Origin: an uncultured Planctomycetales bacterium
Lineage (GTDB): Bacteria > Omnitrophota > Gorgyraeia > Gygaellales > Profunditerraquicolaceae
Assembly (NCBI GenBank): GCA_964542785.1
Contig: CAZIUK010000003.1
Location: forward strand, 12,946 to 76,945
Direction of reading: 5' to 3'
DNA length: 64,000 nucleotides
Shown here: positions 1-64,000 of the stretch, in pieces
How the letters are laid out: each line of letters opens with the position of its first letter
Position numbering within the stretch: position 1 is the stretch's first letter
Translations under genes and position numbers: made by a program
Notes under the pieces: model-generated
The model's input: only the letters and a program-made list of their open reading frames with translations
Databases searched by the model: none
Told to the model about the DNA's origin: nothing

Positions 1-3000
1 ATTAGTATGCGTTCTTTAGAAGATTTTAAGCTTAAAAAGAACCCACACGGGCAATACCGAGTAGATGATTTTTATTCTGTTTTAAAATATCTTAAATCTG
101 AATATCCCGAAGATATTTTATTTCTCTTTACCTCAACCGATTTAACTTCAAAATTTTATAGCCTAGTCCCTTATTACATCTTTGGCCGGGCGTGGATAGA
201 AGATAAAGTAATAGTTACCTCTATTTATCAATTCCATTCTTTTTCTGCTGAATTATTCAAAGAGCGTATTTATAAGCAGATTCTTCATGAATTAGGTCAT
301 ATATTAGGGCTTGATGATTGTCTTGATTCTAATTGTGCTATGCGTTTTTCTAGAAATATTATGGAATTGGATGAGAGAAAAAAAGAGTTTTGTAGCGGAT
401 GCAGGGGTTTTCTTAAGGTAGAATTAAGCAATTTCCGTGAGAATGACGGCGCTTATACCGCTAATAGTATTTATCTAATAGGGTCAGAAAAAGGCTTACA
501 GGGTGTTAGTTATTTTAGCCTTTATCTTTCGGGATCTGAGGATAAAGAAGGGTTTTTTGGCAATCTTACTAAGCAAGTGGTAGCTTACCATGGGTATAAA
601 GAGGTTGTAGAGTATGAATGTAGCCTGCAAGTTCATCAAAAAGCATTGCACGATATTTATGCAAAAGAGGTTAATTTTAAGACAGGATTAAGAAGGGATT
701 TAGAAACTTTAAAGAGACCTAGATTACCTAAAGAAACTAAAATAGAAAATGTATATCCTTTTAGGCTTTACAGCAAAGAGAGGATTGTAAGTAAGGCAGA
801 TATAGAAAACATAGAGTATTTAAAAGAAAGTCTAAAACGAAATATATACTACGTTAATGCTCCGTCGTTAAGAAAAGATCAGATTATTTTTAGGGTTAAG
901 GACCTTGTTAAAATAGTTTCGTTTATTAAAGCAGAAATAAACAAGCGTCTTCCCAAATTACAGATAATAAATATTTCTGTTTATGGGTCATATCTTTTTA
1001 GCGATGAGGAAGTTGTCCCAAGCGATATAGATATAATTGTTATTGTTGGCGGGAATTACTTTAGTACCGGCATTGAGATCCCGATTAGCCGTTTATGGAT
1101 ACCTTCTTTTGGCAATCTACGTTTGGCTAAGCAGTTTTCTATTTATGTTATGGGCGACGAAAATCTTAAGGACGGCATTTTGGATGAGACTGCAATTTTT
1201 AGCCCGCAGGAAAAAGTTAGATGGCTTGCAACGCAGAAGAGAGTTGTTGAGAATACCTCTTTTGTTTTATACAGAAGGAATGTTGTTTTAGACGGTTGTG
1301 ATTTTATAGCAAACGAAGAGATTTACCGCAGAAATATCTTAGCGCGTGTTTACGACCTTCTTTATAATGCCTACCGTAGGATGTATCTTCATCAACTTAA
1401 GACTAATGAAAAAGAGTTTGAAAGGTTTAAAATTGCTACTACTCGCTTATTAGACGCAGCATTATTTTTAAAAGACCATAAGCCTGTTAGTTTTGATTGC
1501 GAGGAGATATTTAACTTAAGAAAGAGGTTTGAAGAGACCTACGTGATAGACCGTAAGATGGCAAAGTTGGAAGTTCAAAGGGCATGGGTTCAATTATCAG
1601 AGGAATACTCTAGATTTTTAGGAGTTTCTAATTACCGCGATAATGGAGGCAGTTATAAAAATACAAAGCAGGGGTATAGTTGCCCTTTTTTTACAGTAGA
1701 TAGACATCAGGAGGCGTATACCCTAATTCAAGAGTATGTAAAGATAATTGATAAGCTACCTGTACTTATTAACTTTGATGCTCGTTTTGATATAGGGCAA
1801 ACAATTCCGCTTTTAATTGCAGGCCGTAATTGGATATCTTTCCTATTGGATAGTAAGCTAATCCGGAGTTGTTATTTTATTTCAAACAGGCCTAAGTATA
1901 GTAGCTTTATTTTGCATTATGACAATAAAGGAATGATTTTAAAGAGCAATAGTCTAAATTCTTTAGATTGCGCTGAAGAGAATGCTATTGTCAGCATTGA
2001 CTTAGACTATATTATTTCGAAAGATATTCCGGAAGAGATAGACGAAAGTAGGATAGCTTTAGTGGTTAATAGTATATTTAGAATTTTGCGGGAGAATAAT
2101 ATAAAGCCTTCTATGGTTATTGTATTGCGTTCTTCGGACTCCATTCTATCCGCTTTAGAGTGGAGAGCAAGGGCGAGGATTGAATCTTGTTTTCTAGAAT
2201 TTTTTGTGGAGATTAGAAGGAATACCGAATTAGAAAACGAGGCACAAGCTAGGCAGAAGGTTTTAAATAAGGCTACCCTTAAGAAGATAAAAGAGGAGGA
2301 TAATGCTAAGATAAGTATAGTCCTTGGTAATAAGTTAAGGACTTTTACTCTTTATAGATGGGTTAGGATATTTGATAGCATCCTTTTTTCTCTTGATAAA
2401 GAGAGTTCTTCCTTAAAGGGAATGGTTAAAGATATAGAAAGTTTCCGGTTTAGCAATAATTGCTTATCTAAAATACAGGGTTTTATGAATTTGGTAAAAG
2501 ACTCAAGGTTAGAGGAGAAAAAAGAGTCTTTCAGGAGGCTCCTTGTTGCTAAAGAGTTTATAGGGTTAGGAAGGGTTAATTTGGCGGTAGAATCAATGCA
2601 GGCGGTAGCTTTGTTAATAAGGTCGCGTATTGCTGATATTGAGTCTATGAGAGAGAGATTGTTTAAAGTTAGAAAAGAGCTTTTAACATTATCTAAAAAT
2701 AGATTGGAGAGGGTTCAAGGAGCTATTAGAGAAGTAACGGCAGGTTATTGCTATTCTAAAGATAGTAGTTATCTTAAGCAGTCTTTATTTCGGCTATTTA
2801 GATGGCCTTTTTTAGGGGAGCCGGATTTTATAGGGGTACGTAATCAGATTAAGCGCTTAGGAATAATCGTAAATAATCTGCAAAAGAATAAAGCTAGAGG
2901 GCTTCTTTTTGAAAGATTAAAGTTGATAGAGTCTATTTTATCTGAGGCGTTATTAGAGAATGAGTTTACAACAGATTATAGAAATAAGGTTAAATCTTTT

Positions 3001-3423
3001 AGCGGGAGGTTAGAAGAGTTTGATGTTTTATTTAAGGAGTGGGCCGTAAAAAATAGCCTTATTCGAGGCTCTCCGAGGTATTGGAGGGCGCGCCTCTTTA
3101 AGGCTCTCTTTATCTCGGAGAAATCCCCTTGTTTTGCTGCCTGCGATACTATGCTCTTAGTCATCAAGGTTACGAATTTTAGGTTGATTATTCATAGTTT
3201 AATTAAAAATAACCGCTCTAATCTTTTAGGGTTTATTCTTGGTTTTTTAAAATCAAACCCAGATATGCATTGCGCAAAAGATATTACCGGTAAAAATAGG
3301 AATCAATTCCTTATGGAGCTTATAGCAAATGCCTCTTCTGATTTTAATTTATTAGAAAAAGCCAAGGCAGAAGATATAGTAAACCTTTATAAGGCGTTTT
3401 TAATCAAGTTTCCTGGAAAATAG
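1..3423 (+). CDS. Multidomain protein (possibly 5'-partial): N-terminal archaemetzincin-like zinc metallopeptidase, central Pol-beta-type nucleotidyltransferase, long C-terminal helical region
   Basis: HELGHILGLDDCLDSNCAMRF...CSGC fits the archaemetzincin HEXXHXXGX3CX4C...CXXC signature. GSYLFSDEEVVPSDIDIIVIV fits the minimal NTase G[SG]..D.D motif. RRMYLH (Rx4H) follows the NTase. The frame stays open to nt 1, so the start may lie upstream of the window. Confidence 0.6.
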   Translation: MSMRSLEDFKLKKNPHGQYRVDDFYSVLKYLKSEYPEDILFLFTSTDLTSKFYSLVPYYIFGRAWIEDKVIVTSIYQFHSFSAELFKERIYKQILHELGHILGLDDCLDSNCAMRFSRNIMELDERKKEFCSGCRGFLKVELSNFRENDGAYTANSIYLIGSEKGLQGVSYFSLYLSGSEDKEGFFGNLTKQVVAYHGYKEVVEYECSLQVHQKALHDIYAKEVNFKTGLRRDLETLKRPRLPKETKIENVYPFRLYSKERIVSKADIENIEYLKESLKRNIYYVNAPSLRKDQIIFRVKDLVKIVSFIKAEINKRLPKLQIINISVYGSYLFSDEEVVPSDIDIIVIVGGNYFSTGIEIPISRLWIPSFGNLRLAKQFSIYVMGDENLKDGILDETAIFSPQEKVRWLATQKRVVENTSFVLYRRNVVLDGCDFIANEEIYRRNILARVYDLLYNAYRRMYLHQLKTNEKEFERFKIATTRLLDAALFLKDHKPVSFDCEEIFNLRKRFEETYVIDRKMAKLEVQRAWVQLSEEYSRFLGVSNYRDNGGSYKNTKQGYSCPFFTVDRHQEAYTLIQEYVKIIDKLPVLINFDARFDIGQTIPLLIAGRNWISFLLDSKLIRSCYFISNRPKYSSFILHYDNKGMILKSNSLNSLDCAEENAIVSIDLDYIISKDIPEEIDESRIALVVNSIFRILRENNIKPSMVIVLRSSDSILSALEWRARARIESCFLEFFVEIRRNTELENEAQARQKVLNKATLKKIKEEDNAKISIVLGNKLRTFTLYRWVRIFDSILFSLDKESSSLKGMVKDIESFRFSNNCLSKIQGFMNLVKDSRLEEKKESFRRLLVAKEFIGLGRVNLAVESMQAVALLIRSRIADIESMRERLFKVRKELLTLSKNRLERVQGAIREVTAGYCYSKDSSYLKQSLFRLFRWPFLGEPDFIGVRNQIKRLGIIVNNLQKNKARGLLFERLKLIESILSEALLENEFTTDYRNKVKSFSGRLEEFDVLFKEWAVKNSLIRGSPRYWRARLFKALFISEKSPCFAACDTMLLVIKVTNFRLIIHSLIKNNRSNLLGFILGFLKSNPDMHCAKDITGKNRNQFLMELIANASSDFNLLEKAKAEDIVNLYKAFLIKFPGK

Positions 3424-3588
3424 GGGGGTCTTTTTTGTAAGGGGGAAGGATTTGCAAGAAATTAAGAAGGGTTTTGTTTTTTATTTTAGAAGAGTAGTTG
3501 TTTGTTTCTGTTATATTGTATCGGAGTTTATGATATAATAATTTAGAGTTTAAGCAGGAAAAGCTACAGAGAGAAAGGATGTTAGAGT

Positions 3589-3945
3589 ATGGATGAGCGT
3601 AGAGCTTACCCTAGGATGAGAGTGGATAAAAATGCGGCTTGTACGATTGAAAACCGCTTTACTCCGCTTGCCTGTAATGTTGATGATATAAGTTTAAGTG
3701 GAGTAAGGATTACGATGTCAAAGAATCTTTTCCCGGAGGCTTTTTCTAATATAACCCTGGATATTCCGGAAACTTTATCTTTTAATGTCGGAACGCATGT
3801 CGCCTGGCATGATGAATACGAAGGAAAAAACACATATGGCCTTGCCTTCAATAGGTTAGATGATGGGGATAGAGATAAAATAGCCATTTTTATAAAAGAT
3901 AATTTGTTTAAGACTTTAAGTAAAGAATGGTGGAGGGGCTTATAA
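3589..3945 (+). CDS. PilZ-domain protein (predicted c-di-GMP receptor)
   Basis: RRAYPR (RxxxR) and DISLSGVRI (DxSxxG) motifs at PilZ spacing; 118 aa. Confidence 0.55.
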   Translation: MDERRAYPRMRVDKNAACTIENRFTPLACNVDDISLSGVRITMSKNLFPEAFSNITLDIPETLSFNVGTHVAWHDEYEGKNTYGLAFNRLDDGDRDKIAIFIKDNLFKTLSKEWWRGL

Positions 3946-3946
3946 T

Positions 3947-4633
3947 ATGTATGAACGCAGGAAGATATCCAGATGGCGCATTGATAAGCCGGCGAGGATT
4001 AAGTTTGAAGGATCCGTTTCTTTTATTGATTGCTTGGTCAAAGATATTAATTTTAAAGGCATGCAGATTGTAATGCCTTTAAGATTTAAGGCAGATACTT
4101 ATATAAAATTTAAGTTAAAATTGTCAGATCTTTTTTCTATAGAGAGTGAGGCATGGATAGCTTGGCATAAAAATAGCGATAGGCATAACATTTACGGCTT
4201 TTTATTTACAAGACTTACTGATGCAGATAAAGAAGTTATTTATAAATTTGTTTATCAGAGTGTCCCTGAAGCAATTTCGCATAATTTGTGGAAGGATGCT
4301 TTAAGGGAAGGAGGTGAAGATATGAATGACCGTAGGGTTTTCCAGAGGTTTAATATTCGTTTTTCTGTTAGGTTGTTTGATTTAAATAGCGGATATGAGT
4401 TTACCGGAGAGACAAGCGATATAAGCGCTAAAGGTCTAGGGGTATGGTTAAAAGACGATATACCTCCTAATACTCCTTTGGAGGCTTGGCTGAAGATCCC
4501 CGATAAAGGTGAACCTTTATACACAAGGGGGAGCGTGGCCTGGTCAAAGCCTGACCTTCAGGGTGAACACCGTTTAGGCATAAGCCTTGAACGGGCTGAC
4601 CTTATGGGTTTATCTAGGATATTGAGGATTTAG
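3947..4633 (+). CDS. Tandem PilZ-domain protein
   Basis: Two RxxxR...DxS/NxxG units (RRKISR/DINFKG and RRVFQR/DISAKG); starts 2 nt after the preceding PilZ gene. Confidence 0.55.
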   Translation: MYERRKISRWRIDKPARIKFEGSVSFIDCLVKDINFKGMQIVMPLRFKADTYIKFKLKLSDLFSIESEAWIAWHKNSDRHNIYGFLFTRLTDADKEVIYKFVYQSVPEAISHNLWKDALREGGEDMNDRRVFQRFNIRFSVRLFDLNSGYEFTGETSDISAKGLGVWLKDDIPPNTPLEAWLKIPDKGEPLYTRGSVAWSKPDLQGEHRLGISLERADLMGLSRILRI

Positions 4634-4670
4634 AAAAATATTTTAAAAATTTTAATCAGATTATAAAAAT

Positions 4671-5981
4671 ATGATAAGATCTAAGTTTTGCCTCTTTATT
4701 TTTGGTACTTTTTTTGCGTTTGCGATAGTATTATCAGGCTGTCTGCAAAAAAACAGGATAGATAAACCTACCCTTACTCTCTGGCATTGGATGACTGACC
4801 GAGAAACTCCCTTTAAAGAGTTAGCTAAAAAGTATGAAGCTAAGACAGGGATAAAGATAAACCTTGAGCTTTATGCGCCCTCAGAGGCTTATGCGCAAAA
4901 GGTGCGTGTTGCAGCACAAGGAGCAAACCTGCCTGATATCTTTGCCATCTTAGGGGAAAAGAGGGATCTTGCATCTTTTATTAAAGCCGGGCTTATCCTC
5001 GATCTTACCTCTTATATGCAAGAAGATTCCTTTAGGTGGGAGGGGCTTTTTTATCCTAAGGCGATAGCTGTAAATAGTTTTAGCAAGGATGACAGCTATG
5101 GAGTTAGTCCAGGGATTTATGGCGTGCCGATAGATATAATGACTATTCAAATGCTTTATAATAAGTCTTTATTTAAGAGCCTGGGGTTAAATCCGAATAA
5201 CCCCCCGAAAGATTTTACAGAAATTTTAAATATAGCAAAGAAGATTAAGGAAGAAGGTTTGCAAGGGTTTGTTTCCGGCTTTAGCGAGGTATGGTTGGTT
5301 TATTGCTTTGCCGAAAACTATGCCTTTAATATTATGGGTCCGGAAAAGATGTTAGCTACCATAAAAGGAGAGGTTCCTTATACTGATTCAGACTGGGTTA
5401 GAGTTTTAGAATTATTTAAGGATATGCAGGAATCCGGACTGTTGGCTAAGGGGATAGTTACTATGGTTAATAAGACCGCTGAACAGCTTTTTGCTAATGA
5501 GAAGGCGGTATTTGCTTTTAATGGCTCTTGGTCTGTAAATGTCTATAAAGCGATGAACCCAAAATTAAATTACGATGTTTTTTTTCCTCCTCGGGCAAGC
5601 TATAATTATCCTATGGTTATAAGGGGAGGGGCTGGTTCTTCATTTGTGGTTAATGCACGTTCGCCTAATAAAAAAGAGGCGGTAAATTTTTTACGTTGGC
5701 TTACTGAAGATGAGCAGCAGGTATATCTATCTGAAGCAACTAATAATCTTCCAGCGAATAAAAAGGCAACAGGTTCCCTAAGTGGAGTTTTAGCCGGTTT
5801 TGCCAAGGGTATAGATAGCGCCATACATCCTAATCTTTGGGAAGAAAGGGAATCGTCGTCGGTAATTGATGCTTTTGGCAGGGGGGTGCAGTCAATTATT
5901 ATAGGCAAGAAGACTCCTGAAGAGGCGGCTTTAGAGATCCAGAAGATAAAAGAGAAGGAGTTAATTAGAAAGCGCAAATAA
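4671..5981 (+). CDS. ABC transporter substrate-binding lipoprotein (family 1, sugar/oligosaccharide)
   Basis: Signal peptide with lipobox (LSGC); size and composition typical of sugar-binding proteins; followed by two permease genes. Confidence 0.75.
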   Translation: MIRSKFCLFIFGTFFAFAIVLSGCLQKNRIDKPTLTLWHWMTDRETPFKELAKKYEAKTGIKINLELYAPSEAYAQKVRVAAQGANLPDIFAILGEKRDLASFIKAGLILDLTSYMQEDSFRWEGLFYPKAIAVNSFSKDDSYGVSPGIYGVPIDIMTIQMLYNKSLFKSLGLNPNNPPKDFTEILNIAKKIKEEGLQGFVSGFSEVWLVYCFAENYAFNIMGPEKMLATIKGEVPYTDSDWVRVLELFKDMQESGLLAKGIVTMVNKTAEQLFANEKAVFAFNGSWSVNVYKAMNPKLNYDVFFPPRASYNYPMVIRGGAGSSFVVNARSPNKKEAVNFLRWLTEDEQQVYLSEATNNLPANKKATGSLSGVLAGFAKGIDSAIHPNLWEERESSSVIDAFGRGVQSIIIGKKTPEEAALEIQKIKEKELIRKRK

Positions 5982-5982
5982 G

Positions 5983-6864
5983 ATGAAGTTAGGGCCTAAT
6001 TTAGAAAATTATGCTTTGATTTTCCCGGCGTTATTGATCTTCTCTATATTTTATATCATTCCTTTTATATGGATTTTTCAGTTAAGTTTTTTTGATTGGG
6101 ACGGGATATTGCCCTATAAGTCTTTTTGCGCTCTGGCTAACTTCAAGGAGGTTCTTTTTGAGGATTTTAGTTTTTGGCAATCTATGCGTAACGCAGGGTA
6201 TATTACTCTTGTAGCGCTCTCTTTTCAGAATCTTTTAGCGTTCTTGTTAGCTTTGGCGTGTGACCGTCAGATACGTATGAAGAATTTTTATCAAGCGGTA
6301 TTTTTTATCCCCCCTATACTCTCTGAAATAGTTGTAGGTATAGTATGGCGTTTTATCATTAGCGATGTTGAAGGAGCTAATATAGTTAACCGTATCCTCT
6401 GCGGGATTGGGCTGCAAGAGCTTGCGCGCAACTGGTTGGCTGATCCTGATATTGCGCTTACCACTATATCTATAGTGCATAGCTGGAAGGGGTTTGGCTG
6501 GGGATTTTTAATCTTTCTTGCCGGGCTACAAACTATCCCTAAAGAGCTTTACGAGGCGGCGCGCATTGACGGGGCTAATGCTTGGGATTCCTTTAAAAAG
6601 ATTACCCTTCCTTCAATGGTGCCGGTAATAGTATTAGTATCAATATTAACAATTTTAGGGACGATGCAGGCATTTGCATTGATTATAGGGCTTGTAGGAG
6701 GGGAGTTTGCCGGGCATACCTCGGTTCCGGTTTTAAGGATATTAGCGGTTATGCGCGATTCATCGCGCTTTGGCTATGCCTGCGCACAAGGGTTGATCTT
6801 TGGGGCAGTTTTGGTAATAATCTCATTTATGCAATATAGGTTTTCTGGTAAATATCGTAAATAA
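5983..6864 (+). CDS. ABC transporter permease (MalF/UgpA-like)
   Basis: Six predicted TM helices; EAA loop motif ELYEAARIDGANAWDSFKKITLP. Confidence 0.85.
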   Translation: MKLGPNLENYALIFPALLIFSIFYIIPFIWIFQLSFFDWDGILPYKSFCALANFKEVLFEDFSFWQSMRNAGYITLVALSFQNLLAFLLALACDRQIRMKNFYQAVFFIPPILSEIVVGIVWRFIISDVEGANIVNRILCGIGLQELARNWLADPDIALTTISIVHSWKGFGWGFLIFLAGLQTIPKELYEAARIDGANAWDSFKKITLPSMVPVIVLVSILTILGTMQAFALIIGLVGGEFAGHTSVPVLRILAVMRDSSRFGYACAQGLIFGAVLVIISFMQYRFSGKYRK

Positions 6865-7712
6865 TGGAAAGCGCTGTTTATTATAAAATAAAAAGATTTA
6901 TACAAGGTTTTTTTACGCACCTATTCCTTATCAGCGTGGCTTTAACCTGTCTGTATCCTTTACTATGGATATTCTTTGGTAGTTTTAAGACACAAGAGAG
7001 TATTTTTAATAGTATCTCGATTATCCCTGAAAAATTTCATTTTGAAAATTATTATTTTGCGTTAATTAAAAGTGATTTTAGCCGTTATTTTTTTAATAGC
7101 GTTTTCTATACTATTATCGTAGTAATTGCGGTAGTAATCATTTCTTCAATGGCAGGGTATGCCTTTAGCCGTTTGCGTTTCTTTGGGAGAAGGGCGGTAT
7201 TTTTAATATTTATAGCAGCGATGATGATTCCTTTACCCGGAAGTTTCGTAGCCCTATTTATCCTATTAAATAAATTGCATCTGCGCGATACTCCTTTAGG
7301 GTATATTTTATGTATGGTTAATGCCGGGCTGCCCGTAAGCATATTTTTGCTAAAGACATTTTTTGACACGATGCCTAAAGAGATTGAAGATGCCGCGCGC
7401 ATTGACGGTTGTTCTAAAATAGGTATTTGGCGGCATATAGCCTTGCCGCTTGCGCGGCCTGCCCTAGCGGTAGTAATTATTATTAACGTTTTAAATGTTT
7501 GGAATGAATATATCCTGGCTTTGGTAGTTTTTGACAACAAAAACTTTATGCCCCTTCAGCGGGCGTTAGTAGTTTTTCAGGGGGAGTTTTTAACTAACTA
7601 TCCGCTTTTAATGGCAGGACTTACCATAACAGTCATGCCCATAATTATTATCTATATCCTGATGCAAAAGCATATAGTCAAGGGGGTAACTTCCAAGGTC
7701 TTTTTTGGATAA
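6864..7712 (+). CDS. ABC transporter permease (MalG/UgpE-like)
   Basis: EAA loop EIEDAARIDGCSKIGIWRHIALPLARPA; start overlaps the stop of the upstream permease gene. Confidence 0.85.
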   Translation: MESAVYYKIKRFIQGFFTHLFLISVALTCLYPLLWIFFGSFKTQESIFNSISIIPEKFHFENYYFALIKSDFSRYFFNSVFYTIIVVIAVVIISSMAGYAFSRLRFFGRRAVFLIFIAAMMIPLPGSFVALFILLNKLHLRDTPLGYILCMVNAGLPVSIFLLKTFFDTMPKEIEDAARIDGCSKIGIWRHIALPLARPALAVVIIINVLNVWNEYILALVVFDNKNFMPLQRALVVFQGEFLTNYPLLMAGLTITVMPIIIIYILMQKHIVKGVTSKVFFG

Positions 7713-7720
7713 TAAATGTA

Positions 7721-7748
7721 TTTACAAGCATAGTAAATCTGTTATAAT
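7721..7748 (+). promoter_or_regulatory. Sigma70-like promoter: TTTACA, 16-bp spacer, extended -10 TGtTATAAT
   Basis: Read directly upstream of the MFS transporter gene; spacer 16 bp. Confidence 0.4.
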
Positions 7749-7824
7749 ATATTTCTTAATTTTTGCCTATTTTGGCTTTACCTAATATATTAACTGTAGT
7801 TATAAGAGAAAGGACAGGCAACTT

Positions 7825-9336
7825 ATGAGCCAGCTGGAGGGTCAAGTTAAGCACCATCTTACAGCGCCAGAAGACCGTATCTCTATTTTTCAGCAGTTTA
7901 TTTATAGCTTAGGCGGGTTTGCAAATACTGCGCAGGCTGCTTTTATCGGGCAGATGGTTATTGTCTTAAACTTAGGTTTAGGGGTAAACCCAGCCTTAGT
8001 TGGTTTGGTAGGAGCTATCCCGCGCATAGTGGATGCTATCTCAGACCCTATAACCGGGTATTTTTCCGATAATTTACGTACCCGTTGGGGGAGGCGTAAG
8101 CCAATGATATTTTTAGGGGCTATAACCGGAGGGATTTGTTTTGCCTTGATGTTTCAGCTTTACAAAGGGTACAGCGAGATGTTTTACTTCTGGTATTTTT
8201 TGATATTCCAAATCCTTTATTTTATAGGGTTTACCTGTTTTTCTATTCCTTGGATAGCTCTTGGTTATGAGATGACCCCTGATTACCATGAAAGGACGCG
8301 GCTGCAAGGCGCAAGTAATATCGCCGGGCAGTTACCTTGGCTTATTGCTCCTTGGTGTTGGGCTATTATGCATAATCAAGCATGGTTCCCAGATATAGTT
8401 TACGGGGGGAGGGTTCTCTCGGTTATTATTGGGACCATTATCGTTATTTTTGGTATTATGCCGGCAATCTTTAATAAGGAGCGTTTTTATGCCTTGCCAA
8501 AGCCTGATGTAAGGGGTGCTTTAAATGTAACAAAGAGCTTTTTTTCCGGAGCCCTCATTACCCTTAAATGTAAATCTTTTCTTAAGCTGTGTTTAGCTAC
8601 CCTGCTTATCTTTGGCGGGTTCATGTGTGCCTCAGCTTTTACGATTTACGTAGTCTTCTTTTATGTTTTTCAGAATGCTCCTATTCTTGATCAGGCCTAT
8701 GCGAAGGGGGGAATTTTACTTGGATTCTACGGGACCTTCAGCGCTATTTGTACGATGGGGGTAATTTTTGTGACTACGTGGCTTTCTAGAAAGCTCGGCA
8801 AGAGAAACGCATTTTTTGTTACTATACCTATTTCAATTATTGGTTATGCCTTAAAGTGGATAGGCTATAATCCACAGTATCCTTATTTGCTTTTTGTTGC
8901 TGCTCCTTTTATCGTTTTTGGATTAGGGTCTCTTTTTACTCTAATGAGCTCTATGGTAGCTGATGTCTGTGACCTAGATGAGCTTAATACGACTACCCGG
9001 CGTGAAGGCATGTTTAGTGCAGTTTATTGGTGGATGGTTAAGTTAGGGATTGCGCTCGCCTCGATTATTTCGGGGGTACTCATAAATGCAACCGGCTTTC
9101 GTCAAGAGCTTGGTTTATTCCAGTCTGTAGATACCTTGCTTTGGCTTAGGATTTATGATATAGGTATCCCTATAGTAACTTCCCTTATTGCTATTTTTAT
9201 TATTATGACTTTTGATATTTCTGAGTCTAGGGCGTGCGATATCCGCCAGCAGATAGAAAGACGCAGAGGAGAAAGGCGTGCAGAAGAAGAGAAACATATA
9301 GAAGAAGAAAGGCGTAAGGGAGAAAGAAGGAATTAA
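7825..9336 (+). CDS. MFS transporter, glycoside-pentoside-hexuronide:cation symporter family
   Basis: GPH signature DPITGYFSDNLRTRWGRRKP; 12 predicted TM helices; Arg/Glu-rich C-terminal tail. Confidence 0.7.
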   Translation: MSQLEGQVKHHLTAPEDRISIFQQFIYSLGGFANTAQAAFIGQMVIVLNLGLGVNPALVGLVGAIPRIVDAISDPITGYFSDNLRTRWGRRKPMIFLGAITGGICFALMFQLYKGYSEMFYFWYFLIFQILYFIGFTCFSIPWIALGYEMTPDYHERTRLQGASNIAGQLPWLIAPWCWAIMHNQAWFPDIVYGGRVLSVIIGTIIVIFGIMPAIFNKERFYALPKPDVRGALNVTKSFFSGALITLKCKSFLKLCLATLLIFGGFMCASAFTIYVVFFYVFQNAPILDQAYAKGGILLGFYGTFSAICTMGVIFVTTWLSRKLGKRNAFFVTIPISIIGYALKWIGYNPQYPYLLFVAAPFIVFGLGSLFTLMSSMVADVCDLDELNTTTRREGMFSAVYWWMVKLGIALASIISGVLINATGFRQELGLFQSVDTLLWLRIYDIGIPIVTSLIAIFIIMTFDISESRACDIRQQIERRRGERRAEEEKHIEEERRKGERRN

Positions 9337-9348
9337 GGTAATAGTACA

Positions 9349-11643
9349 ATGAAAAGATTAGAGAGTTTTTTAAGAATATTATTTATTTTCCCGCTGGCCT
9401 TGGCCCTTGTTAGTCTTTCTCAACCGGCGGTCAAAGTTTTAAAAGCCGGCGAAGAGCCTATTACAGCTTCCTCCGCAGAACTTATTAATAAGGCTTGGGC
9501 CGCGCATGGTAGGCGGAATATTGAGGCGACCTTTAAATACACCCAGCAGGTTATAGATCTTTATAAAGATAAGGCAGATAAAGACCAGGCGGGTTTAAGG
9601 TCGCTGCCTAAGAGCAAGGATGAGATAGAAGATGTAAGGGCTTTAAATGACGTAGCTACTGCTTATTTTATCCAGGCGGAGAGTTATCTGCGCCAAGATA
9701 AGCCTAAAGAGGCTAAGCAGTTGTTAGAATTGGTAGTTAGTAAGTATCCTTTTGCTCAAGCCTGGGACCAACGGGGATGGTTCTGGTCAATAAAAACAGC
9801 TGCGGAGCAAACGATTAAGAAGATAGAGACCGGTTCAATTGAGGTAGAAAAGAAAAAGAAGGTAAGCCAGTTAGTTACTGATATTAACCTTTATGATTCC
9901 GGGAAAGAGGATTTTTTAGATTATACCAAGTATGGGGAATTTAAGAATGTAGGGACAAAGGATTATAAGTATCATGTTACTGATCAGGCGGGTTTAATTG
10001 CCGCAGTAGGTGAAGGCATTTATCCTAACTCTACTTCTGTAAGGTGGGATCCTGCTTTTAAAAACGCATTAAAAGAAAAGAGACTTGAAGGGGAGCTTTG
10101 GGATTTTCTCCAATCCCCGGATTTAGAGGCTGCATTTTTTAAATGGGCCACAGCTTCAGAGCCGCAGGGGGTAAAATTATTCTATACGGCATTAATTTTA
10201 GAGAAGGCAGGTTTGATAAAACATGCGCTTAAATGTTATTATGCTATTGTTGTTCATTTTCCCGGGAGTTATGGGTGGACATACTTTAAGACCCCTTGGT
10301 ATGTAGGCCAAGCTGCTCTTTCTAAGATAAAATTTATTCTTAAGAATAATCCTCAGTTAGGGTATAAACTTGAGGGTGCAGATATAAAGATTGTTAATGG
10401 GTATGATAATAATGTTGCGAACGACATTGCAGTAGTAAGTCCGGGCAAGTTTGTTAAAGTCAAGAGAACTGAGGTATCTTCTAAAAATAGTATTAAGCCC
10501 TTGAAGATTAAAAGGCAGTCAGGGGCGGGCAAGGTTTATACAGTGCAGTATGAAAATGGAGACTGGCAACTTATGGTAGAAGGGAAACCTTATATAATAA
10601 AAGGGATTACCTATACTGCAACTAAGGTCGGGCAATCCCCAGATGAGGGGACATTGACCAGCTGGATGGAGGATGATTTTAATAACAATAAGAGGCCAGA
10701 CGGGCCGTACGATGCTTTTTTAGATACTAACCCTAATTTACCTATTGGGGATTTTAAATTAATGAAAGATATGGGGGTAAATACCATAAGGCTTTATCAT
10801 CATCCTGAGAAAGTAAATAAAGAGGTTTTAAGGGATATGTATAATACTTATGGTATCCGCGTAATTCTGGGGGATTTTTTAGGTAAATATGCTTTAGGCT
10901 CAGGTGCTGCGTGGGATCCGGGGACCGATTATAATAACGAGGAACATAAGAAGAATATGATTGAATCGGTTAAAAAGATGGTTTATGAACATAAGGATGA
11001 GCCGTATCTTTTATTTTGGGTTTTAGGAAATGAAAATGTCTACGGGTATGCGTGTAATGCTAATACTGATCCGGATGCTTTTTTTAAATTTGCCAATGAA
11101 GTGGCTAAGATCATTAAATCTATTGATTCTGACCATCCTGTGGCTATATGTAGTGGAGATATACTTTATCTAGATAGGTTTGGCAAGAGTTCTACGGATA
11201 TAGATATTTTTGGGGCTAATTCTTACCGCGGAGACTACGGCTTTGGCCGTTTCTGGAAGAGTGTTAAAGAGGAGGCAGGCATACCTGCCTTTATTACTGA
11301 GTATGGTTGTTCTGCATATGTAGAGGGGAAGTCTTTGCTTGAGGCAGAGGAGCTTCAGGCATCTTACCATAAAGGTTCTTGGGAAGATATAGCCTTTAAC
11401 ATGGCTTTTGGAGAAGGAGAAGGGAATGCTTTAGGCGGAGTAATATTTGAGTGGATGGATGAGTGGTGGAAGGGTTATGAGCCATTTATCCATGATACTA
11501 AAGGGCTTTGGGCAGGTCCATTCCCGGGAGGATATATGCTTGAAGAGTGGTTAGGCTTATGCGGGCAAGGGGATGGAAAAGAGAGCCCGTTTTTTAGGCA
11601 TCTGCGTAAAGCTTATTACACTTATCAAGAGATGTGGAGGTGA
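9349..11643 (+). CDS. Secreted clan GH-A (TIM-barrel) glycoside hydrolase-like protein with a ~400-aa N-terminal extension
   Basis: Signal peptide; candidate acid/base WVLGNEN; candidate nucleophile FITEYG; EWMDEWWKG motif shared with the paralog at 13022. Confidence 0.55.
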   Translation: MKRLESFLRILFIFPLALALVSLSQPAVKVLKAGEEPITASSAELINKAWAAHGRRNIEATFKYTQQVIDLYKDKADKDQAGLRSLPKSKDEIEDVRALNDVATAYFIQAESYLRQDKPKEAKQLLELVVSKYPFAQAWDQRGWFWSIKTAAEQTIKKIETGSIEVEKKKKVSQLVTDINLYDSGKEDFLDYTKYGEFKNVGTKDYKYHVTDQAGLIAAVGEGIYPNSTSVRWDPAFKNALKEKRLEGELWDFLQSPDLEAAFFKWATASEPQGVKLFYTALILEKAGLIKHALKCYYAIVVHFPGSYGWTYFKTPWYVGQAALSKIKFILKNNPQLGYKLEGADIKIVNGYDNNVANDIAVVSPGKFVKVKRTEVSSKNSIKPLKIKRQSGAGKVYTVQYENGDWQLMVEGKPYIIKGITYTATKVGQSPDEGTLTSWMEDDFNNNKRPDGPYDAFLDTNPNLPIGDFKLMKDMGVNTIRLYHHPEKVNKEVLRDMYNTYGIRVILGDFLGKYALGSGAAWDPGTDYNNEEHKKNMIESVKKMVYEHKDEPYLLFWVLGNENVYGYACNANTDPDAFFKFANEVAKIIKSIDSDHPVAICSGDILYLDRFGKSSTDIDIFGANSYRGDYGFGRFWKSVKEEAGIPAFITEYGCSAYVEGKSLLEAEELQASYHKGSWEDIAFNMAFGEGEGNALGGVIFEWMDEWWKGYEPFIHDTKGLWAGPFPGGYMLEEWLGLCGQGDGKESPFFRHLRKAYYTYQEMWR

Positions 11644-11751
11644 AATCGGAGGAGAAAGGAGTGGAGAATAAACAGGTATATAAAAATAAAAAATATAAAT
11701 AATGGAGTAAGATATATATTAAGTTAAAAAGAAGGAAAGGAAGGTGCGGCA

Positions 11752-12888
11752 ATGAAAAAAATATTGGTAGTCTTGTTAATGTTAGGCTTGATTTTGCCTA
11801 TGGCTCATTCAGTTCAGGCACAGCCTAAGGAGTTTGTGGTTTATTTTGATAAGAACGCCAAGAATAATCATTATATCCCTGCCGGTTGGATGGGGGATAC
11901 AGGGGATATTACCCTTGATGATAATTCAGCAGATAATCCGTATTCAGGGACGACTTCTATGAAATTTGTTTATAGCGCCAAGAAATCCCAAAAACAAGGA
12001 TGGGCTGGAGTATATTGGCAGAGCTCTCCTAATAACTGGGGGAATAAGAAGAGTGGATTTGATCTCTCCGGTATGACCAAACTTACCTTTTGGGCGCGTG
12101 GGGCAAAGGGAGGAGAAGTAATACATAAGTTTGTAGTCGGAGGTTTAAAGGGTATTTACCCGGATTCAGCAACTATTGAGATGGGCCCTGTAGAACTAAC
12201 TAATTCTTGGAAGCAATATACTATTAACCTTGCCGGGAAAGACCTTACTTATATAAATGGCGGTTTTTCTTGGGTGACGAATGCGGATTTAAACCCCGAT
12301 GGTGCAACCTTCTACATTGACGATATTAAATTTGAAGCAGATTCTTCTATGAAACCGGAAGGAAAAAAAGAAGAAGCTATGCCTTTTTATGTTTTTTCTG
12401 ACAGGTCTTCTATGAACAATCATTTTATCCCTTCGGGTTGGATGGGTGATTTTGGCGATTTAAAGTATGATATATCTAAAGAAGATCCGTATTTAGGAGA
12501 TACCTGCATTAAATTATCTTATAGTGCTAAAAAGGCGCAGGGTGCTGGTTGGGCAGGTATATACTGGCAAAACCCGGCTCATAATTGGGGGACAGTTGAC
12601 GCAGGATACGATTTGTCTAAAGCTAAAAGCCTTACATTTTGGGCTAAAGGGGCTGAAGGAGAAGAGCGTATTGAGGAGTTTAAAGTCGGAGGAGTAATGG
12701 GAGAGTTCTCTGATTCTGATTCGGCAGTAATTGGCCCGGTTATTTTAAATAAGGAATGGACAAAATATACCATTGACTTAAAAGGCAAGGATATGTCCTA
12801 TATTATCAGCGGATTCTGCTTATCTGCTAACGCAGATAATAATCCTGAAGGCGCTGAGTTTTATTTGGATGAGATTAAATTCGAATAA
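11752..12888 (+). CDS. Secreted protein with two tandem ~180-aa homologous domains (putative carbohydrate-binding modules)
   Basis: Signal peptide; internal duplication (YIPAGWMGDTGD...GWAGVYWQ...NWG and FIPSGWMGDFGD...GWAGIYWQ...NWG), each half ending in DDIKFE / DEIKFE. Confidence 0.5.
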   Translation: MKKILVVLLMLGLILPMAHSVQAQPKEFVVYFDKNAKNNHYIPAGWMGDTGDITLDDNSADNPYSGTTSMKFVYSAKKSQKQGWAGVYWQSSPNNWGNKKSGFDLSGMTKLTFWARGAKGGEVIHKFVVGGLKGIYPDSATIEMGPVELTNSWKQYTINLAGKDLTYINGGFSWVTNADLNPDGATFYIDDIKFEADSSMKPEGKKEEAMPFYVFSDRSSMNNHFIPSGWMGDFGDLKYDISKEDPYLGDTCIKLSYSAKKAQGAGWAGIYWQNPAHNWGTVDAGYDLSKAKSLTFWAKGAEGEERIEEFKVGGVMGEFSDSDSAVIGPVILNKEWTKYTIDLKGKDMSYIISGFCLSANADNNPEGAEFYLDEIKFE

Positions 12889-12898
12889 AAAAATCAGG

Positions 12899-12965
12899 GA
12901 CGGCTCTTGTGCCGTTTTAAAAGTGTCCCCTTTTTGTCTTTGGGGACACTTCTGCTTTATTTTTA
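12899..12965 (+). terminator. Two tandem rho-independent terminator hairpins
   Basis: ACGGC-tcttgt-GCCGTTTT, then GTGTCCCC-tttttgtcttt-GGGGACAC followed by TTCTGCTTTATTTTT. Confidence 0.6.
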
Positions 12966-13021
12966 GAGCCATCCCTATTTTTATTTTAGTTATTTTTAAT
13001 TTAGGCGCGGCTGTAAGGCCT

Positions 13022-14188
13022 ATGCCAAAAGCCTTTGTTAAAAAGTTAAAGAACAGCCATTACCAGCTCATCGTGGAAGGCAAGCCCTATGTTATAAAAG
13101 GTGTTTGTTATAATCCTATACCTATAGGCCAAAACCATGAATATAATTGGTGGGGTGATCCTAATAAGCCTTGGGAGATAGACGGCGAGCTTATGCAGAA
13201 GATGGGGGTTAATGCTATAAGGGTATATCAGGTGCAGGGCGAACCGGAAGAGGTAAAAAGAGTTATAAGGTATTTATATGAGAAGCACGGCATACGCACT
13301 ATATTAGGAGATTGGCTCGGTTTTTGGGAGTTTCCCTGTCCTTTTTATGGAGATAAAAGGTTTCAGAAGAAGATAAAAGAAGAGGTTTTAAATATGGTCA
13401 AAGAGTATAAGGACGAGCCCGGGGTCCTAATGTGGGTTTTAGGGAATGAGAATAATTATTCTTGTTTAGGGCATGTTAATCCTTGGGGTAATGAGGACAT
13501 TGACAAAGAGACCGACCCTCAGAAACAAAAGGCGATGCGCGCTAAGGTTTATTATTCTTTTGTAAATGAGATAGCGTTAGAGATAAAAAAGATTGATAAA
13601 GACCATCCGGTGGCGTTAGGGAACGGAGAGCTTGTGGGGTTAGAGTTTGCCAAAGAATATGCCCCGGATATAGACATAGTTGCTTGTATAATTTATCGCG
13701 GAAAAACCTTCGGCAACCTTTTTAACTCGCTTCGGCTTACCTTTGATAAGCCTATATTTTTATCTGAGTTCGGCGCGGATGCGTATGATGCGTATTTAAA
13801 AAAAGAAGACCAGAATATGCAGGCTTTTTTCTTAGAATCGCAGTGGCGGCAGGTTTATCAAAACTTAGCCGGCAATATAGATGGCGCGGGAAACTGCCTT
13901 GGTGGAGCAATGTTTGAATGGACGGATGAATGGTGGAAGCATGATGAACATAATCCGGATAGTTGGAGCGTGCATGATACCGGTTCAAATTGGTCTAATA
14001 GCAGTTATTATTTTGATATCAAGGCTGAAGGGAATAAGAATATGAATGAGGAGTGGTTCGGCTTGGTAGAGCTTTTAAAAGAAGAAGAGTGCGGGATAAA
14101 TAAAAGGCTGCCAAGGAAAGCGTATTATGTTGTAAGGGAATTTTGGAATGAGCCGGGCTTAAATAAAAATAAAAGGAATAAAAAATGA
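13022..14188 (+). CDS. Cytoplasmic clan GH-A glycoside hydrolase-like protein, paralog of the 9349 gene
   Basis: WVLGNENNYS and FLSEFGADAYD motifs; EWTDEWWKH. The ORF-track start at 12869 reads through the upstream terminator. Met52 (MPKAFVKK) aligns with the paralog core. Confidence 0.55.
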   Translation: MPKAFVKKLKNSHYQLIVEGKPYVIKGVCYNPIPIGQNHEYNWWGDPNKPWEIDGELMQKMGVNAIRVYQVQGEPEEVKRVIRYLYEKHGIRTILGDWLGFWEFPCPFYGDKRFQKKIKEEVLNMVKEYKDEPGVLMWVLGNENNYSCLGHVNPWGNEDIDKETDPQKQKAMRAKVYYSFVNEIALEIKKIDKDHPVALGNGELVGLEFAKEYAPDIDIVACIIYRGKTFGNLFNSLRLTFDKPIFLSEFGADAYDAYLKKEDQNMQAFFLESQWRQVYQNLAGNIDGAGNCLGGAMFEWTDEWWKHDEHNPDSWSVHDTGSNWSNSSYYFDIKAEGNKNMNEEWFGLVELLKEEECGINKRLPRKAYYVVREFWNEPGLNKNKRNKK

Positions 14189-15780
14189 AAAAAATAACCT
14201 TATTTATTATACTTCTATTTTTTATTTTTTTTCCAAAGGTAAAAATTTTTGCCTTTGACTTAGATGAGTTAAAAAAATGCGCCTGCGAAGGAGTTTTGGA
14301 TAATAATCTTGTTAGAGGATGCCTTAATGAGGCTAAGAGCGGGTATCTAAAAGAGAATAGGTATTCGGAGTTTGTGGAGCTTCTAAAAAGCTTGTGCCCA
14401 AACAAAGAAGCAAATAGATTGTTAAATTACAATATAGCATTAGCGCGTTATGAGCAGTTAAAGTATTTAGAGGAGTCTAAGGGGTGGGATGAGTATTTTG
14501 CCATGGGGAATAATTACCGAAATGATATAGCAAGAGAAGCCGGTTTAGTTATTATCTCTTTACCTGAGGATAGCCGGGAGTCTCTTGAGGCGAGGCTCCT
14601 TCTTTATAGGTTCCATAAAGACCAGCAGGATTCTTTTGTTGAGGATGCGCTCTTAGACTTAATGGCCTCTGCACAAGGGTATGCAAAATTTGGCGATGAC
14701 CCAAGCCTTTTAAAAGAGGTTGCGGATACCCTTTTTTCTTACCAAGAGAGCTTCAGGTCTAAAGAGGCGTATAGGTTGTATGTTGCTTTACTTACAAGGT
14801 TAGATATAAAAGATGAAGAATTAAAAAAATTAGCGGTTCAATTTTATCAAGAAGGGAACTTAGAGTTAGCAGAGAATATTTATGATACCTATATGACAAG
14901 AATTAATGACTCTTTTCTGCAAGAGGATATTTTAAAAGAATTAAAGGAAGTAGCGAGGTTATTTTCTTATAAAGACTCAGGGCATTATGATTTAGATTAT
15001 GCTGAAAGTATTTTTCAGAAGATAGAGGACATAGACGGTATAGATGCTTTTGACGAAGATTTAATTTATATGCGTGGGTTTAACTTGGAGAAGAATAAAT
15101 CTTTTGAAAAGACAAAGAATATTTATTTAATGCTTTTAAAGGATTATCCTGAAAGCCGTTATGCTCAAGAGGTTATTTTTAAACTCGGCGTTATCTTTAC
15201 CTATGCCTTGAGGGACCCTAAAGAAGGGGAAGGGTATTTTAAGCTCCTTGCCGATAAGCAGGATTTAACTTCTTATTCTTTAAGTAGTTTATACCAGTTA
15301 GGATTAATAAAGCAGTGGGAGGCGGATACCGCTGCCGCTAAAAATTATTACAATAAATTAATTAGCAATTCTCAAATAAGTGAAGAAACGAACCTCGTTT
15401 TGGCGGCTAAGAAGAGATTAAAAGAGGTAGAGGATAAAGAGCCTATGGAGCATAACCTTAGATTTTTTATGGATGCTTCTCTTGGAAAAGAGTTTTCGGG
15501 TTTAGGCATGAGTAAGGTTGGTTTAAGGCCGAATATTTATATGCCTAAATTAACTGAAGACATAAATATAAGTTCTTACGTTTATCTTGCTGCAAGCGGT
15601 TGTTTTAATGTTGAGGTACAGTATCTCTGGTCAGGGGATTTAGGAGGGGCTGAACCCGGGGTAAAGGATCCCGGGTTTAACCTATCCTATAAAAATCCTG
15701 GGACAAAGATAGTAGGTCTGGTTTTAATCTCGCCAACAGGCATAACAGATTATGCCTTTGACTTTGTAGATGTCAGGTAA
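14185..15780 (+). CDS. Secreted helical-repeat (TPR-like) protein, unknown function
   Basis: Signal peptide; alpha-helical repeat composition; no catalytic motif recognised. Confidence 0.4.
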   Translation: MKKITLFIILLFFIFFPKVKIFAFDLDELKKCACEGVLDNNLVRGCLNEAKSGYLKENRYSEFVELLKSLCPNKEANRLLNYNIALARYEQLKYLEESKGWDEYFAMGNNYRNDIAREAGLVIISLPEDSRESLEARLLLYRFHKDQQDSFVEDALLDLMASAQGYAKFGDDPSLLKEVADTLFSYQESFRSKEAYRLYVALLTRLDIKDEELKKLAVQFYQEGNLELAENIYDTYMTRINDSFLQEDILKELKEVARLFSYKDSGHYDLDYAESIFQKIEDIDGIDAFDEDLIYMRGFNLEKNKSFEKTKNIYLMLLKDYPESRYAQEVIFKLGVIFTYALRDPKEGEGYFKLLADKQDLTSYSLSSLYQLGLIKQWEADTAAAKNYYNKLISNSQISEETNLVLAAKKRLKEVEDKEPMEHNLRFFMDASLGKEFSGLGMSKVGLRPNIYMPKLTEDINISSYVYLAASGCFNVEVQYLWSGDLGGAEPGVKDPGFNLSYKNPGTKIVGLVLISPTGITDYAFDFVDVR

Positions 15781-15821
15781 TCCTTACAACCTGGGCATTT
15801 CTCATTAATTCTTAATAATAC

Positions 15822-15850
15822 TTGACTTATGTTTTATTTAGTAGTATAAA
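15822..15850 (+). promoter_or_regulatory. Sigma70-like promoter TTGACT, 17-bp spacer, TATAAA, upstream of the ROK regulator
   Basis: Read directly from the sequence. Confidence 0.35.
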
Positions 15851-15892
15851 TAATTCAGTATATTTTGCCACGGAGATAAAGGAAATGTTTTT

Positions 15893-17059
15893 ATGCGCAA
15901 TTTTGATTTCGATAAAGAGGTCTCTAGCGAAAAAGGAAAACGCAATATTGAAATTTTAGATATTTTAAGAAAACGCGGTCCGCTAAGTAGGCCGGAGATC
16001 TCTAAGGATATGGGTATCAATGTCGTTACCATATCTAATTATATAAATGATTTTATAAAAAACAATTTGGTCTTTGAAAAAGAGCTTGATATCTCTGAAG
16101 GGGGCAGAAGGCCTTTGCTTTTAGATTTAAACCCGCAAGCCGGATTTGTTATCGGCGTGGGTTTAAATCTTACCAATATGGTCGGAGTATTAGTGGACCT
16201 TAAGGGGAATATAATTACTAAGACTCAAACCGCAAGACCAAAAGTTTTGGCTAAAGAGATATCTGAGTGTGCTCTGGAGATTATACGTGAAATACTGAGG
16301 CGCTCTAAAGAATATTCTTCCGAGATTAAAGGGATTGGCATTGGGGTTGCAGGGTTAGTTAATAAAGATACCGGCTTAATACACTGGCCCCAAAAGGCGG
16401 ATCGCTATTATACCTATCTTTCTTTAGACCTGCCTCTTAAAGAACTTATAGAAAAAGAATTCGGGTTTCCTTGTCTAATTGAAAATGATGCTACCAGCGC
16501 ATGTTTTGGGGAGCAGTGGTTTGGCGCTGGGCAGGGGTATAAGAATATTATATATATGTTCTCCGGAGTTGGTTGTGGCATAATGATAAATGGAGATGTT
16601 TACCGTGGGGCAAAAGGGTATGCAGGAGAGTTAGCTATTTATAGCCATAAAGAAGAGGATATCTTTAACTGTGATTTAGGCCCTGAATGTTTTGTTAAGC
16701 CTTGGGAGACAGATCTTAAGATGCTTAAAGATACGGGGAAACCAGATTTAAGGACTCTATTTAATCTTATTTGGCAAGGTGATGAGCAGGCTTCAAAAGC
16801 TATTATAAGAGCGGCAAAGAGGTTAGGGGTTAAAATAGCTTTTTTAGTGAATCTTCTTAACCCTGAGATGGTTGTTATTGGGGGAGGGCTAGAAGATGCA
16901 GGAGATAGTTTTTTAAAAGAGGTAAATAGTACTGTAAATGATTGGGCTTTTAGCGAATCTACCAAAGGCTTAAGAATAGTTTTTTCTCAATTGCGGGAAA
17001 ACTCAGTTGCCTTAGGAGCAGCCAGTATAGTAATACAAAGGGTTTTTGCGCAAGCATAA
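15893..17059 (+). CDS. ROK-family transcriptional regulator / sugar kinase (NagC/XylR-like)
   Basis: N-terminal winged HTH; ROK motifs GIGVAGLVN and ENDATSACFGEQWFGAG. Confidence 0.8.
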   Translation: MRNFDFDKEVSSEKGKRNIEILDILRKRGPLSRPEISKDMGINVVTISNYINDFIKNNLVFEKELDISEGGRRPLLLDLNPQAGFVIGVGLNLTNMVGVLVDLKGNIITKTQTARPKVLAKEISECALEIIREILRRSKEYSSEIKGIGIGVAGLVNKDTGLIHWPQKADRYYTYLSLDLPLKELIEKEFGFPCLIENDATSACFGEQWFGAGQGYKNIIYMFSGVGCGIMINGDVYRGAKGYAGELAIYSHKEEDIFNCDLGPECFVKPWETDLKMLKDTGKPDLRTLFNLIWQGDEQASKAIIRAAKRLGVKIAFLVNLLNPEMVVIGGGLEDAGDSFLKEVNSTVNDWAFSESTKGLRIVFSQLRENSVALGAASIVIQRVFAQA

Positions 17060-17073
17060 ATTAAGGAGGATAG

Positions 17074-18228
17074 ATGGAGCAGAAGGAAAAGTTTATTATT
17101 GTAGGCCTCATTGGGGTTGCGGTTGTCTGCGCTTTTCTTTTAATTCAGTCAGCTGGCGATAGACAGCAGTTGACGCACGAACGAGACGAGCTAAAGAAGG
17201 AGAATGTAAGTTTAACTTTAAAGATAGACAGGTTTACTGCTGATTTGCGCGCCTATCAGGATAAGATAAATTCTTTAAATGCTGATTTAGATAAGGCTTA
17301 TCAGGATAAGGCGGAGTTTGAAAAAAAATATATATTAGTAAATAAAGCTCGGGAAGAGTTGGTAGAAAAATTAAAATCTCAAGCGCGCCCTGCTTTGGCA
17401 GTCCAAGAGACTCAACAGTCTTCTGCCCCACAGGCAAATGATGTTTATTGGGCAGATATACTAAAAACAAAGACTGACCTTGAGCTTCAGCTGAATAATT
17501 TAAGAGGAGAGCTTAAAAAGTTGCAGATAGATAATGAGCAGTTGCAAAGAGAAAAGGGTTCTTTTGAGTTAGAGCTAAATAATTTAAAGCGGGAGAAGGA
17601 CGATTTAAGCAGGCAGTTAGACTATAATAAAAAATTATTGGATAGTTTGGCGCAGGAGTTAGTAAGGGAAAAGAACGATAAAACTCAAATTCAGGATAGC
17701 TATAAACTTATACGTAATGAGAACTCTGTTTTAACCAGGCAGATAAATAGGCTTAACTTGCGCAAGGTAGATTTGGAGAGAAAGCTTCAAGAGGCAAATG
17801 AAGAAAGATCTAACCTTGAGCATAGGGCCCAAGAGATGGAGGTTATGCTTACCGAAAGGTTAAATCAGATTAATAACCTTAAAGAGAGGATAGAGAGTGT
17901 AAGGTCAGGCGAACCTCTTAAGGGGCAGAAGCAGGAATCGGTAAATTTGCCTGCTATAGTAGTAAAACCTAAAGATCCGGCTTACTACCATCAGGATGAT
18001 ACAGGCTCTAGCCTTATAGGAAAAATTATGGCGGTGAATAAGGAGAATAATTTTGTAATTATTGATTTAGGGGAAGAGGCAGGCGTGAAGGTAGGTGATA
18101 CGCTTAGGGTTTATAGGAATGATAAGCCTATTGCGAATATTGAGGTTACGCAGGTACGACGGAACATCTCTGCCTGTGATATAAAGCAGCAAGGTTCTAC
18201 AATAAAAATCGGCGATACAGTAAGGTAA
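17074..18228 (+). CDS. Membrane-anchored coiled-coil protein with a C-terminal beta-rich domain
   Basis: N-terminal TM helix; ~250 aa of heptad-like Leu/Glu/Lys repeats; no known motif. Confidence 0.35.
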   Translation: MEQKEKFIIVGLIGVAVVCAFLLIQSAGDRQQLTHERDELKKENVSLTLKIDRFTADLRAYQDKINSLNADLDKAYQDKAEFEKKYILVNKAREELVEKLKSQARPALAVQETQQSSAPQANDVYWADILKTKTDLELQLNNLRGELKKLQIDNEQLQREKGSFELELNNLKREKDDLSRQLDYNKKLLDSLAQELVREKNDKTQIQDSYKLIRNENSVLTRQINRLNLRKVDLERKLQEANEERSNLEHRAQEMEVMLTERLNQINNLKERIESVRSGEPLKGQKQESVNLPAIVVKPKDPAYYHQDDTGSSLIGKIMAVNKENNFVIIDLGEEAGVKVGDTLRVYRNDKPIANIEVTQVRRNISACDIKQQGSTIKIGDTVR

Positions 18229-18235
18229 TTATTAA

Positions 18236-19261
18236 ATGGCACGCATTAAGAAGAATCCCACCGGAAGTATCTCTATAGAGGATGTTGCTAAAAGAGCAGG
18301 GGTTTCTATCACTACCGTCTCTAGAGTTATTAATAAGGTTGGGACGGTAAAGGAGAAAAACCGGCTTAAGGTTTTAAGCGCTATAAAAGAGTTAAAATTC
18401 CAACCTTCGGTTTTTGCCCAAAGGCTTGCTACGGGAAAAAGCAATGTGGTTGCTTTAATTATCCCTCGCTACGAAGGGGTATTTTATTCTTTTTATGCAT
18501 TAGAGTTAATTCGCGCTACGGGAAACCTCTGCGAAGTTTTTAATCTAGACCTTTTGCTTCATCTAACTGATAGCCATAAGAGAGCCCCGCTTAATTTAAA
18601 GGGCGTGGGGGGGGTTATGTTTTCGGATATTATCGGTACCCGTTTTCAGGTAGAAGAAGCAATAACTTCAGGCACACCAGCAGTTGTAATAAATAATTAT
18701 GTTAAAGACCTGCCGGTAAGTTGTGTGGCTATTGATAATGTAGGCGGCGCAGAAAACGCAGTTAATTATTTGGTAAGCCTAGGGCATAAAAAAATAGCGC
18801 ATATTACAGGAGACATAACAACGCAGGCAGCAGCCTTAAGGCTTGAGGGGTATATTCAGGCATTAAAAAAGAATAATATCCCGGTAAGAGAAGAGTATAT
18901 ATTAAAAACAGATTATTCTAGGGGGCAGGCTAGGTCTGCAGCAGAGACTTTATTTAAGCTTTCTAATATCCCTACGGCAGTTTTTGTGGCTTCAGATTCA
19001 ATGGCACTTGAGGTTATGACTTTAGCGCGCGAGATGGGCAAGAGTATCCCTACGGATTTATCTATTGTAGGATTTGATGATAACCCCTCAGGGCTTTACG
19101 GGCCCGTGGCATTGACTACAGTTAGACAGCCTTTAATTAAGATGGCGGAAGAGGGGGTAAAGGAATTAAATAGGTTGATGACCTTAAAAAAAGGAAGCCA
19201 AGTAAAAAAAGTTATTTTACCGACGGAACTAATCGTAAGGGAATCCTGCCGAAGCCTTTAA
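18236..19261 (+). CDS. LacI-family transcriptional regulator
   Basis: N-terminal HTH ISIEDVAKRAGVSITTVSRVINK; periplasmic-binding-protein-like effector domain. Confidence 0.85.
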   Translation: MARIKKNPTGSISIEDVAKRAGVSITTVSRVINKVGTVKEKNRLKVLSAIKELKFQPSVFAQRLATGKSNVVALIIPRYEGVFYSFYALELIRATGNLCEVFNLDLLLHLTDSHKRAPLNLKGVGGVMFSDIIGTRFQVEEAITSGTPAVVINNYVKDLPVSCVAIDNVGGAENAVNYLVSLGHKKIAHITGDITTQAAALRLEGYIQALKKNNIPVREEYILKTDYSRGQARSAAETLFKLSNIPTAVFVASDSMALEVMTLAREMGKSIPTDLSIVGFDDNPSGLYGPVALTTVRQPLIKMAEEGVKELNRLMTLKKGSQVKKVILPTELIVRESCRSL

Positions 19262-19269
19262 TTTTTTTA

Positions 19270-19317
19270 ATACAATCAGTTGTATATCTATCGTTCTTAA
19301 AGCACAATATATTGTAA
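19270..19317 (+). promoter_or_regulatory. Two NrdR-box-like palindromes (ATACAATCAGTTGTAT and gcACAATATATTGTaa) with centres 32 bp apart
   Basis: Inverted repeats read directly. Box 2 fits the NrdR consensus acaCwAtATaTwGtgt. The 32-bp spacing and position upstream of the RNR promoter are typical for NrdR. Confidence 0.5.
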
Positions 19318-19324
19318 TTTTTTA

Positions 19325-19353
19325 TTGACAAGTAAATGTCTCTTGTGTTATTA
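19325..19353 (+). promoter_or_regulatory. Sigma70-like promoter TTGACA, ~18-bp spacer, TATTAT for the RNR gene
   Basis: Read directly; AGGAG ribosome-binding site before the ATG at 19404. Confidence 0.35.
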
Positions 19354-19403
19354 TTGTCTATAAAAATAAAATGTCTTTTTAATTTTTCTAATAGGAGATT
19401 GTT

Positions 19404-22400
19404 ATGAAGCCAAAATTATCCGAAAATGCATTGAAAGTTTTAGAAAGAAGGTATTTGAAAAAAGATGAAGAGGGGAAAGTTGTAGAAACCCCGCAAGAGC
19501 TTTTTAGAAGAGTGGCCTCTGCAATTGCTTCGGCAGATAGGTTATACGGAAAAACAGAAAAAGAGATTAAGGTGTTAGAGGAAGAGTTTTACAATATGAT
19601 GGCTTCTTTGGAGTTTCTCCCTAATTCCCCTTGCCTTATGAACGCCGGTAAGGATTTAGGGCAACTATCTGCTTGTTTTGTCCTTCCGATAGAAGATTCC
19701 ATGGACTCTATATTTGAGAGTCTTAAAGCAACTGCTATGATCCATAAGTGCCTTGTCCCAGAAACTATTGTTATGGTTGATAGCGGTTTAAAGGAATTAA
19801 AAGATGTTTCTCCCGGAGAGAGGATACTTACCGAAGAGGGGTATTATAAGGTAAGCGAAATACATAAAAATGGAACCAAAGATATTTTTGAAGTAGTTAC
19901 TGAAAAAGGATATGCAATTAGAGGCACTGCTAAGCACCGCCTATTTATTATTGATGAAAATGGCAATTATGCATGGAAAAAGATAAAAGATTTAAGCCCG
20001 GATGATTGGGTGGTTTTAAAGCCCGCTAAGTGGCATGGTAGAGAAGTAGTAAAGCTTTCTAATTTTAAGTATGATTATCATCCGGTTAATAACGGGTCTT
20101 TTAACTTAAAGAGGGTAAAGATTCCAAGCTTCCTCTCTGTGCAATTGGCAGAATTATGGGGGATGTATATAGGCGATGGCTCTAACCATCGCGACGGAAT
20201 CAGGTTTAGCGTTGGAGAAGAGAGCCGGGAGCTTGTTGATTACATCTCTAAAATCTCCTTAGAACTATTTAACAAAAAACCAAGTGTGAGTAGATATGAA
20301 AAGAAGAGTTGTTATGAGGTAGCTCTTCTTAGCGTTGAACTTAAAGAATGGTTTGCGTCTTTAGGCATAACCAAAGCCTCAGCGCGTAGCGCAAGGATCC
20401 CTAAGATTCTTAAAAACGCGGGAGAAGATTATATATGTGGTTTTTTAAGAGGGCTTTTTTCTACGGATGGCTGTATAAGGAAGAGCGGGCATATTGCTTT
20501 AAGTACTACATCAAGCGCTTTGGCAGAAGAATTACAGGTCATTATGCTTTATTTAGGGATACCTACGCAAAAAACATACCGTCCGGATACAGATAGTTAT
20601 CAAGTCTCAGTTTGTAATAAGTCAGGATTTGCTATTTTTAGGGATAAGATAGGATTTTTAATCCGCGCTAAGCAAGAAAGGTTAAGTTCCGTTAATATTG
20701 AGGAGATTTTTACTAAAGGGCAGATAATCCCGAACCAGAAGAATCGTTTAAGTTCTTGGTATAATAGCTTGGAAGATATCTTAGAAAGAAGAAGGGCGGC
20801 AGATTTTATAGAAGGAATAATCCATAGGCCATCCGGCTTTCGCCAGTTAACCCGGCAGAAGGCATTGCTTATGCAAGAAGATGGCTTAGGCCCCGAATTC
20901 CTTAAGCAGTTTTTACAGGATAACTTATTCTATACGAAAATAAGCAGTATAAAACATTGCGGCAAGAGCGTAGTGTATGACTTAACTGTTCCTTATAAAC
21001 ATTCTTATGTGGCGAATGGTTTTGTTAGCCATAATTCTGGTGGAGGGACGGGTTTTTCCTTTTCGCGCCTTCGGTCGAAAAATGCGGTAGTTAAGACTAC
21101 TGGGGGTGTTGCCTCGGGGCCTATATCTTTTATGCGCGTTTATGATGCGGCGACCGAAGCGGTAAAACAAGGCGGGACAAGGCGTGGCGCTAACATGGGC
21201 ATATTAAGGGTAGACCACCCGGATGTCTTAGAGTTTATTACCTGTAAAGATAATAATAAGCAGATTAATAATTTCAATATCTCTATCGCCTTAACCGATG
21301 AATTTATGCGCAAGTTAGAAAAGAATGAGGATTATGATTTGATAGATCCCCATACTCAAAAGGTAGTAGAGAAGGTTAACTCTAAGGAGGTATTTGACTT
21401 AATAGTAAAGCAGGCGCATAAGAACGGAGAGCCTGGGGTGATCTTTATTGACAGGATGAATGAATTTAATCCTACCCCTAAATTAGGCAAGTATGAGTCT
21501 ACTAATCCTTGCGGGGAGCAGGTCTTACTTCCTTATGAGAGTTGTGATTTAGGTTCAATAAACCTTTCTTTGATTTGCAAGCAAAGAGACGGGCTTTATG
21601 AGATTGATTGGAATAGGTTAAAAGAGGTGACGCATTTAGCTGTGTATTTTTTAGATAATCTAATTGACGAGAATAAGTTTCCTCTTTTGCAAATTGAAAA
21701 GGCGACAAAAGCGACCCGCAAGGTTGGGTTAGGGGTTATGGGTTGGGCTTCTCTGCTTATACGTTTGAATATACCTTATAATAGCGACGAGGCGGTTGCC
21801 TTGGCTGAGAAGGTTATGTCTTTTATTTTAGATGAAGCGGTTAAAAAATCTTTAGAGTTAGGCAAGGCAAAGGGTGCCTTTCCTGCATTTAAAGGAAGTA
21901 TCTATGATAAGAAGAACGCAACGGCTAAGATGCGCAATGCCACTCTTACTACGATAGCTCCGACAGGGACAATTAGTATTATTGCCGGTCCGTGCTCTTC
22001 TGGGATTGAGCCGTTGTTTGCGATATCTTATTACCGTAATGTAATGGACAATGATAAGTTAGTAGAGGTTGATCCTTTATTTGAAGAGGTGGCGCGTTTG
22101 CGCGGTTTTTATAGCCGTGAATTGATGGAGAAGATTGCTAAGAGCGGTTCCCTTGCGCATATTGAAGAGGTGCCTGAGGATGTAAAAAAGATTTTTGTTA
22201 CTGCCCACGATATATCTCCTGAATGGCATGTGCGTATGCAGGCGGCATTTCAGAGGTTTGTACATAATGCTACTTCAAAGACAATAAACTTTCCAGAGGA
22301 GGCTTCTATCGAAGATGTCCGTGAGGCCTATCTTTTAGCTTATGATTTAGGGTGTAAGGGGATAACTGTTTATCGCGATAAGAGCCGAGAGGAACAGGTC

Positions 22401-23003
22401 TTAAATATTGGTAGCTCTAAAGAAGACAAGAGCATAAAGACAGATACCTTTAAGCAGGATTTTAAGAAAGAGATTGCGCCTAGGCCTCGACCGGAGGTAA
22501 TTTTTGGCACAACGACAAAGGTCCCAACCGGCTGCGGGAATCTTTACGTTACTATAAATGTTGACGAAAAAGGAGAGCCATTTGAATTGTTTACTCAAAT
22601 GGGTAAAGCCGGGGGGTGCGCTGCTTCCCAACTTGAAGCCATAGGCAGATTAGTCTCTTTAGGTTTTCGTACAGGAGTAGAGGTCAAATCTATTATTGAA
22701 CAGCTTAGGAATATCCGCTGTCCGTCTCCTTCTTGGGAGAAAGGGCAACGTATATTTTCTTGTGCTGATGCTATTGCCAGAGTAATAGAGAGAAGGTTGG
22801 TAAATACGCAAACCTCAAAAGAAGGGCTTGAAGTAGCTCCAATAGCGATGAAGCACTCTTCTGATGATGAGCAAGTAGTAACTGAGATTAATAATAGCAC
22901 TAGCCGCGGGGATATTGTTGGAGTATGCCCTGATTGCGGGGGAGCTCTTCGCCATGAAGAAGGGTGTATGAAGTGTTATGCCTGCGGGTTTTCTAAGTGT
23001 TGA
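19404..23003 (+). CDS. nrdJ: Class II (adenosylcobalamin-dependent) ribonucleotide reductase, intein-containing
   Basis: Motifs LPNSPCLMNAG and (after intein removal) IHK-SGGGTGFSFSRLR; C-terminal zinc ribbon CPDCGG...CMKCYACG. The extein is ~770 aa. Confidence 0.85.
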   Translation: MKPKLSENALKVLERRYLKKDEEGKVVETPQELFRRVASAIASADRLYGKTEKEIKVLEEEFYNMMASLEFLPNSPCLMNAGKDLGQLSACFVLPIEDSMDSIFESLKATAMIHKCLVPETIVMVDSGLKELKDVSPGERILTEEGYYKVSEIHKNGTKDIFEVVTEKGYAIRGTAKHRLFIIDENGNYAWKKIKDLSPDDWVVLKPAKWHGREVVKLSNFKYDYHPVNNGSFNLKRVKIPSFLSVQLAELWGMYIGDGSNHRDGIRFSVGEESRELVDYISKISLELFNKKPSVSRYEKKSCYEVALLSVELKEWFASLGITKASARSARIPKILKNAGEDYICGFLRGLFSTDGCIRKSGHIALSTTSSALAEELQVIMLYLGIPTQKTYRPDTDSYQVSVCNKSGFAIFRDKIGFLIRAKQERLSSVNIEEIFTKGQIIPNQKNRLSSWYNSLEDILERRRAADFIEGIIHRPSGFRQLTRQKALLMQEDGLGPEFLKQFLQDNLFYTKISSIKHCGKSVVYDLTVPYKHSYVANGFVSHNSGGGTGFSFSRLRSKNAVVKTTGGVASGPISFMRVYDAATEAVKQGGTRRGANMGILRVDHPDVLEFITCKDNNKQINNFNISIALTDEFMRKLEKNEDYDLIDPHTQKVVEKVNSKEVFDLIVKQAHKNGEPGVIFIDRMNEFNPTPKLGKYESTNPCGEQVLLPYESCDLGSINLSLICKQRDGLYEIDWNRLKEVTHLAVYFLDNLIDENKFPLLQIEKATKATRKVGLGVMGWASLLIRLNIPYNSDEAVALAEKVMSFILDEAVKKSLELGKAKGAFPAFKGSIYDKKNATAKMRNATLTTIAPTGTISIIAGPCSSGIEPLFAISYYRNVMDNDKLVEVDPLFEEVARLRGFYSRELMEKIAKSGSLAHIEEVPEDVKKIFVTAHDISPEWHVRMQAAFQRFVHNATSKTINFPEEASIEDVREAYLLAYDLGCKGITVYRDKSREEQVLNIGSSKEDKSIKTDTFKQDFKKEIAPRPRPEVIFGTTTKVPTGCGNLYVTINVDEKGEPFELFTQMGKAGGCAASQLEAIGRLVSLGFRTGVEVKSIIEQLRNIRCPSPSWEKGQRIFSCADAIARVIERRLVNTQTSKEGLEVAPIAMKHSSDDEQVVTEINNSTSRGDIVGVCPDCGGALRHEEGCMKCYACGFSKC
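19749..21035 (+). mobile_element. Intein (429 aa) with a LAGLIDADG homing-endonuclease domain inside the RNR gene
   Basis: Begins with Cys (CLVPETIVMVDSG) and ends with HN followed by Ser (VSHN|SGGG). Two LAGLIDADG-like blocks (LWGMYIGDGS, FLRGLFSTDGC). Inserted in the conserved IHK/SGGG active-site loop. Confidence 0.8.
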
Positions 23004-23058
23004 TTTAGTTATTCGATTATTTTGTTTATCAGTTTGATAGTTAAATAAGGGGATTAAG

Positions 23059-24342
23059 ATGAAAAAAATTCTTTATGTAGTGCTTGATGGTTTAGGGGAT
23101 TTGCCGATAAAAGAGTTGGGAGGAAAGACCCCGCTTGAAGCGGCAGTTACTCCTAATATGGATAGGTTAGCGCAGTCAGGCAGAACAGGGATAGTTTATC
23201 CCGTAGGAAAAGGTATTGCCCCGGAGTCGGATGTAGCGGTAATCAGCCTATTAGGGTATGACGCGCATAAGTATTATACCGGACGCGGGCCATTAGAGTC
23301 TTTTGCCGAAGGTTTGAATATAAATGATGGGGATGTTGCTTTTAGAGTTAATTTTGCTACGGTAGGCGATGACCTAAAGACTATAAAAGACCGCCGCGTG
23401 GGGAGAAACCTCTCTACAGAAGAAGCCGCTGCTTTAGCTAAGGAGATAAATGCAAAGGTTACTTTGTCTAGCGCTACATTTGAGTTTAAGAGTACTATTG
23501 GACACCGCGGGATATTAGTGATAAGAGGGATGCATCAGAAGTTATCAGGTTGGATTACTAATACAGACCCTGCTTATGGCCGTTACGGAGTATTTGGCGT
23601 AGCCTTAGATGAGTTTGAAAATAGGGTAGCGGTATCTGTACCTATACAAGGACATGAGGAGGACTTAAGCGCTAAAGAGTCTTCTAAGCTTTTAAATGAA
23701 TTTACTGAAAAATCTATAAAGGTATTAAATGAATCAGCAATAAACAAGAAGAGGATTAGTGAAGGAAAGTTGCCGGGAAATTTAATCCTCTCGCGTGACG
23801 CAGGGGATCGGTTGCCTAAATTTCCTTCTATTTTAAGCATATTTAATTTAAAGTTTGGTTCTTTTGTGCAGATGCCTGTTGAGAAGGGAATAGCACTTTT
23901 AACGGGGATAGATGTTATTGAAGTTCCTCAATCAAGCGGCCATTTAGATGTGGATTATCCTATTTGGGCAAAGATAGCGTTAGATTCTATGCAAAAGTAT
24001 GACGGAATTTATGTGCATTTAAAAGGCCCTGATGAGCCTGCGCACGATGGAGATTTCTTGAATAAAAAAGAGAGTATAGAGGCAATAGACAAACATTTCT
24101 TCTCAAGTCTCTTACCTAAATTGGATATCGCTAATACTATTGTTGCTATAACCGCAGATCACTCTACTGCCTGCGCAATCAAAGCGCATACTGCAGATCC
24201 TGTTCCGCTATTAATATGCGGGGGGAATATTAGGCCTGATGGCTCAATGAGTTTTTCAGAGCGGGCAGCAGCCTTAGGCTCAATCGGAGAACTTTTAGGT
24301 AATCAGATACTGCCGTATTTAGTGGATTTATCTAAAGAGTAA
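23059..24342 (+). CDS. apgM: Cofactor-independent phosphoglycerate mutase, archaeal-type
   Basis: N-terminal MKKILYVVLDGLGD and overall ApgM (alkaline-phosphatase superfamily) architecture; 427 aa. Confidence 0.75.
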   Translation: MKKILYVVLDGLGDLPIKELGGKTPLEAAVTPNMDRLAQSGRTGIVYPVGKGIAPESDVAVISLLGYDAHKYYTGRGPLESFAEGLNINDGDVAFRVNFATVGDDLKTIKDRRVGRNLSTEEAAALAKEINAKVTLSSATFEFKSTIGHRGILVIRGMHQKLSGWITNTDPAYGRYGVFGVALDEFENRVAVSVPIQGHEEDLSAKESSKLLNEFTEKSIKVLNESAINKKRISEGKLPGNLILSRDAGDRLPKFPSILSIFNLKFGSFVQMPVEKGIALLTGIDVIEVPQSSGHLDVDYPIWAKIALDSMQKYDGIYVHLKGPDEPAHDGDFLNKKESIEAIDKHFFSSLLPKLDIANTIVAITADHSTACAIKAHTADPVPLLICGGNIRPDGSMSFSERAAALGSIGELLGNQILPYLVDLSKE

Positions 24343-24363
24343 GGCATTGGTTTTATCTCTTAT

Positions 24364-24396
24364 GGGGCCGGAGTTATATCCGGCCCCTTTATTTAT
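24364..24396 (+). terminator. Rho-independent terminator GGGGCCGG-agttatat-CCGGCCCC followed by a T-tract
   Basis: Perfect 8-bp GC stem plus TTTATTTAT, read directly. Confidence 0.65.
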
Positions 24397-24426
24397 ATAA
24401 TTATTTTAGGATTAGGTTTTTTAGCG

Positions 24427-26262
24427 ATGGAGAATTACGAGATTATAGTAATAGGTGCAGGGCATGCCGGGATAGAGGCTGGTTTGGCAGCTTCGCGGAT
24501 GGGGCGTAAGACAGCGATAGTTACCTTTAGAAAAGAGACCATTGGGCTTATGAGTTGTAATCCGGCGATTGGAGGAGTAGGCAAGGGGCAATTAGTCCGT
24601 GAAATAGATGCTTTAGGGGGAGAGATGGCTCATGCTATAGATTTTAGCGGGATACAGTTTCGCACTCTCAATGCTTCTAAAGGAGCGGCAGTTCATTCAT
24701 CCCGGGCTCAGGCAGACCGAAAGATTTATCAAAGATATATGCAAAAGAGGGTAACAAGTCAAAAAAATCTTACTCTTATAGAAAAGGAAACGACAGGTAT
24801 TATTAAGGAAGATAGGGCAGTTGGAGTTAGATGTGGTAAAGAGGTAATCCTCGCAAAAAAAATTATTCTTGCTGCGGGGACTTTTTTAAACGGAGTAATA
24901 CGTATTGGCTTAGATAAGTATAAAGGAGGCAGGGTTAATGAGCCTGTTAGTCAGAGATTGCCTTTAAGTTTAAAAAGTGCCGGGCTTAAAATGGGCCGGT
25001 TTAAGACTTGCACTACAATGTGCCTTGACAAAAGGACGATTGATTTTTCTAAGATGGCGCCCCAATTTGCAGATAGCAGGATAAGGCCTTTTTCTTCTGC
25101 TACCAAGAAGATAAATTTAAAACAAAAACCATGTTACTTAACTTATACTAATGATAAGACGCATAAGATAATCGCTTCCTCTTTAAAGGATAAAGAGTTT
25201 TTAGCTATCCTTAAAGAGGGGGTAAACCCGCGTTACTGTCCTTCTATAGAAGATAAGATCATGCGTTTTCCTGATAGAGAGAGGCACCAGGTATTCTTAG
25301 AGCCCGAAGGCATAGATACTGATGAGTATTATTGTAACGGGCTGTTTACTTTTCTGCCGAAAAATACACAAGAGGCTATAATCCGCTCTATTGTGGGGTT
25401 AGAAAAAGCCAAGATAACTAAGTTTGGTTATGGTATAGAGTATGATTACTTTGACCCGACTCAACTTTTTCCTACTTTAGAGGTAAAAAAAATTAGAAAC
25501 TTATATCTTGCTGGACAGATTAATGGCACAACCGGGTATGAGGAAGCTGGAGCGCAAGGGTTGATTGCCGGGATTAATGCGGCTTTAAGCATAAGCAAAA
25601 AAGAACCGTTAATACTTAACCGCGCTTTAAGTTATATCGGCGTCTTAATTGACGACCTTGTTACTAAGGGGGTTGAGGAGCCGTATCGTATGTTTACCTC
25701 GCGGGCAGAATACCGGCTTATATTAAGAGAGGATAATGCGGATATACGCTTAAGCAAAATAGGTTATGACTTAGGGTTAGTTAAAGATTGTCTTTATAAA
25801 AAGTCTTTAGTTAAGGCTGAAGAGATTAAAAAGGGGATACTTTTTTTAAGGGATACTCGGGTTAAATCTTTTAAAGCAGAGAGATTAAAAAAAGAGGCAA
25901 CGCTTGAAAGTTTATTAAAAAGGCCCGGTGTAGGGCTGGATGACTTTAAGGAGTATAACTATAAAGAGCTTAAAGGTGTAGAGGTTGATGTGTCTAAGGG
26001 CATAGAGATTGAGGTAAAGTATAGCGGGTTCATAAGCAGGCAGATAAAAGATGTTGAGAGGTTTATGCATCTTGAGAAGATAAAAATTCCTAATAGTATA
26101 GTTTATACTGATATTCCGGGGTTATCCAACGAGGCAAAGGAAAAATTAAGCAGGCTTAGACCTTTGACCCTTGGCCAGGCATCACGTATATCAGGGGTAA
26201 CTTTGGCGGCTATTTCAATATTGATGATCTATCTTAAGAAAGAGCGTTTAGGGGTAGTATAA
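24427..26262 (+). CDS. mnmG: tRNA uridine 5-carboxymethylaminomethyl modification enzyme
   Basis: FAD-binding IVIGAGHAGIEAG; full-length MnmG/GidA architecture (611 aa). Confidence 0.95.
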   Translation: MENYEIIVIGAGHAGIEAGLAASRMGRKTAIVTFRKETIGLMSCNPAIGGVGKGQLVREIDALGGEMAHAIDFSGIQFRTLNASKGAAVHSSRAQADRKIYQRYMQKRVTSQKNLTLIEKETTGIIKEDRAVGVRCGKEVILAKKIILAAGTFLNGVIRIGLDKYKGGRVNEPVSQRLPLSLKSAGLKMGRFKTCTTMCLDKRTIDFSKMAPQFADSRIRPFSSATKKINLKQKPCYLTYTNDKTHKIIASSLKDKEFLAILKEGVNPRYCPSIEDKIMRFPDRERHQVFLEPEGIDTDEYYCNGLFTFLPKNTQEAIIRSIVGLEKAKITKFGYGIEYDYFDPTQLFPTLEVKKIRNLYLAGQINGTTGYEEAGAQGLIAGINAALSISKKEPLILNRALSYIGVLIDDLVTKGVEEPYRMFTSRAEYRLILREDNADIRLSKIGYDLGLVKDCLYKKSLVKAEEIKKGILFLRDTRVKSFKAERLKKEATLESLLKRPGVGLDDFKEYNYKELKGVEVDVSKGIEIEVKYSGFISRQIKDVERFMHLEKIKIPNSIVYTDIPGLSNEAKEKLSRLRPLTLGQASRISGVTLAAISILMIYLKKERLGVV

Positions 26263-26318
26263 TTTAAAGCAGAATATCTCCTTGACCCGGGATTTCCCCT
26301 AGTATATAATTCATTTTA

Positions 26319-27035
26319 ATGAAGAAGAAGATTGTAACTTGGATAAAAAAAAAGGTTAAGTCTGCAAGGGCTAGGGGGATTGTTTTAGGGTTATCCGGAG
26401 GGTTAGATTCAGCAGTTGTTGCCGAATTGTCTTTACAAGCAGTTGGGAGAGAGAATGTATTAGCTTTAATCTTACCTTGCAATAGCATAAGAGAGGATTT
26501 AAAGGATGCTAAGTTAGTTGTAAAGGCGCTTAAACTAAAGGCAAAAAATATAGACCTAACTAAGGTTTATGAGCTTTTTATAAAGCTTTTACCTTCGGCA
26601 GGCATCCTTGCTAAGGCTAATCTTAAACCTAGGCTGCGCATGACTGCGCTTTATTACTTTGCCAATAAGTTTAATTACCTTGTTTGCGGTACAAGCAATA
26701 AATCAGAGGTATCTATAGGGTATTTTACTAAGTTTGGGGATGGCGGGGCAGATATACTTCCTTTGGCGGGGTTGTTAAAATCTCAAGTAAGAGATTTGGC
26801 AAGAGAGCTAAATATCCCAAAGAGGATAATTTCTAAAGCTCCTAGTGCCGGACTTTGGAGGGGCCAAACTGATGAAGCAGAGCTAGGACTTACATACAAT
26901 GAGCTTGATGATATATTGATGCGGCTCGAGAAGGGGTTAAAGCAGTTGTCGTCTTTAGATAAGGTAAGAAAGGTAAAGAGTTTGATTTTACACTCTGCGC
27001 ATAAAAGAGGTAATGCGGCTGTTTTCCGTATTTAA
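26319..27035 (+). CDS. nadE: NH3-dependent NAD+ synthetase
   Basis: PP-loop SGGLDSAV; 238 aa. Confidence 0.85.
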   Translation: MKKKIVTWIKKKVKSARARGIVLGLSGGLDSAVVAELSLQAVGRENVLALILPCNSIREDLKDAKLVVKALKLKAKNIDLTKVYELFIKLLPSAGILAKANLKPRLRMTALYYFANKFNYLVCGTSNKSEVSIGYFTKFGDGGADILPLAGLLKSQVRDLARELNIPKRIISKAPSAGLWRGQTDEAELGLTYNELDDILMRLEKGLKQLSSLDKVRKVKSLILHSAHKRGNAAVFRI

Positions 27036-27050
27036 GCGAAAGGGGAAAAG

Positions 27051-27542
27051 ATGGATGAGATACTTAAGATATTAGAGAAAGATGCGCGCACAGCTCCTGA
27101 GGATATCGCTAAGATGCTTAAGAAAAAAAGGAGCCCTCAAGAGATAAGGGATAAGATTAAAAAGTATGAAAAAGACGGGGTGATTTTAAAATATAAGACA
27201 GTTTTGAATAAAGATTTAATTCGAAATAATGAATCATGTGTACGCGCTTTAATTGAGGTTAATGTCCTTCCGCAGAAAGATGTTGGTTTTGATAGGATAG
27301 CCGAGCGGATATATTCCTTTCCAGAGGTCTTAAGTTGTTATCTTATATCAGGCGCATACGACCTTCTTGTGATAGTGGAGGGTAAGAATATACATGCTGT
27401 ATCAAACTTTGTGGCAGAGAAACTTTCCTGCCTTGAGAATGTCCGCGAGACGACTACGCATTTTCTGCTTAAAAAATACAAAGAAGACGGAGTCGCCTTG
27501 AAGCGCAAAGAGGATAATAAAAGGATAGCTATCTCTTATTAA
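27051..27542 (+). CDS. AsnC/Lrp-family transcriptional regulator
   Basis: N-terminal HTH plus RAM domain; 163 aa. Confidence 0.75.
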   Translation: MDEILKILEKDARTAPEDIAKMLKKKRSPQEIRDKIKKYEKDGVILKYKTVLNKDLIRNNESCVRALIEVNVLPQKDVGFDRIAERIYSFPEVLSCYLISGAYDLLVIVEGKNIHAVSNFVAEKLSCLENVRETTTHFLLKKYKEDGVALKRKEDNKRIAISY

Positions 27543-27628
27543 TAAAATATTTTTTAGCTGCTATTTTTTTAAAAGGATTTTTATGCGAAAAGATAAGTTT
27601 TAGCAAGAAGCAATAATAAAGTAAAACA

Positions 27629-28789
27629 ATGAGAAATATCGTATCTAATAAAGTAGAGCAGATACAGCCTTCAGGCATCAGGGCTTTTTTTGATTTAGTC
27701 TTGGGAATGAAGGATGTTATATCATTAGGCGTAGGCGAGCCTGATTTTGTTACCCCTTGGGCGATACGTGAATCTGGGATAACTGCGCTTGAAGAGGGCT
27801 TTACTTCATATACTTCTAATAAAGGTTTATACAAGCTGCGCTTGGGTATAAGCCGTTATCTAAGGAGTAGATTCGGCATGGAGTATTCTGCGGATGAGGA
27901 GATTCTGGTTACTGTCGGGGTAAGTGAAGCTATGGATTTAGCTTTGCGTACGATTGTAAACCCTAATGACAAGATCCTAATACCTTCTCCTAACTATGTC
28001 TCTTACGGTCCGCTTGCGGAGTTAGCCTCAGGCATCCCCGTATATATAGATACGCAGAAGGATGGGTTTAAATTAACCGCCAAAAATCTAGAGAGGCATA
28101 TAGATGATAAGGTAAAAGGGATAATTTTTAATTACCCGTGTAATCCCACCGGAGTTTCTTACAAGAGAAAAGAGTTAAGCAGGATAAATGAGATTCTCTT
28201 AAAGAATAAGATTATATGTATATCGGATGAGATATACGGGGATTTAACTTATGATTTTGAGCATGTAGCCTTCCCCTCGTTGCCTAAGGCTAAAAAGAAT
28301 ACGATTTATCTTAATGGTTTCTCTAAGTCATACGCGATGACCGGCTGGAGGGTAGGTTTTGCCTGTGGGCCTAAAGATATTATCGCAGGAATGACCAAGA
28401 TACATCAATATACTATCATGTGTGTCCCTACAGTCTCTCAGATGGCAGCATCTGAAGCGTTGTATTCTGGGGAAAGGGAAGTTAGGGAGATGAAACGCGA
28501 GTATGCAAGAAGAAGGGAATTTATTATTGAAGGGTTAAATAAGTTAGGGCTTCTTTGCCATAAGCCGCAAGGAGCTTTTTATGCTTTCCCTAATATCAAA
28601 AAAACAGGGTTGACTGCTCTTGATTTTGCCCAGAGGCTTTTAAAGAAGAAGAGAGTTGCAGTGGTCCCGGGGACTGCCTTTGGCAGGGAATACAAAGACT
28701 ACCTTCGTATATCCTATGCTTCAAGTTTAGATAATCTTAAAGAAGCTTTAAAAAGGATCGGCGATTTTTTAATTAGCGGGGGTATCTAA
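27629..28789 (+). CDS. Class I/II pyridoxal-phosphate aminotransferase (aspartate aminotransferase-like)
   Basis: PLP-lysine motif NGFSKSYAMTGWRVG; 386 aa. Confidence 0.85.
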   Translation: MRNIVSNKVEQIQPSGIRAFFDLVLGMKDVISLGVGEPDFVTPWAIRESGITALEEGFTSYTSNKGLYKLRLGISRYLRSRFGMEYSADEEILVTVGVSEAMDLALRTIVNPNDKILIPSPNYVSYGPLAELASGIPVYIDTQKDGFKLTAKNLERHIDDKVKGIIFNYPCNPTGVSYKRKELSRINEILLKNKIICISDEIYGDLTYDFEHVAFPSLPKAKKNTIYLNGFSKSYAMTGWRVGFACGPKDIIAGMTKIHQYTIMCVPTVSQMAASEALYSGEREVREMKREYARRREFIIEGLNKLGLLCHKPQGAFYAFPNIKKTGLTALDFAQRLLKKKRVAVVPGTAFGREYKDYLRISYASSLDNLKEALKRIGDFLISGGI

Positions 28790-28822
28790 AAAAAGGTTTA
28801 CGGAATAGAAGAGGAGATAAAG

Positions 28823-29209
28823 ATGGTAAAAAGACGTATTTTTATTGCAGATGACGAGCCGGAGGTCCTCTTTTTGCTAAAAGATTTTCTTACTGCTAAT
28901 AATTTTGATGTTAAAGTTTGCAAGGTATCTAAAAATGTTGTGCGCTTAATTCGTTCTTTTAAGCCCCATTTAATTCTCTTAGATTTATTGATGCCTGATC
29001 TAGGCGGTTTTGAGGTGTGTGAAATTTTAAATCACGATTCTTGTACTTGCGGGATACCGATAATTATTATTTCCGGGTTAGGCGACCCAAAGGATATTAA
29101 AAAAGCCTATAAATTGGGCATAGTGGGTTATCTGGTTAAGCCATTTTCTTTAGAGAGTATGCTTAAAAAAATTAATCAGGCCATTGCTAATAAGGAGAAA
29201 GTCTTTTAG
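28823..29209 (+). CDS. Stand-alone response-regulator receiver (CheY-like)
   Basis: Receiver acidic residues (DDEPE...LLDLLMPD) and conserved Lys (GYLVKPF); 128 aa. Confidence 0.8.
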   Translation: MVKRRIFIADDEPEVLFLLKDFLTANNFDVKVCKVSKNVVRLIRSFKPHLILLDLLMPDLGGFEVCEILNHDSCTCGIPIIIISGLGDPKDIKKAYKLGIVGYLVKPFSLESMLKKINQAIANKEKVF

Positions 29210-29259
29210 CCTTTTTTTCCTTCACGACGGTAGATTTAAATAAAAATTAAAAATACTTC

Positions 29260-29307
29260 TTGACAAAAACCCCATTCTTTTATATCATTTGATATAGAGT
29301 TATATCA
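29260..29307 (+). promoter_or_regulatory. Promoter TTGACA, 17-bp spacer, TATCAT, followed by a perfect inverted repeat TGATATA-gagt-TATATCA (candidate operator)
   Basis: Read directly upstream of the MerR-like gene. Confidence 0.35.
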
Positions 29308-29358
29308 AGTGCTATAACTTACCATATATCTATAATCCTTTTAACAGAGGAGACTCAA

Positions 29359-29586
29359 ATGGCCGAATCCTTAATTTCTCCCGCTGAAATAACTAAAATT
29401 CATAGCATATCTTATCAGACGGTTAACTACTATACTAACCTTGGGCTCTTAAAAGTCAAAAAGAGAGAGGCTAATAATCGTCTTTACAGCTCCAAGGAAG
29501 TCAGTTCTAGCTTAAAGAAGGTCTCTGAGCTTAAGAGCCGGGGGTATTCATTAAAGCTTATATGTGATTTATTAAGAAAGGGCTGA
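29359..29586 (+). CDS. Small MerR-type HTH protein
   Basis: IHSISYQTVNYYTNLGLL resembles a MerR N-terminal HTH; 75 aa. Confidence 0.45.
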   Translation: MAESLISPAEITKIHSISYQTVNYYTNLGLLKVKKREANNRLYSSKEVSSSLKKVSELKSRGYSLKLICDLLRKG

Positions 29587-29590
29587 TGGG

Positions 29591-30415
29591 ATGAGCTATT
29601 ATTCCGCGCTGGGGTTAAAAAAGGAACCTTTTTCTAATAGCCCTGACCCCGATTTTTTCTTTGAATCCAATGAACATAAAGCTGCCCTTACCAGGCTTTT
29701 GATTGAAATACGTCTGCGTAGAGGCTTAAGCGTTATTTTAGGTGATGTAGGAGTCGGCAAGACTACTCTTTCCCGTAAACTTTTTCAAATGCTAAAAGAG
29801 CGTTTGGATATACTCTTCTTTATGGTCTTGGATCCAACCGCTGAAAGCGCAGAGTTATTCTTAGAGTCGTTAGTGCGTACCTTTAACCTGCAGGATGATA
29901 TCGGTGATTCTCCGACAATACTTGATTATAAAGAGGTTATTAAAAAATTTCTCTTTCAGAAGGGGGTGGAGGAGAATAAAACTATAGTTTTAGTTGTTGA
30001 TGAAGCTCAAAAGCTTAACCCCTTGTCTTTAGAGATCTTACGCGTCTTATTAAATTATGAAACTAATGATTTTAAGCTTTTGCAGTTAGTCTTATTGGGG
30101 CAGTTGGAGCTCTTGTCTAGAATAAAAGAGATTAAGAATTTTTATGACCGTATAGTCCTTAAATATGTAATAAACCCTTTAGATGAATTAGCGACAAGGG
30201 ATTTAATTGATTTTCGTTTGAAGCATTCTGGTTTTGATTCTGAACTAAAACTTTTTACAGAGGAAGCAGTTAGCGAGGTTTACCGTTATAGCCAAGGTTA
30301 TCCGCGCAGGATTAATTTAATTTGCCATAATTCATTAAGAAATTTTTTGATGAGCAAAAAAACTTTAATTGATGCAGATATAATTAGAGAAGCAATAACT
30401 AAAAGCGCCTTATAG
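29591..30415 (+). CDS. ExeA/GspA/MshM-like AAA ATPase associated with secretin assembly
   Basis: Walker A GDVGVGKTT; Walker B VVDEAQ; ExeA-family N-terminus MSYYSALGLKKEPF. Confidence 0.75.
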   Translation: MSYYSALGLKKEPFSNSPDPDFFFESNEHKAALTRLLIEIRLRRGLSVILGDVGVGKTTLSRKLFQMLKERLDILFFMVLDPTAESAELFLESLVRTFNLQDDIGDSPTILDYKEVIKKFLFQKGVEENKTIVLVVDEAQKLNPLSLEILRVLLNYETNDFKLLQLVLLGQLELLSRIKEIKNFYDRIVLKYVINPLDELATRDLIDFRLKHSGFDSELKLFTEEAVSEVYRYSQGYPRRINLICHNSLRNFLMSKKTLIDADIIREAITKSAL

Positions 30416-30417
30416 TT

Positions 30418-31077
30418 ATGGATAAACAGAGCTCTGACGAAAGACTCCTTAAGCTTATAGAAGGTCAATATAATACCACTACCTTAAAAGGACAGCAAAT
30501 CCCATTTCCCAAAGGACAGAAGCCCGCTATAGAGAAAATAGAGAGAAAATTTAACCTCAATAAATTATTATCTCAAATTAAGGAGCTAAAAATTGATTTA
30601 GTTTATATTAACAAAGGATTAATTTTAGCAGCTGTTTTTTTAGTTTTAGTTTTTTTATTTACTATCTTTACTCCTCCTGGGACTTCTCTTTTAAGCCTTG
30701 AGACTTTTAATAACGCTAGCTCTCGGCAGATAGAGCAGCTAATTAATATGGGGCAAAAGCAGGCGAGTTTGCGTAAATCTGCCTCCTTTAAGGATATAAA
30801 AAGGAATATATTTCTTCCTTTTAGCGCTCCTCAGGGTTTATTAAACCTACAGCAAGCTACAGAATTATCGGAAGAGATAAAAGCGTTAAAATTGGTGGGT
30901 ATTATTTGGTCGGCTGATCCTGAGGTTATGATTGAGAATGCAAAAGACACAAGGACTTATATACTTAAAAAAGGAGATACTTTTAATGAATCTTATAAGG
31001 TAAAAAATATAACACGCAATTCAGTAACCTTGCAGGTATCTACCCAAGATGGCCTAAAGGATTATGAGCTAAGATGA
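30418..31077 (+). CDS. Bitopic membrane protein, possible GspB/GspC/PilP-like secretin partner
   Basis: Single TM helix; C-terminal beta-rich segment; sits between the ExeA-like and secretin genes. Confidence 0.35.
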   Translation: MDKQSSDERLLKLIEGQYNTTTLKGQQIPFPKGQKPAIEKIERKFNLNKLLSQIKELKIDLVYINKGLILAAVFLVLVFLFTIFTPPGTSLLSLETFNNASSRQIEQLINMGQKQASLRKSASFKDIKRNIFLPFSAPQGLLNLQQATELSEEIKALKLVGIIWSADPEVMIENAKDTRTYILKKGDTFNESYKVKNITRNSVTLQVSTQDGLKDYELR

Positions 31078-32609
31078 GGATTTTATTTTATTTTTTCTTA
31101 TATTTATCTTTATTTTTATTTTATCCCGGGTTAATTTTATCAGGAGAGGAAGGTACGCAGGTAAGCGCAGTTAAGGAGGTTAAGTTAGACGGGGTAAATG
31201 ATGATAGTCAAGAGAGTATTGATAAGATTTCTTTGGATCTGAAAGGGGTTGATATCAATGAGCTTTTTAAGATAATTTCTGCAAAATCCGGAATCACCAT
31301 AGTTACCTCTCCTGAAGTAAGGGGCCGGGTTTCGGTTTTTATTGATAATTTAAGTTTTGATGATGCGTTAGACGTAATCGTGACCTTACAGGATCTTGCT
31401 TACGAGAAGAAGGGGAACGTAGTAAAGGTGATGACTATGGTAGAGTATGAGCGGGCCTATGGGAAAAAATTCGGGGAGAGGAAAGAGACCCGTACTATAC
31501 GGCTTACTTATGCTAAGCCTTCTAATGTCGTCAATGCAATTACCTCCTTAAAGTCTGACCTTGGCAAGATTATTGCCGATGAATCTACCGGGACTATTAT
31601 TATAACCGATACTCCGCAATCTTTAAGTGTCATTTTAGAAGCTATTAAAGAATTAGACCGTCCTTTAGAAACTTTAGTAATTGATATTAATTATGCGCGT
31701 TTTGGGGATATAAAAAATTACCTGAATGAATTAATTACCCCCGGGGTAGGGCAGATTATCTCTGATGATAGAAGCGGTAAAGTGGTGGTTTATGATTTTC
31801 CTCAAAGGTTGGCGCGCATTAAAAACCTTTTGCAGGAATTAGACGAACAGTCCCGTCAGGTGCTTATTACTGGAGAGATTATTGAAGTAGAGATAGGCGA
31901 TAAATTTCAAAGCGGTATTGAGTGGGAAAAAATATTTAAGTCTGTGCATATGGATAATTTGGATTTAGTAGCGAAATTTCCAGTTACCCCGGCTTTGGCT
32001 AATTACGGTAAAATTAGCATAGGAACCTTGACACAGGACCATTATAATATAATAATTAATATGATTAATGAATATGGAAAGACTAAGATACTTAACCGCC
32101 CTAGGATTGTGGCGGTTAATAAAGAAGAGGCTAGGATTCTTGTCGGGACTCGCGAGGCCTATGTTACCTCTAGCCAAAGCCAAAGCGAAACTTCTGTAGT
32201 TACCGCAGAGAACATCAACTTTGTAGATGTCGGGCTTAAGCTGGTGGTTATTCCTACTATTGGCTCTGACGGTTTTATTACTATGAAAATAAAGCCTGAA
32301 ATCAGCACAGTAAAGGAGTATTTAGATACTGAGGCAGGTGGCCGTGTGCCGATAGTTAAAACTGCTGAATCGGAGACTGTGGTTAAGGTAAAAGACGGAA
32401 ATATGTTAGTTATAGCAGGGTTGATGATAGATAGTGATTTAAAAGAGGCTAAGGGGCTGCCTGATTTGTCTAAGTTGCCTATTTTAGGCCATTTATTTTC
32501 TACGAAGACAAAGGAAAAGACAAAATCAGAAATAGTTATTTTTATAACGCCAACAATTATAAGCGGCACTAGTGATTTTGGGCGCGAGGAGAGAAATGCA
32601 ATCAGGTAA
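31074..32609 (+). CDS. Secretin (T2SS/T4P GspD/PilQ/MshL family)
   Basis: Signal peptide; N-terminal secretin-N domains; C-terminal secretin core ending LPILGHLFSTKTKEKTKSEIVIFITPTII. Confidence 0.85.
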   Translation: MRILFYFFLYLSLFLFYPGLILSGEEGTQVSAVKEVKLDGVNDDSQESIDKISLDLKGVDINELFKIISAKSGITIVTSPEVRGRVSVFIDNLSFDDALDVIVTLQDLAYEKKGNVVKVMTMVEYERAYGKKFGERKETRTIRLTYAKPSNVVNAITSLKSDLGKIIADESTGTIIITDTPQSLSVILEAIKELDRPLETLVIDINYARFGDIKNYLNELITPGVGQIISDDRSGKVVVYDFPQRLARIKNLLQELDEQSRQVLITGEIIEVEIGDKFQSGIEWEKIFKSVHMDNLDLVAKFPVTPALANYGKISIGTLTQDHYNIIINMINEYGKTKILNRPRIVAVNKEEARILVGTREAYVTSSQSQSETSVVTAENINFVDVGLKLVVIPTIGSDGFITMKIKPEISTVKEYLDTEAGGRVPIVKTAESETVVKVKDGNMLVIAGLMIDSDLKEAKGLPDLSKLPILGHLFSTKTKEKTKSEIVIFITPTIISGTSDFGREERNAIR

Positions 32610-32628
32610 TATTATAAATGGTATAAAA

Positions 32629-32666
32629 GGGGACAGCGACTTTTTTATCAAAAAGTCGCTGTCCCT
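32629..32666. repeat. REP-like palindromic element GGGGACAGCGAC-T6atcA5-GTCGCTGTCCCT
   Basis: Exact family members also at 36657, 36819-36872, 38526, 53391-53449, 55076, 55700 and 59281-59340. Confidence 0.85.
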
Positions 32667-32670
32667 ATTT

Positions 32671-34611
32671 ATGAAATGGGGTATCTGCCTATTTTTATTA
32701 TTTTTGCTGATAGCGCCTTTAGGGGCTTTTATTTTTGCGCAAGGCGATATTGATTATGATGAACAGATAGATAAGATTTCTTTAGATTTAAAGAATGTTG
32801 AAATTGTAGAGCTTCTGCGCATACTTTCTCTTAAGACAAAAAAGACAATTGTCCCCAGCAAAGATATCTCAGGGCGCGTTACTATTTACCTTAATAACGT
32901 CTCTTTTAATGACGTTTTAGATATAGTCCTTTTAACTCAAGGCCTGGCTTTAAACAAAAAAGATAATATTTATTATGTTATGAGCGAAGCTGAATTTAAA
33001 AAAATTTTCGGCCGGGATTACATTGACAATAGAAAGGTAGAGACGGTAAAGCTTGCTTATGCTAAGCCCTCGGTAGTTTTTAATGCCTTAGGCCAGTTAA
33101 AATCAGATCTGGGGAAATTAGTCGTAGATGAATCAAGCGGGACGGTTATTCTTATAGATATTCCCGAAAAACTTTCTCTGATGAAAAAGATGATAAATGA
33201 AATGGACCAGCCATTGACAACCAAGGTCTACAACCTTAACTACATTAAAGCTGCTGATGCTAAAACTCAAATAACTGCCGCTATTACGCAAGGCACAGGA
33301 GAGGTTATAGTAGATGAAAGAAGCAGTAAAGCTATTGTTTCAGATTTATCTAAGAAAATGGATAAGATAGGTATGCTTGTACGCGAGATAGACGAAGAAT
33401 CGCGCCAGGTTTATGTGGAGGCTGATATTGTAGAGCTTAGTTTAAGCGATAAGTTTGAGCGCGGCATAGATTGGGAGAAGGTTTATACCTCTGCGGCTAT
33501 GGATGGATTAACCTTTGCCGGTTATTTCCCTGCTACATTAGCGCAGTTTCAAAAAATATCCGTTGGCACTTTAGCCGTGGATCACTACAAGGCCATATTA
33601 AATTTTCTTAACACTTACGGCAAGACGAATATCATCTCTCAGCCTAGGATAGCAGTTGTTAATAATGAAGAGGCAAATATTATGATTGGCGTGCGTGAGG
33701 CTTATATAACACAGACGCAGAGTCAGGCTACTTCCACTACGGTTACTTCGGAAACGGTAGAGTTTATTGATGTTGGCGTTAAGCTTAAAATATCCCCAAG
33801 GATAGGCTCTGATGGTTTTATCACTATGAAACTTAAACCTGAGGTAAGCTCTGTAAAGGAGACAGTAGAGACTTCTTTAGGCAGCCGTATTCCGATAGTC
33901 CAGACTTCTGAGTCAGAGACGACGGTAAAGGTTAAGGATGGGACGATGATTATGATTGCCGGGATGACTAAGATTGAAAATGTAGATGCGATTAAGGGTT
34001 GGCCAGTGCTTTCTAAAATTCCCTTTCTTGATATATTCTTTGGCAATCGTACCAGCGAGAAAAAGAGAACAGAGGTTATAGTCTTTTTGACTCCGAGAAT
34101 AATGCGCAGTGATGAAGGCTTAAGAGGATTAGAGATTGCTAAGATTCTCCCTAAGGAATATCTGCCTGAGAAGCTGCAGGTTAAGATAGACAGGGACCAG
34201 AAGATAGATGACGCTTTGTTTGAGACTGAGGAGAATCCGCAGGAATTACTTACGGCGCGCGATTATTATTTTAAGGGGTTAGAGTCGCAGGCATCTTTGG
34301 ATAATAAAGAGGCCATACGTTATTTTAAGAAGGCTATAGAGTTAGATAGTAAATATGCCGCGGCTTATAACAATTTAGGAATTGCTTATGAGAAGGAGTT
34401 TATGCCGGAAAAAGCAGAAGAGGCGTATCTTCAGGTTATATCTATGGACCCTTCTTTTGTCTCTGCTTATTCTAATTTAGCCTTACTTAATGAAGACCGG
34501 CTTGATTATGCCCGGGCGCTTATTTATTGGAGAAAACGAGTCCTTTACGGAGACCCTAATGATGAGTGGACTAAACAGGCTGTTCAAAGGGTTAAGGAGC
34601 TTAGCCGTTAA
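32671..34611 (+). CDS. Second secretin paralog with a C-terminal TPR extension (secretin fused to a pilotin/MshN-like TPR domain)
   Basis: Likely start MKWGICLFLLF (signal peptide), just after the REP element. Secretin core IPFLDIFFGNRTSEKKRTEVIVFLTP. C-terminal TPR repeats (AIRYFKKAIELDSKYAAAYNNLGIAY...). Confidence 0.8.
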   Translation: MKWGICLFLLFLLIAPLGAFIFAQGDIDYDEQIDKISLDLKNVEIVELLRILSLKTKKTIVPSKDISGRVTIYLNNVSFNDVLDIVLLTQGLALNKKDNIYYVMSEAEFKKIFGRDYIDNRKVETVKLAYAKPSVVFNALGQLKSDLGKLVVDESSGTVILIDIPEKLSLMKKMINEMDQPLTTKVYNLNYIKAADAKTQITAAITQGTGEVIVDERSSKAIVSDLSKKMDKIGMLVREIDEESRQVYVEADIVELSLSDKFERGIDWEKVYTSAAMDGLTFAGYFPATLAQFQKISVGTLAVDHYKAILNFLNTYGKTNIISQPRIAVVNNEEANIMIGVREAYITQTQSQATSTTVTSETVEFIDVGVKLKISPRIGSDGFITMKLKPEVSSVKETVETSLGSRIPIVQTSESETTVKVKDGTMIMIAGMTKIENVDAIKGWPVLSKIPFLDIFFGNRTSEKKRTEVIVFLTPRIMRSDEGLRGLEIAKILPKEYLPEKLQVKIDRDQKIDDALFETEENPQELLTARDYYFKGLESQASLDNKEAIRYFKKAIELDSKYAAAYNNLGIAYEKEFMPEKAEEAYLQVISMDPSFVSAYSNLALLNEDRLDYARALIYWRKRVLYGDPNDEWTKQAVQRVKELSR

Positions 34612-35965
34612 CTTAAAACCAAAGAAGAGCTTTTTTCAGGAGAAACTCCTCCTCTTTTCTTTTTTCATCCTTATTTTTAGCACCTTTCTTATAGGATCTG
34701 TTGGTATATCCAAAATATATTGGTTTAATGCTAAAGTTAAAGATTTAGCCCAACATAACCTTAAATTAGAGTCCGCAGTTCTTGAGATGAGGATAAGGAA
34801 TGCTAATTTTGCGATGGGGGTGCGTAACTATGTTTTTTGGCGCGCTTCACGCTACTTGCAGTCTGTATCCATTGCCGGAGACTTAGATAAGATTTTTATT
34901 TCGGTAGAAGATTTTGAAGAGCATCTTAAAGCGTATCGCCAGAGTTCTTATCTAAAGGAGCAGAGGGATTGGGCAGATGAAGTAGCTTTAGCTTTTGATG
35001 GGGTTGTCCAGCAAGGCAAGAGGCTTGTTGAGCTGCTTGGAAAAGAAGAACCGGGAAAGATAAGCGAGCTTATAAACAGCCAGTTGATGAGCTTTGAGAA
35101 TAATGTTTACCGAATTGATGAATTTTTAGATAAGGCGATGGGCAAGTCTAATCTTGCTGAGGTAGAGCGCCAGATGCTTATTACAGCTCAGGATAAGGAG
35201 CAGGCTATTAGTTTTTTGAAGGTAAGCCTTATTGTATCTATTCTTATGGGGTTAGTTATTGCGTCTGTGGTATATCGCAGGATAGTCCGGGAAAAAGCTT
35301 ACCGCCAGAAACTCTTTGACCGGATTGTAAATCTTGAGGAGGACGAGCGTAAGAAGCTCTCTACCGCGGTTCATGATGAGATGGGCCAAGACTTAAGCGC
35401 CCTTAAGATTTATTTAGGGTTAATTTCTCAAGAGCTGCCGGATATAGCTGAAGATACTAAGAAAAAGCTTGATGAGTGCAAAAAGATCGCTTCCGGGCTT
35501 ATCGAGAAGAGCCATAATATTTCTTTTCTTCTCAGGCCCCCGGAGTTAGACGAGGTAGGGCTTTTAGAGAGCATAGAATCGCTTCTTCTTGAGGCTAAAC
35601 ATTTAACGGGGATAGAGTATTCATTTCAGAAGCCTAAGCTTTTGCTGGATTGTTCGGCAGAGAGGAGTCTTTTGCTTTACCGCGCCTCTCAGGAACTTTT
35701 AACCAATATGATAAAATATGCAAAGGCAAAAAATGTGGTTTTACGTTTAAATAGGATCGGTGATTCCGCTCAGCTTTTTTATTATGATGATGGTTGCGGG
35801 TTTGATCTTGCAAAGTTAAAGTATAAATTATTGCGCCGCAGAGAGGATAAGTTTGGCTTGGGGTTATTGGGCCTGAAAGAAAGGGTGGAGCTTTTAGGCG
35901 GGGATATAAAGATAAATTCGTCTTTGGGGGGAGGCACGACTATTATAGTCAATTTGCCGCTTTAA
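34559..35965 (+). CDS. Sensor histidine kinase (HisKA_3 / NarX-DegS type)
   Basis: Two TM helices around a ~190-aa periplasmic domain; H-box AVHDEMGQDLSALKIYL; HATPase_c G-boxes. The only in-frame start codons (34490, 34508, 34559, 34562) overlap the 3' end of the secretin-TPR gene, so the start is uncertain. Confidence 0.75.
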   Translation: MMSGLNRLFKGLRSLAVNLKPKKSFFQEKLLLFSFFILIFSTFLIGSVGISKIYWFNAKVKDLAQHNLKLESAVLEMRIRNANFAMGVRNYVFWRASRYLQSVSIAGDLDKIFISVEDFEEHLKAYRQSSYLKEQRDWADEVALAFDGVVQQGKRLVELLGKEEPGKISELINSQLMSFENNVYRIDEFLDKAMGKSNLAEVERQMLITAQDKEQAISFLKVSLIVSILMGLVIASVVYRRIVREKAYRQKLFDRIVNLEEDERKKLSTAVHDEMGQDLSALKIYLGLISQELPDIAEDTKKKLDECKKIASGLIEKSHNISFLLRPPELDEVGLLESIESLLLEAKHLTGIEYSFQKPKLLLDCSAERSLLLYRASQELLTNMIKYAKAKNVVLRLNRIGDSAQLFYYDDGCGFDLAKLKYKLLRRREDKFGLGLLGLKERVELLGGDIKINSSLGGGTTIIVNLPL

Positions 35966-35967
35966 TC

Positions 35968-36609
35968 ATGCCTATAAGAGTCGCTATAGTCGATGACCAC
36001 GATATAATCCGTTTGGGGATAAAGAGTGTCTTAGAGAAAATCACAGATTATGAAATTTGCGCTGAAGGAGAGAATGGCGAAGAAGCCTTAAAGATCGCGC
36101 AAAGCTTATCTCCGGATATTATGTTGTTAGATATAACTATGCCTAAGCTTGGAGGGCTTGATATTATTTCCAGGATAAAACGTGCCAGTCCTAAAACCCG
36201 CATTGTGATTATTTCGGTGCATAAATTAGGGGCGTATGTTTTAAAGGCCTTAAGGCAAGGAGTAAGCGGGTATCTTAATAAGGAGAATGTTGCAGAAGAA
36301 CTACTTCTAGCACTTTCAAGCGTATCTAAGGGTAAGGTTTATTTTGGTCAAGAGATATCTCAGTATCTTGCAGAGACTGTTAAAAACCCGGACCAAAAAC
36401 CCTTGTCTCACAGCCTTCTGAGTGAAAAGGAATTGGATATTCTGCGTTTGGTAGTTGAAGGGAAGACAGCAAAAGAGATAGCAGAGGTTACTTTTCTAAG
36501 CCATCGGACAGTTGAAAATTATAAGAATAGTATTATGAAAAAGCTTAATTTACACAAGACAAGTGATTTGATTAAGTACTCATTAGAGAACAAAATACTT
36601 GATATTTGA
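35968..36609 (+). CDS. NarL/FixJ-family response regulator (receiver plus LuxR-type HTH)
   Basis: Receiver motifs (DDHD...LLDITMPK); C-terminal LuxR HTH LSEKELDILRLVVEGKTAKEIAEVTFLSHRTVENY. Confidence 0.9.
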   Translation: MPIRVAIVDDHDIIRLGIKSVLEKITDYEICAEGENGEEALKIAQSLSPDIMLLDITMPKLGGLDIISRIKRASPKTRIVIISVHKLGAYVLKALRQGVSGYLNKENVAEELLLALSSVSKGKVYFGQEISQYLAETVKNPDQKPLSHSLLSEKELDILRLVVEGKTAKEIAEVTFLSHRTVENYKNSIMKKLNLHKTSDLIKYSLENKILDI

Positions 36610-36615
36610 TCTTAT

Positions 36616-36643
36616 AAATGTCCAATCTAAAATGTCCATTCTA
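36616..36643 (+). promoter_or_regulatory. Perfect tandem 14-bp direct repeat AAATGTCCAATCTA / AAATGTCCATTCTA
   Basis: Read directly; lies between the NarL-type regulator and the DUF2341-like surface protein gene. Confidence 0.3.
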
Positions 36644-36656
36644 AGGAGAAGGGAAA

Positions 36657-36669
36657 GGGGGACAGCGAC
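36657..36669. repeat. REP half-site GGGGGACAGCGAC (solo)
   Basis: Matches the repeat family. Confidence 0.7.
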
Positions 36670-36791
36670 TATTTATAAGAGTAATATTTATAATAAAATA
36701 GAGTAGTTTTACGATTGTTATTTTAGGATAAATATAATATACTTAAGGTACAGGTTAAAAATAAAAAATGGCAGGTATAATGAAAATAATA

Positions 36792-36815
36792 AACAATAAC
36801 AATAACAATAACAAC
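36792..36815. repeat. Hexanucleotide microsatellite (AACAAT)3 plus AACAAC
   Basis: Read directly; ~35 bp upstream of the probable start codon at 36849. Confidence 0.8.
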
Positions 36816-36818
36816 AAA

Positions 36819-36872
36819 GGGGACAGCGACTATTACTATTTTTGCGCTATGATAAAAAAAGTCGCTGTCCCC
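36819..36872. repeat. REP element GGGGACAGCGAC-30 nt-GTCGCTGTCCCC spanning the start codon of the downstream gene
   Basis: The right arm encodes residues 3-8 (KKVAVP) of the signal peptide. Confidence 0.85.
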
Positions 36873-39338
36873 ATTTTGGTTGCGTGTTTTTTTGTTGTCG
36901 CAGCGCAGGCAGAGGTCTTGGTAATTAAAGCTCCCTTAACTTGGGGGCTTGATAAATCCGCAGAATACCCTTTGCCAAAAGTATTAAACGGTATTTATAC
37001 AACTGACCAGTTTGTAGCTACTGAAGGACAAGTTAGCGCTATTACGATGAATTGGGAATCAAGGGGCGCTATATCAATGGAGGTAAGCGCTGATAATGGG
37101 CTGCATTATACTCCGGTAATAAATGGCGTTCCTTTAGAGAGCGGTTTTGTAAGTGGAGATAGGATTCGCTGGCGGGCACAAGCGCTAAATGAGGATGCGC
37201 AGTTAACAGCGGTGAATCTTTCTTATTCTGATACATCCGGAGTAATAGGGGATTTTGGCCAGCCACTTTTAAGCGGATTTATGTACCGTAAAGAATTTAT
37301 AGTGCGCAATGATTCTAGAGAAGATTTATACAATTATCAGATGAAGCTAAGAATAGGGGAAAGTGAATTAGCCAAGGATGCTGATATCTGCCTTTCTAAA
37401 AAAGCAAAAGAGGATTTTAGCGATATAAGAATTAGCGCATCTGATGGTAAGCGTATTTTATCCTATTATCTTGAAAGCATAGAAGGCGAGCTTCCAGGAA
37501 AGCGCAGTGCTGTAATTTGGGTTAATATTCCTCAACTGCCAAAAGAAAAAGATTTAAAGCTTTACCTATATTATGGGAATCCGCAGGCTTTAAGTTTATC
37601 AAGCGGCGAGCAGACGTTTGATTTTTTTGATGATTTTAAAGACCCTGCCAAGAGCAATGAGAAATGGATAACCTATACAGAAAAAAACGGTACCTTGCAA
37701 TTAAAAAATGGGGAAATTAAGCTTGATGCAGCCGAAGCCATTACAAAAGATTTTCTTTTTAAAGAAGGAATTGTTGAGTATCCCGTAGAGATTGAGAGCG
37801 GTTTTGAAAACAGTTTAAACTTGCGTGTCCAGAATGGTAACTCTTATGATATTCCGCTTTGGTCGGGTTATTCTTCTTTATACAAAGGTGCAGAGCATTG
37901 CATTGCTGTAGAGGGGACAGTAAGAAATAATGACACAACTGCTCTACCTTCTTTTGCCGGAAATAGGTATTACTACCGTTTTGAATATTTTAATGGTAAT
38001 ATAGTCTTTAGCCGTTTTGATGCTTTGACTAAAGAAAAGCAGGCAGAGGCAGTCTTTAAGTCTGATTCTTTGCAAAAAATAGGCTATCTGTCTTTGCGTT
38101 CCGGAGGTGACGGGAATGGCAAGAATGTTATTCGTTTTGGCGCTATACTTGTGCGTAAAGCTGCTTTAATCAAACCGTATTTTGTTTCAGCAGGAAAAGA
38201 AGAGCAACTCTCTTTGCCTATTTTTTCCGGTACAACTCTTTCTTCTTTTGGGAGCCTTACTTTGGCCAAAGGGGCAATGAGCGGGCATTATATTTCAAGT
38301 AATATCCGAAGCGAAGACCAGATAAGGATCATGATCCCTGACTGGGATATTGATTCTCTTGGAGGAGAGTTTATCTTACATCTTTCTGCTGATGCCGGCG
38401 GGTCATATAAGAAAGGCTGCGAAAAGGGGAAGTATTATTATGCTTCAAAAAAGGATTTTGTCCCCGGGAAAAACTTAAAGATACGCATTGACCTTTTAAA
38501 AGGGGCAGGCTCCGAAGTCGAAAAAGTCGCTGTCCCCTTTGTGAAGGTGGAGCATAGGGCAGGAAAGGTAAATATTATTTCACCTAATGGCAGAGAGGTC
38601 TGGGAGGTAGGAAGCAGTAAGAAGATTAGCTGGAGTGCCTTGGATTACGATGAAACTTATCTTTTTGATTTAGCTTACTCTGTCAATGGAGGAAAGGATT
38701 ATATTGAGATTATAGCCAATAAAGATAATGATGGAGTTTATACTTGGGTTGTCCCGGATAAAATTACTAAAATCGCAAAGATAAAGATATCTGATTCTTT
38801 GGATAAAGGTATTTATGATCTTTCCGATGCTTATTTTTCTATTGTAGCTAGAGAAGATTTAAGCATTCAGGAAGAGAAAAAAGAAGAAGCAGGGGTAGTA
38901 GTGCAGGCAGCGCTAAAAGATAAAGCCAGTAAAGAGAGCAAAGATAAGAAAGATAAAGTTACTAAAGAAAGCAAAAAGAAGAAAGATAAAGTTAGCAAAG
39001 AGAACAAAAAGTTGCCGGGGAAAAATCTTTATGATCTTTTAATTAAGATAGGCGATAGCAGGTCTTCCTACAGCGAGGGGGATATTGTTATCTTAAGGCC
39101 TTCAGGTTATATTTGGAGCGTTGAAGAGAGGGAGAAGTTTTTGATTGCGCAGGTATACCTAACTGAAAAGCAGGCTGAGGAATTAACCTCTCCTTTAAAA
39201 ACAAAGGATGGAGAGATATTAAGCCGCAGGAAATATAGGATTAACTTGCTTAAGCAGGGGCTTAAAGGTTTGACAGGGTCAATTAAAAGGCCAAAGGGCT
39301 CTTTTGAGGCAGGGGTTATTGAGGATAAGGCAAATTAG
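36849..39338 (+). CDS. Secreted DUF2341/LamG-like surface protein with a Lys-rich low-complexity tail
   Basis: Start MIKKVAVPILVACFFVVAAQA (signal peptide); the ORF-track start at 36768 adds an artefactual poly-Asn extension. IRISASDGKRILSYYLE...AVIWVNIPQL...LYLYYGNPQA resembles the DUF2341 signature. KDK/KESKKK repeats near the C-terminus. Confidence 0.55.
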   Translation: MIKKVAVPILVACFFVVAAQAEVLVIKAPLTWGLDKSAEYPLPKVLNGIYTTDQFVATEGQVSAITMNWESRGAISMEVSADNGLHYTPVINGVPLESGFVSGDRIRWRAQALNEDAQLTAVNLSYSDTSGVIGDFGQPLLSGFMYRKEFIVRNDSREDLYNYQMKLRIGESELAKDADICLSKKAKEDFSDIRISASDGKRILSYYLESIEGELPGKRSAVIWVNIPQLPKEKDLKLYLYYGNPQALSLSSGEQTFDFFDDFKDPAKSNEKWITYTEKNGTLQLKNGEIKLDAAEAITKDFLFKEGIVEYPVEIESGFENSLNLRVQNGNSYDIPLWSGYSSLYKGAEHCIAVEGTVRNNDTTALPSFAGNRYYYRFEYFNGNIVFSRFDALTKEKQAEAVFKSDSLQKIGYLSLRSGGDGNGKNVIRFGAILVRKAALIKPYFVSAGKEEQLSLPIFSGTTLSSFGSLTLAKGAMSGHYISSNIRSEDQIRIMIPDWDIDSLGGEFILHLSADAGGSYKKGCEKGKYYYASKKDFVPGKNLKIRIDLLKGAGSEVEKVAVPFVKVEHRAGKVNIISPNGREVWEVGSSKKISWSALDYDETYLFDLAYSVNGGKDYIEIIANKDNDGVYTWVVPDKITKIAKIKISDSLDKGIYDLSDAYFSIVAREDLSIQEEKKEEAGVVVQAALKDKASKESKDKKDKVTKESKKKKDKVSKENKKLPGKNLYDLLIKIGDSRSSYSEGDIVILRPSGYIWSVEEREKFLIAQVYLTEKQAEELTSPLKTKDGEILSRRKYRINLLKQGLKGLTGSIKRPKGSFEAGVIEDKAN
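38526..38537. repeat. Solo REP half-site GTCGCTGTCCCC inside the coding sequence
   Basis: Read in-frame as KVAVPF within the DUF2341-like protein. Confidence 0.7.
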
Positions 39339-39379
39339 GCAAAGGTATAACTTTTCTTCCTATTAAGGGGGTTTTTAAG

Positions 39380-40987
39380 ATGAGAAAGAAGTTATTAGTC
39401 TTCTGGGTTTTATTTTTTGCTTTAGTATTTTTAAAGAGTACCTTTGCCAATAATATAACTGTAAGCAACCTTTCGCTGGATAACCTGGATTCAGCTTCAG
39501 GCACAGTTGAGATAAAGTTTGATTTAGATTGGGAGAATAGTTTTTCCCCGGAACAAGACCCTGATGCTACAACATTTGACGCAGCGTGGGTATTTGTTAA
39601 GTTTTACAGCGGAGATCCTAAGAAGTGGCATCATGCGCGGCTAAGCGAAGGCGGGACCTTCCAGTTGTATAGCACGGAGACAAAATTAGGGATTACCGAG
39701 GATAGAGTAGGTGTTTTTTGCCGCCCGGGAAACAACCAAACCCTTATCTGGAACTATCGTGATGCAGGAGTCAGCTTGGAAGAGGAGGATATAAAGATTA
39801 AGGTCTTTGCCATTGAGATGGTATATATACCAGAGGGAGAGTTTTATATAGGTTCCGGTATGCTAGAAGCTTATTCGTTTTATGACGCCTCTGATCCTAC
39901 TCGGAGTCAGCCTATTAAAATTACTGCCTCTTCTCCCTGGCTCTCTGATAGGGCTAATGGCGCTGAAGGCACAGGAATACCAGGAGATATAGCGTTTAAT
40001 AAGACTACCAGTCCTGGCTATGGTAATCTGCCAGTAGTAAGAACCCAATTAAACCCTAACTATCCTACAGGATACAAGGGGTTTTATATCGCAAAGTATC
40101 CGATCTCTCAGGGTCAATACAGGGATTTTTTAAATACCCTGACTAGGGAAGAGCAGCATAGGCTGGTTGGGAAAACTATAAGTGACACTAACGCATCTTT
40201 CTCACTTCCTGACAATATCCCTCCAGGAACAACAGAGGTAACTAATGTATATGTAATGGAGAATTCTCCCGCCTTAACTAGGCGTGTTTCAATAAGATGC
40301 GATAGCCAGATAGATGCGTATGCTCCGGTAACTTTTTACTGCGACTTAAATGGAAACGGTATTCCTAATGAAGAAGATGATGGAGAGTGGCTCCCGATGA
40401 GTGACATCTGGTGGCACTTTAACGGAGCATTCTGTGATTGGGCAGGGTTGCGGCCTATAACTGAATTAGAATATGAAAAAGCCTGCCGCGGTCCAGTTTA
40501 TCCTGTCCCAGGGGAATTGGCTCATGGGCTTTCTAACGTTAATTATCTTTCGGTTTCCGCTGCCCAGGTAGGTAACCCCGGGCGAATTGATGAGTATGCA
40601 ACTAATAACGGGAACTTTCGTTGGATATATGGTACCTCGTGGATAATGCGGGTAGGTTTTGCCGCGACCCCTAATTCTACCAGGGAATCAGCAATTTCTT
40701 CTTATTATGGGGTAATGGATATGACATCCCAGGTTAGTACTCCTGTTGTAAGTGTAGTTGCTCTTACTTTTGACGGACAACATGGAGATGGAGAGTTAGA
40801 CGCGTCAGTAAACACAGTGCATAATGTGCCTAACTGGCCTACAGATCATGCAGGCTGGCGCTCCGGTGACAGGAATTATGTGAGTGCGGTTTCGTACCGT
40901 TATTCTGATAGCAATCTGGATCCTTTAGTATGGAAAAAGAATCGTACTGGAAATAGCAGTATACGTCCTTGCCGGACTGCTTATTAG
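39380..40987 (+). CDS. Secreted FGE-sulfatase (SUMF1/formylglycine-generating-enzyme) domain protein
   Basis: Signal peptide; GFYIAKYPISQGQYRDFLNTL and a C-terminal Trp/Gly-rich region typical of the FGE-sulfatase fold; 535 aa. Confidence 0.55.
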   Translation: MRKKLLVFWVLFFALVFLKSTFANNITVSNLSLDNLDSASGTVEIKFDLDWENSFSPEQDPDATTFDAAWVFVKFYSGDPKKWHHARLSEGGTFQLYSTETKLGITEDRVGVFCRPGNNQTLIWNYRDAGVSLEEEDIKIKVFAIEMVYIPEGEFYIGSGMLEAYSFYDASDPTRSQPIKITASSPWLSDRANGAEGTGIPGDIAFNKTTSPGYGNLPVVRTQLNPNYPTGYKGFYIAKYPISQGQYRDFLNTLTREEQHRLVGKTISDTNASFSLPDNIPPGTTEVTNVYVMENSPALTRRVSIRCDSQIDAYAPVTFYCDLNGNGIPNEEDDGEWLPMSDIWWHFNGAFCDWAGLRPITELEYEKACRGPVYPVPGELAHGLSNVNYLSVSAAQVGNPGRIDEYATNNGNFRWIYGTSWIMRVGFAATPNSTRESAISSYYGVMDMTSQVSTPVVSVVALTFDGQHGDGELDASVNTVHNVPNWPTDHAGWRSGDRNYVSAVSYRYSDSNLDPLVWKKNRTGNSSIRPCRTAY

Positions 40988-41036
40988 GAAGTTAACAGGT
41001 TTTTGTAGGATTAAAGAGGATTTAAAAGAGGGAAAG

Positions 41037-43922
41037 ATGGAAAAGAAAGAGAGAATAAACATAATAATTTCAGTAATTCTTATTCTTACGGCAGCATCCC
41101 TGTTTTTTCCGCTTTCTTCTGCCTTTGCCGGCCAATTTACCGGAGGTATCGGCGACGGAGATGCTTGTGCAGAGGTCTCTCTCTCCTCTCTGGCTACGGT
41201 TCCAGAAGTAGTTTCAAAGATTATCCGGGCAGGGGAGGAGATATTATCTATCAGCCGCTTAAATAACAAAGTTACCGTTGTCTTGACTAACCCCTACCCT
41301 AATAATAACCTTAAACCCGGCCAGTATATTGTGATTTATACCGGGATCTCTGGGACTCCTTCTTTTAACGGCAGATTCTTAATTGATAGCGTCTTAAGCC
41401 AAAGCGAGTTTACCTATCAGCAGGGAGGCAGTAATGAGTCAGGGTCTATAGGAAGCTTTAGTTTTGCCGGAGGAGATTTTAGTACCCTTACTAGCTGGGA
41501 GGCTGATTTACCGTATGATTTAGCCAGTACAGGCACGCCGCATATCGCCGTATGTTATAATGATTGGGTATCAGGGCTTAAAGATAACCTTGTGGTTGAA
41601 GGACATACAACCACCCCTAAATATTATATAAAAATTACTCCTTTTAGGCTTGACCGAAATACTGGGAAACCAAAGTCAGGCTTTTTTATTGCTCCTTCAA
41701 GCGGAAATGCAATAATCCTCCAGGATAATGCTGATTTGGTGCTTGATAGTATTGAAGCTACTGCTCCGGTAGTGATCAATGCCGGAGTAGCCCGGGTTGA
41801 TGATCGTTCCATCTATTCAAAGTTAGAGGTAGGTAGCGGCGCGACCTTGGCTCTTAGCGGGGCGAATTTTGGTAATTTAAAAGAGATGGTTATAAACGCA
41901 GGTTCAACCCTTGAATATCTTGACGGTGATTCTTCTTCTTTAGACAACCCAATAGCCTTGCTTAACCAGGATCACCATCATCTTAAGCTTTCTAAGGGGT
42001 TTTTTAAGTTACCGGCAGATAATTTTACTATTATGGGTAATATTGATATCGGATCACAGGCAAGCTTGGATGCGACAGAAAATAATTATAATATCAAAGT
42101 TGCAGGAGATTGGTTCTGTTTGGGGAATTTTAATTCGCGCGTGGCAGGAGTGGAATTTAACGGAACTAACCAAAAGATATCCGGGTCAACTTCTTTCTTT
42201 AATTTTAGAAAAGATAACTCAGGCCCTGGTACCTTAATCTTGACCTTTGAAAGCGCATCTCTTCAGACTGTCAAAGGCAGGCTTGACTTAGGAAGAGGAA
42301 GCAGGGAAAATTTTTTAAAGTTGCGCAGCAGCCAGGAGGGGAGTCAGTGGGAGCTTGACCTTCAGGGAGATAGCTTAGCCGGGTTTGTAAATGTAAAGGA
42401 TTCTGATGCTTCCAGGGGAAATAAGGTTTATGCTACAGCTTCTTTGGATTCCGGGAATAATGATAATTGGGAGTTTAACAGCGCTGAAGGAGGGCCTATC
42501 CAGTCTGTGAGCGTTTCTCCTTCAAGCGGGTATCGAAAGATCGGAGAGAGTGTAGGGTTTACAATTAAAATCAAGCCGCAATATTCTAACAGCACTCTTT
42601 TGTATTATGAATCTTATTTTGGAAACCATTTAATTGAGCTAACCAGGGAAGAAGACGGTATAACTTTTAATGGTTCCTATATAGTTAAAGAGGGTGATCC
42701 TGATATAGCTGATCCTTCTTTGTCAGGCAGGCTTGAGATTATGCCTTTTGGGGGAGCTACATCTCTTTTTAGCGCGATTTTATCTAAAACCACTCTGTAT
42801 ATAGATGCTAATAAGCCGGTAGTAAGTAGTGGAAACATCTTAGTTACCACTAGTCCTGATAATGGTGAATTTTATCGCGCTGGCGAAGATATTACTCTTA
42901 CCTGGGATAATTCTGCTTCTGGAGACGGGAGCCATAATCCGGATATTGCCCTAGTTACCGCTGATTTTTCAGCTTTAGGCGGAAGTTCTGCTGTAGAGAT
43001 GTCAGAGAGCGAAGGTATTTATACCGCAAGCTATACAGTTTCTGCTGAGAGTATAAATGGTACCCATGATATCTTAGTTACTGTTACGGATAAGGCCGGC
43101 AACCAGACCTCTCTTGCCGCCCCTACAAAGGTAAGAGTTGTCTCTGGCTCTCTTACGCTTACCAGCCCCACTACCCCGGTAAGCTATGTTGCCGGAACAA
43201 CCCAGAAGATAACCTGGAATGCTTCTGGAGATATAAGTACGGTAAATTTAAAATATTCCATTGATTCAGGACAAAGTTATAAGACCATTAACACTGTAGG
43301 GTCTTTGACCGGGGGGAATACTTGTGACTGGGTAGTTCCTAGCGATATAACTTCTAAGGCCCGGGTTAAGGTTGAGGATACTGCCATTAAGCAGGTTTAT
43401 AGCGCCTCAAGCGTAGATTTTAGCATTGTTTATCCTTCTGTTACTATTACCAGTCCTAATGGAGGGGAGTCTTGGACAGCAGGCTCTAAACAGAATATTA
43501 CTTGGACAACGAATTCACCTTTAGTGACTCATCTTAAACTTGAATATTCTGTTGATGGAGGATCAAGCTGGAATTTAATTGCCGCAGCAGTTCCTAATAC
43601 AGGATCATATTTATGGAAACTGGATAACCTTTTTGCTGTAGATACTGTTAGGGTAAGGGCGACAGGCTTAGCCCGTAATCAAATGTTAACTTTAGGCGGA
43701 AGCGCTATGGACAAAGTTTCTTCTGGCGCTTGGCTGGAGGATAACTATAAGGTTTTAGCCATAGAGGTCTTAAGTGATTTTAACGCAGGAGACACTCTGC
43801 TGATATCTGGTCTAAAGTTCGGTAATTTTATTGTCTCTCCTGCGAATAACCTGAAGTTAAGCGCTGGAAGTAATTCTGTTATAGATGATAAGAAGATTAC
43901 AGTTATAGCGCCTTCTGTTTAG
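41037..43922 (+). CDS. Large (961 aa) secreted/anchored protein, probably beta-rich surface protein
   Basis: N-terminal TM/signal; Ser/Thr/Gly/Asn-rich composition typical of Ig-like or beta-helix surface proteins; no catalytic motif found. Confidence 0.45.
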   Translation: MEKKERINIIISVILILTAASLFFPLSSAFAGQFTGGIGDGDACAEVSLSSLATVPEVVSKIIRAGEEILSISRLNNKVTVVLTNPYPNNNLKPGQYIVIYTGISGTPSFNGRFLIDSVLSQSEFTYQQGGSNESGSIGSFSFAGGDFSTLTSWEADLPYDLASTGTPHIAVCYNDWVSGLKDNLVVEGHTTTPKYYIKITPFRLDRNTGKPKSGFFIAPSSGNAIILQDNADLVLDSIEATAPVVINAGVARVDDRSIYSKLEVGSGATLALSGANFGNLKEMVINAGSTLEYLDGDSSSLDNPIALLNQDHHHLKLSKGFFKLPADNFTIMGNIDIGSQASLDATENNYNIKVAGDWFCLGNFNSRVAGVEFNGTNQKISGSTSFFNFRKDNSGPGTLILTFESASLQTVKGRLDLGRGSRENFLKLRSSQEGSQWELDLQGDSLAGFVNVKDSDASRGNKVYATASLDSGNNDNWEFNSAEGGPIQSVSVSPSSGYRKIGESVGFTIKIKPQYSNSTLLYYESYFGNHLIELTREEDGITFNGSYIVKEGDPDIADPSLSGRLEIMPFGGATSLFSAILSKTTLYIDANKPVVSSGNILVTTSPDNGEFYRAGEDITLTWDNSASGDGSHNPDIALVTADFSALGGSSAVEMSESEGIYTASYTVSAESINGTHDILVTVTDKAGNQTSLAAPTKVRVVSGSLTLTSPTTPVSYVAGTTQKITWNASGDISTVNLKYSIDSGQSYKTINTVGSLTGGNTCDWVVPSDITSKARVKVEDTAIKQVYSASSVDFSIVYPSVTITSPNGGESWTAGSKQNITWTTNSPLVTHLKLEYSVDGGSSWNLIAAAVPNTGSYLWKLDNLFAVDTVRVRATGLARNQMLTLGGSAMDKVSSGAWLEDNYKVLAIEVLSDFNAGDTLLISGLKFGNFIVSPANNLKLSAGSNSVIDDKKITVIAPSV

Positions 43923-44022
43923 CAAGGCGGATTTGGGGATAGTTTTGTTTAGGTAAGGGGATTATAGAGGTTTTAAGATAAGAGTAGTTAGAGATGGTTA
44001 GAAGATGTGGGGTGAATAGATT

Positions 44023-47000
44023 ATGAAGAAAATACTCAAGGTATTATTAATAGGCGGGTTAGCGCTCTGGGGTTATTTTGAATCCGCATCCTTGGCTTTA
44101 GGAGCTAATCTTTCTATCTCAAGCGCGTCTGATCAGACCTTTATCTCTGAGGAAGCGCCTAAGGATGCGCAGGCTATAACCATTACTGATGTATCTGGAT
44201 CCGGCATAATCGTTTCAAGCGGGTTGAGGATACTTATCCCGGATTCTTTCGGGATGCAGTGGCATGGGGCTATGCTTAGGGATGATAGCGTGACTGATAC
44301 CTCTAACGCTGATTTTAGTGTTATTGCCGCGCAGATAATCTCTGCCGGGGTAACCTTGGAAAGTTCAGATGCCGGAGCAACCGGGAGCGTGGAGGTTAAT
44401 TTTACCAGTATAAACTCTATACCTGCTGATGCAAAGATAGTGATTACATTCCCGGATAATTTTGTTTTTAATTCTAAAAGCCCAACTCTTGCTTCTTCTG
44501 CCACAATGAGCGGGGATTTTAGTGTTAGTATTACTGGGCAGGTTATAACAGTTACCCGCAACTCAACTTCGGCTTCTTCTGCTGGAAGCCACTTAATTAC
44601 CTTAACTAATATTAAGAATCCGATTAGGCCGGGAACAACTGGGGCATATTCATTGAAGATCCAGACTCTGGCGGGGTTTGATATTGATGTGAATAATGAT
44701 TTAGCCGCTTCCACGATTGTCCCTGCGGCAACTTCCCGTATAACTTTAAATTCTCCGGATGATATGACTGCAGGCGCAGCGCGCGCAGCCTACACCTTAA
44801 CCCGTTATGATGAGTACGGTAATTTAAGTACACAAGAGGAAGAAGTCTTTGACATTTCAACTACCTCTACCGGGGATAATGCTGTTTTCTACAATGATGC
44901 TACTGCAAGCGAAGCCGGGAATATCATTACCAGTATCACTATCCCCCAGGGTTCTTCTTCGGTTAACTTCTGGTATGACGATACCAAGATGGGGGCGTAT
45001 ACAATTGCGGCTATTAAATCAGATCAGCCTGAGATTACCGTTTCTGATGGTATAAATGTAAAGCATGCTGAACCGGATCATTTAAGGTTTGTTTCTGATA
45101 TACCTACTGCGGATGCCAAGCAGGTCTCTGTGCAGTTTAACCTGCCTCAGCTTGCTGCTGTTGACCGTTATGATAATATACTTACTAATGACTACGGAGC
45201 TGCTGCTTATTCCGGGAATAAGGCTATAACCTATTCCTTAAGCGGTCAAAGAGACGCTCCCGACGGAAATGGGACAGATCTTTTTTATTCCGACAATGTA
45301 GCTTCGGCGAAGGTAAATTTTACTAACGGCCTCTCAACAAATGCCCTTAGCGCTAAGTTATACCGGGCGCAGAATACGGTTATATCCCCGGCGGATAGTA
45401 ATCTTCCCAGCGAGAGTCTTCCTTCTAACGAGATTATTGTTAACCCGGCTACAGCGACAAAACTGGTCTTTAAACAGCAGCCTTCTGGCAGTGCGATAGT
45501 CAACTCTGCCTTTTTACAACAGCCGGTAGTAGCTATCCAGGATCATTACGGCAACCAGACTTTGGATATATTCCCGATAAAGCTCTATGATTCTATCCGT
45601 TCGGAATTTCCTTATGCCGATGCTCCTGGAATTTTAACTTCTGACCACGAGGATAATACATTAAATGCCGTTGCAGGCGAGGCGTCTTTTAGCGGGGTTG
45701 AATATAATGCCTCAGGTGTAATATACCTGTATGCCCAAGGATTAGGCGCAGGCAGCAATGTTAACCCTGTTTTTTCAAATGAGATAACCCTGGCTACTTC
45801 CGTCACAACCATGGTTAAGGCCGCGGATACTCCTGTAGCTGACTTTAACCTAACTCCTACCAACGATACATTGGAAAAGAAGTTTAAGGTTTTAAAGTTT
45901 AAGGTAACTGATGCCGGAGAAGATAAGACTCCTACATTGATCGATCAGATTAAAATAGCAGTATCCGGCACCGGGGGTCATGCTTCTACAGATATTGCCT
46001 GGGCAGGTTTATATGTAGGAGAAGAAAAGGTGGCGGATGCTGCTTCTATAACAGATGACTTTATTACTTTTGGGCAGGAGCCTAACAGCGATTCTACTGC
46101 AGGTATCTACAGCGTGCCTGATAGTAGCTCTGTTGAATTTACCGTGTATATCCATATGAAGCCGGATAAGTTATCCGCCCTTGACGGCCAGTCGTATATC
46201 TTTACTACTGATGAAGATAGGGTAGGGGTTGACAGAGGGGCTTCTTCGCAAATGACGGCAAGCTCAGGCAGTATAGCCGCTGTTACCGGAACTATTAAAG
46301 TTGATATGACGCATCTTGAGATTGTAACTGAAGAAGGAGCCTCAACATTAACTGTCTCTGCTGGGGTGCCGGTAGAGCTGTTGGTGCGCGCTACCGACGC
46401 TAATAAGAACATAGATAGCGATTATAATGGTAGCCATACCTTAGTCTTCTCAGGGTTAAATAGTGTTGGTACCCTTTACCCAAAGATAGAGAGTGTCCTT
46501 TTTGGCTATAATATAACTATTTCTTTTTCAGGAGGTATTTCTGCTTCTCAAGGAGTTACCCTTACTCCTTATAAGAGCGAGGAAGGTATAATCGTTGTCC
46601 AGGAATCAGGAAAGTCTTACAGTCAGCATGGATTAACTGCCACGATTGTCCCTGCGGCGACTTCCCGTATAACTTTAAATTCTCCGGATGATATGACTGC
46701 AGGCGCAGCGCGCGCAGCCTACACCTTAACCCGTTATGATGAGTACGGTAATTTAAGTACACAAGAGGAAGAAGTCTTTGACATTTCAACTACCTCTACC
46801 GGGGATAATGCTGTTTTCTACAATGATGCTACTGCAAGCGAAGCCGGGAATATCATTACCAGTATCACTATCCCCCAGGGTTCTTCTTCGGTTAACTTCT
46901 GGTATGACGATACCAAGATGGGGGCGTATACAATTGCGGCTATTAAATCAGATCAGCCTGAGATTACCGTTTCTGATGGTATAAATGTAAAGCATGCTGA

Positions 47001-50000
47001 ACCGGATCATTTAAGGTTTGTTTCTGATATACCTACTGCGGATGCCAAGCAGGTCTCTGTGCAGTTTAACCTGCCTCAGCTTGCTGCTGTTGACCGTTAT
47101 GATAATATACTTACTAATGACTACGGAGCTGCTGCTTATTCCGGGAATAAGGCTATAACCTATTCCTTAAGCGGTCAAAGAGACGCTCCCGACGGAAATG
47201 GGACAGATCTTTTTTATTCCGACAATGTAGCTTCGGCGAAGGTAAATTTTACTAACGGCCTCTCAACAAATGCCCTTAGCGCTAAGTTATACCGGGCGCA
47301 GAATACGGTTATATCCCCGGCGGATAGTAATCTTCCCAGCGAGAGTCTTCCTTCTAACGAGATTATTGTTAACCCGGCTACAGCGACAAAACTGGTCTTT
47401 AAACAGCAGCCTTCTGGCAGTGCGATAGTCAACTCTGCCTTTTTACAACAGCCGGTAGTAGCTATCCAGGATCATTACGGCAACCAGACTTTGGATATAT
47501 TCCCGATAAAGCTCTATGATTCTATCCGTTCGGAATTTCCTTATGCCGATGCTCCTGGAATTTTAACTTCTGACCACGAGGATAATACATTAAATGCCGT
47601 TGCAGGCGAGGCGTCTTTTAGCGGGGTTGAATATAATGCCTCAGGTGTAATATACCTGTATGCCCAAGGATTAGGCGCAGGCAGCAATGTTAACCCTGTT
47701 TTTTCAAATGAGATAACCCTGGCTACTTCCGTCACAACCATGGTTAAGGCCGCGGATACTCCTGTAGCTGACTTTAACCTAACTCCTACCAACGATACAT
47801 TGGAAAAGAAGTTTAAGGTTTTAAAGTTTAAGGTAACTGATGCCGGAGAAGATAAGACTCCTACATTGATCGATCAGATTAAAATAGCAGTATCCGGCAC
47901 CGGGGGTCATGCTTCTACAGATATTGCCTGGGCAGGTTTATATGTAGGAGAAGAAAAGGTGGCGGATGCTGCTTCTATAACAGATGACTTTATTACTTTT
48001 GGGCAGGAGCCTAACAGCGATTCTACTGCAGGTATCTACAGCGTGCCTGATAGTAGCTCTGTTGAATTTACCGTGTATATCCATATGAAGCCGGATAAGT
48101 TATCCGCCCTTGACGGCCAGTCGTATATCTTTACTACTGATGAAGATAGGGTAGGGGTTGACAGAGGGGCTTCTTCGCAAATGACGGCAAGCTCAGGCAG
48201 TATAGCCGCTGTTACCGGAACTATTAAAGTTGATATGACGCATCTTGAGATTGTAACTGAAGAAGGAGCCTCAACATTAACTGTCTCTGCTGGGGTGCCG
48301 GTAGAGCTGTTGGTGCGCGCTACCGACGCTAATAAGAACATAGATAGCGATTATAATGGTAGCCATACCTTAGTCTTCTCAGGGTTAAATAGTGTTGGTA
48401 CCCTTTACCCAAAGATAGAGAGTGTCCTTTTTGGCTATAATATAACTATTTCTTTTTCAGGAGGTATTTCTGCTTCTCAAGGAGTTACCCTTACTCCTTA
48501 TAAGAGCGAGGAAGGTATAATCGTTGTCCAGGAATCAGGAAAGTCTTACAGTCAGCATGGATTAACTGCCACGATTAATGCGGGTGCTGCCAGTAATATT
48601 GCCCTATTAAGCGGCAATAACCAATCTGGAAAGATAGCCGCGCCTCTACTCCAGGCTTTTGTGGTGGCAGTTACCGATGTTTATGGTAATGGTATTGGAT
48701 CTGGGACCGGGGTTGATTTTGCTATTCTTAGCCAGCCTGAAGGTGCAACAGGAGCTTTATTAAGCACTATTTCTGGTGTAACTGATGCTAATGGCCATGC
48801 CTTTACAACCCTGACTGTAGGTAGCCTTGCTGGTGATTATCAGGTGACTGCTTCTTCAGCGGGGTTATCTGGTTCACCGGTAACTTTTATCGCTACGGGT
48901 TTACTCCCTAGTGCAATTCAGCTTTTAAGCGGAGATAACCAGTCTAAACAGGTAGTTTCTGCATTAGATGACCCTCTGGTAGTTAAAATAGTTGATTCAA
49001 CAGGTATTCCTATTCCTCGTGAGAAAGTGGATTTTACTATATCTTCTTATCCTGAAGGCGCGGTTGGGCAAGCGCTCTTGTCAGGCTCAGTGGTAACTGA
49101 TGATAACGGCCAGGCACAGACCAGCTTTACTTTAGGAGATAAGGCAGGGGTTTACAAGGTAACTGTTAATTGCGGTTCGCTTACTGCGGTTGATTTTAAT
49201 TTTAATGCTACTGCCAGGGCTCCTTATCAGGTAGCCTTAAGAGGTCCGGTTTCAGTCAAGGCAGGGGAGGTCTCTACCAAATTTACCGTCTCCATAGAGG
49301 ATGAATACAATAATCCTTCTAATTTATCCCAGGCAACTGTATTTTCATTAACCAATAATCCTTCTCGGCCAAGCGGAATATTTTATTCAAATAGCGACGG
49401 GACGTTAGCAATTAATTCTCTGACTGTAGCTAAGGGTACGAATAGCGCCAGTTTTTACTATAAGGATACAATAACTGGCATGGCGAATATTACGGCAACC
49501 CGTACTAGCGGGCAGTCTTTAATCCAGGGAATATCAAGCCAGGAAGTTACGGTTATCCCTTCGGATGCCTATCGTTTTACTATTGTTGGCAATACTGATA
49601 CTATAGAGACAGGGGAAAGTAAAGTATTGACCATAACCGCTTATGATAATTTAGGCAATGTAAAGAGCGATTATACCGGGAATGTTAATGTTCTCTTCTC
49701 TGGGGCTAGTGCTTCCCCAGCTCCTTCATCAAAGAAAGCCACAGCTTCTAACCATCTAAGTCAGGATATTGAATTTGGAAAGACTACCAGCCTAAACTTT
49801 ATTAATGGTGTAGCTGTTTCAACCTTGAAGTTTTATAAAGTAGAGGATGTGAATATAAAGATAACCAGCGGTTCAATAGTTACTGCTGAAGAGGATAGTC
49901 TAAGCTTTACCGTCAGGCATGGTCAGGCAGATCACTTGAAATTCGGCGGGAATCTTCCTGCTTTGCAGGAGGCGGGGGTAGAGTTTGATTTTGAAACTAC

Positions 50001-53000
50001 GCTGCAAGCGGTTGACCTTTATGATAATATCTGCAACGGCCTTAATGGTTCTTCCGGATTCTCTGGTTCAAAGAAGGTTACCTGGAGTTTAAGCGGAGCT
50101 TCTGATGGACCTGAGGGGAATGTTATTGATGAGTTTGTCAGTCCTGTAGAGTTTAGCTTAGGGGTATCCACTACTACTTTAAGCGCAAAGCTCTACCGTG
50201 CACAGGATACCACCATTACCGCTGCTATTTCTGCTTTAATAGGGGTAAATGTTGCTTCGAATACAATTACAGTTGAGCCTGGGGCAGTAGCAAAGCTAAG
50301 GTTCTCTCAGGAGCCTGCGGCTTCTTCCATTACCAGTCAGGCTTTAGAGGTACAGCCTAAGGTTGCGGTAAGTGATCAGTATGGTAACCCTGTTTCTACT
50401 ACCTCGGCTAACGTAAGCATTGCTGCTTCAACTAGCAATGATTCATTTGTACCTGTGGTTAATGGAGTATTAAGCGCTATTGGAGGACTTACAGCATCTA
50501 CAGTTAACGGAGTAGCTTCTTTTAGCGGAGTAACCTATAATTATCCTGAGACTATTTACCTTCGCGCCACAGTCGCAGGGGTAAGCCTGGTGCCGGTATT
50601 CTCTTCAGGTATAACATTTAGTACCGCTCAGGAAACAGCTCTCTCTGTTACTACACCAGGGCCTACTGCTATTTCTTCTCTTGCCTATACTACTGCAGAC
50701 AGAGTTGGGGTGCTTAATTTTAGGGTTGTTGATGGGGGGACTGATGGTTTCTCCAGTAAGATACGCCAGGTGATTGTAAAGCGCAACACCTCTGATACTA
50801 CCGGCGGGTGGACAAATTACCTGCAGGGAGTCTATATTACCGATGGAGCAACGCAGGTGGTTGGGAGGATAGAGGATGATCAGATTATTTTTGGCTTGGG
50901 GGGAAATGATATTTATGATGTTACTAACGGCACGACTAAGAATTTTACTGTGAGCGTATTTTTGAAGAATCCGCTCCCCTTAGATTCAGATAATAAGGTT
51001 TTGGGTTTCAAGCTTGATCCGGCTACAGATATAGTATTTGGTTCACCTAGCTCTAGGCTTGTCTCTTCTTCTGTGATGAGTTCAACTCCAAAGATCTCGG
51101 TTGTGGCTACTGATTTTGCTATTTTTGGCTCTCCTACCATGAATGCCGGAGATACCCAGCCGATTACGCTTAAGGCCGTAGATATACTGGGCAATATTGA
51201 TAAGGATTATGTTGGAGAAAAAACTTTAGTTTTTAGCGGACCAAGTATAACGAGTAAAGGAAATGAGCCCATCGAGACGACCTCAAATATTCCTTTTGGT
51301 ACGGATACCCCGGTTTCTTTTACCAACGGCCAGAGCTCATCTACCGTCGGGATTAAACTCTTTAAAGCCGAAACTGCTTATGTTAAGGCAGCCGATATTT
51401 CTGCGGGGATAACTACTCCTAATCAGAAAGCCTTGATTGTTACGGTTTACGGCGGAGCTGCCACGGGTTTAAGTTGGCTTACCCAGCCGGTGGGCGTAGT
51501 TGTCGAAAATGCCCCGTGGAAAGAGTTTAGTATTTCAGTTACCGATGCTTATGGCAATACCTCATCCAGCAGTACTGAGGTAACCGTAGCTCCTTCTAAC
51601 GGCAGTATCTCTACAGGTTCGCAGGCAACAGTTACCGCTCAATCGGGAATAGCCACATTCTATAATTTTGCGGTAAATGGTCTTAATGATGAAGAGAAGA
51701 TCACTTTAAGCGCATCAGCAAGCGGGGTAGCCGGTACCGGTCCTTCCAATGAAGTGCAGGTATTTAAGGTTTATAAGGTAACGGTCTTTGTAAAAGATTA
51801 TACTAGCGCTAGTAATCTTACTGAATGCGCTTTGGATGCCACATCTAACGGAGTAGTCGTAGATGGTTTTCCAAAGACAGGCAACAGCCCGTTTACTTTT
51901 AACTTGCCCTACGGGACGTATACCTTCCGGGTCTCTAAGGAAAAATATGTTGATGAAAACACCGAAAAGACAGCTGGTGTTGCCGCGGATTACCTGGACG
52001 GAGTATATGATGCAAAGATTACCTGGTCTTTGACTGCTACAAGTTTAGTTGAGGCTACTGCTGATTATAAAGCACAGAGCGCTTTTGTTTATGATGAAAG
52101 TACTGACAAGCTTTCTATCCGCGTCTGGCTGGAGAAGCGCGGGAAGATGGTAGTTAATGATGATGTTAATATTTTAGGTAATGCGGTTGTAGATATCTAT
52201 AATGATTCTACCGGGGGATGGCTTAAGTCAATTACCTTAGAGCCTCCTGCTGCGTCTAATACTGTAAATGGAGTTTATTTTAAGGAGATACCTAATGTAG
52301 TTTCTGTTGACGATGATTTTAACCTTGTTGCAGGCAAGACCTATTTTGCCCGTGTTGTCATTAATTATGGTGGGCTTACTGGTACAGGCAGAAGTTATGA
52401 AGGAGGAGCGACCTTTAGTGTTACTATAAACGAGAATCTGCGCGCAGTTACTAATTCTATTCAGACGGTTGCTACTAATATCGCCGGGCAGACTGCGGCA
52501 ATTCAAAAGACGATAAAGGATGAGATAGAAGGCCAGATTACTAGTGTTGTTGTGCCTAAGATTACTGATGTAAAGACTGAGACATCTAAGATTCTTTCTG
52601 CCACAGGCACAGAGTCTTTGCAGGATAAGATTGCCGAGGTAAAAACACAGGTAGTCCAGGAGGTTCAGCCGCATATTAAATCCGGTATATTAAATGGAGA
52701 GACTGCGGTAAGAACTGGCTCTAAACTAGCTGTTCGTTATCGAACTGATTCTGGACTTTCTCCAACGATATCCGTATATAGCCCCAAGAACAATCTTCTT
52801 ATCTCCGACAGGGCTATGGCAGAGATAGGGATAACGGGAATCTATGAGTATAATGTAACATTTTTACCGGCTTGGGGGAGGGGATCCTTTACTATTGTTT
52901 GTTCAGAGCCGGTAAAAGGAACAGCTGATGCCTTTGTGCTTAAGGTAAGTGATTCGGATATAGAGGATATATCAAGTAGTGTCTCTGCTGTTTTAGGTAG

Positions 53001-53370
53001 CACCTCTGGCATTACCAACCTTAAGAAAGTAACCGAAACCTTAAACGCGCAGTTTAGTGATATGGATAAGGCTATTGCCCAAATCAGCAAGAATATTACT
53101 GGAAAGGTTGAAGAGGTAAAAGGGGCTGCCGTTGAACTTGCCGGCGTATTTAAGCAGCTTGAGGATATGAGTAATACCATTAAGAGCTTAGGAGGGACAG
53201 CCGGTATAAATATTGATAAGATTTACGAGGTATCTAAAGATAAGCAGGAGGATATTAGTTATATTAAGAATAAGAGCGAAGAGCTTAAGGCGGCGATGGA
53301 GCTTAACCAAAAGATGATAGAGAATGTTGCTAAGAAGCCAGTAGTTCAAACCTGGTTTGAATTCAAGTAA
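44023..53370 (+). CDS. Giant (3115 aa) cell-surface protein with repeated Ig-like/beta-sandwich modules and a C-terminal coiled-coil-like region
   Basis: Signal peptide; long Thr/Ser/Val/Gly-rich modules. Residues ~230-872 are repeated almost identically at ~873-1515. Followed by a REP hairpin. Confidence 0.7.
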   Translation: MKKILKVLLIGGLALWGYFESASLALGANLSISSASDQTFISEEAPKDAQAITITDVSGSGIIVSSGLRILIPDSFGMQWHGAMLRDDSVTDTSNADFSVIAAQIISAGVTLESSDAGATGSVEVNFTSINSIPADAKIVITFPDNFVFNSKSPTLASSATMSGDFSVSITGQVITVTRNSTSASSAGSHLITLTNIKNPIRPGTTGAYSLKIQTLAGFDIDVNNDLAASTIVPAATSRITLNSPDDMTAGAARAAYTLTRYDEYGNLSTQEEEVFDISTTSTGDNAVFYNDATASEAGNIITSITIPQGSSSVNFWYDDTKMGAYTIAAIKSDQPEITVSDGINVKHAEPDHLRFVSDIPTADAKQVSVQFNLPQLAAVDRYDNILTNDYGAAAYSGNKAITYSLSGQRDAPDGNGTDLFYSDNVASAKVNFTNGLSTNALSAKLYRAQNTVISPADSNLPSESLPSNEIIVNPATATKLVFKQQPSGSAIVNSAFLQQPVVAIQDHYGNQTLDIFPIKLYDSIRSEFPYADAPGILTSDHEDNTLNAVAGEASFSGVEYNASGVIYLYAQGLGAGSNVNPVFSNEITLATSVTTMVKAADTPVADFNLTPTNDTLEKKFKVLKFKVTDAGEDKTPTLIDQIKIAVSGTGGHASTDIAWAGLYVGEEKVADAASITDDFITFGQEPNSDSTAGIYSVPDSSSVEFTVYIHMKPDKLSALDGQSYIFTTDEDRVGVDRGASSQMTASSGSIAAVTGTIKVDMTHLEIVTEEGASTLTVSAGVPVELLVRATDANKNIDSDYNGSHTLVFSGLNSVGTLYPKIESVLFGYNITISFSGGISASQGVTLTPYKSEEGIIVVQESGKSYSQHGLTATIVPAATSRITLNSPDDMTAGAARAAYTLTRYDEYGNLSTQEEEVFDISTTSTGDNAVFYNDATASEAGNIITSITIPQGSSSVNFWYDDTKMGAYTIAAIKSDQPEITVSDGINVKHAEPDHLRFVSDIPTADAKQVSVQFNLPQLAAVDRYDNILTNDYGAAAYSGNKAITYSLSGQRDAPDGNGTDLFYSDNVASAKVNFTNGLSTNALSAKLYRAQNTVISPADSNLPSESLPSNEIIVNPATATKLVFKQQPSGSAIVNSAFLQQPVVAIQDHYGNQTLDIFPIKLYDSIRSEFPYADAPGILTSDHEDNTLNAVAGEASFSGVEYNASGVIYLYAQGLGAGSNVNPVFSNEITLATSVTTMVKAADTPVADFNLTPTNDTLEKKFKVLKFKVTDAGEDKTPTLIDQIKIAVSGTGGHASTDIAWAGLYVGEEKVADAASITDDFITFGQEPNSDSTAGIYSVPDSSSVEFTVYIHMKPDKLSALDGQSYIFTTDEDRVGVDRGASSQMTASSGSIAAVTGTIKVDMTHLEIVTEEGASTLTVSAGVPVELLVRATDANKNIDSDYNGSHTLVFSGLNSVGTLYPKIESVLFGYNITISFSGGISASQGVTLTPYKSEEGIIVVQESGKSYSQHGLTATINAGAASNIALLSGNNQSGKIAAPLLQAFVVAVTDVYGNGIGSGTGVDFAILSQPEGATGALLSTISGVTDANGHAFTTLTVGSLAGDYQVTASSAGLSGSPVTFIATGLLPSAIQLLSGDNQSKQVVSALDDPLVVKIVDSTGIPIPREKVDFTISSYPEGAVGQALLSGSVVTDDNGQAQTSFTLGDKAGVYKVTVNCGSLTAVDFNFNATARAPYQVALRGPVSVKAGEVSTKFTVSIEDEYNNPSNLSQATVFSLTNNPSRPSGIFYSNSDGTLAINSLTVAKGTNSASFYYKDTITGMANITATRTSGQSLIQGISSQEVTVIPSDAYRFTIVGNTDTIETGESKVLTITAYDNLGNVKSDYTGNVNVLFSGASASPAPSSKKATASNHLSQDIEFGKTTSLNFINGVAVSTLKFYKVEDVNIKITSGSIVTAEEDSLSFTVRHGQADHLKFGGNLPALQEAGVEFDFETTLQAVDLYDNICNGLNGSSGFSGSKKVTWSLSGASDGPEGNVIDEFVSPVEFSLGVSTTTLSAKLYRAQDTTITAAISALIGVNVASNTITVEPGAVAKLRFSQEPAASSITSQALEVQPKVAVSDQYGNPVSTTSANVSIAASTSNDSFVPVVNGVLSAIGGLTASTVNGVASFSGVTYNYPETIYLRATVAGVSLVPVFSSGITFSTAQETALSVTTPGPTAISSLAYTTADRVGVLNFRVVDGGTDGFSSKIRQVIVKRNTSDTTGGWTNYLQGVYITDGATQVVGRIEDDQIIFGLGGNDIYDVTNGTTKNFTVSVFLKNPLPLDSDNKVLGFKLDPATDIVFGSPSSRLVSSSVMSSTPKISVVATDFAIFGSPTMNAGDTQPITLKAVDILGNIDKDYVGEKTLVFSGPSITSKGNEPIETTSNIPFGTDTPVSFTNGQSSSTVGIKLFKAETAYVKAADISAGITTPNQKALIVTVYGGAATGLSWLTQPVGVVVENAPWKEFSISVTDAYGNTSSSSTEVTVAPSNGSISTGSQATVTAQSGIATFYNFAVNGLNDEEKITLSASASGVAGTGPSNEVQVFKVYKVTVFVKDYTSASNLTECALDATSNGVVVDGFPKTGNSPFTFNLPYGTYTFRVSKEKYVDENTEKTAGVAADYLDGVYDAKITWSLTATSLVEATADYKAQSAFVYDESTDKLSIRVWLEKRGKMVVNDDVNILGNAVVDIYNDSTGGWLKSITLEPPAASNTVNGVYFKEIPNVVSVDDDFNLVAGKTYFARVVINYGGLTGTGRSYEGGATFSVTINENLRAVTNSIQTVATNIAGQTAAIQKTIKDEIEGQITSVVVPKITDVKTETSKILSATGTESLQDKIAEVKTQVVQEVQPHIKSGILNGETAVRTGSKLAVRYRTDSGLSPTISVYSPKNNLLISDRAMAEIGITGIYEYNVTFLPAWGRGSFTIVCSEPVKGTADAFVLKVSDSDIEDISSSVSAVLGSTSGITNLKKVTETLNAQFSDMDKAIAQISKNITGKVEEVKGAAVELAGVFKQLEDMSNTIKSLGGTAGINIDKIYEVSKDKQEDISYIKNKSEELKAAMELNQKMIENVAKKPVVQTWFEFK
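44712..48569 (+). repeat. Near-perfect tandem duplication of a 1929-bp (643-codon) unit inside the giant gene
   Basis: Copy 1 ~44712-46640, copy 2 ~46641-48569. I see only one difference (GCA/GCG, synonymous). The antisense ORFs 44849/46778, 45285/47214, 45612/47541 and 46107/48036 are exact duplicates offset by 1929. Confidence 0.9.
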
Positions 53371-53390
53371 AAATAATGATAATGGATAAT

Positions 53391-53449
53391 GGGGACAGCG
53401 ACTTTTTTGATAAAAAGTCGCTGTCCCCCTAGAAAAAGTCGCTGTCCCC
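53391..53449. repeat. REP element GGGGACAGCGAC-T6gatA5-GTCGCTGTCCCC-ctagaaaaa-GTCGCTGTCCCC; probable terminator of the giant gene
   Basis: One left arm and two right arms; stable hairpin 20 nt after the stop codon. Confidence 0.85.
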
Positions 53450-53495
53450 TTTAAAAGGGTGACATATTTGAAAAATATGGTAAAATAAAATCAAG

Positions 53496-54200
53496 ATGAT
53501 AAAAATACTATTGAAGGGTAGGTTTAATTTTATTCTAATTATCTTTATTGCGTTATTTCTTTTTTTTGTTCCTGCGGAAGCTGGCATTACTATGCGCCTT
53601 ATGGCAGTAAACCCGGCTGATTCAGAGCAAACCGTTCCGATAAAGGTTTATCTTCCTGTAGAAGTCAAGCCCGAAGATATAATATATAAAGACGATTTAG
53701 ATGTAGCTTATGATACCCAGCAGGGAAGTTATTATGTTTTTGGAGAATTCCTCTTAGCCCCTAAAGAGGTATTAGAGAAAGAAATAGAGATAAAGGATAT
53801 CTGGGTTATAGATTTAAGCGAGGTTGAAATGTTACGCTTAGAGGCTAAGGATATGCTGAAGTCTTTTAAGAAGACAAAGTATTATGAACGCGCCCAGCTT
53901 ATTTATAATGGGATAGATAAAAAGCTTAAAGAGGTAGAAGAGGAGCAAGATTTGTCTTCTGCCAGCCCTGCTTATAAGATTTCAAATTATAGAAATTCTT
54001 TAAGTTTGATTGATTCTGTCAAGGCCGATCTTGTCTCAGCTAAAACCCTTTTATCTGAGGCTTTACCTAAAGGTATGGCTAAGCTTACTTGGGGAGTTAT
54101 TTTGTTTATTGTGCTTTTTTTAGGGGTTTTAGGGGGAGGATCTTTTTTTATTTGGCAACACCAGTCAAGGCTTGAATCTGAAGAGAAGACCAAGGAGTAA
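53496..54200 (+). CDS. Bitopic or secreted protein with N- and C-terminal hydrophobic segments, unknown function
   Basis: Hydrophobic N-terminus; C-terminal TM helix LTWGVILFIVLFLGVLGGG. Confidence 0.35.
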   Translation: MIKILLKGRFNFILIIFIALFLFFVPAEAGITMRLMAVNPADSEQTVPIKVYLPVEVKPEDIIYKDDLDVAYDTQQGSYYVFGEFLLAPKEVLEKEIEIKDIWVIDLSEVEMLRLEAKDMLKSFKKTKYYERAQLIYNGIDKKLKEVEEEQDLSSASPAYKISNYRNSLSLIDSVKADLVSAKTLLSEALPKGMAKLTWGVILFIVLFLGVLGGGSFFIWQHQSRLESEEKTKE

Positions 54201-54266
54201 ATAAAATAAATACAAATATTATCAGGACAGATAGGGCAAGCCCTTTTAATACCTAAACGTTAATTA

Positions 54267-55046
54267 ATGAAAAGGGAATTTGTTATTTTATTAGTAATTT
54301 TATTTTTTTTTGTGCATAGTTTAGGCGCGCAGGCTTCAGAAGGGCTTTGGAATACTGAAAAGACTCAGCATTTTATAATATATTACCAGTCTGCCCAGGC
54401 AAGTTTTATTCGGGATTTGGCTTATGCCGCTGAAAGGTATTATAACAGCATTATTGATGAGCTTGGTTTTAGGCGTATGGATTTTTGGAGTTGGGATAAC
54501 CGGGCTAAAATCTATATATACAATGGATTTGAAGATTATAAAAAAGAGGCTGACCGTAAAGATTGGTCTGGTGCGGTTGTTTTTGTGGATACCCGTACTA
54601 TTAAAAGTTTTTTAGGGCAGTTTGATTTTTTTGATTCTATCCTTCCGCATGAGATGACCCATATAATATTCAGGGAATTTGTGGGTAGAGAAGCAATCCT
54701 TCCTTTGTGTATAGATGAAGGAGTTGCAAGCTCTCAGGAGAAAGGCCATTTGCATGAGAGGTTATCTTTGATAAAGAAACTTATTTTGCAGGGAAAATAT
54801 ATGCATTTTGATAAATTATTCAATATCTACCAGGCTAAGGGTATAAGCCCTCAGGAGTTTTATGCCCAGTCAGCCTCGCTCGTTGTTTTTTTAATAAAAC
54901 AATATGGAAGAGAACGTTTTGTTGATTTTAGCCGTAAATTAAGGGACGGAATGCTTTGGGATAAGGCTTTATTAAGCGTATATAAGTTTAAGAGCTTTGC
55001 AGATATGGAGAATGAGTGGAAAGATTTTATTTTGAGAAATTTCTGA
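54267..55046 (+). CDS. Secreted putative HExxH zinc metallopeptidase-like protein
   Basis: Signal peptide; ILPHEMTHIIF (HExxH) with a downstream Glu (CIDEG). Confidence 0.4.
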   Translation: MKREFVILLVILFFFVHSLGAQASEGLWNTEKTQHFIIYYQSAQASFIRDLAYAAERYYNSIIDELGFRRMDFWSWDNRAKIYIYNGFEDYKKEADRKDWSGAVVFVDTRTIKSFLGQFDFFDSILPHEMTHIIFREFVGREAILPLCIDEGVASSQEKGHLHERLSLIKKLILQGKYMHFDKLFNIYQAKGISPQEFYAQSASLVVFLIKQYGRERFVDFSRKLRDGMLWDKALLSVYKFKSFADMENEWKDFILRNF

Positions 55047-55075
55047 AATACTGCTATAATAAACAGTGATATAGT

Positions 55076-55087
55076 GGGGACAGCGAC
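55076..55087. repeat. REP half-site GGGGACAGCGAC flanking the RAYT remnant (left)
   Basis: Family match; inverted relative to the half-site at 55700. Confidence 0.8.
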
Positions 55088-55214
55088 TTTTTGACTTTTT
55101 ATTTTTAGCTCTTTGATAATTTTTACTTAAATTTTTAAGTTAGATTTCCTTCCTTGCCGCGTCTATTGATAGTGAAGGTGATAGATGATATAGGGCCTAA
55201 AAGGAAGGGGTGGT

Positions 55215-55650
55215 ATGGGGAGAATAGCCAGAATAGTAGGAGTAGGGTTGCCGCACCATATTACACAGAGAAGGAATTACCAATAATGTTGCTCATATGC
55301 GTTATTCGCAGTATTTTAATAATAAATTAAACCAGCGAGGGCATCTTTGGCAGGGAAGATTTTATTCTTGTATTTTGTCGCAAGCGCACCTTATGCTTGC
55401 TGCTTGCTATATAGAGCGTAATCCTGTACGCGCGGGTTTAGTAGATCAGCCATGGCATTGGCAATGGTCAAGTGCTGCCAGCCATACAAACCGTAAGATT
55501 GATGAGTTGGTTAATTCTGATGAGTTGTTAAAGCTTGTAGGTATGTCAAGCTCTTCTTGGGAGAAATATATAGAAACAAAGGAAGAAGAGAGTTTTTTGC
55601 AGGATATAAGGAAACATACTTTTACCAGTCGTTCTTTTGGCGTGGTTTAG
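55215..55650 (+). pseudogene. Degraded REP-associated tyrosine transposase (RAYT/TnpA_REP, IS200-like Y1 transposase family)
   Basis: N-terminal fragment MGRIARIVGVGLPHHITQRRNYQ ends in a stop at 55284-55286 (TAA). The C-terminal fragment (55297-55650) is in another frame and carries GHLWQGRFYS...YIERNPVRAGLV...WQWSS. The central HuH-motif region is missing. Confidence 0.7.
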
Positions 55651-55699
55651 GTTATTTTAAGGAGCAGGTCTAAGAAGGATAGGGTTGGGTTAAAAAAAA

Positions 55700-55711
55700 G
55701 TCGCTGTCCCC
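55700..55711. repeat. REP half-site GTCGCTGTCCCC flanking the RAYT remnant (right)
   Basis: Family match. Confidence 0.8.
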
Positions 55712-55735
55712 GTTTTAGTATGGAGGTTATTTAAG

Positions 55736-56614
55736 ATGCATAAAGATGTAGATATTTTAGTTATCAAAGGAGAAGAAAAAGCCACAGGGTTGATTGAATC
55801 TACGGTTCGTTCTGCAGGCTACAATGTTTGGTTGGCCAATGATCATAATGAAGGCTTGAAGCTTTTGCGTTCTAATACTTTCCCGATAGTAATTACAGAA
55901 GTACTTTCTGTAAAGATGGATGTTGCTCACTTTTGTAGAGAGGTCAACAAACTAAGCCCGTTGACTAACGTGATTGTTGTTGCCCTCTATTCTTTAATTA
56001 ATAACGCTATTAAGGCTATGGAGGCAGGGGCTTACGGGTATATTACTAAGCCACTAAATGTTTCTGAAATACGTATAGTCGTGGAGAGGGCAGTAGAGAG
56101 GTACTTTCTGTTTTCTGCCAGGGAAGATAAGGATTATTTTGTTGATTTAGCTGTAAGGGATGGGCTTACCGGACTTTTTAATCGGCGCTATTTTAATGAA
56201 TTAATAAAAATAGAGTTTAGCCGCATTAAGCGGTTACCGTCGTTTCTCTCTCTGCTAATTCTTGACATAGATAATTTTAAAAACTATAATGATACGCAAG
56301 GACATAGCGCAGGCGACATTTTATTAAAGAATGCCGCTAAAATTTTTAAGAGTTCTGTGCGTACCGTAGATATAGTTTTTCGCTATGGGGGAGAGGAGTT
56401 TGCAGTAATACTTCCTAGTACAGATAAAAAAGGGGCTCAGATTATTGCAGAGAGGATACGTATGCAGGTGAGCCTGTATCTACCTACTACTGTAAGTATA
56501 GGCATTTCTACTGCCCCAGAAGATGCCGAGGAGATAAGCCTATTGATAGAGAAGGCGGATAAGGCTTTGTATCAAGCGAAGAACAGTGGTAAAAATAAGT
56601 GGTGTGTTGCATGA
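55736..56614 (+). CDS. Response-regulator receiver plus GGDEF diguanylate cyclase
   Basis: GGEEF active site (RYGGEEFAVIL); RxxD-like I-site context; N-terminal receiver-like domain. The 3' end overlaps the atpC start by 16 nt. Confidence 0.85.
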   Translation: MHKDVDILVIKGEEKATGLIESTVRSAGYNVWLANDHNEGLKLLRSNTFPIVITEVLSVKMDVAHFCREVNKLSPLTNVIVVALYSLINNAIKAMEAGAYGYITKPLNVSEIRIVVERAVERYFLFSAREDKDYFVDLAVRDGLTGLFNRRYFNELIKIEFSRIKRLPSFLSLLILDIDNFKNYNDTQGHSAGDILLKNAAKIFKSSVRTVDIVFRYGGEEFAVILPSTDKKGAQIIAERIRMQVSLYLPTTVSIGISTAPEDAEEISLLIEKADKALYQAKNSGKNKWCVA

Positions 56615-56835
56615 GGGTTCTTATACTAGAGCCTAAAGGGACTATTTGGGAGGGGATAGCAGAGCAAGTGACCCTTCCGGCTAAAGAAGGTCAAATGTGT
56701 GTGCTTGATTTTCATCAGCCTTTTGCAGTTAGGTTGATAAATGGCAGCATTGTTTTTAGCAATAAAAGAATAAAAATAAAAGACGGGGTTGCTTATATGC
56801 GGTCTAACAATTTGACGGCCTTTGTGCAAACTTAA
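56599..56835 (+). CDS. atpC: F-type ATP synthase epsilon subunit, short form (beta-sandwich only)
   Basis: 78 aa resembling the epsilon N-terminal domain; lacks the C-terminal helical hairpin; position in the atp cluster. Confidence 0.55.
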   Translation: MVCCMRVLILEPKGTIWEGIAEQVTLPAKEGQMCVLDFHQPFAVRLINGSIVFSNKRIKIKDGVAYMRSNNLTAFVQT

Positions 56836-56840
56836 AAAAT

Positions 56841-57053
56841 ATGAGTAGTATAGGATTAATTATCGTTATGTTTTTAAGCACTGCCGGCCCGGCTGCAGTT
56901 ATAGCTTTTGTAGGATATGCTGCGGTTAAGGCGGTCGCGCGTAATCCTTCCGCGAGCCCAAAGATATTTACTGTTATGATTCTATCATTTATATTCGCAG
57001 AGGCGATAGCGATTTTAGCCCTTCTGATTATATATAATTTGTTTACCAAATAA
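56841..57053 (+). CDS. atpE: F-type ATP synthase c subunit
   Basis: 70-aa helical hairpin; polar loop ARNPS (compare ARQPD); ion-binding Glu in helix 2 (FAEAIAILALLI). Confidence 0.75.
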   Translation: MSSIGLIIVMFLSTAGPAAVIAFVGYAAVKAVARNPSASPKIFTVMILSFIFAEAIAILALLIIYNLFTK

Positions 57054-57060
57054 GATAAAT

Positions 57061-57774
57061 ATGTTGATTAACCTTTTGATTTTGCAAATTATTACCTTTA
57101 TAGGGGTTGTCTTACTTTTACGTTTTATATTTACCCGCCACTTAAAATCCGCGTTATCCAGGCTTAATGCCTTGCATGGGGAAAATTTATCTAAAGAAGA
57201 AGAGCTTAAGGAGGAGATCAGGCGTGTTAAGGAGCAAAGCGAAGCCTTTATTAAACAAAGCAGGGAAGAAGCAGAATTAATCATTGCTGAGGCTAATAAG
57301 AATGCTCAGAGAATTAGGATGAATATTGAGGAGCAGGCTAGAAATCAGGCAGAGAAGATCATCAGTGATTCTCGCATAGATAGCGAGAAAATTCAAAAGG
57401 AAGCACTTAAGAATATACAGGGACAGAGTATAGAGTTAGCCTTAAGGATGATTTCAGAATTGCTTACTGAAACAGATAAGGTAGCTTTGCAGTATGAGTT
57501 AGCCAACGGTATTATTGAAGAGATCTCCCGATTGCCTAAAGAACAGTTTAGTGTTCCCGGGGGGGAAGTCAACATTACTTCCAGCTTTCCGCTGTTAGAA
57601 AGGCAATGCAATAAAATAAAGAGTATTCTTACAGATAAATCAGGTTCGCCTGTAAATTTAAATCAAAAGTTAGACCCGGAGATTATCGGCGGGCTTATAG
57701 TTGAAATGGGGGGCATGGTCATCGACGGGACATTAAGAAGCAGGCTACAGAGGGTTGCTGAGGGGTTTAAATAA
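57061..57774 (+). CDS. atpF: ATP synthase b subunit fused to a delta (OSCP) C-terminal-like domain
   Basis: N-terminal TM helix plus a long charged helix typical of b. C-terminus EIIGGLIVEMGGMVIDGTLRSRLQRVAEGF matches the delta C-terminal motif (compare [24 protein letters not shown]). Confidence 0.65.
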   Translation: MLINLLILQIITFIGVVLLLRFIFTRHLKSALSRLNALHGENLSKEEELKEEIRRVKEQSEAFIKQSREEAELIIAEANKNAQRIRMNIEEQARNQAEKIISDSRIDSEKIQKEALKNIQGQSIELALRMISELLTETDKVALQYELANGIIEEISRLPKEQFSVPGGEVNITSSFPLLERQCNKIKSILTDKSGSPVNLNQKLDPEIIGGLIVEMGGMVIDGTLRSRLQRVAEGFK

Positions 57775-57778
57775 GCTT

Positions 57779-59251
57779 ATGGCTGTTGAGGCGTTAGATA
57801 TTAAAGAAGTAGGCAAGGTTGAGGAGCTTAAGCAGGGGATCGTTAAAATTAGTGGTTTGCCTAATTGCGCCTTTGGGGATGTTATAACTTTTGATAATTC
57901 ATCTTTTAGCATTGATAGTATGCTTAAGGGGATGATTATTGAGTTTGATTCTAAATACGCCTTTGGCATTGTTTTTGGGGATGAGCATAGCATAAAAGTA
58001 GGGGATATTGTTTCTAGCCGTAAACATTTATTAAGCGTACCGGTTGGAGATAGTTTTATAGGTAGGGTGGTAGATGCCTTAGGTAATCCTTTGGATGGTA
58101 AAGGTAAGATAGAGAAGGATGAAGATTATCCGGTTTTTCGGCAAGCTGCCGGGATAATGGAACGCGAACCCATTTCTCAGACTTTGCATACGGGTATTAA
58201 AATTATAGATATGTTGATTCCTTTAGGCAAGGGGCAACGTGAGCTTGTTGTTGGGGATAGGCAAATAGGCAAAACTTCTATTGCCTTGGATATGATAATA
58301 AATCAAAAAGGCAGAGATGTTATATGTATATATTGCTGGATTGGAGGCAGTATATCTGCCTTTAATAAGGTTATTCAGACTATAAAAGAGCACGGGTGCA
58401 TGGATTTTACTTTAGCTGTTTGTGCTTCTGCCGGGTCATCGGTTAGCGAACAGTATATTGCTCCTTATACTGCCGCGGCTTTAGGCGAGTATTTTATGTA
58501 TAAAGGCAAGGATGTGTTAGTAGTTTTTGATGATTTGACTAAGCATAGCTGGGTTTATAGGCAGATGTCTTTGTTACTGGAGCGTGCCCCTGGGAGAGAA
58601 GCTTACCCCGGAGATATATTCTTTCTTCACTCTCAATTAATGGAACGTGCTGGGAGGCTTAAAAAAGAATTTGGCGGAGGAACTATGACTTTTTTACCTT
58701 TGGCTGAAACACTGCAAGGAGATATTACAGGCTATATCTGTTCTAATATCGTTTCAATGACTGACGGGCAAATCTATTTAAATACTGGGTTATTCCAAGA
58801 AGGTTTTAAGCCAGCAATTGATTTAGAGTTATCTGTATCTCGTATTGGCAGTAAGGTACAGTCTCCGGCCATTAAGAAGTTAAGCGAAGGATTGCGTTAT
58901 GAATATGTACATTACCGTTCTTTGTTGAGATTGACGCGCCTGCGGACAAAATTAAGCCCCGAGGCTACGCAACAGATTCAGCGCGGTAGGGCGCTCTATG
59001 AATTGCTTATACAAGAAAATTTTTCTCCTGTTTCTCAAGCAGAAGAGATTGTTTCTTTTTACGCTTTTCAACAAAAAATCCTCGAGTCGATAAATTTGGA
59101 CGAGGTAAAATTGTTTAAGAAAAACTTTTTCCCTTATTTAAGTAAAAATAATCAAGATTTGGTGGATATTTTGAATGATAAAGGTGAACTTACAGAAGAA
59201 GTCAAGCAGCTTTTAGACAAGGCGATAAAAGGTTTTTTTGCGCTTTCATAA
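57779..59251 (+). CDS. atpA: F-type ATP synthase alpha subunit
   Basis: P-loop GDRQIGKTSIALDMIINQ; full alpha architecture. The ATG at 57779 follows the atpF stop; the ORF-track start at 57755 overlaps atpF. Confidence 0.9.
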   Translation: MAVEALDIKEVGKVEELKQGIVKISGLPNCAFGDVITFDNSSFSIDSMLKGMIIEFDSKYAFGIVFGDEHSIKVGDIVSSRKHLLSVPVGDSFIGRVVDALGNPLDGKGKIEKDEDYPVFRQAAGIMEREPISQTLHTGIKIIDMLIPLGKGQRELVVGDRQIGKTSIALDMIINQKGRDVICIYCWIGGSISAFNKVIQTIKEHGCMDFTLAVCASAGSSVSEQYIAPYTAAALGEYFMYKGKDVLVVFDDLTKHSWVYRQMSLLLERAPGREAYPGDIFFLHSQLMERAGRLKKEFGGGTMTFLPLAETLQGDITGYICSNIVSMTDGQIYLNTGLFQEGFKPAIDLELSVSRIGSKVQSPAIKKLSEGLRYEYVHYRSLLRLTRLRTKLSPEATQQIQRGRALYELLIQENFSPVSQAEEIVSFYAFQQKILESINLDEVKLFKKNFFPYLSKNNQDLVDILNDKGELTEEVKQLLDKAIKGFFALS

Positions 59252-59263
59252 ATGGGATAAATG

Positions 59264-59340
59264 AAATGGGGGACGAAATGGGGGACAGCGACTTTTTTCT
59301 AAAAAAAGTCGCTGTCCTCCCATAAAGTCGCTGTCCCTCC
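59264..59340. repeat. Compound REP element (GGGGACAGCGAC-T6ctA7-GTCGCTGTCCtCC-cataaa-GTCGCTGTCCCtCC) inside the atp cluster
   Basis: Family match with degenerate right arms; preceded by the partial direct repeat aaatggggga. Confidence 0.8.
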
Positions 59341-59349
59341 CATTAAAAG

Positions 59350-60192
59350 ATGATACCGGTTGGGAAGCTAAAAGTAAACCTGCAGTTTAATAAGAACCTC
59401 GGCAATTTAGTTGAGGTGATGAAGTTGGCGGCGACCTCGCAGTTTAATCAATTTCGTTTAAAGGGGGAGCCGTCTTCTGAGTATGTAAAGCTGCTTGGTG
59501 ATTTCTTTGGAACCCTTTTAAGTATTGGTATTGGCAATGATTTATTAAGGCCCAGGGAGGGCCTGCCGTCTCTTTTAGTCTTAGTAAGTTCCGATGAAGG
59601 TTTTTTAGGAGAGCTTAACTTTCTTTTAGTTAATAGTCTTCTTAATACTTTAAGGCGAAATGATATCATTGCTTGTTCAGGAACCTTAGGGGCCAACTAT
59701 TTAAAAGAGGTCCAAATTGACTTTTCTTATTTTGATTCTCCTGGAGAAAAGCTTGATACAAAAGCCCTATCTTCCTTAAGGGATTATATATTAAACCTTT
59801 ATTTAAAGAAGAAGGTTGGCAGGGTTTATATAATTTACTCTAAGTTTATAAACATCGGCGCTCAACAGATTGAGGTAGAGACTATATTGCCTTTGTTTCA
59901 AGATTACCAGATGCAAAGAGTCCCCATTCAAAATTTTTTAATTGAGCCTAACCTTAAGTCGGTAATAGAAGGATGGGTTAAAAGCTGGCTGGATTTTCGC
60001 CTTTATCAAATTTTTTGGTTAAGCAAGCTCTCAGAGTTTGCCGCTAGGATTATGCATTTAGAGGGTAGTGTCCAAGAGTTAAAAAGGATAAATGGCCGCT
60101 TGAATATAGAGTATTTTAAATATTTACATGCCTTATCTGATAAATCGATTAGGGAGATTACTGCGGCGCGTTTAATTAATAAATATAGGTAA
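59350..60192 (+). CDS. atpG: F-type ATP synthase gamma subunit
   Basis: N-terminal LGNLVEVMKLAATSQF (gamma helix); 280 aa; between alpha and beta. Confidence 0.7.
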   Translation: MIPVGKLKVNLQFNKNLGNLVEVMKLAATSQFNQFRLKGEPSSEYVKLLGDFFGTLLSIGIGNDLLRPREGLPSLLVLVSSDEGFLGELNFLLVNSLLNTLRRNDIIACSGTLGANYLKEVQIDFSYFDSPGEKLDTKALSSLRDYILNLYLKKKVGRVYIIYSKFINIGAQQIEVETILPLFQDYQMQRVPIQNFLIEPNLKSVIEGWVKSWLDFRLYQIFWLSKLSEFAARIMHLEGSVQELKRINGRLNIEYFKYLHALSDKSIREITAARLINKYR

Positions 60193-61599
<1,407 letters not shown>

Positions 61600-61601
61600 A
61601 T

Positions 61602-63227
61602 ATGTCTAATAAATTATTAGGAGAGATGTTGTTGAGGAAGAAGTTTATCAGCGAGGAACAACTTTCTCAGGCATTAATGGCTTGTTCTCAGAATGAATCT
61701 ATGTTGGGGGCATACTTAGTGGAGAAAGGTCTTATCAGGGAAGAGGAGCTTTTAAGTGTCTTGTCCGAACAGTTTAATATTCCTTTTCTTTCTAATTTAA
61801 GAGAGGTTAAGGTTTCTACTGAAGCGATAAAAGCTATCCCGGCAAAATTAGTACAACACCACGGGTTTATCCCCATAAGTTTAGATGGCCAAGTTTTAAC
61901 GGTTGTGGTTTTTAATCCCATGGATTTATGGCTTGCGGAAAATATTAAACTTAATTTAGGCTTTCAAATTAAGAGGGTACTCTCTACGCGAAATGAAGTA
62001 GAGAAGGCAATACACAAGTATTATGGTGCTGTTGCCGGTACTGTGGATAAAATCATGGAAGGAAGATTTAGGCCCGGGATAAAGATTGAAAAAAGAGAGA
62101 CCATAGAGGATATTGAAAAAAACTCCGATGAGGCCTCAGTGATAAAGCTGGTGAATCAGATTATTTCAGAGGCAATAAAAATAAACGCGACTGATATTCA
62201 CATTGAGATTTATGAGAAGAAGATAGAGTTGCGTTACCGCATTGATGGAGTTTTACGTGAAATGAAGTTGCCCCAGGATGCTTATTATATCGGCCCGGCA
62301 ATTGTATCCAGGGTTAAAATTATGTGCCGTTTGGATGTTGTAGAACACCGCTTGCCTCAGGATGGCAGGGCAAGGGTGCGTTTAATTAGCGGGCAAGAGG
62401 TAGATTTAAGGGTTTCGGTTTTACCCAGTTATTTTGGAGAGAATGTTGTTATTCGCATACTTCCTTCGGGAGTTTTGCTTTGTTTGGATAAGATAGGTTT
62501 TTTCCCCGAAGATCTAAAGAAGATAAAAATGCTTTTGCAAAAACCGCACGGGATAATCCTTATTACAGGGCCTACCGGAAGCGGCAAGACTACCACGCTC
62601 TATGCTTCTTTAAGCCAATTAAACCGTAAAGAGGTAAAGATAATCAGTATAGAAGATCCGGTTGAATATGCAGTAGAGGGAATTACCCAAATCCATATTA
62701 ATCCTAAAATCGGGCTTACTTTTGCCAGCGCATTACGCAGTGTATTAAGGCATGATCCGGATGTTATGATGATAGGGGAGATCCGAGATCCTGAGACTGC
62801 GGATTTAGCGATACGTTCTGCATTAACCGGCCATTTGGTATTCTCTACGCTTCATACCAATGATTCAGCATCTGGGGTTGCCCGTCTTATAGATATGGGG
62901 ATCGAGCCGTATCTTTTAGCTTCCTCAATTGAGGTAATTATAGCGCAGAGGTTAGTGCGCTTGCTCTGTACTGCTTGTTCAGGAAAAGGTTGCGAGGCTT
63001 GCAGTGAAACAGGGTTTAAGGGGAGAAGGCCGGTTTATGAGATTATGATTATAGATGATGAAATTCGTAATATGATTATATCTCGTAAAAGTTCGCAAGA
63101 AATAAAGGCTAAGGCGCGGCAGAACGGGATGCTTACCCTTATGGATAACGGCATGCTTTTAGTTGAACAAGGTTTAACTAGTAAGGAAGAGATTTTACGC
63201 GTTGTGGAGTTAGAGCAGGAAGGTTAA
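61602..63227 (+). CDS. GspE/PilB/MshE-type secretion/pilus assembly ATPase with an N-terminal MshEN (c-di-GMP-binding) domain
   Basis: Two MshEN 24-residue motifs (LLGEMLLRKKFISEEQLSQAL and MLGAYLVEKGLIREEELLSVLSEQ); Walker A ILITGPTGSGKTTTL; tetracysteine CTACSGKGCEACSETG. Confidence 0.9.
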   Translation: MSNKLLGEMLLRKKFISEEQLSQALMACSQNESMLGAYLVEKGLIREEELLSVLSEQFNIPFLSNLREVKVSTEAIKAIPAKLVQHHGFIPISLDGQVLTVVVFNPMDLWLAENIKLNLGFQIKRVLSTRNEVEKAIHKYYGAVAGTVDKIMEGRFRPGIKIEKRETIEDIEKNSDEASVIKLVNQIISEAIKINATDIHIEIYEKKIELRYRIDGVLREMKLPQDAYYIGPAIVSRVKIMCRLDVVEHRLPQDGRARVRLISGQEVDLRVSVLPSYFGENVVIRILPSGVLLCLDKIGFFPEDLKKIKMLLQKPHGIILITGPTGSGKTTTLYASLSQLNRKEVKIISIEDPVEYAVEGITQIHINPKIGLTFASALRSVLRHDPDVMMIGEIRDPETADLAIRSALTGHLVFSTLHTNDSASGVARLIDMGIEPYLLASSIEVIIAQRLVRLLCTACSGKGCEACSETGFKGRRPVYEIMIIDDEIRNMIISRKSSQEIKAKARQNGMLTLMDNGMLLVEQGLTSKEEILRVVELEQEG

Positions 63228-64000
63228 ATGATATTTAGATATAAAGCTAAAAAAAATCTTAACGAGGCAGTAGAAGGAGAAATCAAGAGTGAAAGTTTAG
63301 AAAAAGCCCTAGCTAGCCTTCAGTCTGAAGGTTTGGTCCCAGTTTATATTGAACCTGTTAGCCAGGATATTCCTATTGAGCAGTTAGAGGTTAACCCTAA
63401 GAAAAATTTTGGCAAGTGGCAACAGAAGCAGTTAATTTTATTTACACAGAAGCTTTATAATTTAGTTAATTCTAATGTAGAATTGTTAAGGGCATTAATG
63501 CTTTTAGAGGAGGATTGCCGCAATCTTACGGAAAAGGTATTAATTGGAGAAATTATAAGGAGTATTAAAGATGGGGCTACTTTCTCTGCTTCTTTAAGCT
63601 TGTACCCGCAATATTTCCCTGCTATTTATGTTAATATGCTGCGCGCAGGAGAATCAACCGGGAGGATTAAGGATGCACTTTTTCAGGTCTTAGGCTACCT
63701 CTGTAGGGTTGAAGACTTAAAAAGTAAGGTTAAGCAGGCTTTGGCTTATCCGCTATTTATGGTGATAGTAGGGACGGGGACTATATTTTTAATGCTTACC
63801 TTTGTTTTACCCCGTATTGCCGGGATGTTTGAAGATTTTCAGGCAGAACTTCCTTTCCCTACGCGCGTACTCTTATCTACCTCTGAATTTATTAAAACCC
63901 ACTGGTTTTTTTTGTTACTTTTTGCTTTTCTTTTAGTTTTTATTATCGGGAAAAAAGGCAAAAAAGGAATTTTTGCCAGTATTAAATACCGCCTCCCCAT
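63228..64000 (+). CDS. GspF/PilC-type inner-membrane platform protein (3' partial at the window end)
   Basis: N-terminus MIFRYKAKKNLNEAVEGEIKSESLEKALASLQSEGLVPVYIEP typical of GspF/PilC; runs off the window. Confidence 0.75.
   Translation, partial: MIFRYKAKKNLNEAVEGEIKSESLEKALASLQSEGLVPVYIEPVSQDIPIEQLEVNPKKNFGKWQQKQLILFTQKLYNLVNSNVELLRALMLLEEDCRNLTEKVLIGEIIRSIKDGATFSASLSLYPQYFPAIYVNMLRAGESTGRIKDALFQVLGYLCRVEDLKSKVKQALAYPLFMVIVGTGTIFLMLTFVLPRIAGMFEDFQAELPFPTRVLLSTSEFIKTHWFFLLLFAFLLVFIIGKKGKKGIFASIKYRLP

Follow-up and report, generated by a model that had tools for sequence, protein, structure and literature searches.

The window, by which we mean the whole 64,000-nucleotide stretch analysed, begins inside a large open reading frame and continues with two PilZ genes, all on the forward strand. 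The large ORF (7..3423) runs through 1138 codons without interruption to a stop codon at 3421-3423 and encodes, in one polypeptide, five segments: an M54 peptidase, a spacer of ~80 aa, an ANT/KNTase-like nucleotidyltransferase (NTase) that carries a bundle of helices, a UPF0489/arginase-like tile and, last, a tile made up of helices alone. Nucleotides 1-6 (ATT AGT) contain no in-frame stop, so that the reading frame is open at the 5′ edge of the window; the Pfam match to the peptidase begins at profile position 65 of 194, and alignment with complete archaemetzincins indicates that the peptidase fold lacks ~47 residues at its N-terminus. For these reasons the gene is taken to extend past the window edge, as an earlier, sequence-only reading of this DNA had suspected. 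The 1138-aa protein described in that reading is a real ORF, but its length is a lower bound, and we regard 1..3423 (+) as the C-terminal part, at least 1138 aa with an open 5′ end, of what is probably a larger mosaic protein. The words 'larger' and 'giant' rest here on the absent peptidase N-terminus and on P0002, the closest relative of the peptidase, a protein from an Omnitrophota MAG in which the peptidase comes after 125 aa or more of another segment.

The first tile (1..426, +) is an archaemetzincin (peptidase M54). The archaemetzincin motif had been noticed from the letters alone, and profile searches bear it out: Peptidase_M54 (Pfam PF07998) matches aa 14-135 with E=5e-21 and 76 bits against a gathering cutoff of 24.4, and the PDB archaemetzincins 2x7m, 4axq and 3zvs are matched at 1e-14 to 8e-16, with 2x7m at 8e-16. 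The NCBIfam model archmetzin matches as well (E=4e-22), although its 79 bits lie below the subfamily cutoff of 145. The signature HELGH...C-x4-C-x-M...CxxC is located at nt 286-402 (+) and comprises the zinc site HELGHILGLDDC (286-321) and a Cys4 site with the Met-turn (319-402). Compared with the extended motif HExxHxxGxxH-C-x4-C-x-M-x17-CxxC, the query (HELGHILGLDDCLDSNCAM...CSGC) retains all elements but the third His: the third zinc ligand is an Asp (GLDDC) where the canonical residue is His (GLxHC), and the same substitution is seen in P0002. Though this is not the canonical signature, an Asp as third ligand is compatible with an Asp-zincin-type site, and peptidase activity is assumed here from likeness to Asp-zincins such as snapalysin. 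In sum of its parts the tile resembles the known archaemetzincins (M54: AmzA, AMZ-tk and human AMZ1/2) in having HExxHxxG, C-x4-C-x-M and CxxC and in matching the solved AmzA structures significantly by sequence; it differs from them in the third zinc ligand, in its score against the NCBIfam family and in being embedded in a long multi-tile protein, whereas the known enzymes are stand-alone proteins of 160-210 aa.

The tile at 700..1626 (aa 232-540, +) has a Pol-beta NTase core and, C-terminal to it, a bundle of four helices. Taken alone, the NTase scores under the Pfam thresholds (Polbeta, E=0.017-0.024), and its confirmation took a profile and a structure model. Besides the G327-S core, D340-x-D342 and E385, the tile shows a conserved extension ('YP..F / RNxYY') at its N-terminus. 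The GS..D.D pattern picked out in the sequence-only reading proved to be a family signature of the form hG[GS] x9-13 [DE]h[DE]h with a third carboxylate: G327, S/G328, D340 and D342 are each present in 22/22 aligned homologues. The third carboxylate and the fold, whose absence that reading had named as refuting its assignment, are both in place, with an acidic residue at position 385 in 21 of the 22 and an NTase fold in the model. The downstream domain, an up-down bundle of four helices, superimposes on HEPN proteins at the level of the fold, so that the earlier 'HEPN-like' label holds for the bundle; it does not hold for Rx4H as a family motif, since R457...H462 can be read in the query, yet H462 occurs in 1/22 and R457 in 3/22 aligned homologues. 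These data confirm the tile as a divergent Pol-beta NTase joined to a four-helix bundle. Among solved structures the aminoglycoside nucleotidyltransferases come closest to it, and it resembles ANT(4′)/AadA-type transferases rather than CD-NTases; in a Foldseek search CdnC was returned at E=0.27-0.43 with a probability of 0.15-0.18. Sequence identity to ANT(4′)/KNTase, AadA/ANT(3″)(9), LinB and the MNT-HEPN pairs is 10-14%. Unlike the two-domain ANTs and the MNT-HEPN pairs, the query family is covered by no Pfam model and carries a conserved N-terminal extension of ~75 aa, weakly alignable to the N-terminal end of eukaryotic poly(A) polymerase (E=0.006); an Rx4-6H is not conserved in the family.

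For the spacer (aa 151-231; 457..699, +) no homologue was found: in an exhaustive HMMER search no match covered it, the earliest aligned query residue being 207. The UPF0489/arginase-like tile (aa 551-737; 1657..2217, +) has homologues in P0039 and P0070, and the assignment derives from weak Pfam matches of such homologues (UPF0489, 0.014; Arginase, 0.066). The homologues read FD[SA]HSDMG...VDLD[YF], for example FDxHSDMG...VDLDYLISN, where the query reads FDARFDIG, with Arg in place of His, and the DxHxD plus DxD set of metal-binding motifs is not found in aa 551-737. Because the catalytic His is lost, the tile is probably catalytically degenerate. The all-helical tile, B2 (aa 738-1138; 2218..3420, +), has the conserved stretches LYRWxRI, WPFLxEPDF and RGxPRYWRARLYKAxFISERSxCF and recurs within partial multi-enzyme proteins of 2,400-7,800 aa from Candidatus Omnitrophota. 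It matches P0004, P0005, P0006, P0015 and P0020 with E=1e-29 to 1e-59, all five being Candidatus Omnitrophota MAG proteins (2859-7778 aa; four marked partial), and the query protein terminates exactly at the usual C-terminal boundary of B2.

Two of the tile boundaries hold copies of a ten-residue peptide, S-N-[FY]-R-[DE]-N-[GD]-G-x-Y, that two relatives likewise carry at tile boundaries. The first copy, SNFRENDGAY (junction motif 1; aa 141-150; 427..456, +), comes right behind the final Cys of the peptidase fold, starting 8 aa past the CxxC that closes it; the second, SNYRDNGGSY (junction motif 2; aa 541-550; 1627..1656, +), is placed beyond the final helix of the NTase tile, in a tail to which the structure model gives low pLDDT. 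The spacer/NTase and UPF0489-like/B2 boundaries are without it. Altogether there are six instances in three proteins (two in the query, three in P0002 and one in P0009), against a chance expectation of ~5e-8 per 1138 aa, and the codons differ between instances, which indicates that it is the peptide and not the DNA that is conserved. In the larger mosaic proteins recovered the decapeptide was absent except for two loose core matches (P0004 and P0020), and a DNA-pattern scan of metagenome contigs for the motif gave chance matches only.

The motif also coincides with the limits of homology. As far as motif 1 the query shares 69% identity with P0002, and beyond it the two are unrelated; as far as motif 2 the query shares 57% identity with P0009, and there homology ends, P0009 continuing with a hydrophobic segment that, by inspection of the sequence, is probably membrane-spanning. 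Sharp breaks of this kind, with a cargo past the motif that varies (NTase, GDH-like, hydrophobic segment), would suit a polymorphic-effector-like cassette, in which peptidase and motif are constant, the motif is a demarcation such as VENN in CdiA or DPxGL in Rhs, and the C-terminal cargo is swapped and released. A Tox-HDC match (E=0.016-0.076) points the same way but is under threshold, and the cargo tiles, one ELFV dehydrogenase-like and one an ANT-like NTase, are ordinary enzymes rather than recognised toxins. There are, moreover, several motif copies per protein and not one ahead of a terminal toxin, the next genes downstream encode PilZ proteins and an ABC transporter and no small immunity-like protein, and the available part shows neither a secretion nor a trafficking domain. 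We consider such a cassette doubtful. With viral polyproteins and toxin demarcation motifs (VENN, DPxGL) the present arrangement has in common a short conserved peptide at the boundaries of functional units, relatives that are alike up to the motif and divergent past it, and a protease encoded in the same chain. It differs in being a bacterial chromosomal gene amid housekeeping genes, in having ordinary enzymes as tiles and in that cleavage is putative; the analogy is one of function only, without homology.

Support for the ORF itself comes from independent assemblies. L001, L003 and protein P0001 have residues 372-1138 with 100% identity, while nt 1-1117, the link between the peptidase and the NTase's first half, are present in this assembly only, and all public assemblies of the locus break within the large ORF. 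These breaks, the lost His of the UPF0489-like tile and an in-frame stop within the NTase tile of a related contig (L049) could be taken as signs that unrelated gene fragments have been joined, by chimeric assembly or in a pseudogene undergoing decay. This is highly improbable: an ORF of 1138 codons in DNA of 35% GC is not kept open by chance, the NTase tile continues undamaged through the L001 breakpoint with every invariant residue kept, and the arrangement of peptidase followed by motif recurs in P0002.

Downstream of the large ORF lie two PilZ genes, as the sequence-only reading had stated: a single-domain one (3589..3945, +; Pfam 1.6e-14) and a double-PilZ gene (3947..4633, +; Pfam 1.2e-24, in two stretches). 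Both have the RxxxR and [DN]xSxxG elements (RRxxxR and DxSxxG in the single-domain protein), the translations reading RRAYPR...DISLSG, RRKISR...DINFKG (a Ser to Asn variant) and RRVFQR...DISAKG. That reading went on to suggest that the protein could be a nucleotide-signalling or defence-type enzyme, with the NTase as sensor or signal maker and the peptidase as effector, or a regulator; in its full form this would be a dedicated signalling or anti-phage enzyme, with the adjacent PilZ proteins as receptors. All three domain types are indeed present and adjacent, and the NTase core has a weak PADLOC match to the candidate system PDC-S09. That match (E=0.003, over 45 aa) is the best obtained with the PADLOC defence models, none of which matched significantly, and with the Foldseek result and the genomic context it leaves the locus outside CD-NTase/CBASS and other known defence systems. 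PilZ proteins bind c-di-GMP, which is made by GGDEF cyclases and not by the Pol-beta NTase fold, and the NTase here is ANT/KNTase-like rather than cGAS/DncV-like, with an unconserved Rx4H in its bundle. The PilZ genes are separate neighbours of the large ORF: a gap of 165 nt, with a -10 box (a perfect TATAAT) at 3533-3538, precedes the first of them, and a sugar ABC transporter operon begins 37 nt downstream of the second. The 64-kb neighbourhood is one of housekeeping genes (sugar ABC transporter, glycoside hydrolases, ROK, LacI, RNR, MnmG, secretins, ATP synthase) and not a defence island. The peptidase-NTase pairing was seen in no other recovered homologue. A defence or nucleotide-signalling system is not supported by these data, and we judge the proposal very unlikely.

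The peptidase-NTase adjacency is instead a one-off combination and not a conserved functional pair, and the tiles are independently mobile. Only P0002 is closely related to the query in the peptidase, and there the tiles that come after it are unrelated ones; the NTase tile is found elsewhere fused to deaminases, methyltransferases, HAD, APH, GNAT, helicase and sugar transferase tiles, as in P0003, which combines an SF1 helicase, NUDIX and GNAT with the NTase tile and a sugar transferase. P0004, one of the proteins that contain B2, has Metallophos, M50, PAS, URO-D, Fer2 and RACo tiles. With four distinct tiles in 1138 aa, and B2 common to Omnitrophota proteins, the large ORF shows multi-enzyme tiling. 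Giant proteins described as 'multi-enzyme metabolic clusters' are one class in Omnitrophota (bioRxiv 10.64898/2026.06.07.730766, where giant means at least 10 kaa). Like these class 1 proteins and the Archaeovorins (bioRxiv 10.1101/2023.11.21.568195), the present protein has many unrelated enzyme tiles in one polypeptide, includes a peptidase tile, is cut off at one end, as such ORFs typically are where contigs end, and has B2 in common with Omnitrophota proteins of 2.4-7.8 kaa. It differs in that the visible part is 1138 aa only and that its peptidase is an archaemetzincin rather than C39 or S8. Based on these results we think it probable, with some reserve, that the large ORF is the C-terminal part of an Omnitrophota-type mosaic multi-enzyme protein whose junction peptides are putative processing sites.

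Whether the giant Omnitrophota proteins undergo cleavage was raised as an open question by West-Roberts et al., who know of no cleavage points (bioRxiv 10.1101/2023.11.21.568195), and neither that preprint nor the later one (bioRxiv 10.64898/2026.06.07.730766) speaks of a junction peptide repeated where tiles meet. C39 peptidase tiles, a major architecture group in the long Omnitrophota proteins, have been proposed as processing enzymes. A C39 double-glycine peptidase cleaves after Gly-Gly, and five of the six motif instances contain Gly-Gly; the motif might thus be cut by another protease of this sort, or be an uncleaved linker or docking peptide in a single multi-domain chain, in keeping with NTase tiles elsewhere that stand 8-40 aa from adjoining tiles without any decapeptide. 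Motif 1, however, reads N-D-G-A instead of N-G-G and lacks Gly-Gly, the scanned parts of the window yielded no C39 domain, and the motif accompanies the archaemetzincin tile in both proteins whose upstream region is visible (the query and P0002). On balance we hold this alternative to be possible but rather unlikely. AMZ-tk, an archaemetzincin, undergoes Zn-dependent self-cleavage (PMC4681839). If the junction peptides are processing sites, the polypeptide would be a precursor, and its Zn-peptidase tile, with HExxH, Met-turn and Cys4 site intact, would be the likeliest cutting enzyme. The repeated boundary peptide could then mark the cut points of such Omnitrophota mosaic proteins; in the present one, cutting would give an NTase-containing product of ~390 aa and a second product of ~590 aa.

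The large open reading frame on the + strand (nt 7-3423, residues numbered from the codon at nt 7) runs uninterrupted for 1138 codons, and because so long a frame stays open in DNA of approximately 35% G+C, it is undoubtedly coding. No stop codon occurs in nt 1-6, and the frame is thus open from nt 1 (ATT AGT ATG). In addition, the Pfam Peptidase_M54 match begins at profile position 65 of 194, alignment with complete archaemetzincins leaves approximately 47 residues of the peptidase fold absent from the window, and the very first residues of the window can still be aligned with a homologue, P0002. These alignments and the open frame show that the gene extends upstream of the window, as the sequence-only reading had suspected; the 1138-codon ORF that it described is real, but 1138 aa is a lower bound and was wrong as a protein length. 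Independent public assemblies (L001-L006, L050 and the fragment P0001) all break within the large ORF, at aa ~372, ~382, ~560 or later, and none of them reaches the peptidase tile, which suggests that repeats or strain variation hamper assembly of the gene or of its upstream portion.

The N-terminal tile is an archaemetzincin, as had been proposed. It matches PF07998 (E=5e-21) and the solved archaemetzincins 2x7m, 4axq and 3zvs (1e-14 to 8e-16), and its signature, HELGHILGLDDC-LDSN-C-A-M...C-SG-C at nt 286-402, retains the HExxH, the Gly, the Met-turn and all four Cys. Four stand-alone archaemetzincins have GLVHC, whereas in both the large ORF and P0002 the third zinc ligand is an Asp in place of the His. 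The NCBIfam subfamily score of 79 bits against a cutoff of 145 reflects truncation and divergence; the NCBIfam and PADLOC searches returned nothing further than the peptidase and PilZ. We know of no established physiological substrate for an archaemetzincin. With the full large ORF as query, a word-indexed search for homologues recovered only P0001, which is 100% identical, and P0002, a partial protein of 1320 aa from an Omnitrophota MAG; no other protein is closely related to the peptidase tile. An alignment of the peptidase with the decapeptide that follows it recovered only four stand-alone archaemetzincins, and the peptidase alignment found P0002's own contig alone among genome contigs and none among metagenome contigs. 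The first 125 residues of P0002 (nt 1-375 of its contig, L007), which precede its archaemetzincin tile, are the end of another segment that holds a second HExxH (YHELVSH) and matches no Pfam family.

The nucleotidyltransferase (NTase) assignment also stood, on evidence from homologues more than from the region alone, for which Polbeta and NTP_transf_2 fell below threshold (E=0.017-0.13). Searched exhaustively with HMMER, aa 151-1138 gave 77 relatives, most of which match aa ~232-540 and many of which are stand-alone proteins of 270-300 aa. In an alignment of 22 sequences (A2), G327, D340 and D342 are invariant (22/22), position 328 is Ser or Gly in all 22, an acidic residue occupies position 385 in 21, and R424 (20/22) and R480 (21/22) are nearly invariant. 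The profile matches nucleotidyltransferases in the PDB (9xbd, 3.4e-5; poly(A) polymerase, 0.006; ANT(3″), 0.03; MNT, 0.04), and the AF2 model of the tile is confident (pLDDT 91.5, pTM 0.90); CD-NTases were absent from the meaningful matches when the structure model was compared. The Rx4H motif (R457...H462) that had been read as HEPN-like dissolved in the same alignment: the His occurs at its column only in the large ORF, and an Arg at 457 in 3 of the 22 sequences. Elsewhere (P0003, P0019, P0028, P0032, P0057 and P0074) the NTase tile adjoins class-I methyltransferase and cytidine/dCMP deaminase tiles as well as APH and GNAT; NTase, APH and GNAT are the three folds of aminoglycoside-modifying enzymes, and the company kept by the tile hints at a theme of small-molecule or nucleotide modification.

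Two further tiles make up the rest of the ORF. Residues 551-737 have homologous segments in P0039 and P0070; those segments bear FDxHSDMG...VDLDYLISN and weakly match UPF0489 and Arginase. Where the homologues have FD[SA]HSDMG, the large ORF has FDARFDIG (window 1768-1797; aa 588-597), and because the putative metal-binding His is replaced, this tile is probably inactive and may be a non-catalytic remnant. From aa ~738 to 1138 the ORF is entirely helical; this tile, in which LYRWxRI, WPFLxEPDF and RGxPRYWRARLYKAxFISERSxCF are strongly conserved, is also found in proteins of 2,448-7,778 aa. Five of these proteins are named as Candidatus Omnitrophota MAG proteins by their source (four of the five are partial), and it also occurs in P0003, a protein of 2,204 aa labelled Elusimicrobia. 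The stop codon of the ORF coincides exactly with the end of this tile in other proteins. Its structure model (pLDDT 79.9) yielded no informative structural neighbour. A candidate identity of aa 880-926 as a Tox-HDC toxin was rejected, the match being sub-threshold and lying within the helical tile, which is conserved.

Proteins with tiles in common with the large ORF each string together enzymes that are unrelated to one another. P0003 combines an SF1 helicase, the helical tile, NUDIX, GNAT, the NTase tile and a sugar transferase; P0004 combines Metallophos, peptidase M50, PAS, the helical tile, URO-D, Fer2 and RACo. In other proteins the NTase tile neighbours a cytidine deaminase, APH, HAD, PCMT or one of several methyltransferases. 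The archaemetzincin is absent from all of these tile-sharing mosaics, and P0002 runs past its peptidase into unrelated tiles, one of them ELFV-dehydrogenase-like. Judged by these relationships, the large ORF is a mosaic rather than a dedicated fusion. It fits a class of long Omnitrophota proteins that a 2026 preprint (bioRxiv 10.64898/2026.06.07.730766) calls the 'multi-enzyme metabolic cluster', and belongs among the mosaic multi-enzyme proteins of Omnitrophota, a kind described only recently.

Both PilZ genes placed downstream of the fusion (nt 3589-3945, +, 118 aa; nt 3947-4633, +, 228 aa) are genuine, with profile matches and visible RxxxR and DxSxxG motifs, but they are preceded by a 165-nt gap containing a perfect TATAAT and adjoin an ABC operon, so that only adjacency ties them to the large ORF. 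The window is ordinary chromosome, with genes for a sugar ABC transporter, glycoside hydrolases, ROK, LacI, an intein-containing ribonucleotide reductase, MnmG, secretins, ATP synthase and a T2SS ATPase. This context, a PADLOC search with no significant match and the lack of a meaningful CD-NTase match speak against a defence or signalling enzyme. The sequence-only reading was largely right about the domains but wrong about the size; its HEPN motif fails, and a defence or signalling role finds no support. Even if no processing takes place, the locus clearly illustrates that domain adjacency in these mosaic proteins ought not to be taken for functional coupling, the error that such an interpretation risks.

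The most interesting feature, which the sequence-only reading does not mention, is a decapeptide, S-N-[FY]-R-[DE]-N-[GD]-G-x-Y, repeated at tile boundaries. In the large ORF it occurs immediately past the peptidase fold (SNFRENDGAY, aa 141-150) and past the final helix of the NTase tile, in a low-confidence tail of the model (SNYRDNGGSY, aa 541-550). P0002 has three sites: SNFRDNGGEY immediately past the peptidase fold, and MVRDNGGDF and RRNNGGDY flanking its ELFV-dehydrogenase-like region. A further relative, P0009, has one, HRDNGGSN, past its NTase tile. For a protein of the same length and composition, chance predicts ~5e-8 occurrences of the full motif. Because codons vary among the instances, the conserved entity is the peptide and not the DNA; for the same reason DNA-level repeats acting as recombination sites were rejected. 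An internal start was also discarded, since a Shine-Dalgarno-like GGAGG is present in the DNA of some instances only and no start codon follows.

Homology among the relatives ends at the motif. The large ORF and P0002 are 69% identical over the 146 aa up to it and unrelated beyond (BLASTP E=0.62); identity with P0009 up to the motif is 57%, after which P0009 enters a hydrophobic, probably membrane-spanning segment, judged by eye. As an alternative to processing, the motif might mark the border at which cassettes are exchanged, as happens in polymorphic toxins. It is missing from the larger mosaic proteins save for two loose matches to its core, in P0004 and P0020, taken irrespective of their placement relative to tile boundaries. 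A query of the junction-module-junction stretch of P0002 found no homologue, the back-translated pattern gave 40 loci among metagenome contigs, each an isolated chance match in an ORF that was unrelated or short, and a literature search for the motif string gave nothing relevant. Since these wider searches gave no further carriers, the clade is very thinly sampled. The contig encoding P0009 (L049; ENA ERZ27250192 k141_472316) has a single in-frame stop at ~nt 484-531 in an otherwise intact NTase tile, for which a sequencing error, loss of the gene to a pseudogene or recoding may account; the C-terminal segment after its motif is ~135 aa.

Whether very long multi-enzyme Omnitrophota proteins act as single chains or as cut pieces is an explicitly open question, and West-Roberts et al., who describe such proteins, know of no cleavage points. 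We tentatively propose, as a possible though rather unlikely reading, that the motif is a maturation site and that some Omnitrophota mosaics are polyproteins, whose own Asp-variant archaemetzincin-type protease cuts the junctions and frees separate enzymes. In the mechanism that we favour for the large ORF itself, the tile architecture and tile mobility, the boundary motif and the homology breakpoints are observed; the junction motifs would be the processing sites of a precursor, and the adjacent zinc-peptidase tile the most economical candidate protease. Support for this inference comes from AMZ-tk, an archaemetzincin that degrades casein and cleaves itself in a Zn-dependent manner (PMC4681839). 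Alternatively, a C39-type peptidase, which cleaves after Gly-Gly, could act on the motif; one instance reads N-D-G, which also weakens the processing idea, and spontaneous Asn-Gly cleavage was rejected because motif 1 is N-D-G and not N-G. The motif could also be an uncleaved linker. Processing has two further weaknesses: there are six instances of the motif in all, in three proteins only, and two internal boundaries of the large ORF lack it. Were the motif indeed cleaved by the peptidase tile, it would be the first defined cleavage motif for the giant proteins of Omnitrophota and would give an archaemetzincin its first physiological role and substrate, and a role in cis would inform that family. 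Because a repeated junction peptide stands next to a protease tile, with breakpoints exactly there and a metallopeptidase directly upstream of one copy, the locus makes the cleavage question cheaply testable.

Several other features of the window deserve record. All 37 of the 37 credible ORFs of at least 150 aa (window 1-64000) lie on the + strand, an unusually long unidirectional stretch, and GC skew is positive throughout the windows profiled (first 12 kb). The ribonucleotide reductase large subunit (19404-23003, +, 1199 aa) is interrupted by an intein bearing a LAGLIDADG homing endonuclease and ends in a TSCPD domain. Tandem secretin genes (31074-34611, +) overlap by 38 nt, the second with a C-terminal TPR region. 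Downstream lie an 856-aa DUF2341 protein (36768-39338), a protein of 961 aa that contains Ig-like domains (41037-43922) and an ORF of 3115 aa (44023-53370, +), which matches no Pfam family at E<=0.001 and could be another long surface or unknown protein of the Omnitrophota type.

Follow-up and report, generated by a model that had tools for sequence, protein, structure and literature searches.

A conserved tandem-secretin cassette as the probable outer-membrane module of a split type II secretion system in Omnitrophota

Five consecutive genes at positions 29359-34611 of a 64 kb stretch of a Candidatus Omnitrophota MAG (64,000 nt, here called the window) encode a MerR-like regulator, an ExeA/MshM-like AAA+ ATPase, a bitopic HR-domain protein and two secretins, Sec1 and Sec2 (Table 1). 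We consider that this cassette probably encodes the outer-membrane part of a type II secretion system (T2SS), which in this Omnitrophota lineage is split into two operons, the second one (atp-gspE-gspF, operon 2) being located 27 kb downstream. The identity of the genes, the folds of their domains and the conservation of the cassette are firm: the gene order is kept in 31 loci from GTDB species representatives, covering about 28 Omnitrophota species, and in other contigs, with Sec2 present on every contig that reaches beyond Sec1. No description of such a layout, a duplicated secretin of which one copy has a built-in TPR domain, was found in the literature searched. An earlier note on this DNA had the cassette start at 29591, with the ATPase gene. 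The five-gene cassette is real; its conserved first gene, encoding the MerR-family protein, lies just outside that start and is found directly 5' of the ATPase gene in most related loci with a contig extending that far. A promoter candidate precedes it, to be read with caution as promoter-like sites in the region do not exceed the shuffle mean.

Table 1. Features of the cassette, its downstream neighbors and operon 2 in the window.
Feature	Position	Strand	Description and evidence
Sigma-70-like promoter candidate, gap 5' of MerR gene	29260..29288	+	TTGACA-17-TATCAT, 11/12 matches
MerR-family HTH protein, 75 aa	29359..29586	+	First cassette gene; MerR_1 37 bits (cut-off 21.6)
Soluble AAA+ ATPase, ExeA/GspA/MshM type, 274 aa	29591..30415	+	AAA_22 65 bits; TIGR03015 172 bits
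Bitopic GspC/PilP-like protein, 219 aa	30418..31077	+	TM aa 67-85, periplasmic HR beta-domain aa 157-218
Secretin Sec1, 511 aa	31074..32609	+	Signal peptide, N0/STN, 2x Secretin_N, secretin domain, no C-terminal extension
Secretin Sec2::TPR, 671 aa (ATG 32596) or 646 aa (ATG 32671)	32596..34611	+	Pfam, AlphaFold2
REP-like perfect palindrome, Sec1/Sec2 junction	32630..32665	.	GGGACAGCGACTTTTT-tatc-AAAAAGTCGCTGTCCC; 16-bp arms, 4-nt loop
TPR domain of Sec2, residues 529-646	34255..34608	+	8 helices, ~3.5 repeats; Pfam TPR matches, AlphaFold2
HisKA_3/HATPase_c sensor kinase	34559..35965	+	Conserved directly 3' of Sec2; Pfam, synteny
NarL/LuxR-type response regulator, kinase partner	35968..36609	+	Response_reg 91.6, GerE 62.9 bits; synteny
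DUF2341 protein	36849..39338	+	Sec signal peptide MIKKVAVPILVACFFVVAAQA; conserved after two-component pair; DUF2341 80 bits; synteny
Three Sec-signal proteins (FGE-sulfatase-like 535 aa, Ig-like 961 aa, 3115 aa)	39380..53370	+
Response-regulator/GGDEF diguanylate cyclase, 5' of atp-gsp operon	55736..56614	+	GGDEF 154.8 bits
ATP synthase b/delta, alpha, gamma, beta genes	57061..61599	+	Running straight into gspE
GspE-type assembly ATPase	61602..63227	+	MshEN c-di-GMP-binding N-terminal domain; PF05157, PF00437
GspF platform protein, incomplete at window end	63228..64000	+	TIGR02120 165.7 bits, first 243 residues

Two secretins from one old tandem duplication

Both secretins are complete, as had been claimed before. 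Sec1 and Sec2 match the Pfam Secretin model with 146.5 and 146.2 bits, respectively, each has Secretin_N twice and an STN/N0 domain, and they share 48% identity over 453 colinear residues with 2 gaps (E = 3e-157). The AlphaFold2 model of Sec2 (646-aa numbering) comprises N0 at residues 35-113, ring domains at 122-178 and 182-241, the secretin domain at 245-479 and helices at 487-516. In the tree the Sec1 orthologues group together, as do those of Sec2; the two clades are sisters, have 28 leaves each and mirror one another in topology, which shows that one old tandem duplication produced the pair; two Omnitrophota with a single secretin (L089 and L090) branch outside both clades. Purifying selection acts on Sec1 (dN/dS 0.06-0.12), on the core of Sec2 (0.05-0.07) and on its TPR tail (0.11-0.13). 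It is therefore very unlikely, and the least probable of the readings weighed here, that one of the secretins has no separate function and is a duplicate that is redundant or in decay. Tandem duplicates often decay, and Sec1 is slightly faster-evolving than Sec2 (mean distance 0.47 versus 0.42), but both copies are intact in all loci examined except L017, where Sec1 is split over two ORFs, dN/dS values are 0.05-0.12, and the two clades persist even where identity to the copies in the window has dropped to about 51-59%. One genome (L031, L033) even carries a second full copy of the cassette, in which both secretin genes are retained.

The two genes had been described as separated only by a REP element. 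The element is genuine and REP-like: as RNA the palindrome has a folding energy of -32.6 kcal/mol (z = -7.5), 14 copies of its arm are present in the window compared with 0.03 expected, and arms are found on the flanks of a Y1/RAYT-like transposase remnant (55297-55650). The separation itself depends on the start of Sec2, which is ambiguous. A GAGGAG Shine-Dalgarno sequence goes with ATG 32596, a start that gives a 14-nt overlap with Sec1 and would place the REP within the coding sequence of Sec2, whereas ATG 32671 is positioned 3' of the REP. In other lineages different palindrome families occupy the same junction.

The TPR domain at the C-terminus of Sec2 is a true fusion and not a mis-called ORF, as the architecture is shared by more than 100 clusters (90% identity) and was found in 24 loci here. 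All three Pfam matches exceed their cut-offs (TPR_1 43.9, TPR_11 43.6, TPR_2 37.1 bits), the AlphaFold2 model has the domain at residues 529-645 (646-aa numbering; pLDDT about 90), and consensus residues, e.g. YWRKRVLYGDPND, are conserved in 39 Sec2 orthologues. Because a linker of about 45 aa precedes the TPR, the C-terminal extension amounts to about 165 aa in all. The term pilotin-like, which the earlier note applied to it, has to be taken as an analogy only, the matches to Tgl and PilW being generic TPR matches far below the cut-offs; no lipobox was apparent by eye in the N-terminus of either secretin. The secretin pair can do without the TPR, since Sec2 of L088 has a disordered tail in its place and a same-clade comparison gave no match to the TPR tail for L034. 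In a sister lineage a TonB_C domain is fused at the equivalent position. Possible roles of the TPR are those of a built-in pilotin or a docking module: attached to the outside of the barrel, in the periplasm, by the linker, whose length varies, it would substitute for a separate TPR pilotin or accessory protein, or alternatively it would anchor or dock the channel, as the TonB_C fusion may do.

The distant GspE/GspF operon and the type of machine

The atp-gspE junction of operon 2 is likewise found in L037, L039-41, L044, L049 and L088. GspE scores 559 bits with TIGR02533 and 558 bits with TIGR02538, both below the cut-offs, and its MshE-type c-di-GMP motif is above the cut-off (NF053729, 53 versus 38 bits), in agreement with the MshE-like, c-di-GMP-binding GspE with adjoining GspF that had been noted at 61602. 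A strict prepilin-motif scan over all six frames of the 64 kb found nothing, in line with the earlier statement that the window has no pilins. The closely related locus L037, with a GspE 84% identical, shows how such an operon proceeds: GspE, GspF, PilMN, GspM, GspG, two pseudopilins and GspK are followed by MreB, and no secretin is present in this atp-gsp operon. The same secretin-less operon occurs in L039-41, L044 and L049. Judging from these close relatives, operon 2 would continue with a PilM-PilN (GspL-like) fusion, GspM, GspG, minor pseudopilins and GspK, and the L/M-like and pseudopilin genes most probably lie just beyond the window end, as in L037.

In other Omnitrophota the cassette is physically linked to T2SS genes. 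It is divergent from atpFH-atpD-GspE-GspF in L088, with 432 bp between them; in L089 one string runs GspF-G-..-K-PilMN-PilO/M-MerR-ATPase-bitopic-secretin; and L090 has a contiguous GspE..M operon whose last genes encode a GspC-like protein and a secretin. On the basis of this linkage the GspE/GspF module 27 kb away is very probably the cognate partner of the cassette, as the earlier note had proposed and as far as can be judged within 64 kb.

The same note also saw an echo of MSHA-pilus organisation, which is not supported, the partner machinery being rather of T2SS type. A related reading assigns the cassette to an adhesive type IV pilus (MSHA-like or T4aP-like), whose secretin module it would be, instead of to a protein-secreting T2SS, with the ATPase as MshM, the HR protein as MshK/PilP, the secretins as MshL/PilQ and the TPR as MshN/PilF; we regard it as distinctly unlikely. 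Neither secretin reaches a curated equivalog cut-off in NCBIfam, with Sec1 and Sec2 scoring 227 and 208 bits for PilQ (cut-off 284), 223 and 202 bits for GspD (cut-off 351) and 173 and 164 bits for MshL (cut-off 250). We counted this against the T2SS reading; the failure to reach MshL speaks against the pilus, while the marginally highest score of the PilQ model speaks for it, as does M. xanthus PilQ being the best-scoring solved secretin. PilP as top fold match of the HR protein, the MshEN domain on GspE and the matches of the platform accessory proteins to PilM, PilN and PilO models point the same way, and so does the gene content M-K-L-N, which we take to parallel the V. cholerae msh locus. 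On the other hand, the major pilin of the linked operon (L037) passes the GspG equivalog cut-off with 129 versus 88.85 bits, the operon also has a gene for a GspK-like protein that combines a T2SSK domain (27 versus 24.2 bits) with an HHH domain, and no PilT-like retraction ATPase was seen among the genes identified beside GspE in the gsp loci examined. TadD and MshN have been reported as homologous TPR proteins (PMC6668835), which we counted for the pilus; T2SS and MSH are, however, sister groups (PMC6668835), and the distinction between them is therefore partly semantic.

The ATPase, the HR protein and the secretin pair

The ATPase had been called ExeA/MshM-like, which its AAA_22 match and its best NCBIfam match, TIGR03015, bear out. 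It has no transmembrane segment (maximum hydropathy 1.09), and no peptidoglycan-binding domain was found in its 274 aa. Identity to the Omnitrophota cassette loci is 68-98%, with 47% in the unclassified L034, and dN/dS is 0.03-0.04. TIGR03015 describes an XrtA/PEP-CTERM-associated ATPase, which raises the question of whether the cassette, instead of being part of a T2SS, serves in the export of a polymer (exopolysaccharide or slime) or in a system of the PEP-CTERM/exosortase type. PilQ/GspD secretins have been implicated in slime secretion and several polysaccharide exporters are accompanied by TPR proteins (PMC12475490), both of which we counted in its favor. We nevertheless think it highly improbable: the TIGR03015 score of 172 bits is well under the cut-off of 324.5, the subset of window ORFs scanned with Pfam gave no match to an exosortase or a Wza/Wzc-type exporter, none of the four C-termini inspected has a PEP-CTERM-like tail, and in L089 and L090 the cassette is physically joined to gspF-gspM genes.

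A bitopic protein is indeed encoded 5' of the secretins, as had been noted; the accompanying statement that the window has no GspC-M genes is not quite right, as this protein has a GspC/PilP HR fold. Its HR domain is predicted by AlphaFold2 with a pLDDT of 87-96, and the top four Foldseek matches are PilP (3jc8_Pa), GspC-HR (3oss_C), LspC (7oio) and PilP (2y4y), with a TMt of 0.70 and an rmsd of 2.8 for 3oss_C. The profile of the family also matches 3oss_C (E = 0.06), and distant members carry PF11356 T2SSC. The N-terminus is a conserved cytoplasmic peptide with the invariant motif MDKQ-SDERLLKLIEG. Loci that encode the ATPase (the window, L089 and, loosely, L034) have a related motif and L090, which has no ATPase, lacks it, so the peptide may go with the ATPase. 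We propose that it would recruit the soluble ATPase and that the two would act in secretin assembly or placement, like the GspA-GspB (ExeA-ExeB) pair, while the periplasmic HR domain would dock on Sec1 and Sec2 alike, at their N0 domains, in the manner of GspC with GspD and of PilP with PilQ.

Sec1 and Sec2 would both be needed in one machine, most simply as a mixed ring, and may form such a hetero-oligomer. They could instead be two separate homomeric channels with different jobs, co-transcribed for convenience only, for example Sec1 for the T2SS and Sec2::TPR for another filament system or for exporting or holding the neighboring giant proteins. This is possible, but in our view rather unlikely. 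It is the known rule that paralogous secretins within a cell differ in function, M. xanthus having three of them (PMC12475490); the extra domain is on Sec2 only; and strong hairpins of several kinds between the genes in many lineages could set different expression levels. Against this, the two genes are strictly adjacent in every lineage (about 28 species), their stop and start codons overlapping, and the cassette has a single HR protein and a single ATPase for both secretins. Nothing marks either protein for a different partner, as their alignment is colinear and has just 2 gaps between N0 and the barrel end. Pairwise distances in 18 genomes also argue for a common machine: those of the HR protein track both secretins equally (r = 0.90 each), and the Sec1-Sec2 values are the highest among 15 gene pairs (r = 0.954; partial r 0.743 when controlling for four other cassette genes), although this covariation is weak evidence, since paralogues of the same fold correlate even without contact.

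Genes downstream of the cassette

The usual 3' neighbors of the cassette are a HisKA_3 kinase, a LuxR regulator, a DUF2341 protein and a protein of 3-6 kaa; in L023 the kinase, regulator and DUF2341 genes are absent. The kinase start at 34559 follows the JGI gene call on L036. All the exported proteins downstream, the DUF2341 protein and three further ones, have Sec signal peptides, and the 3115-aa protein has no Pfam match. On the sole basis of its adjacency the DUF2341 protein is a candidate cargo or surface protein, and together with the multi-thousand-residue neighbors it would be exported by Sec, be secreted as cargo or displayed on the surface, and be co-regulated via the kinase/LuxR pair. 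The GGDEF protein is a possible source of the c-di-GMP sensed by GspE. In related loci, proteins of 3.5-6.2 kaa hold the position of the three further Sec-signal proteins.

The tandem secretin cassette and its conservation

The cassette consists of five genes coding for a MerR-type protein, a soluble ATPase, a bitopic protein with an HR domain and two secretin paralogues, Sec1 and Sec2, the latter with a C-terminal TPR domain. Like all other genes in the window they are oriented on the plus strand. The MerR gene had been missed in the earlier note, which had described two complete secretins in tandem. We found the full domain set in both proteins, which are 48% identical across 453 colinear residues. 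The secretin domain (PF00263) scores 146.5 bits in Sec1 and 146.2 bits in Sec2, against a Pfam gathering cut-off of 27.5. Secretin_N is present twice above cut-off in both, the STN/N0 scores are at or just below the Pfam cut-offs, and both N-termini are hydrophobic. No AMIN domains were identified in either secretin by the Pfam scan. Regarding the more specific family models, neither Sec1 nor Sec2 reaches the cut-off for GspD (TIGR02517, 223 and 202 bits vs 351.35), PilQ (TIGR02515, 227 and 208 bits vs 284.35) or MshL (TIGR02519, 173 and 164 bits vs 250.2). The top fold match of the secretin is PulD (6hcg_A). The AlphaFold2 model of Sec2 comprises N0 (residues 35-113), two ring domains (122-178 and 182-241) and the secretin domain (245-479), followed by two short helices (487-516), a linker and the TPR region (529-645), which is predicted as a folded C-terminal domain of eight helices with a pLDDT of about 90.

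The designation of the ATPase as ExeA-like is borne out by the AAA_22 domain and by the top NCBIfam match, the ExeA-related TIGR03015, although the latter scores 172.3 bits and thus far under the cut-off of 324.5. The same score speaks against membership in the XrtA/PEP-CTERM-associated ATPases, and no exosortase-type domain was found in the window ORFs scanned. The protein contains no transmembrane or hydrophobic segment and no further Pfam domain, and so does not have the transmembrane segment and periplasmic peptidoglycan-binding domain of GspA/ExeA; in size it is MshM-like. No relative was found by sequence among solved structures.

Coordinates of the cassette genes, the associated palindrome and the distant gsp genes (window positions)
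Feature	Position	Strand	Description
MerR gene	29359-29586	+	75 aa, conserved, just before the ATPase
ATPase	29591-30415	+	274 aa; AAA_22 65 bits vs Pfam cut-off 27
Bitopic protein	30418-31077	+	219 aa; no Pfam or NCBIfam match
Sec1	31074-32609	+	511 aa; N0/STN, two Secretin_N, secretin domain
REP-like perfect palindrome	32630-32665		between the Sec1 stop codon (32607-32609) and the Sec2 signal-peptide core
Sec2	ends 34611	+	domains of Sec1 plus C-terminal TPR repeats
ORF	55297-55650		117 aa; matches the C-terminal half of a Y1/IS200-like transposase, the PF01797 protein of related locus L002
GspE	61602-63227	+	MshE-type c-di-GMP motif above cut-off
GspF	from 63228, runs off the window end at 64000	+	platform protein

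A scan of GTDB species representatives for the bitopic family gave 31 loci, which were annotated together with contigs found through the secretin. The closest proteins are all labelled Candidatus Omnitrophota or Omnitrophica; the bitopic family comprises 116 clusters, in which all members with a source name are labelled Omnitrophica/Omnitrophota, and the nearest secretins with a source name are again from Omnitrophica. MerR, ATPase, bitopic protein, Sec1 and Sec2 follow each other in this order throughout, and each contig that runs past Sec1 has a Sec2. The cassette is thus conserved across a large part of this poorly known phylum. The first secretin is always nearer to Sec1 of the window (51-91% identity) and the second nearer to Sec2 (59-96%), with a cross-identity of about 43-54%. 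A neighbour-joining tree, computed from 58 secretin cores and outgroups, provides the phylogeny suggested as a check in the earlier note. In it, Sec1 and Sec2 orthologues form two separate clades of 28 leaves each with mirrored internal topologies, and the single secretins of two other Omnitrophota loci (L089, L090) branch outside both. The dN/dS values against two close relatives are 0.06-0.12 (Sec1), 0.05-0.07 (Sec2 core) and 0.11-0.13 (Sec2 tail). From the two mirrored clades and the low dN/dS values it follows that one old duplication has been kept, with every part under purifying selection.

One locus from an unclassified MAG (L034; JAZDLJ010000142.1, 1301-6961) also carries an ATPase, an HR protein and two secretins. 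These are 36-46% identical to the window pair and cluster together just outside the Sec1 and Sec2 clades; the pair stems either from a separate tandem duplication or from a deeper one, and comparison of this locus with the window TPR tail gave no match. Two complete copies of the cassette, from MerR through to the DUF2341 gene further downstream, are present on two contigs of a single genome (L031 and L033, both JBDRLC01).

The HR-domain protein and the separate gsp operon

The bitopic protein has one transmembrane segment (aa 67-85) and a periplasmic HR domain, an arrangement shared with GspC, and ends with this domain at residue 219, without the PDZ or coiled-coil region of GspC. An AlphaFold2 model based on 36 family members gave a confident C-terminal beta-domain (residues 157-218, pLDDT 87-96), whose best four PDB matches are PilP of M. 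xanthus, the HR domain of ETEC GspC, Legionella LspC and PilP of P. aeruginosa (TMt 0.70 and rmsd 2.8 Å to ETEC GspC 3oss_C; TMt 0.66 to PilP 2y4y). The family profile matches 3OSS chain C weakly (E = 0.06), and PF11356 (T2SSC) is carried by the most distant family members only, with no Pfam match for the window protein itself. In the solved complexes 3OSS and 6HCG the HR fold binds the secretin N0 domain.

The family members share a nearly invariant cytoplasmic peptide at the N-terminus, MDKQ(T/S)SDERLLKLIEG. A kindred peptide is found in L089, where the ATPase is present, and is missing from the GspC-like protein of L090, where there is no ATPase. Because of this co-occurrence the peptide may be a docking site, and the very few cases available suggest, by analogy with GspA-GspB/ExeA-ExeB, that the soluble ATPase docks on it. 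In the GspA-GspB and ExeA-ExeB systems an ATPase is likewise paired with a bitopic protein.

The gspE and gspF genes are located 27 kb downstream of the cassette. Their products find GspE (or PilB) and GspF as best models, in each case under the equivalog cut-off, and the motif in GspE agrees with its previous assignment to the MshE-like, c-di-GMP-binding type. A response-regulator/GGDEF cyclase is encoded just upstream of the operon (55736-56614), and two PilZ proteins are encoded at 3589-4633. The presence of the cyclase, the PilZ proteins and the MshEN domain of GspE together suggests c-di-GMP control of the system.

At the beginning of the operon, the ATP synthase genes (b/delta fusion, alpha, gamma, beta; 57061-63227 including gspE) lead directly into gspE, and only 2 nt separate the stop of atpD from the start of gspE. 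The junction is kept down to about 48% GspE identity (L037, L039-41, L044, L049, L088), although L088 lacks alpha and gamma between b/delta and beta. A strict prepilin-motif scan in all six frames of the window yielded nothing, in line with the earlier note, which saw no pilin genes here. The genes that follow GspF were read from L037, a related contig with a GspE 84% identical to that of the window. Here the order is atpG-atpD-GspE-GspF, a PilM/PilN fusion, a GspM/PilO-like protein and GspG, followed by two N-methyl pseudopilins, a GspK-like protein and then MreB, MreC, MreD and PBP2 (GspG 129 bits vs a cut-off of 88.85; T2SSK 27 vs 24.2). GspG and GspK are also present in L040, L041, L089 and L090. 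Neither gene is found in the window, and in the window genome both would be expected beyond base 64000.

Regarding the position of the secretin, the atp-gsp operon is secretin-less in L037 and in loci with a GspE 44-50% identical to that of the window (L039-41, L044, L049), and in several loci with only 41-45% identity a secretin is located inside the gsp cluster. In L088 the cassette is divergent from atpFH-atpD-GspE-GspF, with 432 bp between them. L089 carries a single string of genes, GspF-GspG-..-GspK-PilMN-PilO/GspM-MerR-ATPase-bitopic-secretin::TonB_C, and L090 a contiguous canonical operon from GspE to GspM followed by the GspC-like protein and the secretin. As to the prepilin peptidase, none was noticed in the window, and a Peptidase_A24 gene is located near the system in L089. 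In these relatives the secretin and HR protein thus belong to one system with GspE-M, contiguous in L089 and L090 and divergent in L088. The synteny of L037, L088, L089 and L090 points to the cassette as the outer-membrane module of a T2SS, separated in the host lineage from its inner-membrane module. The MSHA-like organisation proposed previously holds for the M-K-L-N gene content, but the pilin set, of GspG/GspK type, lends no support to an MSHA pilus.

The TPR tail and the palindromes at the Sec1/Sec2 junction

At the C-terminus of Sec2, TPR_1, TPR_11, TPR_2, TPR_17 and TPR_8 all exceed their Pfam cut-offs. More than 100 clusters at 90% identity show the secretin-TPR architecture, and the tail is present in 24 loci, with a disordered tail in its place in L088; the fusion reported in the earlier note is therefore genuine. 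A mis-called separate ORF is ruled out, as the fusion is the rule and the sole split case (L013/L087, at about 5600-5610) is due to a single in-frame TAG in the Lys/Glu-rich linker, which separates the Sec2 core from the TPR tail. This TAG may stem from a sequencing error, be a true nonsense mutation or be read through. The linker differs greatly in length between Sec2 orthologues, and the proteins span 657-1119 aa. The occurrence of the fusion in most lineages argues for a direct functional tie between TPR and secretin.

The same domain had been called pilotin-like. The scores against Tgl (29.4 bits vs 225) and PilW (25.5 vs 154) are far below the cut-offs, the closest solved structures are designed CTPR proteins and OGT, both generic matches, and no lipobox was apparent by eye in the N-terminus of Sec1 or Sec2. 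The position of the domain is what stands of the proposed likeness, and as far as the sequences indicate the TPR would be pilotin-like in this respect only.

We also looked for further cases in a search of 1.8 billion cluster representatives. Among the 150 nearest secretins (50%-identity cluster representatives), a profile built from the Sec2 TPR tails, which would miss unrelated TPRs, had 8 matches, all of Sec2 type. A Pfam scan of the 10 longest other members of this set identified no TPR; two of them have TonB_C in the C-terminal place of the TPR, and the extensions of the others contain no recognised domain. Single Omnitrophota secretins with TonB_C where Sec2 has the TPR were seen in L089 (9001-11229) and in proteins P0294 and P0333, and other long secretin relatives have C-terminal extensions of 200-290 aa without a recognised domain.

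The two secretin genes had been described as separated by a REP element. The palindrome is perfect and, as RNA, has a folding energy of -32.6 kcal/mol (z = -7.5). Its arm occurs 14 times in the 64-kb window, against 0.03 copies expected. REP arms at 55077(+) and 55700(-) flank the ORF at 55297-55650, which has no Pfam match of its own and is 43% identical over 58 aa (E = 4e-15) to the PF01797 protein of L002. The ORF is probably a remnant and looks like a degraded RAYT with its REPs. Because the arms are repeated and flank a transposase-like ORF, REP element is a fair name, and we retain it.

Two starts come into question for Sec2. ATG 32596 comes with a GAGGAG Shine-Dalgarno sequence, gives a 14-nt overlap with Sec1 like that of the relatives and agrees with the JGI gene call; translation would then include the REP. 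ATG 32671 lies after the REP and fits the 'MK..' N-terminus of the orthologues, with no Shine-Dalgarno sequence. The junction as a whole (window 32596-32770; L002-L088) is a hot spot of palindromic insertions. In about 10 of 27 loci the junction is minimal (80-113 nt), and at least 13 of 27 carry 50-220 extra nt with long inverted repeats, which belong to at least three families (GGGACAGCGAC..., GGGAC(C)GTTTCTATTTTT and GTCATTGCGAGG). The Sec2 frame is open back to the Sec1 stop in 26 of the 27 loci, so the insertions are in frame and without stop codons. That the REP is particular to one strain is ruled out by the related and unrelated palindromes found at the same junction in other lineages.

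The 3' REP arm AAAAAGTCGCTGTCCC (32650-32665) encodes KKSLSL(F) just before the Sec2 signal peptide, and the same arm at 36856-36871 encodes KKVAVP at the start of the signal peptide of the DUF2341 protein. Since the arm encodes residues at both N-termini, REP arms seem to supply or overlap N-terminal signal-peptide codons. The long ORF call of the DUF2341 gene opens with eight Asn codons and a REP arm (36768-36848), and its real start is probably ATG 36849. Rfam models gave nothing at gathering score over 28000-37000, and the promoter and terminator scans yielded counts not above chance.

Relation to known systems and possible function of the secretin pair

The cassette shares with the T2SS outer-membrane complex (PulD-PulC-PulS 6HCG, ETEC GspC-GspD 3OSS) the N0 domain, ring domains and secretin barrel, and with the T2SS in general a bitopic inner-membrane protein with a GspC-fold HR domain and the link to GspE, F, L/M-like, G and K. 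In contrast to the T2SS it has two paralogous secretins instead of one, neither of which reaches the GspD equivalog cut-off, no recognised S-domain, and a fused TPR in place of a separate lipoprotein pilotin. No PDZ or coiled-coil follows the HR domain as it does in GspC, and the genes of the system are divided between two operons with 27 kb between them, of which one is fused to ATP synthase genes. Two ring domains follow N0, compared with N1-N3 in canonical GspD (PMC8134430).

GspA-GspB and ExeA-ExeB (Aeromonas, Dickeya OutB) are known as a secretin-assembly pair. As there, an AAA_22 ATPase lies beside a bitopic HR-like protein directly upstream of the secretin, and by analogy the ATPase would contact the conserved N-terminal peptide. 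Unlike ExeA, the cassette ATPase is soluble, 274 aa long and has no transmembrane segment or periplasmic peptidoglycan-binding domain. The V. cholerae MSHA secretin block has the order MshK-MshL-MshM-MshN. It resembles the cassette in its HR-type protein, secretin, short ExeA-like ATPase and TPR protein, as well as in the MshEN domain on the assembly ATPase, but the cassette order is M-K-L-L'::N with the TPR fused to the second secretin, the MshL equivalog is not reached and the linked pilins are of GspG/GspK type. MshN is reported to be homologous to TadD (PMC6668835). Small TPR modules genetically tied to a secretin are also represented by PilF/PilW/Tgl (T4aP), TadD (Tad) and Y4yS (rhizobial T3SS; PMC4311626, PMC10499894). 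These are separate proteins, PilF/PilW/Tgl/TadD being outer-membrane lipoproteins, whereas the Sec2 TPR is attached by a variable flexible linker.

To our knowledge, secretins are treated as homo-oligomers helped by separate pilotins. RhcC1 and RhcC2 are two halves of one secretin. In Mesorhizobium this split RhcC1/RhcC2 secretin, with its TPR partner Y4yS, has been proposed to form one pore (PMC4311626), and one pore has likewise been proposed for GspD plus GspDL, a divergent C-domain-only paralogue, in the mitochondrial T2SS (PMC8134430). As in these two cases, two secretin-derived products occur together in the cassette; in contrast to them, Sec1 and Sec2 are both full-length, colinear tandem paralogues. 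Among pairwise distance matrices from 18 genomes, those of Sec1 and Sec2 show the highest correlation of 15 gene pairs (r = 0.954), and also the highest partial correlation (0.743) when controlling for ATPase, HR protein, kinase and regulator. The HR protein tracks Sec1 and Sec2 equally (r = 0.90 each). This covariation of rates fits co-assembly, as a weak indication, and is also expected of paralogues under the same constraints.

In most loci Sec2 is followed by a HisKA_3 kinase, a LuxR-type regulator, a DUF2341 protein and then a protein of 3.5-6.2 kaa. The corresponding block of the window encodes a DUF2341 protein (856 aa), an FGE-sulfatase-like protein (535 aa), an Ig-like protein (961 aa) and a 3115-aa protein, all with Sec signal peptides. 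A literature search on DUF2341 gave nothing useful. How the secretin pair and the TPR would work we infer, as we do everything beyond gene identity, conservation and synteny. A joint reading, which we put forward as speculative and consider unlikely, is that Sec1 and Sec2 form the first known hetero-oligomeric bacterial secretin, with a TPR skirt on variable spacers, which exports the neighbouring giants. In such a mixed Sec1/Sec2 ring the TPR skirt would be periplasmic, its spacers differing in length, and the palindromes at the Sec1/Sec2 junction might tune subunit stoichiometry. The channel would export, or hold at the surface, fibrous proteins of several thousand residues (DUF2341, Ig-like and beta-propeller giants), by which ultra-small, possibly predatory or epibiotic Omnitrophota could attach to host cells.

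In a whole clade of an uncultured phylum, purifying selection has kept two full-length secretin paralogues next to each other. Sec2 has absorbed a TPR where a sister lineage has TonB_C at the same place, which offers a natural test of heteromeric pores and pilotin-type modules. A secretin-less gsp operon riding on ATP synthase genes now has an outer-membrane partner. The link of the machine to a conserved two-component pair and to very large exported proteins has a bearing on the predatory or host-dependent lifestyle proposed for Omnitrophota.

In the papers searched (Omnitrophota secretin, secretin-pilotin-TPR fusion, heteromeric secretins) no description of the cassette was found, and its layout is not previously described in this literature. 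The closest report is that of West-Roberts et al. 2023 (bioRxiv 10.1101/2023.11.21.568195), the text of which describes a T2SS/Tad-like secretion locus of more than 10 genes (gspD, gspE, gspF, rcpC, rotamase) upstream of Omnitrophota giant genes, with PilZ, solute-binding and glycosidase genes downstream of them; an association of secretion locus and giant gene is repeated in a 2026 preprint. Tandem secretins, a TPR fusion, the ATPase-HR pair and the kinase-LuxR-DUF2341 block are absent from the 2023 text, and the 2026 text likewise makes no mention of tandem secretins, a secretin-TPR fusion or the cassette. Shared with the locus are the phylum, the linkage of secretion genes to very large proteins and the PilZ, solute-binding and glycoside-hydrolase genes, which in the window lie at 3589-11643. 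The first ORF of the window (within 1-11643), in which Peptidase_M54 is matched, is open at the 5' end of the window. Behind it come two PilZ genes and the genes for a solute-binding protein, two ABC permeases, an MFS transporter and a GH2-like protein. Since such a set of genes has been reported to lie downstream of Omnitrophota giant genes, the tail of a giant gene may form the start of the window. Further downstream, the gene for the large subunit of ribonucleotide reductase (19404-23003) carries an intein with a LAGLIDADG endonuclease domain.

Follow-up and report, generated by a model that had tools for sequence, protein, structure and literature searches.

Repeat arms and their gene context

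The window, meaning the whole 64-kb stretch of DNA analysed, comes from an uncultured Omnitrophota bacterium. It has many genes for type IV pili and secretins, and one copy, a remnant, of a tyrosine transposase gene together with a family of short repeats (Table 1). A scan of both strands for the 12-mer GGGGACAGCGAC with at most one mismatch gave 14 matches (32629, 32655, 36658, 36819, 36861, 38526, 53391, 53417, 53438, 55076, 55700, 59281, 59308 and 59327), against 0.06 expected by chance, and none of the shuffles reached 14. The matches fall at eight loci, which agrees with the dispersed palindrome family of the original prediction and with its positions, except that 36657 should read 36658. 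The full arm is longer than the 12-mer, a 17-nt unit with the sequence GGGGACAGCGACTTTTT, or AAAAAGTCGCTGTCCCC when read from the opposite strand. No further copy was found in the window at up to four mismatches; all copies are confined to 32.6–59.3 kb, and 1–32 kb is empty.

Table 1. Positions of the repeat arms, the transposase remnant and the elements upstream of it.
Feature	Coordinates	Strand	Description
Locus A	32629–32666		Left and right arm (right arm with one mismatch); −20.7 kcal/mol, z −9.7
Locus B	36658–36674	+	Solo left arm, 49 nt past the stop of a LuxR-type response regulator gene
Locus C	36819–36872		Left and right arm around a 30-nt loop; overlaps the 5′ end of a DUF2341 gene
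Locus D	38521–38537	−	Solo right arm, in frame within the DUF2341 gene (EVEKVAVPFVK)
Locus E	53391–53449		Left, right and second right arm; starts 21 nt past the stop of a 3115-aa gene
Promoter-like site	55032–55060	+	TTGAGA-17-TATAAT, extended −10 TG; 11/12 matches; just 5′ of the left terminal arm
Locus F	55076–55092	+	Left terminal arm, 139 nt 5′ of the transposase start codon
Transposase gene leader, conserved	55139–55214	+	GTTAGATT, pyrimidine tract, loop CGTCTATTGATAG, purine tract
Y1/HUH tyrosine transposase pseudogene, RAYT/TIRYT type	55215–55650	+	Fragments, deletion, nonsense codon
Locus G	55695–55711	−	Right terminal arm; in the intact orthologue, the final transposase codons (..DIKKVAVPILGA*)
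Locus H	59262–59340		Partial left, left, right and second right arm (right arms with one mismatch each); −27.5 kcal/mol

The 17-nt arm is not self-complementary and has no internal palindrome; two arms are needed for each hairpin. At four loci left and right arms pair into stable hairpins of 16–20 bp (32629–32666, 36819–36872, 53391–53428 and 59281–59319), for which DNA folding gave −19 to −27.5 kcal/mol and z-scores of −6.7 to −9.7, as the predicted hairpin formation had implied. The GTAG or CGTC head of classic REPs, which are imperfect palindromes of 20–40 bp, is absent from the window arm, and a search of the entire window against Rfam at gathering thresholds gave no match.

All genes here are co-directional, and six of the eight loci lie in short spacers directly past stop codons. 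The hairpin of locus A occupies the 65-nt spacer separating two secretin genes, and locus H forms a nested hairpin between the stop of atpA (59251) and the start of atpG (59350), where a copy had been predicted. The coding overlaps of the arms are real. At locus C an ATG (36849) lies within the loop and the right arm encodes KKVAVP of a signal peptide; a gene caller picked 36780 as the start of the DUF2341 gene, which would make the left arm coding too and put the whole hairpin inside the ORF. The predicted coding overlap thus holds, while the numbering of KKVAVP as codons 3–8 depends on the start chosen. The copy at 38526 is read in frame in the same gene, also as predicted.

The copy past the 3115-aa gene had been proposed to be its terminator, but no T-tail follows locus E. 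A terminator consensus scan found no T-run after any hairpin on the coding strand, and the sole terminator-like match (32665–32630) lies on the empty strand. Since the hairpins have no U-tract, a terminator role is unsupported, and we dropped the reading of these hairpins as intrinsic terminators.

Remnant and intact copies of the transposase gene

The remnant consists of a 23-codon N-terminal piece, a frameshift and a C-terminal piece, and shows two lesions. One is a 161-nt deletion (junction 55283|55284) that creates a new TAA and removes the HUH motif, and the other is a GAG-to-TAG change at 55648. Both lesions recur in the independent assemblies L115 and L116, which are 100% identical. A look-up of the window ORF returned two short Logan contigs only. 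Pfam gave no significant match with the window's own fragments; the NCBIfam model REP_Tyr_transpos matches the remnant with E=2e-8, under the model cut-off because the protein is truncated.

A sister genome, JBASUY01, with about 90% nucleotide identity to the window, carries an intact 225-aa transposase gene at the same position. Its product contains the HUH motif (NHVHF) and the catalytic tyrosine (YIERNPVRA), and recurs as P0001 in an ENA assembly. The model match, the deletion and this orthologue bear out the degraded RAYT that had been proposed at 55215–55650, and the orthologue supplies the intact RAYT that was sought. The window gene is a pseudogene of a member of the RAYT / TnpA-REP superfamily.

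Pfam Y1_Tnp (PF01797) matches the intact orthologues with E values of 1e-13 to 1e-16, and 29 homologues all retain H60, H62 and Y119. The best NCBIfam model for the intact orthologues is REP_Tyr_transpos (E 1e-18 to 1e-20, 64.5–71.1 bits), against E 1e-3 to 1e-5 and 17–26 bits for transpos_IS200. These scores are below the 80-bit equivalog cut-off of REP_Tyr_transpos (NF047646), and the orthologues therefore represent a divergent superfamily branch, not the curated proteobacterial equivalog. A phmmer search of PDB with an intact orthologue gave no match, and a 20-sequence profile retrieved 4ER8 only, weakly (E 0.026). After these weak sequence matches the assignment was settled by a fold search. 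The AlphaFold model of the orthologue (pLDDT 80) had as its top PDB match 4ER8, which is TnpA-REP bound to a REP hairpin (E 1.9e-7, TM 0.68), with the IS608 transposase 2A6M (E 1.6e-5) and the ISDra2 transposase behind it. By sequence and predicted fold, the orthologue is thus nearer to RAYT than to IS200 transposases. In the model, the C-terminal extension is helical and about 85 aa long. No HTH family, neither a DnaA_C- nor an HTH-type domain, was found in the C-terminus by Pfam at E<=1.

The promoter-like sequence upstream of the remnant overlaps the end of the peptidase gene and is kept in the sister genome and in L118; tentatively, it may form part of the element. The leader motif was found 5′ of nine of the ten homologous genes examined. 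In single-sequence folds the Shine-Dalgarno region is paired in all nine, which predicts pairing of the leader with the ribosome-binding site. RNAalifold gave no consensus structure for the leader, because MAFFT left the stems out of register. IS200 has a similar 5′ leader hairpin over its ribosome-binding site.

Arms and transposase genes in other Omnitrophota genomes

Arm number differs between the window and the sister genome at three of seven shared loci, and locus D is found in the window only. The sister has an additional 21-nt right arm after the left and right arms at the site of locus A, left and right arms only at locus H, and at locus C a 24-nt in-frame duplication of the right arm, giving MIKKVAVPFLKKVAVPFLVV. 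The solo arm of locus B is kept at the same place, and the slot of locus E is filled in the sister as well. In place of locus D the sister orthologue has a stretch that is almost as long but unrelated in sequence, and a simple insertion was therefore rejected for this arm. Imperfect arms number 3 of 14 in the window and 2 of 15 in the sister, counts that show no sign of arms decaying faster where the enzyme is dead. In both genomes the additional right arms are found on the 3′ side, read along the coding strand. A general strand or orientation rule for extra arms was dropped, as L125 has left-left and right-right tandems.

The comparison was extended to 11 homologous genes from ten other Omnitrophota genomes. 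Of these 11 genes, 10 are enclosed by arms that share the core GGGACAGCG. Nine have the left arm 5′ of the gene and the right arm, inverted, at the stop or across it; in L118 both arms are of the right type. A single left arm 5′ and a single right arm 3′ of the gene are present in the window, JBASUY01, L121, L122, L123 and L125, and the left terminal arm is arranged like locus F in the sister and L121–L125. JAUYEC01 and L120 have complete two-arm elements on either side of the gene, and at the gene of L124 there are three left arms in tandem plus a single right arm. At the sequence level, the gene-plus-arms architecture is thus found in ten further genomes, and the association of repeat and RAYT is not peculiar to the window. 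The same holds for the motif, since at least two other Omnitrophota genomes contain GGGGACAGCGAC, one of them abundantly. A motif scan of a genome collection gave at least 114 stretches, with the window's own assembly not among the matches listed.

Beyond the gene, the flanking repeat is also over-represented in the window (12 more arms), JBASUY01, JAUYEC01, L120, L123 and L125. Just the two flanking arms were found within 17–21 kb at L121 (first gene) and L122. The dispersed arms lie in intergenic spacers, and their variant (..CGACT, ..CGACC or ..CGCCC) matches the gene-flanking variant of their own genome. JAUYEC01 has 73 arms, with about 33 complete elements of 58–60 nt, within 121 kb of retrieved DNA.

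Several positions are shared among genomes. The slot past the giant gene bears other arm variants in L118 and L120, and the atpA-atpG spacer bears L118's own variant. Together with the transposase flanks, these make three slots filled across genomes despite differing arm sequences and AtpA identity of 78–83%. The slot of the transposase gene, between Peptidase_MA_2 and RR-GGDEF/atp, is identical in four lineages, where transposase identity is 74% and 70% against 67–89% and 54–80% for neighbouring genes. Remoter homologues lie at other chromosomal sites, one locus having two different genes. L118 and L120 also have lineage-specific arm sites. These sites and the differing arm counts point to mobility or turnover.

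Origin of the repeats

The motif beyond the window, the intact orthologue and the recurrent gene-flanking arms support the central reading of the original prediction, namely a palindrome family cognate to a degraded RAYT with some copies coding. The prediction thereby withstands the refuting outcomes that it had named. The claim that the repeat matches no recognised REP family needs correction. The start of the window arm, GGGGACAG, is an exact fit to GGGGWSAS (GGGG[AT][CG]A[CG]), the published majority-type consensus for terminal inverted repeats in TIRtrons, which have transposases termed TIRYT (PMC3733652, PMC6006769); in some relatives the arm start is TAGGGACAG, with one mismatch to it. 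TIRtrons and TIRYTs (TIR-associated tyrosine transposases) were described by Di Nocera et al. 2013 (BMC Genomics 14:522, PMC3733652), and Quentin et al. 2018 (PMC6006769) equated TIRYT with TnpA-REP subclass 2.1. As in TIRtrons, a RAYT-like Y1 gene lies here between non-palindromic terminal inverted repeats, not full REPs; the 3′ repeat overlaps the ORF end; repeats occur as singles, dimers and groups; and the repeat families are moderately abundant in some genomes, with abundance varying widely among genomes. The inverted half-sites predicted at 55076 and 55700 are therefore there, but they are single non-palindromic arms and not the two full REP hairpins of a classic REP/RAYT arrangement.

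The system is a known kind of element, the TIRtron/TIRYT arrangement, newly seen in Omnitrophota. Its differences are that no description of an Omnitrophota system was found in the searched literature, and that no Pfam DnaA_C/HTH domain was found in the C-terminus at E<=1, where subclass 2.1 is said to have an extension resembling HTH domains (Bac_DnaA_C, HTH_23 or HTH_28; PMC6006769). The system is a possible member of that subclass. The fixed syntenic gene position, the slots shared across genomes and the leader predicted to sequester the ribosome-binding site are not in the TIRtron accounts (PMC3733652, PMC6006769).

Other Y1 systems are less similar. E. coli TnpA-REP (RAYT) with REP/BIME and the structure 4ER8, reportedly described by Messing et al. 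and Ton-Hoang et al. in 2012, shares a resident gene that appears to be single, operon junctions with short extragenic hairpins rich in GC, alternating or tandem arm clusters and the closest solved fold. In E. coli, however, each REP forms a small, imperfect palindrome headed by GTAG, and the gene has a complete REP on either side, whereas here single arms that are not self-complementary flank it, and identity to 4ER8 is about 19%. Pseudomonas REPIN-RAYT (Bertels & Rainey 2011; Bertels et al. 2017, PMC5581495) is alike in having two inverted units around a spacer as the mobile hairpin, over-represented flanking 16-mers and orphan repeats after gene loss, and may be alike in vertical inheritance with a housekeeping-like transposase rate; its arms are each a REP palindrome in about 100 nt, while those here are plain, in about 38–60 nt. 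IS200/IS605 elements (IS608, ISDra2) share the HUH/Y1 fold, the presumed single-strand hairpin substrate and the lack of target duplications, but at their ends they have unrelated subterminal hairpins in place of terminal inverted repeats, and they move as whole units in many copies, whereas here the gene appears single and fixed, and the short repeats alone multiply.

The repeats are thus very probably non-autonomous partners of a resident single-strand Y1/HUH transposase of RAYT/TIRYT type, although the link between TIRYTs and repeats is correlative even for TIRYTs in general (PMC3733652). The transposase gene is flanked by the left arm GGGGACAGCGACTTTTT on one side and by the right arm, inverted, on the other, and short elements in which these two arms enclose a small loop or core are scattered in intergenic spacers. 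By analogy with E. coli TnpA-REP and IS608, two arms may fold into a hairpin in single-stranded DNA at the replication fork, and the enzyme may bind it, cut at its foot through a covalent tyrosine link and rejoin the DNA elsewhere without target duplication. Single arms would also be gained or lost locally. With HUH deleted and a stop added, the enzyme of the window genome is dead and the eight loci would therefore now be immobile remnants. Two arms are simply translated, and any residual effect would be a by-product of strong RNA hairpins on the coding strand at operon junctions, which could block 3′ exonucleases.

Simple random transposition doesn't predict slots shared across arm variants, and site preference, gene conversion or hairpin selection is needed in addition. 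Beyond a transposase relic, the shared slots could also reflect a long-standing, vertically inherited partnership of host and element across a clade of Omnitrophota, with a fixed Y1 slot, the same hairpin junctions (past the giant adhesin-like gene and at atpA-atpG) and all arms of a genome changing in concert with the gene's terminal arms. We regard this as rather unlikely. If true, the enzyme would actively homogenise or re-target preferred sites, the host would use the hairpins as operon punctuation or mRNA stabilisers, and arms would occasionally be exapted into proteins, such as the KKVAVP unit duplicated in the signal peptide.

The filled slots, the very stable hairpins and their post-stop placement among co-directional genes would also suit immobile host regulatory hairpins (terminators, mRNA-stabilising 3′ hairpins or operon punctuation), kept by selection and alike through a common binding protein or convergent selection, with the transposase relic incidental. 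Selection on structure alone, however, fits poorly with 17 identical bases per locus, with arms inside ORFs and with solo arms that cannot fold, and terminators with the missing coding-strand U-tracts. Since the sister genomes also differ in arm counts, and in ten other genomes the transposase gene lies between arms at unrelated places in the chromosome, this explanation is improbable.

The elements of JAUYEC01 are built like MITEs, with perfect 17–20 bp terminal inverted repeats and a 20–24 nt core of two types, in either orientation, in about 59 nt. A DDE transposase acting in trans could have moved them by reading the 17-bp repeats as double-stranded DNA, the Y1 gene merely lying inside one. 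Yet no direct target-site duplications were found at these elements, and where flanks are alike they are inverted complements (e.g. GGCAATA...TATTGCC). A DDE transposase was seen beside the arms at none of the loci examined, and the Y1 enzyme is the sole gene consistently between them, which leaves this origin very improbable.

The Neisseria DUS tends to occur as inverted pairs. We give hardly any credence to a 12–17-mer DNA uptake signal or other genome-wide recognition word here: despite the pilus and secretin genes and a motif found as singles and inverted pairs 3′ of genes and occasionally within them, the first 32 kb have no copy, the motif brackets the Y1 gene elsewhere with a variant that shifts between genomes along with the gene, and cores and tandem arms are needless for such a word.

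As very probable partners of a Y1 transposase, these repeats add Omnitrophota, an uncultured phylum whose cells are very small, to the groups with systems of repeats and a resident transposase. The genome pair of about 90% identity, with the enzyme intact in one and dead in the other, offers a natural test of repeat decay after enzyme loss. Metagenome assemblies are broken up by these repeats, in which contigs of JAUYEC01 end, and gene callers are misled by them at 5′ ends. The arms, being short and open in all frames, would be tolerable inside proteins, and the in-frame arm duplication in the signal peptide is a clean small case of mobile-repeat sequence turning coding.

Repeat loci and a damaged transposase gene

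A motif scan of the whole window (both strands, at most one mismatch) revealed 14 copies of GGGGACAGCGAC against 0.06 expected, and the copy positions of the original prediction were confirmed with one correction (36657 to 36658). Scanning at up to four mismatches gave no extra copies in the window, and the part from 1 to 32 kb was empty. Site reading and a repeat finder showed that the full unit exceeds GGGGACAGCGAC: the left arm (L) is GGGGACAGCGACTTTTT and its complement, the right arm (R), is AAAAAGTCGCTGTCCCC. The four hairpins among the eight loci, folded as single-stranded DNA, gave −19 to −27.5 kcal/mol, with z-scores of −6.7 to −9.7. Short spacers directly after stop codons house six of the loci, while the other two, C and D, overlap a DUF2341 ORF. 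The window has a G+C content of about 39% and a steadily positive GC skew. All its real genes lie on the + strand and encode secretins, a two-component system, the DUF2341 protein, a 3115-aa protein, an MA-type peptidase, an RR-GGDEF protein, an F-type ATPase cluster and type IV pilus proteins, whose homologues carry Omnitrophota annotation.

Repeat loci and other features (window coordinates unless a contig is named)
Feature	Position	Content	Sister genome
Locus A	32629-32666	L-loop-R hairpin (L+R)	L+R+R (21 nt extra)
Locus B	36658	Solo L arm	
Locus C	36819-36872	L-loop-R hairpin (L..R)	L..R+R (24 nt extra, in frame)
Locus D	38526	Solo R arm	Window only
Locus E	53391-53428	L-loop-R hairpin + extra R arm	
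Locus F	55076	Solo L arm	
Locus G	55700	Solo R arm	
Locus H	59281-59319	L-loop-R hairpin + extra R arm (partial L + L+R+R)	L+R
Tandem 33-nt repeats	38916-39014	Three, in DUF2341 gene	
3115-aa ORF	44023-53370	Tandem duplication, 1929 nt	
Repeat pair in 3115-aa ORF	44708-45007 / 46637-46936	300 nt reported, 99% identical	
Promoter-like site	55032-55060	TTGAGA-17-TGcTATAAT	
Transposase leader	55139-55214	Upstream of transposase gene	
ATP synthase cluster	56599-61599	Epsilon to beta subunit genes	
R-arm duplication	L086 (JBASUY010000022.1), ~4930-4990		Tandem, 24 nt
Hairpin slots	L118 1961-1995, 7956-7997; L120 7582-7640	Arms differ from loci E and H	
GIY-YIG ORF	L120 14421-14711	96 aa	
Second Y1 transposase gene	L121 15172-15807	Flanked by CCAGACCCGCGGTGGA	
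Nested hairpin	L033 (JAUYEC010000118.1) 1090-1181	Arms GGGGACAGGCAT	
Firestonebacteria arms	L036 4880-4990; L048 150-260	Identical 17-nt arm	

Frame analysis of the ORF between F and G gave MGRIARIVGVGLPHHITQRRNYQ up to a stop, after which another frame continues as NVAHMRYSQYF...GHLWQGRFYS...YIERNPVRAG.... Only the C-terminal third of the joined fragments was covered by their match to NCBIfam REP_Tyr_transpos (E 2e-8). There were 2372 homologues, mostly Omnitrophota "transposases" of about 223 aa with PF01797. Among the matches listed in a genome-collection scan for the 17-mer was the sister genome JBASUY01, which is syntenic across window 25.9-63.5 kb at about 90% DNA identity. Its orthologous site holds an intact 225-aa ORF with the HUH motif (NHVHF) and the catalytic tyrosine, and a protein from an ENA assembly (P0001) equals it except for one residue. 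Aligned with the sister, the window copy has lost 161 nt, and the junction 55283/55284 makes a TAA; it also carries a GAG to TAG change at 55648 and a 5-nt deletion ahead of the R arm. The same lesions were found in two independent Logan assemblies at 100% identity. This indicates that the damage is not an assembly error.

Enzyme family and arms around homologous genes

The intact orthologues matched Pfam Y1_Tnp. Their best NCBIfam model was REP_Tyr_transpos at 65-71 bits, under its 80-bit cut-off, and transpos_IS200 scored far lower (17-26 bits). The sole PDB sequence match was E. coli TnpA-REP (4ER8), which was also the nearest fold to the AlphaFold model (pLDDT 80, pTM 0.79; E 1.9e-7, TM 0.68 on target), followed by the IS608, IS200 and ISDra2 transposases.

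Our survey covered 11 homologous genes from ten other genomes. In JAUYEC01 (L046), whose gene is 63% identical, two complete elements with arms exactly as in the window bracket the gene; two with arms TAGGGACAGCGACC bracket the L120 gene. One L about 100 nt upstream and one R at the stop were found for the first L121 gene and for L122, L123 and L125, three tandem L upstream and one R for L124, and arms GGGACAGCGCCC, R-type on both sides, for L118. The second L121 gene is bracketed by another repeat. The arm core GGGACAGCG is invariant. The 3-4 bases after it change from genome to genome, and the copies dispersed in a genome carry the variant of its gene flanks. Final codons of the ORF are often supplied by the R arm, as in KKVAVPILGA-stop (sister genome) and MVAVPI (P0004, another homologue). 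Across the homologues examined, gene and arms generally go together.

Transposases of this kind are known from the literature. Di Nocera et al. 2013 described RAYT-like (REP-associated tyrosine transposase) genes with flanking terminal inverted repeats as "TIRtrons", their transposases as TIRYT, with a common GGGGWSAS motif and with repeats that overlap ORF ends and, only in certain genomes, form families of singles, dimers or groups; intragenic REPs were documented there too (PMC3733652). Quentin et al. 2018 gave the consensus GGGG[AT][CG]A[CG] and tied TIRYT to subclass 2.1 (PMC6006769). The GGGGACAG of the window arm fits both motifs. No publication linking RAYT, REP, IS200 or tyrosine transposase with Omnitrophica/Omnitrophota was found in our literature search. 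Repeats and gene together are best explained by the RAYT/TIRYT model, which is very probable. By analogy with 4ER8 and IS608, the transposase would recognize the hairpins as single strands and cleave them. That the hairpins are host-selected regulatory elements only is unlikely, since the arms are identical, solo arms exist and the linkage to the gene is constant.

A conserved leader precedes the transposase gene; in it, GTTAGATT is followed by a pyrimidine tract, then by the conserved loop CGTCTATTAATAG and a purine tract which is the Shine-Dalgarno sequence. Outside the window, the motif was also found ahead of the homologues in L046, L118, L120, L121 (both), L122, L123 and L124, but not ahead of that in L125. 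The Shine-Dalgarno is paired in the predicted folds of all nine leaders with the motif, with stems of varying sequence (CCTTCC/GGAAGG, CTTTTTCTCT/AGAGAGGAG, ATCAC/GTGAT). In IS200 a leader hairpin occludes the ribosome-binding site, and the present leader looks like translational occlusion of this style. A sigma-70-like promoter, close to consensus and with an extended −10, stops 16 nt short of the left terminal arm; transcripts initiated there would open with the left arm and close with the right arm. Because this site and the stop codon of the peptidase overlap, coding may account for its conservation.

Other repeats were also observed. The L121 contig has a second, distinct Y1 transposase gene with its own flanking repeat, another copy of which lies downstream of the first gene. 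In JAUYEC01 (L033), a second hairpin family is nested inside the loop of a GGGGACAGCGAC element; its arms share their head, GGGGACAG, with the GGGGACAGCGAC arms and differ in the tail. The arm in another phylum, in Candidatus Firestonebacteria MAGs, lies within a 52-nt tandem duplication near a contig end.

Abundance, turnover and shared slots

JAUYEC01 showed 73 arms in 121 kb retrieved, a biased sample whose loci were picked by motif. They make about 33 elements of 58-60 nt (A5-GGGGACAGCGAC-T7, a 20-23-nt core, inverse arm), the cores being of two types in either orientation, and several contigs terminate in arms. The sequences on either side of these elements are inverted complements of each other rather than direct repeats, so no target duplication was seen. 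With no such duplications and no DDE transposase gene nearby, it is very unlikely that the short elements are MITEs mobilised by a DDE transposase. A DNA uptake signal is scarcely credible, as the distribution is patchy and the arm variant shifts along with the gene.

Seven of the eight window loci are orthologous in the sister genome, with varying arm number, and lineage-specific arm sites are present in L118 and L120. Slots common to the window and these two loci (after the giant gene and at the gene flanks; atpA-atpG in L118) hold each genome's own arm variant (CGACT, CGACC or CGCCC), in agreement with the arms beside its transposase gene, which points to concerted change or to recurrent targeting of these sites. 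Transposition to random sites would not by itself predict such shared occupation.

The transposase gene lies between the MA peptidase and RR-GGDEF/atp genes in the window, in L118, in L120 and in the sister genome, which also appears as L117, and it diverges at about its neighbours' pace (74% identity vs 67-89% in L118, 70% vs 54-80% in L120). More distant homologues have different contexts. Housekeeping-like divergence has been described for RAYTs (PMC5581495), and the pattern here resembles it.

Arms in coding sequences and at operon junctions

As had been proposed, the R arm of locus C supplies the KKVAVP of a signal peptide, whose hydrophobic core VACFFVVAAQAEV follows at once, but the proposed start codon at 36849 is uncertain. 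A gene caller took 36780 (MKIINNNNNNNNKGDSDYYYFCAMIKKVAVP), a 38%-identical homologue has a 29-residue extension ahead of its hydrophobic core, and the three substitutions against the sister upstream of 36849 all fall at third codon positions of the 36780 frame. Therefore, the whole locus C hairpin may be coding. The in-frame duplication of this arm in the sister genome yields KKVAVPFLKKVAVPFL. The in-frame arm at locus D, in the same gene, was borne out. Besides 36849-36872, the KKVAVP frame of the arm is read at 38526 and in the C-terminal codons of the intact transposase. The tandem repeats of the DUF2341 gene encode a lysine-rich KDKxxKExK unit close to the C-terminus of its protein.

The hairpin behind the giant gene lies where predicted, but a role as a terminator was not accepted, since no T-run follows it. 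By analogy with E. coli REPs, it could possibly be a barrier to 3′ exonucleases. Within the giant ORF itself, more matching pairs occur at the same 1929-nt spacing.

The repeat between atpA and atpG was found as predicted and is kept in the sister genome and L118. In L120 this spacer holds a GIY-YIG domain ORF where the window has hairpin H, and mobile DNA seems to land in this spacer. The ATP synthase cluster runs epsilon, c, b-delta fusion, alpha, gamma, beta, with no a subunit seen among them; the fusion is a single 237-aa ORF with both ATP-synt_B and OSCP domains.
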